A stretch of DNA of 32,000 bases from Candidatus Heimdallarchaeota archaeon. GTDB taxonomy: Archaea > Asgardarchaeota > Heimdallarchaeia > Heimdallarchaeales > Kariarchaeaceae. Positions 1 through 32,000 of the stretch are shown here, one piece after another. The number at the start of each line of letters is the position of its first letter. The stretch's first letter is position 1. Made by a program: the position numbers and the translations under genes. The stretch covers positions 900,001 to 932,000 of the forward strand of contig JASBSB010000001.1 of the NCBI GenBank assembly GCA_030149205.1, read 5' to 3'. The notes under the pieces were generated by a model, which was given only the letters and a program-made list of their open reading frames with translations, was not told the origin of the DNA and did not search any database.

Positions 1-304
1 TTTTGGACATTGAGCAACCAATCCACAAAAAGCTTATTGCGAATGCTTCTTTGAGATGGCAAGTAAACCTAGGTCTAATTTTCACACATAAGAACTTTTT
101 TCTCATGGTTATCTTTCAGTGATGTAATACCTAAGGAATGTGAGGGAGTATTTGAATTATCTATCAATACACTAAACCATGGCTTGCTTTCAGTAATCGA
201 TAAGAACAGAAATATAGAGTGATTCATGCAACACTGACTTGGTAAAAAGTGAGACTAGATCTTGAAAACGAACTTTTTTTAAGTCAGTTGTTCTTTATAG
301 ATTC

Positions 305-1252
305 ATGGATCTGCATCGAGGTGTAAAAATAGTAGAAAATGAGAATAAACTTATTTTACTCCCAAATTTGACCACATTTAAATTAGGGTATCTAATTATT
401 CCAACTTCGATTTTGATCTTCTTTTCAATACCAGAGATTATGGCCATTTATCTTTTTGTGAAACATCAATTCTTTCTAACAGTGTCTGATTACTTTTGGA
501 TACTAGGGTTACCCATGCTTGTGTATTTATTTATAATTATTGGAATAACAAGAATTCCATCTATAAAGCAATCATTGCAAATAACCCCAATGTATTATTA
601 TATAATAGTTGTAACTTTTACAATTCTGATACCGTCAGTTGGTCTTGGATTCATCTCCGACACTTTTTTAGTAAACGTCACCAAAGGTCGTCTGTTGTAT
701 ATATTGGCATTTAGTAATTTTAGCATGTTAATATCTTTGAATTTGGGTTTCCTTGCTCTCTCTTTCTATACTTCTATTGTATTAGAAAGAAGAGGAAGGG
801 AGATAACTGGATACTCCTATTTCAGCTACTATATTCTTCCATTTGTCAAAATTCAGAGAAATTCAATCTACAAATCACAAGAACCAATGAAAATGAGATT
901 CTTTATACAAGACAAGAACCGAGAATCAGTAAAAGATGGGCAGGTATATGCGTCTTATTCATATACACTGAATGAATTTTTAAACCTTCAAGAGGGACCC
1001 AACAAGAAATTTTTGCTTGGTCTGTATGGACCTGTTGATCAAGGACCGAATATTTTCGGAGATATTATAATTCAATCCAAAGAGAAAAAGGATATTCTTG
1101 AGACTATACAGAGGATCTCAACATTTTGTAAGGTTGAAATTGTGAAAATACCAGCCATTTTTGAGAAGGTTTCTCTGTCTGGTGCTGTTAAAAATGAATC
1201 TGCCAAAGATGGGAGAACCGCTGAACAGATCCTAACCGAAATGAAAACATAA
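305..1252 (+). CDS. Hypothetical membrane protein (about 4 TM segments plus soluble C-terminal domain)
   Basis: 315-aa ORF; four hydrophobic stretches in residues ~25-160, then a polar domain. No family recognised. Confidence 0.75.
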   Translation: MDLHRGVKIVENENKLILLPNLTTFKLGYLIIPTSILIFFSIPEIMAIYLFVKHQFFLTVSDYFWILGLPMLVYLFIIIGITRIPSIKQSLQITPMYYYIIVVTFTILIPSVGLGFISDTFLVNVTKGRLLYILAFSNFSMLISLNLGFLALSFYTSIVLERRGREITGYSYFSYYILPFVKIQRNSIYKSQEPMKMRFFIQDKNRESVKDGQVYASYSYTLNEFLNLQEGPNKKFLLGLYGPVDQGPNIFGDIIIQSKEKKDILETIQRISTFCKVEIVKIPAIFEKVSLSGAVKNESAKDGRTAEQILTEMKT

Positions 1253-1481
1253 CTTGTATTTCATTGAAATTTCTGAGTATTTACATCCCTCTCGTATTCA
1301 ACTGCATCAGACCAATAAATTGTTGATTTACCTTGTTAACAACATATTGACCGTCCCTCCTGTAAGTGATTCCCAGTTACCATACCCAGATGATATTTTC
1401 CCACCCTGAGACACTTTTAAAATTTTACAGATCCATTAAACCACCCGCTTAACCGTTAATTGGTAAATAGGATTACATTTT

Positions 1482-1640
1482 TCATAAAACTTGAAGAATT
1501 GTGTCTATTGCAAATAAAGCTATAGCATTTGCTGTATTATCTGCAAAAGCATCCCCTTGGCTCCTCCAAGGCAAGCTTGCAATGTAACGGAGAATAATTG
1601 ACCTATTGAGTATACTACATCTCAAAAGGTACTGTGGATA
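1482..1640 (-). pseudogene. Degraded remnant of a variable CT domain
   Basis: Manual translation ...ILRYIASLPWRSQGDAFADNTANAIALFAIDTILQVL* resembles ILMAIKSLPWWEQAFSFAAAAADSAAA of the full-length precursor; no start codon, upstream stop. Confidence 0.5.
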
Positions 1641-1710
1641 GATCCAAGGTCAGAATTAAGAGTTGGAATAATTTCTGGGAATGTTGTTATCAAATTGATC
1701 CACGAGGAAA

Positions 1711-1817
1711 CATTACCAATAATCCGTAAGCATGAAACTACCAATTATTGCTAATAAAGCTGATGTTGAAGGATAGAGGGTTTGATAAGTCTTAAGAACC
1801 AAAATAATCTAGATTTA
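1711..1817. repeat. ~107-bp dispersed direct repeat, copy 1 (others at 5254-5360 and 18053-18159)
   Basis: Shared core GCTGATGTTGAAGGATAGAGGG...AAGAACCAAAATA in all three copies. Confidence 0.9.
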
Positions 1818-1820
1818 TAA

Positions 1821-2060
1821 ATGACATATATCCTTGAAAATGATGAAGCCATTAATCTTGTTCAATTCAAATTGGAATCGATTCAAGAAGCTATTTCATC
1901 AATTTTAGATATGTGGAAAATTTCAACCATTGAGGAATTTTTGGATTTAACGAAGGAAGGTCAATTAGATGCAGCAGTCATGGATGCTATATCCATGCGT
2001 CAATTAATTCTTGACTTGGAGAAGTATCAAAGAATTTTACGAAAGCTAAAGGAAGGCTAA
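1821..2060 (+). CDS. Putative antitoxin partner of the downstream DUF6516 protein
   Basis: 79-aa acidic helical ORF, 2 nt upstream of the DUF6516-like gene; two-gene TA-like layout. Confidence 0.6.
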   Translation: MTYILENDEAINLVQFKLESIQEAISSILDMWKISTIEEFLDLTKEGQLDAAVMDAISMRQLILDLEKYQRILRKLKEG

Positions 2061-2062
2061 TA

Positions 2063-2428
2063 TTGTCAGATTCACTCATTAACCTTGATGTTGCAAGGAA
2101 TTTGATCATGGAAAATTTATCCTCTTATCTTAAATCAACCACAATTAGTGAATTAATGAGGGAGTTAAAACTTGTGTTTGATGCAGGGTTTACACTATTC
2201 ATTAGATACAATGATTATGGAGAGTATGGATATCAACTAATGTTTTCAAACAAAAAGTATGATTATGTACGATTTGATAACTATGATAAAGAATGGGAGG
2301 TTTCAACCAAACCTCATCATTTTCATTCTAAAGACCCTAAGAGTGTGATAGAAAGTCCAAAGAATGGTGACCCATCGCATGATATTCCCATATTATGTGA
2401 TTTTATTATTCAAGAGCTAAATTTGTAA
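2063..2428 (+). CDS. DUF6516 / TumE-like toxin family protein
   Basis: Motif VRFDNYDKEWEVSTKPHHFH matches the family pattern R[WY]DN...ST.PHH.H; 121 aa, TTG start. Confidence 0.7.
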   Translation: MSDSLINLDVARNLIMENLSSYLKSTTISELMRELKLVFDAGFTLFIRYNDYGEYGYQLMFSNKKYDYVRFDNYDKEWEVSTKPHHFHSKDPKSVIESPKNGDPSHDIPILCDFIIQELNL

Positions 2429-2609
2429 TTCTATTCATTTTAAAGAAAATCCAAAATGAAAATCCAAGCGATTAAAAAAATCTTTATCGGGTCATTAGTT
2501 TCAACCCCCGCAATGACTGGATAGCCATACCATGAAAAATTTTGGAAAAAAAATATTATAATAGGGTTAATGCACAAGAAATATAAACAATTTTTCTGTT
2601 TTTAGCATC

Positions 2610-2912
2610 ATGTGCCCTCAGGCAGTGGAAAGTGAACCTTCGGTTAAAAAGGGAGATACCAGCATTATCCTCTTAAGAATCATGATTCTTATATTTGTTG
2701 GCATCATGTACCCGGTCTTAGTGCATTTGATAGCAGGGAGGGAACCGAGATTCATGTCCTGGAACATTTCATTCTTCCCCTATTCAATAAACTTTGTACT
2801 GGTGGTAGGATTACTTTATTTTCTGTTTTATCTAGGATACAAGCAGGAGGAGTTCAAAAAAGCAGCACTTGAAACCAATTATTCACTTGACCGAGAGGTC
2901 AAAAATAAGTAA
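2610..2912 (+). CDS. Small 2-TM membrane protein (gene X, copy 1)
   Basis: Nearly identical to 10407-10742 over ~85 aa; reading frame conserved in both copies. Confidence 0.7.
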   Translation: MCPQAVESEPSVKKGDTSIILLRIMILIFVGIMYPVLVHLIAGREPRFMSWNISFFPYSINFVLVVGLLYFLFYLGYKQEEFKKAALETNYSLDREVKNK

Positions 2913-3188
2913 GAACACCAGCATAGTTATTGATATTCCAAAAAAGTATATCAGAAAATATGCCCTCTTGTGTTGTGTTTCGAATGTCATAAGTTTCTCT
3001 CTGTACACAGTAAGGAGAATGACAATCCAAAGTAATAACATATATGAATTATCTAATAGCGAAAATTTGTATACAGTGAAAAAATTTAGATAGATCGCTA
3101 GAATTACATAAATAATGGACAGTATAATAGCTAAACCAATATACCTTCGAAATTTTTTCTCATCCTCAGGACTAAAGGCAAGTTGCAT
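2883..3188 (-). CDS. 3-TM putative immunity/partner protein of CT type B
   Basis: Likely start ATG 3188 (MQLAFSPED..., AGGAG upstream). Homologous to 10907-11224 (FETQHKRAYFLIYFFGIS vs FQAKHKRISIFISALGVS). Confidence 0.75.
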   Translation of the reverse strand: MQLAFSPEDEKKFRRYIGLAIILSIIYVILAIYLNFFTVYKFSLLDNSYMLLLWIVILLTVYREKLMTFETQHKRAYFLIYFFGISITMLVFLLIFDLSVK

Positions 3189-3223
3189 ATATCTTCTCCT
3201 ATGATACTTCATTAATAAGTATA

Positions 3224-3345
3224 TCACCAAAAATGCGTGTTTGCATCGATAAATTTACTGTGAATAATGTTAAATACACTAATCCTGCAGATGCAGGGAG
3301 ACAAAAGATGTGAAGCAGCTAAAAGTACGAACTGCGACCACCCAA
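3224..3345 (-). pseudogene. CT type B remnant
   Basis: Reads AGLVYLTLFTVN/(1-nt deletion)FIDANTHFW* versus AGLMYFLTLFTVDFIDANTHYW* of 11243-11929. Confidence 0.8.
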
Positions 3346-3458
3346 TCCTCTTAAGTTTATAAATATCAATTGTTTAAGAGGCCTATCCGTTTGCTGAAGA
3401 CCATAGAAGAGAACTTGATTTATTTTCTAGTTGGTTGTGAACATGACCTTAAAACAGA

Positions 3459-3812
3459 CTAAAAGAACTGACTAAATAGTTGCATAGCTGCAGGAAAACT
3501 GCTCCAGAAAAGGAAGCCTAACACCAAAGCAAATATTACATTCACGATGACCTTCTGTTTCATGGGTATCTCCTCTCTGGGTCTTCGCTTATACCCGATC
3601 CTCTCGAACTGTTCCTCTTGCTCTTGAAGCAGCTCATCACGAAGAAAAAATATTGGAAAGAAAACAAGAAAGAGAGTCCAAATTACCACCCCTACAAGTG
3701 TTAAAACAGCCATCATTTCGGTCTTGGGACTAAAAGACAAGAAAAACATATCGCTGAAAATTATCAGCAGAGCTCTCCATTCACTGATTGTTCGAATCAT
3801 ATTCATATTCAT
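3459..3812 (-). CDS. Putative immunity/partner membrane protein of CT type A
   Basis: Start overlaps the precursor stop (TAATG). 3 hydrophobic segments. Homologous to 12067-12411 (FFPIFFLRDELL vs FFPLIFLRKETL). Confidence 0.8.
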   Translation of the reverse strand: MNMNMIRTISEWRALLIIFSDMFFLSFSPKTEMMAVLTLVGVVIWTLFLVFFPIFFLRDELLQEQEEQFERIGYKRRPREEIPMKQKVIVNVIFALVLGFLFWSSFPAAMQLFSQFF

Positions 3813-4894
3813 TACACCACAGTAATGTATGGGTCAGGATCACATAAATCTTTTATGGCTGCGTTTATTGATAGCATCAACCCATATAACCCATAGATTA
3901 AGGCTAGGGTCTTTAAATAGGGGGCTGCTGTTGCTGCCGCTGAATCTGCTGCTGCTGCAGCAAAAGAAAATGCCTGCTCCCACCATGGTAAAGATTTAAT
4001 TGCCATCAAAATTACTGAATAGATGAAACTTATCACAGCTACGATCACACTAAAAACACCATATGCATCACCATAGAAGATACCTTCTAAAAATGTTAAC
4101 ATTGTCATCGACATTCGACTGTTTAACCAAAAGAAAGCAGCAAAAAAGCGAATTTTGTTTACAAGTCTTCCGGAAGAAGCTAAAGTTGCTGTAAACAGTA
4201 TCCCTGCGATTGCTCCCACAATTGATGGTGCTGCATAATACCTTTCATTTGCGCTAAAATACCCTTCGTGATATGTGGTATGATAAATAGATTCACAAAT
4301 GCCAAGGAAATCGAAATTCAGTGGATTGTTTAGAACCAATTTTAATCTTCTAAAGAACGAGTTAAAAGCTCCTATTGTTTTGGAAAGATAGGCAGCAACA
4401 TACAAGGCACCTAGCACAGGTTCAATCCTCCCATTAAATGTTATTACCATCTTATTAGAGTCTACTGTAAGCTGCTTTAAACTTACTGAATCACAGGAGA
4501 GGAAGAAGTGCCTCTGAGAAACAGAGCTCTTCACCAGTGTGCTGATGAGGTTCCAGCTGATTAGCCCACCCTGTGAGAGGATGCCTTTGCTGTTGCCGTG
4601 TCCCACCCAAATGACTGGGCCAGTCCAGCTCAGGATCTGAGCGTTTGTCAGTGAGAACTGTGTGATGACTGCCATGGGGAAGTTGCTGAGCAGTGTTTGA
4701 ACTGCCTTCTGCTCTGCCATGCTGTTGCCAAAGACAACCAGCAGAGGACTGACCTGTGATGTTGCACTGGACTGTGGGACCAGTGGTGTCAGCAGGTTGA
4801 CGAGAATTGGGCTGCTTATCCCCGACAGGGAGATGGAGAGGACGAGAAACCCAACTGTTGTTAGTTTGAGAAATTGTTCGAATTTCGTAAACAT
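3812..4894 (-). CDS. Full-length precursor: signal/TM + caspase/CHAT-like (clan CD) peptidase domain + hydrophobic variable CT (type A)
   Basis: Likely start ATG 4894 (MFTKFEQFLKL + hydrophobic stretch), ~43 nt downstream of a TATA box; the ORF track extends to 4969. PVIWVGHG (His codon 4598-4600) and HFFLSCDS (Cys codon 4493-4495), followed by VITFNGRIEPVLGA, match clan CD strand-HG / strand-C motifs. The CT is Ala-rich and hydrophobic and ends CDPDPYITVV. Confidence 0.75.
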   Translation of the reverse strand: MFTKFEQFLKLTTVGFLVLSISLSGISSPILVNLLTPLVPQSSATSQVSPLLVVFGNSMAEQKAVQTLLSNFPMAVITQFSLTNAQILSWTGPVIWVGHGNSKGILSQGGLISWNLISTLVKSSVSQRHFFLSCDSVSLKQLTVDSNKMVITFNGRIEPVLGALYVAAYLSKTIGAFNSFFRRLKLVLNNPLNFDFLGICESIYHTTYHEGYFSANERYYAAPSIVGAIAGILFTATLASSGRLVNKIRFFAAFFWLNSRMSMTMLTFLEGIFYGDAYGVFSVIVAVISFIYSVILMAIKSLPWWEQAFSFAAAAADSAAATAAPYLKTLALIYGLYGLMLSINAAIKDLCDPDPYITVV

Positions 4895-4934
4895 GTCCTG
4901 AGAGTATAACTCTCTGAGTAGGTTTAGCATGTGG

Positions 4935-5360
4935 TGTATAAAAACCCTTACCGTTTTTTTTTTTTGCAAACTTTAATTTTTGAAATTCACAATTGTATGA
5001 AAAATATGCTAAGTGTAAAAATTTTTACTGTGAATTTTGCGGTTGCAAAAATATGTTTCACAGGAATATGGATAGAATGCCCTTAAATCGCTAAATAGTC
5101 AAGTCAGTTTTTCTATAGCGTAAATTTTTTTATCTAGGCTGTTAATTGATTTTATAAGTGAAAAATTGTGGATGTAATTCAATAATTTATGTAAACAACT
5201 AATTTTTTACAAACTTATGCATTATCCCTTTATTAAACTTTGTTCATGTTAGCTATCACCAGTTATCCGTAAGTAAGAAACTACCATTTATTGCAAATAA
5301 CGCTGATGTTGAAGGATAGAGGGTTTGATACGTCTAAAGAACCAAAATACTCTAGATTTA
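4935..5360. repeat. ~430-bp duplicated non-coding upstream element, copy 1 (copy 2 at 17731-18159)
   Basis: Colinear alignment by eye over the whole length, e.g. TTTGCAAACTTTA.TTTTTGAAATTCAC.ATTGTAT and CAAGTCAGTTTTT.TATAG; roughly 75-80% identity (estimate). Confidence 0.9.
4937..4944 (-). promoter_or_regulatory. Archaeal TATA box for the precursor operon
   Basis: TTTTTATA on the minus strand; the equivalent box sits at 17733-17740 in the duplicated element. Confidence 0.55.
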
Positions 5361-5422
5361 TTCATGCTGAATTTCAGGTAGATATGCAGGCACTCAGTCT
5401 ATAAACTACATTATCAAGATTT

Positions 5423-6127
5423 TCAGACCAATACGAGCTTTAATTTTGACCTCCACGGTGCAGGAAGTTTGTATGTAAGATAATTGGCTACAATGCCATA
5501 GGGTAAAAATATAAACAGAATGGCGATAAGAATATTGGGTATATTTAGGGTTAAGACACGTGTGAAGGGGAGATAAGGTGATTTGTTGCTACTGGGTCCA
5601 CTAAAGGCAGTTAGAGGAACTGCAAAATACACAACTGTTGCAATCATAAATGGATAAAGCCCCCTAAAGAATTTCAACCCTCTTACATAGTTTTTAGATA
5701 AGTTTATCTGATTTAAGTGAAGTGCAGCAATTTTTTTTATTTCAAGTAAAGATACTCCAAACATAAAAAGAGTGAATATTAGATAGGAGACTAAATGTAT
5801 CCAGGTGTTCGAAAATGCTGGAAAGTAAAGAATGAAACTTAAGATAATTATTAAGATAAAAATAGAAGTTCGAATAAAATTTAATTGTCTCACTTTAATT
5901 GAATAAATTGTATCACAGTTATTAATCAAGGTATTGATAAAACAATATTTACTGCAAAAATTACACATTTCTTGTATTAAAAATTCTGTCAGTGAATTGG
6001 CTATTTTATTTACAGGGCTAAAAAACGCCCCTGCAACGCTGGCTGCATCAGGACCTAGAGCTATAATTTTAACTGCTTTATTTCTATATTTTGACCTATA
6101 GAGGGCACTCATAGCTGTCTCTTTCAA
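5423..6127 (-). CDS. Hypothetical 4-TM membrane protein, possibly with a fused CT remnant at its N-terminus
   Basis: 234-aa ORF; four TM-like segments in the last ~160 aa; true start uncertain. Confidence 0.6.
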   Translation of the reverse strand: MKETAMSALYRSKYRNKAVKIIALGPDAASVAGAFFSPVNKIANSLTEFLIQEMCNFCSKYCFINTLINNCDTIYSIKVRQLNFIRTSIFILIIILSFILYFPAFSNTWIHLVSYLIFTLFMFGVSLLEIKKIAALHLNQINLSKNYVRGLKFFRGLYPFMIATVVYFAVPLTAFSGPSSNKSPYLPFTRVLTLNIPNILIAILFIFLPYGIVANYLTYKLPAPWRSKLKLVLV

Positions 6128-6938
6128 TGAACCCTGCCTCCTCCTCCGTTACCTGCCAGCCAGTGCACTGCCTCAGATCTGAGATGAACGCATCACAGAG
6201 CTCCTGTGAGCTCCAAAACACGATATAACGCAGGTCATTATGCTCAACAATGGCGGCAAAGGCCTTACTTCCGGGGAACTCTGTATCTTCCTTGGTTTTA
6301 TACAAGAAATTTTTCTTGATAATCAGCACTTGGTCAGCCAATGAGAACCTCACAGACCGATATTTTCCATACTTTGACCAGATCTTGAGGGAAAACATCT
6401 CATTTGAATGGTTTATGACGAGAATGACCCGGTGCATAATTCGCATTACCCAGTTTGCGAAGACATACATGATAGCTCCACCAGGGAACCCTATTAAAAT
6501 CACAGGGAGAAAATATAATGTGCTGTTAGACACTTGAATATTTGGCAACCAAAGATAAATATAGCTCAACAGGTAAATAATCAATGAAATAATGAAAGCA
6601 ATCATGTTTTTAGTCACCCCATCAAATGCTGGGAGCACTTCTGAGTGTCTATATTTCTTACGATAGATTCTGATACCAGAGACCGTTCCGAAATAAGTTA
6701 TAAGAGAAGCATTGACTGTTAATAATAATCCTAGAAGGGTCACCGAGCTGAAGACGACGATCGTGTGAAAGCCATATGATGTAATTACAGCCAACCCCAC
6801 TACAAAGAGTCCAAGTATAAGCGGAAGAAAGATGGAGCTAATCATAAGCATGTATCTAATAGGGGCCACAAACCTGTACTCACAGACCTGTTTCTCCGGG
6901 TCATAGTGAAAGAAGTACAAATATTGATGATCTATCAT
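6096..6938 (-). CDS. 4-TM + soluble C-terminal domain partner protein (paralog of 13503-14351)
   Basis: 280 aa; C-terminal ~85 aa nearly identical to the 282-aa paralog (KKNFLYKT.EDTEFPGSK...RQCTGWQVTEEEAGFIERDSYE.PL). Confidence 0.85.
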   Translation of the reverse strand: MIDHQYLYFFHYDPEKQVCEYRFVAPIRYMLMISSIFLPLILGLFVVGLAVITSYGFHTIVVFSSVTLLGLLLTVNASLITYFGTVSGIRIYRKKYRHSEVLPAFDGVTKNMIAFIISLIIYLLSYIYLWLPNIQVSNSTLYFLPVILIGFPGGAIMYVFANWVMRIMHRVILVINHSNEMFSLKIWSKYGKYRSVRFSLADQVLIIKKNFLYKTKEDTEFPGSKAFAAIVEHNDLRYIVFWSSQELCDAFISDLRQCTGWQVTEEEAGFIERDSYECPL

Positions 6939-6974
6939 AAGTCTAACAACAACTCATTTGTTTTAAACAACACT

Positions 6975-7172
6975 TTATCCAAATCTCCATGATGGCAAAT
7001 TAGAAATATCATCTGTATCTATGAGATTATTCCATACCTTGAGAACCCACAAGAAAGTCACAAGAATTATTGAAGAAATTTGGATAACTTTCAATAATTC
7101 TGTTCCACCACAAGAGACCGAAATTTCCGCAATTGAGAGACCACTCTCCTGCAACCAAGGGACACCGAACAT
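6975..7172 (-). pseudogene. CT remnant (type C)
   Basis: FGVPWLQESGLSIAEISVS...LWVLKVWNNLIDTDD carries the PW.Q motif, a hydrophobic helix and an acidic tail; lies 36 nt upstream of the 280-aa partner. Confidence 0.5.
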
Positions 7173-7239
7173 GTGTTGATTGACCTGTCATTCAACTTAA
7201 AGCCACCACTACAGATATCATGGTGGTTGTTTCCATATC

Positions 7240-8079
7240 TTAATCCTTAGAACCTTGCTGCGTCTTTGGTGGTAAATTTACATACCAGGTGCGACCACCC
7301 AATGCCCCTGAATTCCTAGATACCAATTGTTTAAGGGGCTTTTCCACTTGGGGAAGTCCATGAGCAATAATCTCTCGCTCTTTAACAGTAAATTCTGTGC
7401 CATCCTTCTTGGCTATTTTTCCTAGATCAACATTGGACACTCTTTTCTTGTAATTAAGAACATGTAGGATCAGAGTAAAACTATAAAACAAATTCCAGGC
7501 TACTAGACTGGCAGTGAAAAAAGCGACAAAGTAAACATTGTTGGCAACTAGCGGAGACATTATCTGAGGCATTGCAAATAAGGCTAATATTAGTAGTACA
7601 GGATACCCTATAAGTGGAAACCATGAAAGCAGCACTCCACCGATTCTTATCGGTTTGGGTAGCTCATAAAACAACCCCTCACTCTTGAGCGTCTGATGGA
7701 TGCCAGAAATATGTTGACGAAAACGGTCATCTGGGTAGATCTGATACAGCTTGTAAGGCTGTTCCTGTTGGATCAGCCCCAGCACTAAGTTTTCTGAGGA
7801 AGATAGACGGAATGATTTGGATTGATGGTCTAGACCTAAGTAGACAAATCGTTTGTCTATGGAGATCAGCCCCTTTTCTAACAGACTGTAAAGAACACAG
7901 GTCACAAGCCTGACCTTCCCACCATAGAGATAGCCCCAGACCTCAAATTCATGACCTGGGACATCTGGTGCGGTTTTGAGGTGAACACCCAAATTTGTGG
8001 CGATAACAAGAATGAGGGGAGTAAGTGTTCCGGATACTGTAATAACAGCTAGCATAACTGTTAGCAAGAGAAGCAACAT
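7240..8079 (-). CDS. TIGR04222-like membrane protein, copy 1 (partner of CT type D)
   Basis: FEVWGYLYGGKVRLVTCVLYSLLEKGLI resembles the YE.AYL.GG..R....L..L...GL signature; N-terminal TM plus two later TMs. Confidence 0.65.
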   Translation of the reverse strand: MLLLLLTVMLAVITVSGTLTPLILVIATNLGVHLKTAPDVPGHEFEVWGYLYGGKVRLVTCVLYSLLEKGLISIDKRFVYLGLDHQSKSFRLSSSENLVLGLIQQEQPYKLYQIYPDDRFRQHISGIHQTLKSEGLFYELPKPIRIGGVLLSWFPLIGYPVLLILALFAMPQIMSPLVANNVYFVAFFTASLVAWNLFYSFTLILHVLNYKKRVSNVDLGKIAKKDGTEFTVKEREIIAHGLPQVEKPLKQLVSRNSGALGGRTWYVNLPPKTQQGSKD

Positions 8080-8127
8080 ATCTTCATATCACCCTAGTTT
8101 TTGGATACTTGAATCCAATAAAAATCT

Positions 8128-8835
8128 TTAGATTATCTCCCAAGGCATACTCGCTATTCCGTCCGGGTCGGGCAAATCTGACGCGACTCCCGCAAGAAAC
8201 CACCCCCAGCTTAATAAGCCTGCTAATATTAAGCTAGCTCTAACAATCCAGTATGCAGGGGTACTTGCTGCCATAAGTTCTGAACCGACACCAAGAAGTG
8301 CCTAAAATGATAACCTACATGCTACTGCAACCATAATGGATGCAATGATAGGTACAAGCCCCCATAAAGCACCGAGAAATGCACCTACACTTATTCCTTT
8401 TACCAATAACCCAACGAAATTTGCCATTGGAGTTACAATTGGTAAAATAAACTTTACGATAACGGTCTTGAGTGTACCTTTTATTATTGAGTAAGTAGAA
8501 AGAACTAGACTTGTTAAAAGCAGCACAAAATTTAATGTGTCCCAAAAGGGTTCTGCACCATAAAAATTAGGAAAAGACCCAATAAGAAACAATAGTTTTG
8601 TAGCACCAGATATTAGATTCTGAGTATAAGCCCCCAAATTTTTAGTCAAATACCTCCACGGATTCAATAGGTTCAGGATCTTCGCTAAATTATATGAGAT
8701 AAGATTTGCTCCAATTATTGCATCAATAGCAGTTCCAAAGCTGTAGACATACTTGCCGGTTGCAGAGGTGAGCTCTGTGACCTTGGAAGAGTCACAGGAG
8801 AGGAAGAAGTGCCTCTGAGTAGCAGAACCCTTCAC
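8128..8835 (-). pseudogene. Orphan cassette type D with one in-frame TAG at 8302-8304
   Basis: Starts VKGSATQRHFFLSCDS. After the TAG the frame stays open for 57 codons: ALLGVGSELMAASTPAYWIVRASLILAGLLSWGWFLAGVASDLPDPDGIASMPWEII*. Confidence 0.85.
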
Positions 8836-9001
8836 CGGTATTTGGAAATCGATAAAGAGTTGGAGAGACTACAAAAACCTACTAATAAACATTTCCAGCT
8901 TTTCCCGAGGTTAATATTTGAAGTACATTGAATACCTTGATGGACACTGGTAACGCTTATTTTGCTCATTCCTACTGTTTTATATTTGGAGCCGACATCA
9001 C

Positions 9002-9427
9002 CTATTTTTTCCAACCTTTTATCAGATAATATATTCCTATGAAAGACACTATTATGATATATGCTAGAAGACTTACGGGATAATTGCCTAAAACAAAAAC
9101 CGCATAGATGGATATGGTTTCTAATGTTAGGAAAAGGTTTACCTTTCGATCTTTGCCAAGTTTTTTAGTTTGCAAATACGTCTTCAAAAAATATAAGAGG
9201 ACAACAAAAACAAGAGAATACAAGGTTATGAAACCTGCAATCACAATCTCCTGAAAAATATGGAAGTCGTCTCTTAACACTCTCAAACTGGCTCCCAAGA
9301 AATAAAAAGCAACTAACCCATACCACAGGTTCAGTTTATCCTGATTAGTGAGTGAAGGTGAGGGTTTAGAATTCTCTTCTCCATTAAATTTAAAGGTATA
9401 CAATTTCTGGCCTCCTTGTTTAATCAT
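9002..9427 (-). CDS. 4-TM putative immunity/partner protein of CT type E
   Basis: 141 aa; its start overlaps the stop of 9420-10235 by 8 nt. Confidence 0.75.
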   Translation of the reverse strand: MIKQGGQKLYTFKFNGEENSKPSPSLTNQDKLNLWYGLVAFYFLGASLRVLRDDFHIFQEIVIAGFITLYSLVFVVLLYFLKTYLQTKKLGKDRKVNLFLTLETISIYAVFVLGNYPVSLLAYIIIVSFIGIYYLIKGWKK

Positions 9428-10309
9428 TCCAATCTGTCCTTATTTGGTTGCAGAGAACAAATGCACTATAAATTGTTGCGGCTACAACTACAGCAATAAC
9501 TAATGCGTTTGCTGTAATTTCTACCATAGCACCAGACACTGAGACGATTTTATCCCAAAGACTCACAAATGATTGAATAAATTGGATAATAGTCACTAAT
9601 AAAGGTATAGATGCAACAATATTTGCTGCGAAGATTAATGCATCCCCTGTATTCAAAAAATCTGCCAGTGAGTTGGAAATTAGAGTTACAAAGTTAAAAA
9701 GTGCTGTTGCAACACTAGCTAAAGCAGAACCTATAGCTATAAGTTTAACAGCTCTAGACATAATTCTAACAGCACCCTCTAGATATTTTGCAAGTATGGT
9801 AGCTGCAATAGCTGATAATATTGATAACACCAATGAAATGAGAGATACTCCATCAATTATTAGCTCGATCATAGTGTCCCCTGCACAGGGTTTGGCTTTG
9901 TTTCTAATCACAAAGGTCTGTGTGCATGCTGGCTTTGGTGGAGGAGGAGCACCACCACCTCCTGCATCCAATAGTAACCTCAAAGGCAGGAAAAGGGGGG
10001 GATTTATCCTTAGAGTTAACATTCTGGAGACTAAGGAATCTATCAAAGCACTAATGAAATTGAACTCCAGGTTACGGTTTAAGGCTATCTGAAGGGATAT
10101 GGCATACGCACCAACCAAGCTGTCAATGGTTTGACTAAATGAGACAACCTGTTTTCCAGTAGCCTGTGTTAATGTGGAGATAGTTTTAGAGTCACAGGAG
10201 AGGAAGAAGTGCTTCTGAGCAGCAAAGCTCTTCACCAGTGTGCTGATGAGATCCCAGCTGATCAGCCCAGACTGTGAGAGGATGCCTTTGGTGTTGCATA
10301 CCCACCCAG
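9420..10309 (-). pseudogene. Orphan (5'-truncated) cassette type E: partial peptidase domain + intact CT
   Basis: Homology to the precursor begins at the IWVG codons (~10309). A 2-nt deletion removes the His codon. The open frame NTKGILSQSGLISWDLISTLVKSFAAQKHFFLSCDS... runs to QIRTDWND*. No signal segment. Confidence 0.85.
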
Positions 10310-10406
10310 ATTAAAGAACTGTAATAATATCAAAGATACATAATAATTTGAATAGAAAACATAATCAGGACAAGCCTGATGCACAAAACATATAAAGAAA
10401 TCATGA

Positions 10407-10742
10407 GTGTCAACTGTAGTGTGCCCTCAGATAGTAGAAAGTGAACCTTCGGTTGAAAAGGGGGATACCAGCATTATCCTCTTAAGAATCATGATTCTTA
10501 TATTTGTTGGCATCATGTACCCGGTCTTAGTGCATTTGATAGCAGGGAGGGAACCGAGATTCATGTCCTGGAACATTCCATTCTTCCCCTATTCGATAAA
10601 TGTCATCTTAATCATAGGTTTATTGTATCTGCTCTTTTATCTGGCTTACAAGCAAGAGGAGTTCAAAAAAGCAACACTTGAAAAGCTTTACTCATCTGAC
10701 ACTGAGATCAAAGGCGAGGAGAAGGATCAACATGGTCACTGA
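10407..10742 (+). CDS. Small 2-TM membrane protein (gene X, copy 2)
   Basis: Near-identical paralog of 2610-2912. Confidence 0.7.
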   Translation: MSTVVCPQIVESEPSVEKGDTSIILLRIMILIFVGIMYPVLVHLIAGREPRFMSWNIPFFPYSINVILIIGLLYLLFYLAYKQEEFKKATLEKLYSSDTEIKGEEKDQHGH

Positions 10743-10906
10743 TTTTTCAAACTGTTAAATTAGAATATTTTGATTCTGTGTTGCTTTTCAAGGTTTATAA
10801 CCTTTATACTGTAAATTCAATAGCATTCCAGAGTAGGTTCAAATAAATACTAACTTATATTTTAAAGAAGGTAGAGAGAAATTTTTTTTAATAAAATAAT
10901 AAAAGT

Positions 10907-11224
10907 TTAAAATTTATAAATATCAAAAATTAGTAGACTGATAAGAAGATAACTTGATACACCTAGTGCACTTATAAAAATGCTAATCCTCTTGTGTTTT
11001 GCTTGAAATAGATCATAGCTCCTCTTAAAACTTGTTAACACAAGTACCAAAATCGCATTGAAACCAAATAATAGATCAAGACTATTTGGTCTAAAACCTG
11101 TGAACAAATATAAATAAATAAGTAAAATTATCCAAATGATTAGCAGAATTGTTAATAATTTTAGATATTTGGAAGTTTTATTGGATATTTCTAATCTTTC
11201 ACTATCATTCACAGTTTTTATCAT
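10907..11224 (-). CDS. 3-TM putative immunity/partner protein of CT type B
   Basis: 18 nt downstream of the CT-B stop, with a GGTGA ribosome-binding site; homolog of 2883-3188. Confidence 0.8.
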   Translation of the reverse strand: MIKTVNDSERLEISNKTSKYLKLLTILLIIWIILLIYLYLFTGFRPNSLDLLFGFNAILVLVLTSFKRSYDLFQAKHKRISIFISALGVSSYLLISLLIFDIYKF

Positions 11225-11242
11225 ATCATCACCTATAAATTC

Positions 11243-11990
11243 TTACCAGTAATGGGTATTTGCATCGATAAAATCCACTGTGAATAAAGTCAAAAAGTAC
11301 ATTAATCCTGCAAGGGCAGCAGCAGTTAGTAAAACTACTGCTATTGTAGCGACACCATTTTTTACAGTATCAGCATTCAATGTAGCATAAGCCATTGGTT
11401 GAGCCCACCAAACCAGAGATAAAATTTTTGCCGTTATGATTGCACCAATGCCCGTGATTAATTTATATAAGATATATACCATTCGGTGTGGGTTTGGATT
11501 CCTTCCATTTATAAAATCGATTACCCATACCACAAAATCATAAATAAAAGATGCTAAAGTTAATGCACCTGATACAAAAGAAGCCACACTGAAACCTATA
11601 GCCTTATTAGTTAAAGGAAAGAGAAATGCAAATATTGAGAAAAATATATACCCAATAGTATACACCTCTTCACCACCTAGGTACATAGGTAGGATGGAGT
11701 TTGGGTTCATGTTTATCTGCATTATCCTGCTCAGCAACTTACTAAAAAAAGACATGACGCTTTTACCGGCTGAAACCAATATCTGTGCAGAAATAATGTT
11801 TGCAGCAAAAATTGCATCCACCACCATCCCAAAGCTGTAGACATTCTTTCCGGTTACATGGGTGAGCTTTATGACCTTTGAAGAATCACAGGAGAGGAAG
11901 AAATGCCTCTGGGCGGAAGAGCTCTTCACCAGTGTGCTGATGAGGTCCCAGCTGATCAGTCTATTTTGTGAGAGGATGACTCTGTTGTTG
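11243..11990 (-). pseudogene. Orphan (5'-truncated) cassette type B: partial peptidase domain + intact CT
   Basis: Frame ANNRVILSQNRLISWDLISTLVKSSSAQRHFFLSCDS...DANTHYW*; the HG motif is absent and an in-frame TAA lies just upstream. Confidence 0.85.
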
Positions 11991-12066
11991 GCACAAATAA
12001 TTAATTTTTATCCTAAAATTTGAATTGAGATGTAAGTTTATCATTTGACAAACGTGAAAATAGCAG

Positions 12067-12411
12067 TCAAAATATTCTAAATAGTTGCTTATTAAGATCT
12101 GATATGAACAATGCAAGTAGAATTGTTAAAAATACAGCATTCACAATTATTCTATTTTTCTTGCTCATGTCTGCCTTCTTCATTGGATGTATATCATACT
12201 TATCATAAAGTTCTTCTTGTGTCCTCAAAGTCTCCTTACGTAGAAAAATTAATGGAAAAAAAGCTAAGAAGAAAATCCATGCTACAAACCCAAATAACCA
12301 AAATAGTATCATATTTAGAGAAAATGTCGGACTATAGATCCTAAAAGCAAAACTATAGGACAAAAGCATTATATATATTCGATACTTGCTGAAGGTTTGT
12401 AAAAATTTCAT
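12067..12411 (-). CDS. Putative immunity/partner protein of CT type A, copy 2
   Basis: Homologous to 3459-3812; 2 nt after the CT-A remnant stop. Confidence 0.8.
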   Translation of the reverse strand: MKFLQTFSKYRIYIMLLSYSFAFRIYSPTFSLNMILFWLFGFVAWIFFLAFFPLIFLRKETLRTQEELYDKYDIHPMKKADMSKKNRIIVNAVFLTILLALFISDLNKQLFRIF

Positions 12412-12413
12412 GA

Positions 12414-12545
12414 TTACACCACAGTAATATATGGATCAGGATCACATATACTTTAGACAAACTGTGTTTACAGAATACAAAAAGCTTTTTGTTGACCCAT
12501 GAGCCAATATAATTTAAAACCCATAAGAATTATTTCTGTCAAAAC
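12414..12545 (-). pseudogene. CT type A remnant
   Basis: Ends ICDPDPYITVV*, matching the precursor tail (CDPDPYITVV*); upstream EIILMGFKLYWLMGQQKAF resembles SVILMAIKSLPWWEQAF; contains deletions and stops. Confidence 0.8.
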
Positions 12546-12616
12546 ATTGCCCACAGTACTTGAGCATTAAAAGCTTAAAAAAATTGATTGAAGAGAAGCC
12601 AAGTAATTTTTATCTG

Positions 12617-13018
12617 CTAGGTTTTATAATTTTTTAATCTGTCATCAAAGGTCAGTATTTCATCACAGGCTAATTTCTGTGCGCTGAGAAACACAACACA
12701 ATCTGTAAAAGTCAACGGTTTTCGCTCCCCCATCTCAGATTGAATTAGCTTCCAAGCACTTAGTATCAAATCTTGATTGCTATAGTAAATGCTAATAAAT
12801 TCTTCTGAGAACAACAGCTCACCCCATTGGATTGCCTCGTCAAGTCTAGATACTCTAAGCATGAAATTTATAAATTCATCAATTACATAGTCTGAAATTA
12901 TTAGTTCTGCACTTTTGGTGGCACTTATTTGATCCAAAATGTCATTTGCTGCATCATGAAATTTGTCTCTGGTGTTTGCCAGTCCAACAAGAAATGAGGT
13001 ATCAATGAAATATTTCAT
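12617..13018 (-). CDS. vapC: PIN-domain ribonuclease toxin
   Basis: YFIDTSFL, VIDEF, TFTDC, TFDD acidic PIN motifs; 133 aa. Confidence 0.9.
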   Translation of the reverse strand: MKYFIDTSFLVGLANTRDKFHDAANDILDQISATKSAELIISDYVIDEFINFMLRVSRLDEAIQWGELLFSEEFISIYYSNQDLILSAWKLIQSEMGERKPLTFTDCVVFLSAQKLACDEILTFDDRLKNYKT

Positions 13019-13290
13019 TGCCCCTTCTCACCATACAAGACCTCATCAATCATCTCTGGTGATGTTTCTATGTCCCAGGGTTTCTGAAGCCCCCTGATTC
13101 TCTTGGTTATTCCTTCGACAGGTTTTCTTCTTGCTAACAATAACAGATCCAGATTCTTTTCACCATACTCAATGAGTAATTCTAGGGCTTCCTGCTGGGT
13201 TAATTTAATATCATATCTCAGCAGAATTGAGGCCAGTAGCTTATCAAGGGATCTTTTCGTGTGGTCAGATATCTTTATTGAGCTTGCCAT
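13015..13290 (-). CDS. vapB: VapB-type antitoxin
   Basis: 91 aa; ATGA overlap with vapC; C-terminal TSPEMIDEVLYG is typical of archaeal VapB. Confidence 0.7.
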   Translation of the reverse strand: MASSIKISDHTKRSLDKLLASILLRYDIKLTQQEALELLIEYGEKNLDLLLLARRKPVEGITKRIRGLQKPWDIETSPEMIDEVLYGEKGQ

Positions 13291-13502
13291 ACCTTATAAT
13301 TCTCTTTATCTCTTTTAAAATTTTTCATGAAATAATACTTTCCATAAAATAATGGTTTTCATAAAATAATGCTTTACACCCCAACTCGCTTCTCACAATC
13401 CTTAACCTCCAATAATTTTAGCTACACCCAAGTTGATCTAAAAAGGTAGAAAAGAAGTCTTGAAAACAATTCGAGTAGAATCATTACAACATATCCTTAG
13501 AG

Positions 13503-14351
13503 CTACAAAGGCCACTCATAGCTGTCTCTTTCAATGAACCCTGCCTCTTCCTCAGTCACCTGCCAGCCAGTGCACTGCCTCAGCTCTGAGATGAACGCAT
13601 CACAGAGCACCTCTGAGTTCCAAAACACAAGATAACGCAGGCCATTATGCTCAACAATAGCAGCAAAGACCTTGCTTCCAGGGAATTCGGTATCTTCCCT
13701 GGTTTTATACAAGAAATTTTTCTTGATAATCCGCACAGGGTCAGCCAGTGGGAACCTCACCGACCGATACTTCCCCCACATTGACCAGAGGTTGAGGGAG
13801 ACTGTTTCATTAGTGTGATTAATATTGATACTCACATGGAATAGTAATCGATTCAACATAGCTGCCAGCGACATGTTGATGAGTATTCCTGGGAGCAGCA
13901 AAAATATTGGAACCATATAAAGTCTGTTGTTTGGGTTGATTCTTGGTAAATTGGGTAACCAGAGATACACAAACCCAAGCACGTAGAGCAATGTGACAAT
14001 GATGAAGGCAGCTAGGTTTTTGCTCAGCCCGTCAAATGCGGGAGAATATATCTCTGTGTGTCGATATTTTTTATAGGATATTCGTATAAAAGCAATCAAT
14101 CCGAACCAAGAGACCAGCCCTGCATTTAAACTCAGTAAAACACCAACATAGGTCAGAGGGCTGAAGGGGACCACCTTATCTAAACCTCCTGAGGTAAGTG
14201 TCACACCAGCCAACAACCCGAAAACCAAAAATGGGAGAATGATTAAAATTGCCAATAACTTGTATTTAACAGGAGAAGAGAACCTATACTGACATGTTTG
14301 GGTATCTGGATCAAAGTGGAAATAATACATGTGCTGATAGTCCATCTTCAA
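13503..14351 (-). CDS. 4-TM + soluble C-terminal domain partner protein (paralog of 6096-6938)
   Basis: 282 aa, colinear with the 280-aa paralog; ATG at 14345 is a possible start. Confidence 0.85.
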   Translation of the reverse strand: MKMDYQHMYYFHFDPDTQTCQYRFSSPVKYKLLAILIILPFLVFGLLAGVTLTSGGLDKVVPFSPLTYVGVLLSLNAGLVSWFGLIAFIRISYKKYRHTEIYSPAFDGLSKNLAAFIIVTLLYVLGFVYLWLPNLPRINPNNRLYMVPIFLLLPGILINMSLAAMLNRLLFHVSININHTNETVSLNLWSMWGKYRSVRFPLADPVRIIKKNFLYKTREDTEFPGSKVFAAIVEHNGLRYLVFWNSEVLCDAFISELRQCTGWQVTEEEAGFIERDSYEWPL

Positions 14352-14373
14352 TTACCATCGTGTTCTATTTTTA

Positions 14374-14585
14374 TTAAGTTCTCTCTTTCATCCACCAAAT
14401 AGCCAAGAAGGCAGTTCCAATTGCAGCTATGTTACCCACTGATGGTAAAGGACACCGATGAAGTTTGCAAGTGACCTGTACAAGGCAAAGCCTGCTGAGG
14501 TGACTGTCAGTGCAATGTATGTGATCAATGGGAAACTGAAAAAGTTTGAAATACAGAAGTTTTGAAGAATAGCAGGTTTACAAAC
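14374..14585 (-). pseudogene. Probable hydrophobic CT remnant
   Basis: Two overlapping hydrophobic frames (ITYIALTVTSAGFALYRSLANFIGVL / LPSVGNIAAIGTAFLAIWWMKERT*) ending just upstream of the 282-aa partner. Confidence 0.4.
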
Positions 14586-14650
14586 CCCATTAAATTTTAG
14601 GATAAGTATTTAATCCCGGTTAGACTTATTTAGATAACAAATTTCTGCGG

Positions 14651-14989
14651 TTAATACCTGATAGACCTGAACCAGAAATAGAAGAAAGAAACGACCAAAG
14701 CAAGGGCAATTATGCGACCACCCCAAACTACACCTTTGAAGAAAAGGTCATGTCTCTCTTTGTATGGTTCAAGAAGGTAAAGCCCAATCAGTGCGACTGT
14801 CTGCACTGCCTCTAAGAAGGCGATCAACAGCACAAGCAAAAACAGGTTATGATCAACCTGCTGCAGAAATGGTAGGGGCAATAGGAGAAAAATCACAAAC
14901 AGAATGTGAAAGACGAGAGCCCTGCGACTCTTAATTCGTAATGTATCGAAAAAGGAGACCTTCTTGTTTTGTTGCATCATTTGTACCAT
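14651..14989 (-). CDS. 3-TM putative immunity/partner protein of the CT-B-like pseudogene
   Basis: 112 aa; similar size and TM spacing to 10907-11224; directly follows the remnant. Confidence 0.7.
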   Translation of the reverse strand: MVQMMQQNKKVSFFDTLRIKSRRALVFHILFVIFLLLPLPFLQQVDHNLFLLVLLIAFLEAVQTVALIGLYLLEPYKERHDLFFKGVVWGGRIIALALVVSFFYFWFRSIRY

Positions 14990-15011
14990 TATTCAACCAC
15001 CTATAAAGTGT

Positions 15012-15510
15012 TTACCAAAAATGTGTCTTTGTATCAACAAAATCCCATAGAAATGATATGAGGTTCGAGATGACCAAAGTAGGTTCAACAGAATTATCTT
15101 TGCTGCAGACGCAATTGAATTTGATGTAGTATCAGCAGCCAATGCCGCATTTGGACTAAACTGATCCCACCAGGTAAAATGAGATATAACGTCTTTAACC
15201 ACTGATTCAATTTCAGAAGTTACTGCAAAGAGTCCTGTTAACACCATATAACGGTGGGTTTTTGCCCTGAATAGAATCAACAATTGTTGAAATCAATAAG
15301 AAGAGGGCTGGTGCTACAACCTAGTAACCACCAGCAAATTTAGCAGCATTTATCGTAATAATCGCACCAGTTGATGGGAACAAAGTCAGAAAAATCGAGA
15401 GTCCAGTTATACCTATTGTATAGACCTCTTCACCACCCAGATACATGGTTACCGAGATGATTGTGCTGATGTTAGGTGCTGAGATTTGACTTAATGTTTC
15501 AGAAGTTTGC
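15012..15510 (-). pseudogene. CT type B-like pseudogene
   Basis: MYLGGEEVYTIG is identical to CT-B. Then an in-frame TAG (15321-15323), two frameshifts, HFTWWDQ...AADT, and the end DFVDTKTHFW* (stop 15012-15014). Confidence 0.8.
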
Positions 15511-15608
15511 CCATAGTCAGGAATCTCAAAAAATCAAAATAGGTTAATTTCTACTTAAATTCTAATTCAAATGCATTTCTTTAAACTATAAACTCACTTA
15601 TCTATTAA

Positions 15609-16400
15609 TTAGTGCGGTTCAATTGCTTTTGAATTTCTAGATATCAATTGTCTAAGGGGCTTTTCCGCTTGGGGAAGTCCATGAGCAATAATTTCTTGCT
15701 CTTTTTCGGTAAAAGCTGTGGCATCCCTCTTGGTAATTTTTCCTAATATGACATTGGACACTCTTTTCTTGTAATAAAGAACACTATAAAATAGAAAAAA
15801 ACTATAAAACATATTCCAAACTACTAGACTGGCAGTGAAAAAAGCGACAAAGTAAAGATAGTTGGCAACTAGCGGAGACATTATCTGAGGCATTGCGAAT
15901 AAGGCTAATATTAGTAGTACAGGATACCCTATAAGTGGAAACCATGAAAGCACCACTCCACCGATTCTTATCGGTTTGGGTAGCTCATAAAACAACCCCT
16001 CGCTTTTGAGCGTCTGGTGGATGTCGGAAATATGTTGAAGAAAACGGTCATCATGGTAGATAAGGTACAGCTTGTAAGGCTGTTCCTGTTGGATCAGCCC
16101 CAGCACTAAGTTTTCTGAGGGAGATAGACGGAATGATTTGGATTGATGGTCTAGACCTGAGTAGACAAATCGTTTGTCTACGGAGATCAGCCCCTTTTCT
16201 AACAGACTGTAAAGAACACAGGTCACAAGCCTGACCTTCCCACCATAGAGATAGCCCCAGACCTCAAATTCATGACCTGGGACATCTGGTGCGGTTTTAA
16301 AGTGAGCACCCAAATTTGTGGCAATCACAAGAATGAGGGGAGTAAGTGTTCCAGATACAGTAATAACAGCTAGCATAACTGTTAATGAGAGAAGCAACAT
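15609..16400 (-). CDS. TIGR04222-like membrane protein, copy 2
   Basis: Near-identical to 7240-8079 except for the C-terminus. Confidence 0.65.
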   Translation of the reverse strand: MLLLSLTVMLAVITVSGTLTPLILVIATNLGAHFKTAPDVPGHEFEVWGYLYGGKVRLVTCVLYSLLEKGLISVDKRFVYSGLDHQSKSFRLSPSENLVLGLIQQEQPYKLYLIYHDDRFLQHISDIHQTLKSEGLFYELPKPIRIGGVVLSWFPLIGYPVLLILALFAMPQIMSPLVANYLYFVAFFTASLVVWNMFYSFFLFYSVLYYKKRVSNVILGKITKRDATAFTEKEQEIIAHGLPQAEKPLRQLISRNSKAIEPH

Positions 16401-16448
16401 ATCTTCATATCACCCTAGTTTTTGGATACTTGAATCCTATAAAAATGT

Positions 16449-16610
16449 TCAGAATACCTCCCAAGGCATACTCGCTATTCCGTCCGGGTCGGGTAAATCT
16501 AACGCGACTCCCGCAAGAAACCACCCCCAGCTTAATAAGCCTGCTAATAGTAGACTGGCTCTAACAATCCAGTATGCAGGTGTGCTTGCAGCCACAAGTT
16601 CTGCCCCAGG
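16449..16610 (-). pseudogene. CT type D remnant
   Basis: AELVAASTPAYWIVRASLLLAGLLSWGWFLAGVALDLPDPDGIASMPWEVF*; several differences from 8128-8301 are synonymous in this frame. Confidence 0.85.
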
Positions 16611-16910
16611 TAGGTTAATTTTCGATAAATAGCAAAAGAGCTATTTGGATTGAATGGTGTGAATTTTTGGATATCTTTCACTTTACTGCCGCTTAGTTTT
16701 TATCCCTTTCAATTTGTACGGAGTCCAATTAATATACAGAACAGTATGTTCTCTAAGCTTAGGGAATTTAATGTAGGATACTGTTTCTTTATTCAGTACA
16801 TACTGGGTTTAAAAATAAATTCAAACTTATTTATTTATAAACTAATATGAAATACAATTGTGAATTCTACTTTTGAGCTGAAATCTTAAAGATTTATTAC
16901 AGGTTGAAAG

Positions 16911-17702
16911 TTATTCATTTAAACCAATTGTATCTTGTGGAACTACAAACTCAATTCTTCTGCTTTTGGAATTGGAGCTGACCAATTTTCTTAAAGGGTC
17001 TTCTTTTTTAGGCAACCCATGAGCAATAATTTCTCTCTCTTTTTCGGTAAATTCTGTCCCATCCTCTTTGGAAATTTTTTCCAATTTAAGATTAGAGACT
17101 GGAGCCTTGTAATTAAGAAAATCATTGGCTACAACCATGGAAAATACCAAAAACCAAGTTATTTGAAGTACAGCTAAACTCAAATAAAGGTAAAAGGGGA
17201 ACTCAGAACCAAATAATGCAAGAAGATAATAACCTACGACAGGATAACCCGGAAGAAGTACTCCTATGATCCTTAAAGGTCTTGGGAGTTCATAAAACAA
17301 CCCCTCACTCTTGAGCGTCTGGTGGATGCCGGAAATATGTTGAAGAAAACGGTCATCTGAGTAGATCTGATACAGCTTGTAGGGTTGTTTTTCCCCTAAT
17401 AACCTCAGAAATAGGTTTTCAGACTTTGTTAGATTAAACTTATTGGATTGATTATCTGATTTTAGGTGAACAAATCTTTTGTCTATGGAGATTAAATCTT
17501 TTTGTAATAAAGAATAAAGCACACAAGTTACAAGCCTGACCTTACCACCATAGAGATAGCCCCAGACCTCAAATCCATGACCTGGTATCTTTGGTGCAAT
17601 TTTGTAATGACCAACTAATTTGGTTGTAATCACAAGCCCGAATGGAGCAATTGACGTCAATATGGTCAAAATTAACAGGAGTTGTAGGAGAAGGATTGAC
17701 AT
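16911..17702 (-). CDS. TIGR04222-like membrane protein, copy 3 (divergent)
   Basis: Shares FEVWGYLYGGKVRLVTCVLYSLL and IYSDDRFLQHISGIHQTLKSEGLFYELP; preceded by GAGGTAA and a TATA box. Confidence 0.65.
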   Translation of the reverse strand: MSILLLQLLLILTILTSIAPFGLVITTKLVGHYKIAPKIPGHGFEVWGYLYGGKVRLVTCVLYSLLQKDLISIDKRFVHLKSDNQSNKFNLTKSENLFLRLLGEKQPYKLYQIYSDDRFLQHISGIHQTLKSEGLFYELPRPLRIIGVLLPGYPVVGYYLLALFGSEFPFYLYLSLAVLQITWFLVFSMVVANDFLNYKAPVSNLKLEKISKEDGTEFTEKEREIIAHGLPKKEDPLRKLVSSNSKSRRIEFVVPQDTIGLNE

Positions 17703-17730
17703 AAACCAATTACCTCATCATACCATAGAG

Positions 17731-18159
17731 TGTATAAAAACCTTTATCGCTTAGCTTATTTTTTTTTGCAAACTTTATTTTTTGAAATTCACTATTGTAT
17801 AAAAACAAAATCTGTGTGAAATTTTTCACTGTGATATTTACGATTGCAAGAATAATTTTCACAGAAATATAAATAGAGTGCCTTTAAATCATCATTTGAT
17901 CAAGTCAGTTTTTTATAGATCAATTTTTTTATCTGGACTATTAGTTTATTTTATAAGTAATACATTGCAGCTGTACTTCAATAATTTGCATAAGCGACTA
18001 ATTTTTTACAAACCTAGATGTTACCCCTTTATTAAATTTAGTTCATATTGGCCATCACCAATAATCCGTAAATAAGAAACTACCAATTATTGTAAATAAA
18101 GCTGATGTTGAAGGATAGAGGGGTTGATTAGTCTTAAGAACCAAAATACTCTATATTTA
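17731..18159. repeat. ~430-bp duplicated non-coding upstream element, copy 2
   Basis: Colinear with 4935-5360; TATA box at 17733-17740, ~30 nt upstream of ATG 17702. Confidence 0.9.
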
Positions 18160-18535
18160 TTAATCACATATGTTACTGCAATCATAATGGATACAACGAT
18201 AGGTACAAGCCCCTGATTAAAATTTTTAGATGACAACTATGAATAAATCGTGGACACTCAAAAAGATGTGATTCTCATCCTATTCCATTCTGAATAAAAA
18301 GCTTGCACCTGAATCTTTTCCCCTCTCCTATTGCCCATCGAAAAAAAACATACTAATCATCTTGCAAATTACGATCATAAGGTCTTATTTGGAAATGATT
18401 TAGAGTTTAACTGTAATCTTCAATTTTTGGGCATAGATATTATGGTGATTTATACAATGAACTGATGATTACGTTGATTAGTTAGCTAATGAAACTTAGC
18501 AGAGGGATTATATTCTCTGGCAAAATACTTACCTT

Positions 18536-18901
18536 GTGAAAGTTGCATATATTATAAACTCACCAAACGCAGCCTGGTATAAGGTTGGAAAAATGATATT
18601 ACCACAGTTGGAAGAAAATCGACATGGAGTTGAGGTAGTAGGTTTATTCTTTTTTGATGACAACACTTGGATGTTAAGAAAGGGAGACCAAGTGGGTGAA
18701 AGACTTGGGAAGATTGCCAGAGATAATGGGATTCTTTTGATGGCTTGTGACCAGTGTGCTAACAGTAGGTCGCTAGCTAAAAAAGTAACAGATAATAAAT
18801 TTGAGGCAGTTGATATGGTAGAGGGTGTAAGAGTCGGGTGCTTCCCTGATCTTTATACCGCTCTCAGCTCGAACATGCCGGATCAAGTTATTACGCTTTA
18901 G
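18536..18901 (+). CDS. DsrE/SaoD-like protein
   Basis: MILPQLE...HGVEVVGLFFFDDN..LRKGD..GERL...LMACDQCA and GCFPDLY match the SaoD/DsrE subfamily as recalled. Confidence 0.8.
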   Translation: MKVAYIINSPNAAWYKVGKMILPQLEENRHGVEVVGLFFFDDNTWMLRKGDQVGERLGKIARDNGILLMACDQCANSRSLAKKVTDNKFEAVDMVEGVRVGCFPDLYTALSSNMPDQVITL

Positions 18902-18959
18902 TACTAGTCTTTTATTTGGTCATTGGAAATTAATGAAAATCTTTTGAACTCATGAATCA

Positions 18960-20300
18960 AAGAAAAAATCTGAGACCTCCTTGGTATTTTATTTTTTTTA
19001 AGCTTTGGTGATGCGATAAGAGAACAAGTATAATTTCAAAATTCCAAAAATGGAGATGGTCAAAATTTGATGGTCAGAAAATGATTAATTATTTTTTCGT
19101 TGACGCAACTTTGAATTGATTCCTGTTTGCTAGTTCAGGACTACTTGAAATTCAGATTCAATTAGTTACGTATTTACATAAAATAGTTTCCCCTAGCACT
19201 ACAAAAATCTCCGCAATGAATTTTTTGATTAAGTTATTTTCTTGGAATAAAATCAGAATCCAATTTGGTGTTGAAAATATAATATATTATTTGCCTAATT
19301 TATTAGTCAAATCAAATATATATTAGGACAAAAATTATTATTTAGATAAAATTTATTTATTAAATAATTCGAAAACATTAGATATATACTTTACAATTAA
19401 AAAAAAAAGTTTTAAGAGATTGTTAATAATTTTGCTTGAAACTGAATTTTAAGTCAAAAATATATAATCATAAATTAGCTGTAAATCTTTAAAATTATAT
19501 TTCAGATATTTTTAAAATATTTTAAAATTTTGACCAAAATTTAAGACTTCAGCCTAAATAAGAAGCAATTAGAAAGGTAATATTTTTATTAGATATTTAT
19601 TATCAGTATAATTGTTTTATTTTTTTATTATTCAATGAAATATTGATAAACCGTTATTCAAAATTATGCTCTATTTTTAAGGTATGCATAATTATAAATT
19701 TTTAAAAAAATTAATAAAAATATATAAATTAATCAAAATTTTGTTTAATTATATTTTTTTTGTAGAAATTCTCAGAAAATATCAATCAGATTTTATCATT
19801 TATTTAAAATGAAACCACAAGCTATTTTAAGCCATCAAATCTAAAGTTTTTAGTGAAGTAAGGTTCTTGCAATGTTTATCAAATACCAAATAATATAACT
19901 ATATATTTTAATTAAATAAATTTTAGTAAATATATTTTTGCCAATATATAACACTAATTTTTTTAATTCATATTTTCATTTTATTAACTATCAAAAGATA
20001 TTTTTAATTTCTAAATAATTAATATCTCAATAATTATCTAAATAAATATATCAATTACTCGGAAATATAAGTATTTCCAGATTTATCTTGTTAGATAACT
20101 AAAAATATTATACATACATTTTAAATAAATAAATCCGCTTCAATTAAGCAATGCTGTCTCAAACATACATATCCATACATACATCGTATTGCAAATTTTG
20201 TCAAACAGGGGCAATGGTAAATCCAAGTATCAAAATTTATCTTAAAATCCAATCATTATTCATAATTTTGCAGATGAAGTTTTAAATCAATTGTCTCTCC
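18960..20300. other. Very AT-rich intergenic region
   Basis: No ORF of 60 aa or more; two sampled 60-nt lines gave 8% (19681) and 18% (19261) GC. Confidence 0.85.
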
Positions 20301-20307
20301 TTCTTCA

Positions 20308-20742
20308 ATGAGTTCTGAGAATCCCCAACCCATTTTAGTCGGATTGTTCATAGTTTCGTTCATTGGTGCACTTGTGGTTTTGATCAGTGATTTTGGAGGA
20401 TATTACTATTACAACGGTTCTGTTCGTGTATGGATCTACCTCTTTTTTCTGAGTGATGTGACTGCTACTTTGCTTATAACAATTCTTTTGATTCCCATGT
20501 TTTATCTTTCATATCTTTCGTTGTCGATTTTAAGGGAGAGGTCACCAATCACAGATGAAATTATGAGGCGGTTCAGGTATACTGCCCTTGCTGGCTTGTT
20601 GGTGACCATGTTTAATCTGATTGTGTTCTTTATAGTGTCCTCCTCCTATAATGATTATTGGTTGGACACAGGTGGGTATGCAGCAATAATAAGCAACATT
20701 TTGACTGTTCTCTTGGTTTGGGTCTTAGGAACCAAAAAGTAA
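20308..20742 (+). CDS. Hypothetical 4-TM membrane protein
   Basis: 144 aa, four hydrophobic segments. Confidence 0.75.
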   Translation: MSSENPQPILVGLFIVSFIGALVVLISDFGGYYYYNGSVRVWIYLFFLSDVTATLLITILLIPMFYLSYLSLSILRERSPITDEIMRRFRYTALAGLLVTMFNLIVFFIVSSSYNDYWLDTGGYAAIISNILTVLLVWVLGTKK

Positions 20743-21641
20743 GCCTCTCCATTGTGAATGAATCTTTTGTACTAAATCAGCTCTCTGATATTCTGTGAAG
20801 GATGTCCTTGATAACAACCTCAGATCATCACCTTGTATGGCATCATCAGTTGGGATTCTTAGAGGGGAATTGTAAATATCGCGATATCAATAAATGAATC
20901 TCATAATGCTATCTGATCAGAGTACTGATCATAGTAAACATTAATGGTTTTGGTTTGCAAGACATGGATAGTAACCGCTGGGTTGTCATACTAAACCCTG
21001 GGTGGTGAAAGGAGGTCTTCCTTGTTGCTAGATCACCATAATACTTTCGCTGTTATGTAATTTCCTTAAAAAAAATTGCACCGGAGAGATTCAGCATAAT
21101 ACTTTTTCACACAAACCCACATTTATTGCTTTATCAAGGGTTGAAATTCAAAAATATGAGAATTTCCTGAATGGTTTCTTGCAATTTCTACAGGGAAAAA
21201 CCCACTGGAATACTTTCGGTTACCTCTCTCAAAACTGGCTTAATGAGCAAAGGATGTTCAAAATTTTACAGAATTTTCAAGCAAATGACCACATAATTTA
21301 AAAATATTGGAATAATTTAAGAACTGAAATACCTCAGATTTACGGTTGATTTTCCCCTGTACAAATTTTTTTGTTAATCAAAGAAAGGCTGAGATACCAA
21401 TATTTTGTAGATAAGAAATCAAGCACCTGTATTAAACAAATGTACAATTTTTAGACATTTCACATTACCTCTTTGTTATTTTAGAGATAAACCTGTTGAG
21501 AGGAACTAGTATCACAAATTTATAGTTCGAGGAATGAAAGTTCACTTGTGTTTTAATTTAAATTTGAGAGCCTGATTAGCAATAGTTGTATTACACAATT
21601 CGATATAAATGGATTTATTAAACAATTAATCATTACCATAT

Positions 21642-23114
21642 TTGAGGTTATTGAAAGAGGAGATATTCTCAGAAGACCTGAGAGTGCTTAAAGAGTTAGA
21701 AAAACTGTATGGTCAGAAGTCTGAGCAGAGTTGGAAAGGAAAGAGGGGACTTGAATATAATCTTCTTTTAGGGAGGGTCACTAAGCTTAGGATTCAAGGC
21801 GCTGATCCTGTAAGAACCTTTGAGAATTTTCTCTTCATCCCCATCACCATTTTGCTTGGCTTTATTTTTTCGATCGTAGACCCGAATATCCTTGTTTCAA
21901 TTGGAAACCTTATATTTTACGTGTACATTTTCCTCACCGTTGGACAGCGATCAGAATTGGCGTTTCGTGACGGGGTAGTTTTCCTTGTGTTATTGTTTCT
22001 GATCCTTTTTGACAGAAGAATTGAAAAAACGTTACAGAAAGGATTTTGCGTCATTTTAAGATTTTTAAATATCTTCAGTCGTACACCTCTTCTTGGTGGG
22101 GGAATTTCTTTTATAGTTAATTTTTTTATGAGAAGAAACTGTGTGCACAGGTTGAGGTCTATTCCAGAGTCTATAGGAAAGTTAACTGAGTTGCAAGTTT
22201 TGGAACTTACTGACAATGATTTAGAGACTCTCCCCTTGGGCATCGGAAGCCTGATTAAGCTTAGAGAGCTTCTGCTACCTAACAACAACATTGAATATCT
22301 TCCAGCAGAAATTTGTGAGCTTAAAAATTTAGAGGTGTTGAATCTTGAATTCAACAATATTGAGAGGTTACCAGATGAAATGGTGAAATTAACAAGGCTG
22401 AGAGACCTGAATATTAGCAATACAAAGCTTAATCATCTCCCAGAGAGTATTGTGAAGATGAAGTCCCTTGAGAAGATCAACATTACGTTTACAGAGTGTA
22501 AACACCTCCCCTCCTCTATCGGGGAATTAGAAAATCTAAAAGAGCTTCAGGTGTACAGCACGATGATTGAAAAGATTCCTGAAAGTATTTATGATTTGGT
22601 AAATTTAAGGGTGTTAGAGATTGAGTCTAATTTTCAGCCTTGTGATCTATCAGATCGAATAGGAGACTTAAAAAATCTAAAAGTGCTTTCTTGGTGTTCC
22701 GAAAGTGAGAGCATTCCAGAAGCTATTGGGAAACTTTCAAATCTCGAGGTTCTAGATTTACCAGCAAACACATTTAACTCATTACCAGAAAGTGTGGGAC
22801 ATCTGAGTAAACTGAGAGAACTTGAACTAACATATAACCATCTCCACGCACTTCCAACATCGCTGGGTCAGCTCCAAAACCTAAAACGTCTGTCCGCGGC
22901 GTCAAATGAGCTCATAACCCTTCCCAACTCACTTGGTAATTTAAGATCCCTTGAAAGATTAGATGTGTCTGAAAATAGACTTGAAACTCTACCGGAGGAG
23001 TTATTGCGTCTTCCTAAGTTGAGGTGGGTTGATGCAAGCAAAAATCCACTAGATTTCTCTGGTAAGGATATATTGAAAAAATTAAAAGCAAAGGGAGTCA
23101 CTGTGATCAAATGA
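21642..23114 (+). CDS. Leucine-rich repeat protein with a membrane-spanning insert
   Basis: About 13 23-residue LRRs (L..LP.SIG.L..L..L.L..N) from residue 171; hydrophobic segment at residues ~54-170. Confidence 0.9.
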   Translation: MRLLKEEIFSEDLRVLKELEKLYGQKSEQSWKGKRGLEYNLLLGRVTKLRIQGADPVRTFENFLFIPITILLGFIFSIVDPNILVSIGNLIFYVYIFLTVGQRSELAFRDGVVFLVLLFLILFDRRIEKTLQKGFCVILRFLNIFSRTPLLGGGISFIVNFFMRRNCVHRLRSIPESIGKLTELQVLELTDNDLETLPLGIGSLIKLRELLLPNNNIEYLPAEICELKNLEVLNLEFNNIERLPDEMVKLTRLRDLNISNTKLNHLPESIVKMKSLEKINITFTECKHLPSSIGELENLKELQVYSTMIEKIPESIYDLVNLRVLEIESNFQPCDLSDRIGDLKNLKVLSWCSESESIPEAIGKLSNLEVLDLPANTFNSLPESVGHLSKLRELELTYNHLHALPTSLGQLQNLKRLSAASNELITLPNSLGNLRSLERLDVSENRLETLPEELLRLPKLRWVDASKNPLDFSGKDILKKLKAKGVTVIK

Positions 23115-23475
23115 ATGAGTTATGAGACTACTCAACATTTCAGGTTACGTACCCTCCTTTGATTGTATTTCTGTTGATTGTGCCCTTCAAGGGTAGGAGA
23201 AGGGATGTGAAGGGTAGATGAAATATCTCCGGTCAGTATATTTAGTTGATCTTTATAAAGCAACATCAAAAAATTTTGTGGTTATGTGGAATTCCTTTTA
23301 TGTTGGGACATCAGTTTTTATACTTTGGAATCCCTACGTAATTAGATACCTTTGAGAATAGGTTCATTTTTCTCACATGGAGGTAATGTGAATTCCTAAG
23401 AACTCTGAAAATTTCGACACGATTTATCTCTCATTTATATATCGGTGGTTAATCATTGGGTTATCCACCATTATC

Positions 23476-24387
23476 TTGGTTTTTTTTTCAGAGAAGATGT
23501 ATTGGTACATCCAAGGATACGAGTATTCAGGACTTGTGATTTTGTATCTTCCGGGTACATTTATCTTCTTATGGGTGATTAAATATTTTAACATCCGTGA
23601 CTTCTGGCCCCTGGTTTTAGCTTCCAGTCTCTACACAATTTTTATTGAGTCTATGCTTTCTGGGGCAATTATGAGGGATTTTTGGTCAATCTTTTACTCT
23701 TTGGGCTGGCATTCCGCGCTTGCTGTGATGGTGGGTTGGTTTTATCATCAGCACGAGCTGCGCACTGGTAATCTGAGAAGGTTAGCCCTTACCTCATCCC
23801 TGCTTGGCTTTGTCTTGGGTCTTTGGGCAACCGTATTCTGGTTACCAGAGTTTGGACCATCCTCAGTGCTTAATACTCCTCCCTTCACCCCTGGTCAGTG
23901 GTCTGTGGTCGATTATGCTTTGCTCCTCTCTTATCTTGGTGTGATTTATGTTCTCAGTCAGTACCTGCTTGGGAAGTTCTGGGATGCTGAGTTTCATCCA
24001 TCTCGATTGGAATCTGGAGCTGTCTTGGCATTTCTAATATACTTAATGGCTAGGCAGTTTTATCACTTCGTTTTAAGCGTGATGATTCCTTTGGGAGTAT
24101 ATGCTGTGGTGCTTGCCGGTCTTTATTACTACTCTGATAATCGGAAAGATGAGTCAAACTACTTCACTGAGTTTGCAACATCCTCTGTGAGATTCATTGA
24201 CACCTTAGTCCTGTTATTGATCCCACTGTTTGCAGTCCTTGCCTATTCCTTGATGTATCTGCTCAATCCGAGTCATCTCTTCATTAGATTGTATATTTAC
24301 AATGTGTTCCGGTCTGTCCAGTTTGTCATAGGGTTAGTGTTCTTTTTCTATCCATTCTGGTGGATATTTCGCTATCAGAAGATGTAA
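23476..24387 (+). CDS. Hypothetical polytopic membrane protein
   Basis: 303 aa, ~8-9 hydrophobic segments; TTG start uncertain. Confidence 0.75.
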   Translation: MVFFSEKMYWYIQGYEYSGLVILYLPGTFIFLWVIKYFNIRDFWPLVLASSLYTIFIESMLSGAIMRDFWSIFYSLGWHSALAVMVGWFYHQHELRTGNLRRLALTSSLLGFVLGLWATVFWLPEFGPSSVLNTPPFTPGQWSVVDYALLLSYLGVIYVLSQYLLGKFWDAEFHPSRLESGAVLAFLIYLMARQFYHFVLSVMIPLGVYAVVLAGLYYYSDNRKDESNYFTEFATSSVRFIDTLVLLLIPLFAVLAYSLMYLLNPSHLFIRLYIYNVFRSVQFVIGLVFFFYPFWWIFRYQKM

Positions 24388-24486
24388 GTGAACTTAATTA
24401 GCGTTATCAAACTTTATGGAGATTAAGGTGGATTTAGTGTTTTCGACCAGACCCACACAGGCTTATAGACAGCTCTTATTCCTGGG

Positions 24487-25269
24487 TTACTTTCCGCGGG
24501 ACTTTTGAAAGTTTAGGACACGATCCTTGACATCCGAACCAGTTATGAGCCTCATCTGAGCCTCCTTTTCATAGTTTAAGTTTTGTTCCAACTCACTGTT
24601 ATAGATCTTTTCAATGGTTCTCTTAGCAGCAGTTAATGCCAGGGGGGAGCTCTGTAGGAGCTTTTGCAGGATGTTCTGGATCTCCTTGTCAACAGCGACT
24701 GGGTCTAGCAACCAATCGATGAGACCCATGTGATAAGCCTCCTGAGCAGAGATAATGTCAGCCAGATAGATGATTCGTTTTGCGCTGCTTGGTCCAACTC
24801 GTTGAACAAGTCTGGTTGTTCCGCCCAGATCTGGGATGATGCCGAGCTTTGTCTCAAACATTCCGAAGCTGGTCATCTTATCTGAGACGATCAGATCGCA
24901 GGCGAGTGCCACCTCGAGTGCAGATCCATAGCAGTACCCCTGCACTAATGCGATGACAGGCTTTGGGCATTTTTCAATGCTGGTGATTGCCTCCTGAAAG
25001 CTCTTCAGGGTTTTTTCTATCTCATCCTCCTGACTTGTCAATGCAATTTTTCCCAGCTCTTCCAGGTCGATTCCTGAGGAGAAGAATGCCTCCTTGTCAT
25101 CTCTGTACCCTGTGAGCAGAATGGCATCTGCCTCTATGGGAGAGCTGAAAATCTCCTTCAACTCTTTGAACACCAGTGAGTTGAGTGCGTTCTTTTTGTT
25201 TGGTCTGTTCATCTGTACCTTTGCCACCCTGTTTTGGATCTCAATCTTGAATACATCCATAAATATCAT
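24487..25269 (-). CDS. Enoyl-CoA hydratase/isomerase (crotonase) family protein
   Basis: MNRPNKKNALN, FSSGIDL, KPVIALVQGYCYGSALEVALACD, ETKLGIIPDLGG. Confidence 0.93.
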   Translation of the reverse strand: MIFMDVFKIEIQNRVAKVQMNRPNKKNALNSLVFKELKEIFSSPIEADAILLTGYRDDKEAFFSSGIDLEELGKIALTSQEDEIEKTLKSFQEAITSIEKCPKPVIALVQGYCYGSALEVALACDLIVSDKMTSFGMFETKLGIIPDLGGTTRLVQRVGPSSAKRIIYLADIISAQEAYHMGLIDWLLDPVAVDKEIQNILQKLLQSSPLALTAAKRTIEKIYNSELEQNLNYEKEAQMRLITGSDVKDRVLNFQKSRGK

Positions 25270-25301
25270 AGAGTAGGGCTCTACTTAGCTTTTTTGTTTA
25301 C

Positions 25302-26519
25302 TCATGAATCAAGGAAATAGAGAGTTTCACCTTCCAAAATATGCTTTGTACCCTCAAGTTGTCTGTGAATTTTCTTTTCAATTTGGAAACCTGCTTCTTT
25401 CATGATCTCCGAGGTTTTACATCTCAGATTATAGGTTTTGTCCTGTCTTGAATTAAATCCTATGATCATCACGAGCTTCCCATTTGTCTTCAGGATCCTT
25501 TTATATTCTGCAAGGACTATTTTAAGGTCATTGAGGTAATTGTGTATGCGATCTGATTCTGTGCTTCCTCTGAGTCCCATGACCTCAGTATAGAGTTTAT
25601 TTGGATCGTTGACAAATAGTTTTAGTATTTCGTAATCATTTTTCACATAATCAATCATATCAGTATACGGTGGTGAGGTGATGATCACATCAACTGATCT
25701 TGAGGGAAGTGGGATTTTTTTTGCACTGCCCTCCGGTAATACTTTGACACTTCCAATCCTCTGTTTGTTTAGGAAATTGAGAAATGGTGTAATATGAGTC
25801 ACATATTTCTTCAATACTCTTTTGTAAGCTTTAATCAGAGACAGTGATCTGTTTCTAGATGTGTATCCAACTGCATCTAAATAAGCCAGAAAGGCAAGAT
25901 TTGACACTTCTGGTCTTTGATTCAAGTAATCCACTGCTTTAACAGACCTGATACTGGAGAATACATTGCAGTAGTTTTCAGTATCGATTATCAATCCTTT
26001 CAGTTCTTCTGCACTGATGGAGAAAATTTCTGATTTCACCTGTGTCATGAACCTGCAGAAAGGGCTAACATCAAGGGCAATGGAGTCTATCCCTAGGAGC
26101 GCTGCTTCTATGTTGGTTGTCCCACTTCCACACATGGGGTCTAAAACCGTCATCTCTTTTGTGACAGGAATTGAGTTGAGAATGCCTCTGATAAGCTGAG
26201 GATGGAATTTTCCCTTATATGGAAAAATACCATGACTTGCATAACGAATCGCATATCTGTACTTTCTCTGGTACTCTTGTTGCTTTGCGCTTCCAAAAAA
26301 ATTTGTGTTTGTAGTGTTACACATCTTGTAATGGTCAGTTTGGGTGTTTCCGATGGTTTTGAAATAACCTGCCCTTGTTAACAGCTCCGTCTGTGAAAGT
26401 GAATTATATTCAAGGTACGCAAGATGGAAATCAGATTCTTGTGTGATGTTTGGGATCAGTTGATCTGAGACGGGGAGTAACTGTTCTAACTTGTGCTTGT
26501 ATGTCGTCTCAGGTATCAC
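25302..26519 (-). CDS. Amino-DNA methyltransferase (probably N4-cytosine, alpha-type motif order)
   Basis: HGIFPYKGKFHPQL, motif I LDPMCGSGTT, catalytic TSPPY near the C-terminus. Confidence 0.85.
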   Translation of the reverse strand: MIPETTYKHKLEQLLPVSDQLIPNITQESDFHLAYLEYNSLSQTELLTRAGYFKTIGNTQTDHYKMCNTTNTNFFGSAKQQEYQRKYRYAIRYASHGIFPYKGKFHPQLIRGILNSIPVTKEMTVLDPMCGSGTTNIEAALLGIDSIALDVSPFCRFMTQVKSEIFSISAEELKGLIIDTENYCNVFSSIRSVKAVDYLNQRPEVSNLAFLAYLDAVGYTSRNRSLSLIKAYKRVLKKYVTHITPFLNFLNKQRIGSVKVLPEGSAKKIPLPSRSVDVIITSPPYTDMIDYVKNDYEILKLFVNDPNKLYTEVMGLRGSTESDRIHNYLNDLKIVLAEYKRILKTNGKLVMIIGFNSRQDKTYNLRCKTSEIMKEAGFQIEKKIHRQLEGTKHILEGETLYFLDS

Positions 26520-26622
26520 AAAATGGATATCACTCAGAGTATTTCAACCTCTGAATTGTAGTCCACAGATTGATGTTTTCCACAGATTTATGTTTATATA
26601 CTCACTTCACAAAGAGCCATTA

Positions 26623-27432
26623 GTGACTATCTTGGATCCTGTGGTTCGCAACAACATTAAGATTTACATCAATGCGACTATAGACACTGCTCTCAACAAG
26701 TATGACAGGTCAATTATCACTGACCTCATGATAAAAGACACCCTGTTAAATCCGGAGAGAGGGATGTATAAACCCTTCCACCAGGCTTTGATTCCGACTG
26801 AGCTATTTAGATTTCAGGGTTTTTTTCGGTCCCTTGAGACTTCAATTGGGGCAGGGATATTTGAGTTTATGGCAAAGGAGATATCTTTGATGAACAAAGC
26901 CAAATGGTTGGAGGTCAAGAAATCAAGATTCTCAGTTACAAATGATAGGAGAGTTACTGGATTTATAGATGAATACATTGAATCCTTAGAATCACAGAAA
27001 AAGAAAGGTCAGGTTGATTATTCCCTCCCTGAATTTCCAGTTGGAAGTTCTTCTGAGACAGTTCATCAACAGGTAGATCTTTATCTTAAGAACAGTATGG
27101 GAGAGGAGTATTTCATCGAGATCAAATCACCCAAGCCTAATAAGGACCAATGTAAAGCGACAGTTCGGAAGTTGTTAAAGTTTAAAGCAACCTATCCTTC
27201 CTGCAAAATAATCTATGGATTGACCTTTAATCCCTATGGTGAGGAAAGGTCAAAATTTAAGAACAGTTATATCCCGTATTATTTTGATATAAATGACTCT
27301 GAGACCCTGAAGATTGGGAGTGAGTTTTGGGATTTTTTGGGAGGAGATGGTGTATACCAAGAGCTTCTTGAGGTGTTCAGCGAAATTATGGTTGATCGCA
27401 AGGATGAGATCAAGCAAAAACTCATGGGATGA
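26623..27432 (+). CDS. TdeIII/MjaII-like type II restriction endonuclease
   Basis: KPFHQAL, RSLETSIG, VDLYL...IEIKSPKPNK (PD-(D/E)XK), YNP-like FNPYGE. Start uncertain; GTG near 26623 preferred over 26491, which overlaps the divergent methyltransferase. Confidence 0.8.
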   Translation: MTILDPVVRNNIKIYINATIDTALNKYDRSIITDLMIKDTLLNPERGMYKPFHQALIPTELFRFQGFFRSLETSIGAGIFEFMAKEISLMNKAKWLEVKKSRFSVTNDRRVTGFIDEYIESLESQKKKGQVDYSLPEFPVGSSSETVHQQVDLYLKNSMGEEYFIEIKSPKPNKDQCKATVRKLLKFKATYPSCKIIYGLTFNPYGEERSKFKNSYIPYYFDINDSETLKIGSEFWDFLGGDGVYQELLEVFSEIMVDRKDEIKQKLMG

Positions 27433-27433
27433 G

Positions 27434-29023
27434 ATGCAAGTGGTGTTATTGACAATCAAGGAGGCAGCAAAGCGATTCAAAACAAAGACCAGTAATATTC
27501 GATACCTCCTAGATTATCACCCCGACAAAATCCATAGATATGATTCTGAAGGGAATATAATTCAAAAGGGTCAGTCTCGTCAGATCTTGTTGTCTCTAGA
27601 AGAACTTGAGGCTTATTTTCAGAGAAGAGAGTCAGAAATGCTTGATGATGAGGTCAGTCATCAAGAGACGAACAATTCGATAGGTTTTCGCCATCTTTCA
27701 GATGCTGAGAGGACGAAGCATGTCCATGGGTTACATCCATATATGGGAAAGTTTATTCCACAGCTTGCGCATTACTATCTTTCAAAAAACTTTAGAAAAG
27801 GAGACATCATTTTAGACCCCTTCGCAGGTTCTGGAACCACCTTGGTTGAGGGAAACACACTTTCAATGCATACAATTGGTGTTGATATTGCAGAATTTAA
27901 CACCATATTGATGCGGGCTAAGTTACAGCGGTATAACCTTACCCTGATGGAGTTTGAGGTCAGACATATCTTAGACAGGTTGACGAGGTTCAGTCATCAT
28001 CATTGGAATTTAAAAGATTTAAAGAAAGGGACATTATCCCAGCAGCAATTATCTAAATTCAGGTCTCTTCTTTTGGGAGAACCTCAGGGTGTCCTTTCAC
28101 ATTTTGAGGAAGGTGCAAGCGGAGCCAACAATCTTTCAGATGAAGTAGATGTAGAAGGGATAAGAAGACTGTTAGAAATGGGGACGGATGTACCAGACCT
28201 ACCTCCTTTTCAGACGCCTCATTCAGAATATTTTGCGAGTTGGTTAGCACCTCGAACCAACATAGAGGCAAACTATTACCTGAATCTTATCCCAGACTAT
28301 CATTATCAAGACCTTTTGAAGGTAATTCTTAGCTCTGCAATCAGGTCTTCAAGGTTGATAAAACACATTGATCTAACACGCCCTAAGGAACCTCTCAAAC
28401 CCGATGAGGAATATGTGTGTGTGAAGCATCGTGGGAGACTATGCCGTCCAATTACTGAGCTGTTAAAGTGGATTAGAACCTACAGCGTTGGCAAGAAGGG
28501 TGTTATCAACCGTATAAAGGAGTTTGACAAGCTTCGCACCTCCAGTGAGGTTCATGTGATCAATGCTGACTCGACATTGGTTGACCTGTTCAATGAGTTA
28601 AGTCGAGAACACTCAGGATCAGTGACATCAGAAAGATTTATTGATGGAATTTTCACTTCACCCCCTTATGTTGGGATCATAGACTATCATCAACAGCACA
28701 GGTATGCCTATGAGATCTTTGACCTTGCATTTAATGAGGAGGAAGAGATAGGAGCAGCGAAGTATGGGAGTTCTCAGAAGGCACAAAAAACGTATCAAGA
28801 ACTAATTTCAAAGGTTCTTCTTAATGTTAAGAGATTTTTGAAGGTGGATTCCCTTGTGTTTATAGTTGCAAATGACAGATACAATCTCTATCCAGCGATA
28901 TTTGAAGCAAGCGGTTATGAGCTTGTTGATGAGGAGAAGCGTGGAGTCTACAAGAGAGCAGATTCTGGGGGCGCTCGTGCAAATTATTTAGAAAGTATAT
29001 TCAAGATTAAACCGATATTCTAA
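27434..29023 (+). CDS. N4-cytosine-type DNA methyltransferase with N-terminal HTH
   Basis: ATG 1 nt after the endonuclease stop; LLTIKEAA...SNIRYLL HTH-like start; HGLHPYMGKFIPQL, LDPFAGSGTT, FTSPPY. Confidence 0.88.
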   Translation: MQVVLLTIKEAAKRFKTKTSNIRYLLDYHPDKIHRYDSEGNIIQKGQSRQILLSLEELEAYFQRRESEMLDDEVSHQETNNSIGFRHLSDAERTKHVHGLHPYMGKFIPQLAHYYLSKNFRKGDIILDPFAGSGTTLVEGNTLSMHTIGVDIAEFNTILMRAKLQRYNLTLMEFEVRHILDRLTRFSHHHWNLKDLKKGTLSQQQLSKFRSLLLGEPQGVLSHFEEGASGANNLSDEVDVEGIRRLLEMGTDVPDLPPFQTPHSEYFASWLAPRTNIEANYYLNLIPDYHYQDLLKVILSSAIRSSRLIKHIDLTRPKEPLKPDEEYVCVKHRGRLCRPITELLKWIRTYSVGKKGVINRIKEFDKLRTSSEVHVINADSTLVDLFNELSREHSGSVTSERFIDGIFTSPPYVGIIDYHQQHRYAYEIFDLAFNEEEEIGAAKYGSSQKAQKTYQELISKVLLNVKRFLKVDSLVFIVANDRYNLYPAIFEASGYELVDEEKRGVYKRADSGGARANYLESIFKIKPIF

Positions 29024-29245
29024 GAGCACAGGTATTCAAAAAGCATTGATACCCTTTCTGGATTAATACTTCACATACCTATTGACCGATAGTCTTCTCT
29101 TATGATATGTCATCCAGATATTATGTGAGTTTAAATACTAAATTCATGAATTATGTTTGCTTCTGACCAATAGATTCTACATATCCCCCCTCAAGCACTG
29201 TTGGTCAGATCTCCGTTTCACCAGGCTGGCAACCCCAGTTTAAAA

Positions 29246-29300
29246 ATGACTAAACAATTGACTAAAGATTTACTAAAAATAGACTAATTTTTGACTAAAT
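29246..29300. repeat. Five phased GACTAAA-like direct repeats
   Basis: GACTAAA 29248, GACTAAA 29260, TACTAAA 29271, GACTAAT 29282, GACTAAA 29293 (11-12 bp period); a sixth copy at 29383. Confidence 0.85.
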
Positions 29301-29463
29301 TTAGCACATCTATTTATCCAGCCTGTTGAATTATCAGGACAAATCAACCGTTGAAAGCTTAAAACCCAGATAAATAAAAAATGACTAAATTTATTGCATA
29401 TATCTAAGCATCGAACCAAAATTTATCCAGTATTCTTAAAACTCAAGACGTTACAGCAGAGAT

Positions 29464-30090
29464 GTGAGCAGACAGAATCAGCAGATGATTGGGATCTATG
29501 TGGACAAAAAGCTTCATGAGGAGATTAAGACTGCAGCAAGAGGGATGAACAGCTCAATCAAAGAGTATTTTTTATCATTACACAGATTGCATATGGGTGA
29601 GGCAGAAAAGACAGACAGGATACTTGGGAACACCGAAAGAATTCTGGATATCCTGACAGATTCTATCCGTCCTGAGATCGGGTACCGATCAAATATAGCT
29701 TCTGACAGATACAGATCAGAAAGAATGAGAGAAAGCTCAGCATCAACAAGAGATACAAAAGTGAAGAATCAAATCCTGAACAAGAATCCCCCCCCTCGTA
29801 GAAGTTCGTCAAGTTCTAAAATAAATAAATCAGACTATTCTGACCTTCCTCCTGTGTTAGAGACCTATCTTGAACAATTTCAAAAGTTTCCCAGGCAGTA
29901 TTCTGCACTGAAAGAGACACTTTTGATTATTCTCAGATATGGAGGAACTGTAACATCCTCTGTGTTAAAGAAGGAGAGGGGAATGTCACGAACCACACTC
30001 ATCAAGGGTCAGGTTGACCGGTTAGTTACAGATGAGATCATCAGCAAGGATGACAGTCAAAAGCCTTACACGGTCACCCTTCTCTCTTAA
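29464..30090 (+). CDS. Putative DNA-binding protein (N-terminal RHH-like, C-terminal winged-HTH-like)
   Basis: QMIGIYVDKKLHEEIKTAARGMNSSIKEY resembles CopG/RHH; ILRYGGTVTSSVLKKERGMSRTTL...VDRLVTDEII resembles wHTH; low-complexity Ser/Arg linker. Confidence 0.6.
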   Translation: MSRQNQQMIGIYVDKKLHEEIKTAARGMNSSIKEYFLSLHRLHMGEAEKTDRILGNTERILDILTDSIRPEIGYRSNIASDRYRSERMRESSASTRDTKVKNQILNKNPPPRRSSSSSKINKSDYSDLPPVLETYLEQFQKFPRQYSALKETLLIILRYGGTVTSSVLKKERGMSRTTLIKGQVDRLVTDEIISKDDSQKPYTVTLLS

Positions 30091-30130
30091 GGTAAGACAT
30101 CTCCTTATATTCAGAGCTATTTTGTAAGTG

Positions 30131-30190
30131 ATTCTTCCAGATATTTCCACATATTTCCACATATTTCCAGATTTTTCCAGATTTTTTTAC
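30131..30190. repeat. 10-bp tandem repeat ATATTTCCA(C/G), 5-6 units
   Basis: ATTCTTCCAG ATATTTCCAC ATATTTCCAC ATATTTCCAG ATTTTTCCAG ATTTTTTTAC. Confidence 0.9.
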
Positions 30191-30234
30191 TGCCTCCCAA
30201 TAATATTTTTATAGCATTTTATCATACACAATTT

Positions 30235-30660
30235 ATGAATCCCGAATCGGATGTTCCAACCTGTGAGAATTGTAACAAACCCATGATCGCTACCTTTTAC
30301 AGGGGAAGAGATCAATCAGAGCGTGAGATTTCCAGTGTTTTTGTCTGTGAGACCTGCAATTTTGTGCTGAAATTAGAGACTGCTCCAGCAGTAAACAGCA
30401 AGGAGTTTGAAAATGAATTAAGAGGTTTTGTCAAAGAAAACATTGCTTTGAAATCGCAGTTTATTGACCAGAACACAATTCATAGCCTGGAGATCACAAA
30501 GCCATTACATCTCTTTAGGTACTTTGAAAGTTATATGAATGATCAGGACAGAGCTTTTAACATGCTCACTGAGTATTGCAGAGAGTCATTTAGGGAGAAC
30601 CAACAACCCATGTTTACGGAACTTGACCCTGAAAGAATAGCTATATCGGTCACCATGTGA
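30235..30660 (+). CDS. Hypothetical Zn-ribbon protein
   Basis: CENC...CETC pair near the N-terminus; 141 aa. Confidence 0.65.
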   Translation: MNPESDVPTCENCNKPMIATFYRGRDQSEREISSVFVCETCNFVLKLETAPAVNSKEFENELRGFVKENIALKSQFIDQNTIHSLEITKPLHLFRYFESYMNDQDRAFNMLTEYCRESFRENQQPMFTELDPERIAISVTM

Positions 30661-30745
30661 TAGTTTTCAATAGAATTCATATTAGAGATTTTGTAACTTT
30701 GTTTCAAAAGATTTAGAGTTTGGAAGAATAATTTATCCCATAGAC

Positions 30746-31786
30746 TCAAAGAATCTTGACTGTTGTACCCAGTCTATGGGATTCTCTTACTGCATCCAGC
30801 ACCTGCTGATTCCTCCAGCCGTCAAGTAAAGATGGAGAGAGACTTGTAGATTTTGAAAGTGATAGGGAAAGTTGATCTAGCAGTTTTAAGAAGGGTGGAA
30901 TCCTCCTGTCTGCTTCATTTGCCTCAAGCGTAAACTCATCTGGAACTGGCACTGGTTGAAAAGTACCTTCATCATCAGACAGAAGCACCTCTGATCCTCG
31001 TAACATGACTGTTCTATCACTACCCCCAACAATGATGGTGTTTTCGGGTGCATGAACCAATGTGGCTGTGACAACCATGTGACCTGTTGCACCATTTTCC
31101 ATGGTGAAATCTGCAAAGAAGCCATCATCCGCTGTGACTCTGTGTAATACACCACTGGTGTCTTTTCGGTGGGATGTTCTGGTGAAGACCTTCCCCTGCA
31201 CCTCGACCATGTCCATCATGGTACTTGCCCTGACCTGATCAATAAGGTGAGACCCAAGTGCACCGAGTATACCACCATCATATTTACTGTTCCAAAGCCA
31301 TCCAAATGGGGGTCGTTCAGTGCTGTGGGCGAAGTTCATGTAAGAGTTTACATAGACCTCCTGAATATCACCTATGCTTTCCTGTACAAGCTTGGACAGT
31401 AGTCTTCTCTCAGGAACCCATCTGAACTCATGGCAGAGCATTCCAACCAGACCTCTCTCCTCAGCCATAAGAAGCAACTCTCTTGCCTGTAATGCTGTGC
31501 TCGTTGTGGGTTTTTCAAGAAGCAGGTGTTTTCCACTCTTTAGCACCTTTTTTGCCATCTCATAATGGTGGTACGGTGGAGTGCTGACTGTGATTACCTC
31601 AGCATCAGACGTGAGGAGGTCTCTCCAATTTGTGGTGTATGAGATGTCGTGTTCCTCTGCAATTTTCCTAGTTTTCTCAGGGTTTCTTCCTGCGATAGCT
31701 GTGACCTCAAAATCTGGGTGATGTTTTAGAGCTGGTAGATGTACTCTTGCTCCAAATCCGGTTCCGATGATTGCAACCTTTGTCAT
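30746..31786 (-). CDS. Gfo/Idh/MocA family oxidoreductase
   Basis: MTKVAIIGTGFGA Rossmann start (ATG 31786), STPPYHH, GKHLLLEKP, GGILGALGSHLID. Confidence 0.93.
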   Translation of the reverse strand: MTKVAIIGTGFGARVHLPALKHHPDFEVTAIAGRNPEKTRKIAEEHDISYTTNWRDLLTSDAEVITVSTPPYHHYEMAKKVLKSGKHLLLEKPTTSTALQARELLLMAEERGLVGMLCHEFRWVPERRLLSKLVQESIGDIQEVYVNSYMNFAHSTERPPFGWLWNSKYDGGILGALGSHLIDQVRASTMMDMVEVQGKVFTRTSHRKDTSGVLHRVTADDGFFADFTMENGATGHMVVTATLVHAPENTIIVGGSDRTVMLRGSEVLLSDDEGTFQPVPVPDEFTLEANEADRRIPPFLKLLDQLSLSLSKSTSLSPSLLDGWRNQQVLDAVRESHRLGTTVKIL

Positions 31787-32000
31787 GAGCTGAGATTGTA
31801 GCTCTCCTTTATACCTTTTTGGAATTGGGTAAATCAAGAATCATCTTGACCAGTTTTTGTTTCTGCAATGAGATACGTTGGACACGAAATGAAAAGAAAC
31901 GAGGCAAGCATCACACAAGTATGTCAAGAACATCCTGTAGAAAGAGTGTTATGAGTTCCTTTTTTGTGGCCGATTGTTGGGTTTCATCGACAAAAATCTG

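Follow-up and report, generated by a model that had tools for sequence, protein, structure and literature searches.

The window analysed here, a stretch of 32,000 nucleotides from a Candidatus Heimdallarchaeota archaeon, carries on its minus strand (1250-18250) an array of one full-length gene, three 5′-truncated orphans, about nine more fragments of C-terminal domains (CTs) and 12 intact partner genes. We read the locus, at what we judge to be even chances, as the expression locus and silent-cassette store of an Asgard-specific polymorphic toxin/immunity-like two-gene system. The layout matches that of bacterial toxin/immunity loci, yet the parts are undescribed, and roughly one Asgard genome in four has them. 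The sequence bears out each of the four elements of the cassette array that an initial annotation had claimed (full gene, orphans, CT remnants and membrane genes), as follows:

1450-1829 (-): decayed array end, with a promoter-element fragment (1711-1829) and a stop-riddled CT-like stretch (~1450-1600)
2883-3230 (-): partner F14a, 115 aa, 3 TM
3227-3328 (-): CT-C tail remnant before F14a, 81% nt identity to 11245-11312
3326-3404 (-): F4-type partner fragment (C-terminal part), the only broken partner found
3459-3812 (-): partner F13a, 117 aa, 2 TM; its start overlaps the precursor stop
3812-4894 (-): full-length precursor, 360 aa from ATG 4894; ORF open to 4969
4487-4596 (-): crossover box in the precursor, 110 nt, from the codon after His-Gly through Ser-Cys-Asp-Ser
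4934-5365 (-): upstream element, ~430 bp, with the BRE/TATA-like promoter of the precursor; its sequence repeats
5423-6127 (-): ORF of 234 aa, 4 TM; the first ~75 codons (6091-5899) are a CT-B-type tail fragment, 76% nt identity to 9572-9756
6096-6938 (-): partner F3a, 280 aa, 4 TM plus a soluble C-terminal part
6975-7172 (-): CT tail remnant ending in a ...PSWRFG motif, directly before F3a
7240-8079 (-): partner F4a, 279 aa, TIGR04222-like membrane protein
8128-8839 (-): orphan D, 5′ box and CT-D; in-frame TAG at 8302-8304, past which the frame runs to 8128, with an acidic tail ending at 8131
9002-9427 (-): partner p141, 141 aa, 3 TM; 8-nt overlap with orphan B
9420-10304 (-): orphan B, 5′ box with the His codon replaced, intact CT-B; ORF from GTG 10235
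10907-11224 (-): partner F14b, 105 aa, 3 TM; 18 nt past orphan C
11243-11992 (-): orphan C, 5′ box without the His, intact CT-C; ORF from GTG 11929
12067-12411 (-): partner F13b, 114 aa, 2 TM; only 36% aa identity to F13a
12417-12449 (-): CT-A tail remnant before F13b, 94% nt identity to 3811-3846
13503-14351 (-): partner F3b, 282 aa
14439-14528 (-): CT remnant before F3b, 70% aa identity to an orphan at C4:893906
14651-14989 (-): partner p112, 112 aa, 3-4 TM; 3 nt past the frame of the remnant at 15035-15503
15035-15503 (-): frameshifted CT remnant, related to CT-C and CT-A
15609-16400 (-): partner F4b, 263 aa
16401-16640 (-): CT-D tail remnant before F4b, 92% nt identity to 8080-8282
16911-18213 (-): CT-D fragment (18213-18170), promoter-element copy (18164-17730) and partner F4c (17702-16911) in a row

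Repeats within the array have E values as low as 1e-113. Three CT copies are intact and ten broken (orphan D counted), against 12 intact partners and two broken or missing (Fisher p = 0.002), and with these E values and this contrast the pattern goes beyond chance. Decayed CT remnants had been noted before, though the count then given, about seven, was too low. Nearly all CTs and CT remnants are followed immediately by an intact multi-TM ORF, as had also been noted, and several CT/partner junctions overlap or all but touch (3812, 9420-9427 and 14989/14993). A second copy of the upstream element lies at 17730-18164 (81% identity), and a partial one at 1711-1829. Partner F4c occupies the precursor's position behind the copy at 17730-18164, which counts in favour of the toxin/immunity-like reading, as do the surroundings of the array, where TumE and PIN toxin-antitoxin modules and a restriction-modification system are found. 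The array extends past the window into an inverted mini-cluster (contig C4:891862-895538).

The one complete precursor described initially corresponds to an ORF at 3812-4969 (-), for which the ATG at 4894 is the likely start because a BRE/TATA-like TTTTTATAC lies ~45 nt upstream. It comprises a signal peptide, a clan-CD domain of ~150 aa (~4762-4300) and the five-helix hydrophobic CT-A with an acidic tail (~4300-3815). Within the domain the His codon is at 4598-4600 and the Cys codon at 4493-4495, with a conserved Leu-Gly at 4301-4306; His and Cys are the sole invariant columns in an alignment of 29 relatives. Classic cleavable signal peptides are visible in the alignment of precursor relatives. 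The AF2 model of the precursor has pLDDT above 90 across the domain, with strands at model residues 94-97 and 128-132 preceding His and Cys. Its best solved-structure match is SAVED-CHAT (Z 12.0, 147 residues aligned, rmsd 3.6), followed by legumain (Z 9.4) and by metacaspase, caspases, CPD, Csx29 and PIGK (Z 7.6-8.2). Foldseek matches to CHAT and CPD reached E of about 1e-3, and matches in AFDB were to CHAT, Peptidase C80, DUF7379 and DUF4347. Judged by the model, the domain is of clan CD fold (CHAT/CPD/caspase-like), and the precursor was aptly called caspase-like on the grounds of model, structure matches and invariant His/Cys pair. Sequence profiles were silent: Pfam gave no match for the precursor at E up to 1 or for the 29 relatives at E up to 0.1, none of them had a significant profile match to CHAT (PF12770) or Peptidase_C80 (PF11713), and the best PDB profile hit of the domain was MARTX CPD at a non-significant E of 0.28. 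The family had not been recognised at the outset, and its N-domain is indeed without a Pfam or NCBIfam model.

Homology of the three orphans to the precursor begins at 8839, 10297-10304 and 11990-11992, which agrees with their proposed start inside the conserved domain. Copies of the crossover box are located at 10188-10297, 11882-11990, 8789-8839 and L004:~8900-9000. Among the precursor and four orphans the 110-nt box is 73-90% identical, after which identity falls suddenly to 33-55%; synonymous divergence is 0.17-0.29 within the box versus 0.58-0.80 in the next 36 codons. Orphan CT/partner modules thus carry a stretch shared with the main gene, as was initially claimed, amounting to the 110-nt box in the window and to 178 nt at C4:766767-770482. 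Outside the box the N-domains of paralogs are ~25-45% identical, far below the near-identical N-termini of CDI and Rhs systems, and this counts against the toxin/immunity-like reading.

Beyond the box the C-termini vary widely. CT-C and CT-A share 29% identity, and among family representatives with N-domains 55-69% identical, CT identity is 1-36%; as proposed, the CT can be exchanged on an N-terminus that is better conserved. An acidic D..D.[DN] tail is common to about 59 of 105 CTs. Modelling of a CT gave five helices (pLDDT 76) whose best solved match, at Z 7.6, is within helical-bundle noise; colicins were absent among the listed structure matches, and there was no sequence match to the colicin pore domain. 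Sequence and structure searches identified no known toxin family or fold among the CTs, a further point against the toxin/immunity-like reading. The CTs resemble diverged forms of a single five-helix membrane domain, often sharing the acidic tail, whereas classical polymorphic toxin loci carry unrelated toxin folds; this too speaks against that reading.

Particular CT tails and partners recur together in the window (CT-A with F13, CT-C with F14, CT-D with F4, the PSW-FG tail with F3). Across loci, partner similarity follows the CT and not the N-domain (partial Spearman 0.32-0.35; 0-3 of 2000 permutations reach it), and both observations fit the earlier suggestion of a cognate adjacent membrane gene for each CT type. 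Partner paralogs are under purifying selection, with dN/dS of 0.19-0.49. Most family members are followed by a same-strand multi-TM gene at -17 to about 120 nt; some have no same-strand partner, which counts against the toxin/immunity-like reading. Some junctions pair CT tails of 81-94% identity with following partner genes of only ~36% identity, so breakpoints also fall between CT and partner. Such breakpoints are awkward for strict co-inheritance and again speak against that reading.

Two further loci in the same genome, at C4:766767-770482 and on contig C5:7450-8965, follow the same scheme. That orphans lie mostly upstream of the full-length gene, as remarked initially, is true of the array in the window but not of C4:766767-770482, where the order is canonical: full gene, partner, orphan with the 178-nt box (86.5%) and a second partner 31% identical to the first. 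Because this second locus of the same genome is in canonical order, the upstream placement is peculiar to the window locus. Four other genomes conform to the scheme too, with tandem copies whose 5′ parts are conserved and whose CTs diverge, with abrupt breakpoints. Among 400 genomes of the phylum, 112 encode members of the N-domain family, whose distribution is patchy and multi-copy; the family forms 476 clusters among 1.84 billion proteins, all of uniform architecture, and its named members are hypothetical proteins from Heimdall- and Thorarchaeota. Some relatives are giant surface proteins on Ig-like stalks, and in these the clan-CD domain lies 1000-1900 residues from the C-terminus, a layout that fits surface-protein processing at least as well as toxin release.

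On our best reading, the precursor joins a CPD-like processing domain to a membrane-active CT, with toxicity, processing and delivery being what we infer. The polymorphic toxin-immunity reading put forward initially holds for structure (caspase-like domain, swappable CT, cognate neighbour, box-bearing orphan modules), and its functional side stays conditional. A homologous crossover at the box, right ahead of the catalytic Cys, would swap the part of the expressed gene beyond the box and provide a new CT. Lacking both signal peptide and His, the orphans would be unable to act on their own. Once exported by Sec, the clan-CD domain may cut its own chain, like the related CPD domains of MARTX/large clostridial toxins, and the nearly invariant Leu just past the domain (Leu-Gly 4301-4306) is a candidate self-cleavage site. 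The CT would be a membrane-active effector (pore or ionophore) harming cells without the cognate partner, and the partner would neutralise it inside the membrane, in the manner of the immunity proteins of pore-forming colicins. Contact, vesicles or protrusions might serve for delivery. Spare partner genes may be retained because they would protect against neighbours' CTs. On the opposing side, the signal peptide and the 3-5 hydrophobic helices should keep such a protein in the membrane of the cell that makes it, and no apparatus for its delivery was seen.

[quoted passage not shown] 2012, PMC3482391); such systems are rare in archaea according to the survey of Zhang, de Souza, Anantharaman, Iyer and Aravind (2012, PMC3482391). 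Shared with those systems (PMC3482391) are the Sec signal, a clan-CD domain before a variable C-terminal domain, the small downstream gene, orphan C-terminus/partner cassettes with a homology stretch, and the multi-copy, patchy distribution. The locus in the window differs from them (PMC3482391) in its Asgard host, in an N-domain without a Pfam match, in the position of most orphans upstream, and in CTs that are variants on a single membrane-helix domain of presumed toxicity in place of unrelated enzymatic toxins. VARTIG modules of Thermococcales have a long first gene with a hypervariable C-terminal part and variable downstream genes that include membrane proteins (PMC8416519), a polymorphic-toxin-like organisation in which a recognised toxin is absent (Makarova et al. 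2021, PMC8416519); they have Ig domains, whereas here a small clan-CD protein has a membrane tail and a defined crossover box.

A full gene with several 5′-truncated CT/immunity-like modules, and a short conserved pre-CT stretch usable for recombination, are also features of the MafB/MafI islands of Neisseria, CdiA-CT/CdiI and Rhs orphan arrays. Unlike MafB, CDI and Rhs, the locus here is without two-partner or type VI secretion genes and has its shared box inside the catalytic domain, between His and Cys; in a Pfam search neither the precursor (360 aa) nor the orphans matched DUF1020, the TPS domain, FHA/VENN or RHS/YD repeats. With the MARTX/large clostridial toxin CPD (Peptidase C80) and CHAT the precursor shares the fold and a His-Gly...Cys dyad after hydrophobic strands, and with C80 also a conserved Leu following the domain. 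C80 enzymes cleave after Leu. The precursor differs from C80 and CHAT in its non-significant sequence match, shorter His-Cys spacing (35 residues) and predicted extracellular domain. In logic, a hydrophobic helical CT paired with a small membrane protein resembles pore-forming colicins and the E. coli EC93 CdiA-CT ionophore, though receptor-binding and translocation domains as in the colicins are absent. Colicin and CdiA-CT ionophore immunity proteins have 2-4 TM and about 110-180 aa and act within the membrane.

It is possible, though unlikely, that the system serves non-toxic polymorphic recognition, the membrane CT and matching partner forming an identity or compatibility tag like Proteus IdsD/IdsE, where specificity resides in membrane segments; the cassettes would then switch identity, or vary a surface or phage-receptor structure. 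What varies here is mainly a membrane domain whose architecture is shared, and it co-varies with the membrane partner; the CTs showed no toxin signature, the precursor should remain membrane-anchored with its ectodomain outside the cell, and the giant relatives are stalked surface proteins. Partners nevertheless stay intact under purifying selection after their CTs decay, and many stand-alone partners are a prediction of immunity, less obvious for a lock-and-key tag unless partners alone are receptors; variation of a phage receptor should fall in the exposed domain, yet here that domain is the conserved one. A comparably small probability goes to an ordinary, fast-duplicating family of membrane-anchored extracellular clan-CD peptidases or transpeptidases, with the array as duplication debris and not cassettes, and with multi-helix tail and partner forming an anchoring or working complex, as the legumain-like PIGK does with multi-TM subunits. 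The fold's matches to legumain, OaAEP1 and human PIGK (Z 7.8-9.4), the uniform architecture of the 476 clusters, the quite diverged paralog N-domains and a ~270-aa, 6-TM partner family that recurs with one CT type across orders all suit such a family. It accounts poorly for orphans that are every one cut at the same point, at a box low in synonymous divergence, for the repetition of this pattern in the second locus and in other genomes, for partners that outlast their CTs, for the patchy, multi-copy spread and for the placement of the array in a conflict-gene island.

The toxin/immunity-like reading also has to be set against an anti-virus suicide module, in which, inside an infected cell, a caspase/CHAT-like protease switches on a tail that disrupts the membrane, along the lines of the protease-activated gasdermins of bacteria and the CHAT effectors of CBASS or type III CRISPR. 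Among solved structures a SAVED-CHAT defence protease comes closest, and defence and toxin-antitoxin genes lie nearby, but we consider such a module improbable: given the cleavable signal peptides of the relatives, the protease domain should sit outside the cell, a sensor domain is absent, and silent cassettes and spare partners play no role in such systems. Least probable of all, we think, is a metagenomic misassembly joining paralogs from different strains. The genome is metagenome-derived and the region repeat-rich; however, the contig is 995 kb long, the repeats are short and diverged (73-92%) and not near-identical, an independent assembly of the source run contains 98% of sampled words from 3000-12500, and the same architecture occurs in many other genomes, single-contig ones included.

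The minus-strand array at 1250-18250 contains a long ORF (3812-4969) and three short ones (8302-8835, 9420-10235 and 11243-11929), all of which share the region around a Phe-Phe-Leu-Ser-Cys-Asp-Ser motif. The full-length gene, which encodes the precursor with its conserved domain (N-domain) and hydrophobic C-terminus of type A (CT-A), has its most likely start codon in the ATG at 4894, since a BRE/TATA-like element lies ~45 nt upstream. The homology of the short copies (orphans B, C and D) to the full gene starts inside the conserved domain, at 8839, 10297-10304 and 11990-11992. The modules are as follows, with partners being the small membrane genes downstream of the C-termini (CTs) and a, b and c marking paralogs.

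Modules of the array (window positions, all on the minus strand)
18213-18170, CT-D fragment, then a promoter-element copy at 18164-17730; partner F4c, 17702-16911
16640-16401, CT-D tail remnant; partner F4b, 16400-15609
15503-15035, frameshifted CT remnant; partner p112, 14989-14651
14528-14439, CT remnant; partner F3b, 14351-13503
12449-12417, CT-A tail; partner F13b, 12411-12067
11992-11243, orphan C; partner F14b, 11224-10907
10304-9420, orphan B; partner p141, 9427-9002
8839-8128, orphan D with an in-frame TAG at 8302-8304; partner F4a, 8079-7240
7172-6975, CT tail remnant; partner F3a, 6938-6096
6091-5899, CT-B fragment, fused into a 234-aa membrane ORF, 6127-5423
5365-4934, promoter element upstream of the full-length gene
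4894-3812, full-length gene with CT-A; partner F13a, 3812-3459
3404-3326, F4 fragment, then a CT-C tail at 3328-3227; partner F14a, 3230-2883
1829-1450, debris without a partner gene

In all, CT copies are intact in 3 cases and broken in 10, versus 12 intact and 2 broken or missing partner ORFs (Fisher p = 0.002). The initial annotation had counted about seven CT remnants, slightly fewer than the ten broken copies found here, while the rest of its description of the array holds. Every partner is a predicted membrane protein with 2-4 hydrophobic segments, and paralog pairs have dN/dS values of 0.19-0.49; partners are therefore maintained genes, even where the adjoining CT has been lost.

A 110-nt box (4487-4596 in the precursor gene) is 73-90% identical among the full gene, the three orphans and a fourth copy (C4:893906, plus strand) on the same contig, C4, of which the window covers 900001-932000, and past the box identity drops suddenly to 33-55%. 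The first codon of the box is the one after His-Gly, and the orphans have unrelated sequence in place of the His codon. Synonymous divergence is 0.17-0.29 within the box and 0.58-0.80 in the following 36 codons, which argues that box similarity is maintained by recent recombination or gene conversion, beyond protein constraint alone. The terminal 36-64 nt of the CT are likewise 81-94% identical between copies (3811-3846 versus 12413-12448; 3226-3289 versus 11245-11312), whereas the partner genes right after these tails are ~36% identical with saturated synonymous sites, so that breakpoints also fall between CT and partner. Either a further recombination breakpoint or a conserved signal for coupling may account for the identity at this junction.

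The fourth copy belongs to an inverted satellite cluster 6 kb before the window (L004:8873-9655, corresponding to C4:893873-894655, plus strand), arranged as F8, F2, an orphan CT with a 5′ box and an in-frame TAA, and F3c, where F8 and F2 are membrane gene families. Recoding of the in-frame stops (TAG in orphan D, TAA in the C4:893906 orphan) was considered and rejected; as the stop codons differ in kind and position, they are read as nonsense mutations. A word-based protein search with the precursor returned only the self match, and a back-translated pattern scan of the genome contigs gave no match.

Structure prediction provided the identity of the conserved domain. The AF2 model of the precursor, built with 29 relatives, has pLDDT >90 for residues 50-200. 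Aligned exhaustively with 48,161 solved chains, the model matched a SAVED-CHAT protease best (Z 12.0 over 147 residues). Legumain came second (Z 9.4), and lower ranks went to an asparaginyl ligase, metacaspase, caspases, the MARTX cysteine protease domain, Csx29 and PIGK. Top Foldseek matches were SAVED-CHAT and the cysteine protease domains (CPDs) of V. cholerae and C. difficile, and matching AFDB clusters were CHAT, Peptidase C80, DUF7379 and DUF4347. The only invariant columns of the family alignment are a His and a Cys (His124 and Cys159 of the 385-aa ORF), each preceded by a hydrophobic strand. The conserved domain is therefore a clan-CD domain (caspase-hemoglobinase fold) with an intact dyad, bearing out the earlier description of the precursor as caspase-like. 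Pfam and NCBIfam gave no match for the domain or its 29 relatives, in keeping with the first reading of the family as unrecognised, and a PDB profile search ranked the MARTX CPD first at a non-significant E of 0.28. Judged by sequence, the domain thus appears to lie outside every described family.

Modelled alone from 103 sequences, CT-A forms a five-helix bundle (pLDDT 76). A fold search with this CT-only model gave at best Z 7.6 (the membrane part of WbaP) and Foldseek E values of at least 0.5, leaving it without a recognisable fold among solved or predicted structures. Hydrophobic segments number 2-5 in 94 of 105 representative CTs; an acidic D..D.[DN] tail closes ~59 of them, and a Gly/Pro-rich linker opens 31. 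BLAST sorts the CTs into 24 groups, the largest with 50 members. On the basis of common hydrophobic segments, tails, linkers and BLAST groups, the CTs represent a single membrane domain in diverged forms rather than assorted unrelated toxins. Searches of Pfam, NCBIfam and a protein atlas found nothing for precursor, orphans or partners, save a weak match of F4 to TIGR04222 (33.5 bits against a cut-off of 43). Complex prediction of CT-A (residues 185-360, 29-row alignment) with F13a scored 0.01, which speaks neither for nor against binding.

The family extends well beyond the window. Of 400 genomes of the phylum, 112 have matches to our N-domain profile, often 4-9 apiece and mostly ORFs of 330-440 aa, and a search of 1.84 billion representative proteins gave 476 clusters (274 at E <=1e-10) of near-uniform architecture. 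All named members looked up are Heimdall- or Thorarchaeota hypothetical or membrane proteins, such as OLS30474.1 (NCBI) of Ca. Heimdallarchaeota archaeon AB_125. In a few giant surface proteins of other Asgard genomes (1200-2100 aa, with Big_7 or DUF2341 repeats; L037:6355-12186, L038:1015-7362, L039:5071-8844 and L036) the clan-CD His/Cys domain lies at the N-terminus, and two of these giants have 4-6 hydrophobic helices at the C-terminal end, followed by a small membrane gene.

Within the same genome, the locus C4:766767-770482 carries a full gene (359 aa), a partner (271 aa), an orphan (221 aa) and another partner (262 aa). Orphan and full gene share a 178-nt box (86.5%) followed by 54% aa identity, and the two partners are 31% identical. 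The order here is the canonical bacterial one, so that the upstream position of most orphans in the window, pointed out in the initial annotation, is a local peculiarity. A third copy sits on a 9-kb contig with a 130-aa partner. In other genomes, tandem copies keep their 5′ parts alike (71-88% nt) while their CTs diverge. Most family members have a multi-TM gene within -17 to ~120 nt downstream, these partners being extremely diverse, and some members have no adjacent partner. Across 23-25 loci, partner similarity tracks that of the CT once the N-domain is controlled for (partial Spearman 0.32-0.35, reached in 0-3 of 2000 permutations), but does not track N-domain similarity; we regard this as moderate evidence, because CT and partner are both hydrophobic and the loci are related. 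Cluster representatives with N-domains 55-69% identical have CTs only 1-36% identical; within a 90% cluster, members are alike by construction.

This genetic architecture has the layout that defines polymorphic toxin systems, specifically those with a caspase-like domain ahead of the variable C-terminus (Zhang et al. 2012, PMC3482391). Recombination at the box would place a CT from the store downstream of the promoter, the signal peptide and the half of the domain that carries the His, and the clan-CD domain would process the exported protein. C80 domains cleave after Leu, and by this analogy the candidate cleavage site is a nearly invariant Leu after the domain (Leu222-Gly223 in the numbering of the 385-aa ORF, 4301-4306). 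The CT would act on membranes and be blocked there, inside the membrane, by the partner. Intact partners are in surplus, and F4c follows a repeat of the promoter element of the precursor; taken together, these features fit a selective advantage of being protected from the CTs of other cells.

Toxicity, cleavage and delivery are inferences, and several observations weaken a toxin reading. The protein should stay in the producer's membrane, the CTs have one common architecture, and outside the box the N-domains have diverged far beyond what CDI or Rhs loci show. The giant relatives, whose domain is far from the C-terminus, the members without an adjacent partner and the breakpoints that separate CTs from partners weaken it too. 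Real alternatives to toxin and immunity are a recognition system without toxicity and a simple complex around a membrane protease. If the CTs are not toxins, their strong co-variation with partners within the membrane would still make an unusual specificity system; if they are membrane-active toxins, they and their partners would form a new class of effectors with immunity and offer a way to study cell-cell contact in the prokaryotes most closely related to eukaryotes. Misassembly of the array is unlikely. The source genome comprises 3.3 Mb in 12 contigs (35% GC), and the family is present in closed genomes of the same order. One sequencing run other than the source run, from a hydrothermal vent, contains 7% of sampled words, and no RNA run is among those listed. 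A broader proposal, which we hold to be improbable, is an Asgard-wide cell-cell system of antagonism or compatibility, in which a CPD-like domain, by self-processing, frees or arms a cassette-switchable membrane-embedded domain that passes between cells via membrane contact, protrusions or vesicles and is read by a matching membrane partner. If true, the archaeal relatives of eukaryotes would have their first known weapon or identity system based on membrane exchange of this kind.

Polymorphic toxin systems in archaea are considered rare and bacteria-derived. We know of none tested in archaea, and to our knowledge almost nothing is known about Asgard competition or mutual recognition. The searchable literature held no description of the N-domain family; the Makarova et al. 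2019 mBio survey of archaeal polymorphic toxins, which lies outside it, may include the family. The logic of the system is known; its new components are the N-domain family, the membrane-type CT and the partners, and it occurs in a lineage essentially unexplored for such systems. The locus defines an undescribed, Asgard-specific protein family with the full genetic signature of cassette exchange (mapped crossover box, cognate partners, store of spare partners), and offers concrete pairs to test from one place, with three intact CTs, twelve partners and a predicted self-processing site.

Other modules in or near the array
1821-2428, plus strand, TumE toxin-antitoxin pair within the array: a 79-aa ORF, then a 121-aa TumE-family toxin (Pfam PF20126, E 1.4e-6)
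13290-12617, minus strand, PIN toxin-antitoxin pair within the array, not part of the cassette system
25302-29023, restriction-modification cluster: two DNA methylase genes (N6_N4_Mtase/UPF0020) flanking a TdeIII-type restriction endonuclease gene

The TumE and PIN modules inside the array and restriction-modification nearby fit a conflict island. The PIN-domain (VapC-like) gene at 12617-13290 overlaps a 91-aa upstream gene, and a paralogous PIN pair 48 kb upstream (C4:851550-852245) adjoins F8/F2 membrane genes. No integrase or recombinase gene was seen in the window, and tRNA and Rfam scans of it gave no matches. A leucine-rich-repeat protein of 490 aa (LRR_14, E 9e-44) is encoded at 21642-23114 on the plus strand, and the AT-rich kilobase 19001-20000 (GC 0.20 versus ~0.35-0.40 around it) has no ORF of at least 60 aa.

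Two membrane families adjoin the array or the satellite cluster, at window 305-1252 (plus strand), C4:852740-854635 and C4:891862-893779: F2, with three members of 315-334 aa (dN/dS 0.23-0.33), and F8, with two of 289-296 aa. Neither has a family match, and they may be further partner-type genes or a separate system. Small membrane genes of family F12 (100-111 aa) lie on the opposite strand at 2610-2912 and 10407-10742 (both plus), each converging on an F14 partner; they show 82% identity to each other (dN/dS 0.30) and were duplicated jointly with the CT-C/F14 module.

Follow-up and report, generated by a model that had tools for sequence, protein, structure and literature searches.

On its reverse strand, the 32,000-nucleotide stretch of DNA analysed here (hereafter the window; contig JASBSB010000001.1 of a Candidatus Heimdallarchaeota archaeon) harbours a full-length gene whose 372-residue product comprises an N-terminal export signal, a head predicted to adopt a miniature caspase/CHAT-like (clan CD) fold, a short junction and a hydrophobic tail. 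The gene is accompanied by a candidate partner gene, by 5'-truncated cassettes and by a frameshifted tail remnant (Table 1). The same protein is present in protein collections as P0002, and residues are numbered here from the database start, the ATG at 4930. The motifs quoted in a first-pass annotation of this DNA (LLVVFG, VIWVGHG, GLISWNLISTL, HFFLSCDS, VITFNGRIEPVLGA and NPLNFDFLG) were all recovered in the translation of 3812-4969 on the reverse strand, and the spacing of 35 residues that it gave for His and Cys is that between His111 and Cys146. At the end of the head, codons 4301-4306 encode Leu209-Gly210.

Table 1. Features of the type A gene, its neighbour and the related cassettes, in window coordinates.
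Feature	Position	Strand	Basis or remarks
117-aa membrane protein, candidate cognate partner of tail A	3459..3812	-	ORF abutting the stop codon
Full-length type A gene, 372 aa	3812..4930	-	ORF and translation; signal peptide, clan-CD-like head, junction, hydrophobic tail
Type A variable hydrophobic tail, residues 211-372	3815..4300	-	Family tails with predicted membrane helices
Predicted miniature caspase/CHAT-like (clan CD) head, residues 57-210	4301..4762	-	AlphaFold2 and structural matches
Leu209 codon, junction Leu, candidate P1, final conserved head residue	4304..4306	-	Family conservation
Glu170 codon (Asp in the family), G-x-I-D-A motif after strand 5	4421..4423	-	Family conservation
High-identity DNA box common to orphan cassettes	4488..4596	-	Helix and strand before Cys, plus Cys
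Cys146 codon, candidate catalytic Cys in FFLSCDS	4493..4495	-	After strand 4
His111 codon, candidate catalytic His in VIWVGHG	4598..4600	-	Directly after strand 3
N-terminal export signal, residues 1-56	4763..4930	-	Basic stretch and hydrophobic segment
Orphan cassette D	8302..8835	-	Begins shortly before the Cys strand; junction Leu-Ile at 8584-8586
Orphan cassette E	9420..10295	-	Begins just past the missing His-Gly; junction Leu-Arg at 9981-9983, then poly-Gly/Pro spacer
Orphan cassette B	11243..11989	-	Begins after the His position; junction Met-Tyr at 11684-11686
Frameshifted B-type tail remnant (VTM-YLGGEE...)	15012..15510	-	Three-frame translation; DNA repeat D14

A word-indexed homologue search with head and tail queries returned nothing beyond the protein itself; relatives were recovered by exhaustive profile search. 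The family so defined has 282 cluster representatives and, in genome searches, was confined to Asgard archaea, occurring in 125 of 400 sampled genomes and 44 of 85 genera, often in many copies each. None of the 282 representatives matched a Pfam or NCBIfam family. Scans of the protein, its neighbours and 129 family members against both collections likewise gave no significant family, and the 372-residue protein had no Pfam match at all at E up to 1, which includes the Pfam CHAT (PF12770) and peptidase C80 profiles. Weak Pfam matches among the 129 members were to Peptidase_C25 and C13, with Peptidase_C25 (clan CD) as the sole family weakly matched by several of them (five); CHAT was absent from the 25 most frequent Pfam families listed for these members, and no Pfam CHAT protein was found in the archaeon's own genome. 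Sequence profile searches of the PDB with 7- and 129-sequence alignments produced chance-level matches only (Hfq, glutamate racemase, designed proteins), and our literature search found no paper describing the family.

The AlphaFold2 model of residues 55-237 (model 1, pLDDT 88.5) had as its top match the SAVED-CHAT structure 8tl0 (Foldseek E 5.8e-5; VIA Z 11.7 with 151 residues aligned). Legumain, metacaspase, caspase-8 and the MARTX CPD came next at Z 8-9, joined by GPI8 and separase over the wider range of Z 7-9, and Raptor and the TcdB CPD were also among the Foldseek matches. All five Foldseek matches with E <=0.001 were CHAT or MARTX CPD chains. A second family member, 26% identical, was modelled with a pLDDT of 89.4 (model 2) and again gave 8tl0 as the top match (Z 9.9), such that CHAT leads the next row by 1.7-2.8 Z units across the two models. 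Generic alpha/beta folds (sugar-binding proteins, flavodoxin, DJ-1) reached Z 7.7-8.2 with model 2, close to legumain at 8.0; only CHAT stands out above them. Structural neighbours in the ESM Atlas were CHAT and caspase clusters (TM 0.60-0.69), and a feature search of the Atlas returned only clusters without names. The clan CD fold put forward in the first-pass annotation, which had suggested a Foldseek comparison with CHAT and C80, is therefore supported by the models: the matches are of the caspase-hemoglobinase type with SAVED-CHAT the best, bearing in mind that generic alpha/beta folds also score Z ~8. Profile-to-profile comparison with 14 Asgard CHAT domains (hhalign) gave no significant similarity, although its best local pairing, weak at P 0.064, set GHG against the CHAT His and LSCDS against the CHAT LSAC. 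A DJ-1/PfpI-type (clan PC) peptidase was considered as well (Z 7.8 for model 2) and rejected, since Cys precedes His in clan PC and CHAT scores higher. On these models, the family forms a small branch of the caspase/CHAT fold that is an orphan at the sequence level.

The candidate catalytic residues show the signature of clan CD, in which His-Gly follows one hydrophobic strand and a small residue with Cys follows the next, in that order. Here VIWVGHG comes directly behind strand 3 and FFLSCDS behind strand 4, both strands being hydrophobic, with His ahead of Cys and the two residues modelled at the ends of these consecutive strands. Over 129 family representatives, the Cys is invariant (129/129) and the His is kept in 127, followed directly by Gly in 112 and by Ser in 15. 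Gly116 is kept in 123 and Ser148 in 116, while the position of Glu170 is Asp in 123 and Glu in four, including this protein. Conservation of the dyad motif is thus far beyond chance.

The first-pass annotation had also proposed that a conserved Leu-Gly pair behind the head is the site of cleavage. The Leu at the head/tail junction is indeed conserved (112 of 121 aligned sequences, with Met in five) and lies at a fixed distance of 14 residues after the conserved Arg195, but the Gly is not: the residue after the Leu is Ala in 22 sequences, Tyr in 22, Gly in 20, Arg in 9 and Leu in 9. Pro, Leu or Phe precede the junction Leu, and sequence similarity stops after it. The NP motif said to be shared ahead of the pair does not hold in the wider family, where Gly or Asn is followed by Pro, Lys or Glu. 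We placed the junctions of A, E, B and D by hmmalign to the family profile. Of the five sites in the window, that of type A reads Leu-Gly, and three others had been picked out of register. The Leu-Gly of type B (11675-11680) lies two residues downstream of the aligned Met-Tyr junction, the NLG of type D lies 17 residues upstream of its Leu-Ile junction and inside a helix, and the Leu-Gly of the remnant at ~15.0-15.5 kb belongs to a B-type copy whose junction reads Met-Tyr by likeness to type B, not by profile alignment. Type E had been set apart as an exception, and its Leu-Arg junction turns out to be canonical.

The models place the junction Leu with confidence and collapse in pLDDT a few residues further on; in model 2 the pLDDT stays at 90 as far as residue 160 and falls below 50 in the following poly-Gly. 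Between type A and its relative P0033, a 14-residue indel falls directly after the junction Leu. In clan CD enzymes, the bound substrate forms a strand flanked by the His-Gly segment on one side and by the loop behind strand 5 on the other. Beyond an N-terminal pair, the only isolated beta-bridges in model 2 are at Gly60 (adjoining His59), at Asp117 (the conserved Asp, equivalent of position 170) and at Pro155 and Arg157, which flank junction Leu156; model 1 repeats this pattern, with bridges at His57-Gly58 and at residues 114 and 156. With bridge partners read from the secondary-structure strings of the models, this pattern is as expected if the junction were a strand lying between the His-Gly segment and the post-strand-5 loop. 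Cleavage at the junction Leu is plausible, because the modelled beta-bridges flank it and because CHAT proteases are known to accept Leu, Met or Ala at P1 (PMC11106740). The varying residue after the Leu would be tolerable for CHAT, yet it gives no motif support, and the Leu could be conserved merely as the last core-packing element, the equivalent of strand 6.

Upstream of the head, a hydrophobic segment is present in 102 of 132 near-full-domain members, 114 of which have at least 15 residues in this region. In 107 family members, strand 1 is immediately preceded by an A-[LF]-S-x-P motif, which fits a signal-peptidase site. Downstream of the head, 119 family tails reach at least 60 aa, and in 116 of these at least one membrane helix is predicted. 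The tails are exchangeable C-terminal modules: those of 119 proteins fall into 48 clusters, pairs of heads with 65-76% identity end in unrelated tails, and, conversely, tails with 45-48% identity occur behind heads that share just 24-25%. P0033 provides the sole relative of the type A tail among the profile-search matches (50% identical). In some family members the head is followed by Ig-like or fibronectin-type domains, as part of a very long surface protein. The release of a C-terminal toxin envisaged in the first-pass annotation would not be a simple soluble-toxin release, because the tail is a multi-helix membrane segment.

The boundary between constant and variable parts lies just after the Cys and not at the junction Leu, which is therefore not a module boundary in the genetic sense. 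The DNA box spanning this region has 90% identity with 10189-10297 and 84% with 11883-11991. Stand-alone 5'-truncated cassettes that share the box with the full gene, starting at 8835, 10295 and 11989 in the window and found also at the related locus L005, carry in the window no His. Since the box ends at the Cys codon, each cassette brings the post-Cys half of the protease domain, the junction, the tail and usually a downstream membrane-protein gene. The 117-residue protein downstream of the type A gene has no Pfam family. At related loci, found with an 11-sequence alignment, a close ORF on the same strand follows 24 of 34 family genes downstream, and 20 of those 24 ORFs have predicted membrane helices.

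Comparison with known systems shows a mixture of shared and distinct properties. CHAT proteases (SAVED-CHAT of Haliangium ochraceum, 8tl0; TPR-CHAT/Csx29 of type III-E CRISPR) are the best structural match in both models, and have in common with the head a His-then-Cys dyad after consecutive hydrophobic strands, H375/C422 in SAVED-CHAT (bioRxiv 10.1101/2023.06.23.546230). Their P1 preference for Leu, Met or Ala agrees with the Leu or Met at the junction (PMC11106740). The head is, however, ~150 residues long against ~290 positions in the Pfam CHAT profile, is exported behind a signal peptide whereas CHAT is cytoplasmic, has no sensor domain (SAVED, TPR), and has as its candidate substrate its own C-terminal linker. 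Likeness to the C80 CPD of MARTX and large clostridial toxins (3eeb, 3fzy, 3pee) is seen at Foldseek E 1e-3 to 1e-2 and TM 0.36-0.42, and VIA scores the pre-cleavage form 3fzy at Z 8.1; this match is weaker than that to CHAT. C80 domains self-process after Leu. Their cut site is N-terminal to the domain, in contrast to the candidate site here, which is C-terminal; in the modelled head, ~60 residues remain beyond the Cys, closing with two helices and without a flap, and the head is too small for the extra inositol-phosphate-binding flap.

In bacterial polymorphic toxins, caspase-like domains just upstream of the toxin domain have been proposed to act as releasing peptidases (PMC3482391; Zhang, de Souza, Anantharaman, Iyer, Aravind 2012). 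The present proteins resemble these in having a clan-CD-like domain immediately before a variable C-terminal module, Sec-dependent export, stand-alone tail-replacement cassettes and, gene by gene, a candidate partner downstream. They differ in being archaeal (Asgard) rather than bacterial, in that the peptidase-like domain is the entire constant part, without repeats or trafficking domains, in that the variable modules are multi-helix membrane segments without an assigned family and not soluble enzymes, and in that the breakpoint cuts through the peptidase-like domain at the Cys. The orphan-cassette arrays of CdiA-CT/CdiI, Rhs and MafB loci likewise contain 5'-truncated cassettes with tail and partner that have a short high-identity DNA box in common with the expressed gene. 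Here, though, the box lies inside the putative catalytic domain, such that cassettes carry the Cys half and not the His, and the cassettes flank the full-length gene on both sides instead of lying downstream alone.

Taken as a whole, we tentatively favour, at just short of an even chance, an exported mini clan-CD head that processes itself at the conserved Leu and bears swappable membrane tails. The head would be a stripped-down caspase/CHAT-like cysteine peptidase of ~150 residues with a His111/Cys146 dyad, carried on a Sec-exported Asgard protein, in which a short docked linker ends in the near-invariant Leu209 and is followed by a highly variable multi-helix membrane tail. After export, the head would lie outside the membrane with the linker in its own substrate cleft and the Leu (Met in some cassettes) as P1; the Cys would then cut after the Leu, parting the head from the membrane-embedded tail. 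The putative cut site is accordingly the conserved Leu and not a Leu-Gly pair. The analysis documents the modelled fold, the conservation of key residues and of the junction, the export signal and the modular exchange of tails, whereas catalysis, the position of the cut and the action of a freed tail are inferred. New tails would be installed by recombination at the high-identity box ending at the Cys codon, in a cassette layout that would be that of polymorphic toxin/immunity or self-recognition loci. The membrane tail would insert into the producer's own membrane, and its delivery elsewhere by a cut is not explained by self-processing. We regard as possible, if doubtful, that this is an Asgard self-processing caspase-like module whose catalytic domain is split by the breakpoint, with a constant His half and with cassettes that supply the Cys-distal substrate-binding half, the cut site, the membrane tail and the partner gene.

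The fold and the conserved dyad would be equally expected if the head were an active clan-CD protease working in trans outside the cell, on a neighbour's surface or S-layer protein, a partner or another precursor, with the Leu as a fold cap and the tail as an attached anchor or effector. Export of the head, the lack of constraint on the residue after the Leu, the genetic module boundary at the Cys rather than the Leu, and the very long surface-protein members, where a cut at the Leu would detach the head from all else, are compatible with such a role. A purely structural cap, however, leaves unexplained why the bridged linker residues flank the Leu while the remaining isolated bridges adjoin the catalytic His and involve the conserved Asp or a residue beside it. 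The segment from P4 to P1 is moreover hydrophobic and has Leu or Met as its last residue, which fits the known P1 preferences of CHAT and C80 (PMC11106740), and caspase-like domains so placed in polymorphic toxins are read as self-releasing (PMC3482391). We consider action in trans rather unlikely.

It is improbable that the head is no peptidase at all but a minimal three-layer alpha/beta (flavodoxin-like) module that supports export and folding as the constant base of the variable tails, its conserved His, Cys and Asp coordinating a metal, holding a ligand, or making up a redox or thioester site. Against this stand the lead of CHAT in both models, clear of the next row, the clan-CD identity of all the Foldseek matches at E <=0.001, the CHAT and caspase neighbours in the Atlas, and the ordered His-Gly and small-residue-Cys after successive strands, a signature of clan CD. 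The model 2 scores of sugar-binding, flavodoxin and DJ-1 folds, on a par with legumain, speak for it nonetheless, as do the lack of a significant sequence match to peptidase families in Pfam, NCBIfam or PDB and the three conserved polar residues atop strands 3, 4 and 5, which could form a binding site. A transpeptidase, like the legumain-type ligases or GPI transamidase, would form an acyl-enzyme at the junction Leu and transfer the head or another protein to an acceptor other than water. Its appeal is that the OaAEP1 ligase (Z 8.8) and a GPI transamidase subunit (Z 7.6) are among the structural neighbours, and that in many members the junction is a few residues from the membrane surface. Yet there is no sign of an acceptor, an anchor signal or a partner enzyme, the ligase and transamidase structures match no better than hydrolytic caspases and legumain do, and the polymorphism of the tails would go unexplained. 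We consider transfer highly improbable.

Polymorphic toxin and self-recognition systems are, to our knowledge, well known in bacteria and barely described in archaea, and archaeal cell-to-cell conflict or kin recognition becomes testable here with one short protein. The protease fold behind eukaryotic caspases, metacaspases and separase would gain an exported minimal member, from the lineage most closely related to eukaryotes. At the level of annotation, the correction from 'Leu-Gly' to one Leu at a fixed spacing identifies the residue to mutate.

All of the motifs quoted in the first-pass annotation were found in the translation of a minus-strand ORF (see table), and the separation it gave for the His and Cys was confirmed, with Cys146 lying 35 residues C-terminal of His111. 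The encoded protein, P0002, begins with a basic then hydrophobic N-terminus, followed by an alpha/beta head of ~150 residues, a short linker and a very hydrophobic C-terminal tail of 160 residues.

Positions in the window of the full-length gene, the tail-type copies and neighbouring features
Feature	Position	Strand	Basis or remark
ORF around the first-pass domain (4290-4760)	3812-4969	minus	ORF call
P0002, 372 aa	start ATG at 4930	minus	entry in protein collections
His111 codon	4598-4600	minus	translation
Cys146 codon	4493-4495	minus	translation
Leu209-Gly210 codons	4301-4306	minus	translation
Type A junction codon	4304-4306		Leu-Gly; profile alignment
Type E junction codon	9981-9983		Leu-Arg; profile alignment
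Type B junction codon	11684-11686		Met-Tyr; profile alignment
Type D junction codon	8584-8586		Leu-Ile; profile alignment
DNA box ending at Cys codon	4488-4596		
Spacer in cassette E	9981-9900		
~370-nt region 5' of full-length gene	5000-5372		
Its second copy	17801-18171		
Its third, partial copy	1711-1829		near 1.7 kb
TIGR04222-like paralogues (three)	7240-8079, 15609-16400, 16911-17702	minus	sub-threshold (first: E 3e-8)
PIN-domain (VapC-like) gene	12617-13290	minus	Pfam PIN, E 4e-13
Low-G+C segment (1 kb)	19001-20000		19.7% G+C
Leucine-rich-repeat protein gene	21642-23114	plus	
DNA-methylase-domain genes (two)	25302-26519, 27314-29023	minus, plus	

Neither P0002 nor its neighbours matched Pfam or NCBIfam, PDB sequence searches gave no match for the family, and a word-indexed homologue search recovered P0002 alone. 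The host genome holds two further full-length paralogues and several 5'-truncated copies, and a profile built from these same-genome sequences retrieved, from 1.84 billion proteins, 282 cluster representatives at E <=0.001 (99 of them at <=1e-10), most being 320-400 aa long with the domain N-terminal. Whole-genome searches detected the family in 125 of the 400 genomes sampled from the phylum, spread over 44 of 85 genera, and several copies in one genome are common; related loci carry the titles Heimdallarchaeota, Thorarchaeota and Helarchaeota, and members annotated at source are called 'hypothetical protein'. The host genome scored 1198 bits with the archaeal SSU model and 1010 with the bacterial model, which together with these titles marks the host as an Asgard archaeon. 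C-terminal of the head, some longer members have domains of Ig-like or fibronectin type and weak signals for HINT/pretoxin-HINT, a hint from sequence that some relatives may carry a second processing domain. In two such members from other genomes, P0023 and P0034, matches to pretoxin-HINT (E 0.008) and Hint (E 0.005), both weak, lie downstream of the head together with Big_7 domains.

An alignment of 129 family representatives revealed an invariant Cys146 (129/129) and a nearly invariant His111 (127/129), each preceded by four or five hydrophobic residues. Also conserved are Gly112 (112/129, Ser in 15), Gly116 (123/129), Trp126 (113/129), Ser148 (116/129), Phe165 (107/129) and Asp170 (123/129, with Glu in 4 including P0002).

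The AlphaFold2 model of P0002 residues 55-237 (pLDDT 88.5, pTM 0.84) runs strand 1, helix, strand 2, helix, strand 3 with the His, hairpin, helix, strand 4 with the Cys, helix, strand 5 and two helices. A Foldseek search of the PDB with this model supported the clan CD fold proposed in the first-pass annotation: the SAVED-CHAT structure 8tl0 came first (E 5.8e-5, TM 0.59), followed by the Vibrio cholerae and V. vulnificus MARTX cysteine protease domains, Raptor, caspase-7 and the TcdB protease domain. A Foldseek-independent structure search likewise ranked 8tl0_A first (Z 11.7 over 151 residues, rmsd 3.5), ahead of legumain (8.9), OaAEP1 (8.8), metacaspase 4 (8.7), caspase-8 (8.3) and the pre-cleavage MARTX domain 3fzy (8.1), and the ESM Atlas neighbours of the head are CHAT and caspase clusters (TM 0.60-0.69). 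The aligned 8tl0 stretch, 304-491, includes its catalytic residues H375 and C422 (bioRxiv 10.1101/2023.06.23.546230). A second model, of P0035 residues 30-245, a member only 26% identical (pLDDT 89.4), again gave 8tl0_A as top match (Z 9.9), with generic alpha/beta folds at Z ~8, equal to legumain. An hhalign comparison of the family with CHAT was not significant (P 0.064), its sole local alignment pairing both His and both Cys. The predicted clan-CD/CHAT assignment thus draws on the prominence of CHAT in both models, on the hits listed by Foldseek and the Atlas, and on where and in what order the dyad residues occur; judged from the models, its margin over all other folds is not wide.

The family alignment shows that the head ends in a segment of fixed length, in which a Leu stands 14 residues C-terminal of a conserved Arg (73/129); of the 121 aligned sequences, 112 keep this Leu and 5 have Met. 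The preceding residue is Pro in 50, Leu in 15, Phe in 15 and Tyr in 10; the following one is Ala in 22, Tyr in 22, Gly in 20, Arg in 9 and Leu in 9, and similarity across the family ends directly after the Leu. Aligning the window copies to the profile upheld the proposed Leu of a conserved Leu-Gly site, and its register in type A, but not the Gly or the register in types B and D. In type B the proposed Leu-Gly lies two residues downstream of the junction, and in type D the proposed NLG lies 17 residues upstream, within a helix, so that the alignment puts no Leu-Gly pair at the junction of either; type E, previously set apart as an exception, proved canonical. The frameshifted B-type remnant at 15 kb reads Met-Tyr from its likeness to type B, outside the profile alignment. 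P0033, a type-A cassette of another genome with 50% identity over the stretch that begins just after the His and runs to the C-terminus, has Leu-Tyr, and type A differs from it by 14 extra residues exactly after the junction Leu. What the family conserves is thus one Leu/Met at a fixed spacing, with a linker behind it that tolerates indels, rather than a Leu-Gly pair. A spacer right after this Leu recurs in cassette E and many members (hydrophobics, Asp/Glu-Pro/Asp, 4-7 Gly, then Pro/Ser-rich; e.g. LLDAGGGGAPPPP in cassette E) and is common to otherwise unrelated tails.

In the P0035 model, pLDDT stands at 90 over residues 151-160, then falls under 50 in the poly-Gly run beyond. Apart from an N-terminal pair, its isolated beta-bridge residues are limited to Gly60 (beside His59), the conserved Asp117 that follows strand 5, and Pro155 and Arg157, the neighbours of the junction Leu156; the P0002 model shows the same arrangement, with bridges at His57-Gly58, at residue 114 and at residue 156 (model numbering). 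Since Pro155 and Arg157 cannot pair together, the simplest partners for them are the His-Gly segment and the loop that follows strand 5. In clan-CD enzymes the P1-P3 backbone of a bound substrate is held between such segments, as in caspase-substrate complexes, and we infer from the models that the junction segment may be held likewise. CHAT proteases are known to accept Leu, Met or Ala before the cut (PMC11106740). C80 domains cut after Leu. A junction Leu/Met as P1 would fit this.

In 107 members A-[LF]-S-x-P, preceded by a hydrophobic segment, stands just before strand 1, which fits a cleaved Sec signal and hence a predicted extracytoplasmic head. Of the 119 tails of at least 60 aa, 116 are predicted to have between one and seven membrane helices. 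A multi-helix tail should enter the producer's own membrane. In Sec-dependent polymorphic toxins, a caspase-like peptidase just upstream of a variable module is thought to release that module (PMC3482391), and the layout of the Asgard family matches theirs. We tentatively favour, as the best explanation, a head that would process itself by cutting after the fixed-spacing Leu. An exported protease acting in trans, for which that Leu would be purely structural, is less likely. That the head is a non-catalytic platform is unlikely, and that it is a transpeptidase is very improbable.

Heads and tails are shuffled: the 119 proteins fall into 48 tail clusters, heads 65-76% identical bear tails without detectable similarity, and conversely heads only 24-25% identical can bear tails that are 45-48% identical. 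In near-identical pairs identity drops off right after the Cys motif. The 5'-truncated cassettes E and B begin just after the lost His-Gly; cassette D begins shortly before the strand that carries the Cys. Cassettes E and B share 84-90% identity with the DNA box that ends at the Cys codon. With a breakpoint at the Cys, a cassette brings the half of the protease that follows the Cys, together with junction, tail and, as a rule, the gene of a downstream membrane protein; at related loci a close downstream ORF accompanies 24 of 34 family genes, 20 of these 24 having membrane helices. A further His-less cassette, with LPCDS replacing LSCDS, lies on the plus strand at locus L005, ~5.9-6.5 kb before the window start, so that spare cassettes occur on both sides of the full-length gene.

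The region 5' of the full-length gene recurs upstream of a TIGR04222-like membrane-protein gene, where the two copies are 75-90% identical, and partially in a third copy. The three TIGR04222-like paralogues are interspersed among the cassettes, with patchwork DNA identity of 69-97%. Inside the array, the PIN-domain gene and a small overlapping upstream ORF look like a toxin-antitoxin pair. The low-G+C segment separates the array from the next genes. The leucine-rich-repeat and DNA-methylase genes that flank the array suggest a variable or defence-type island.
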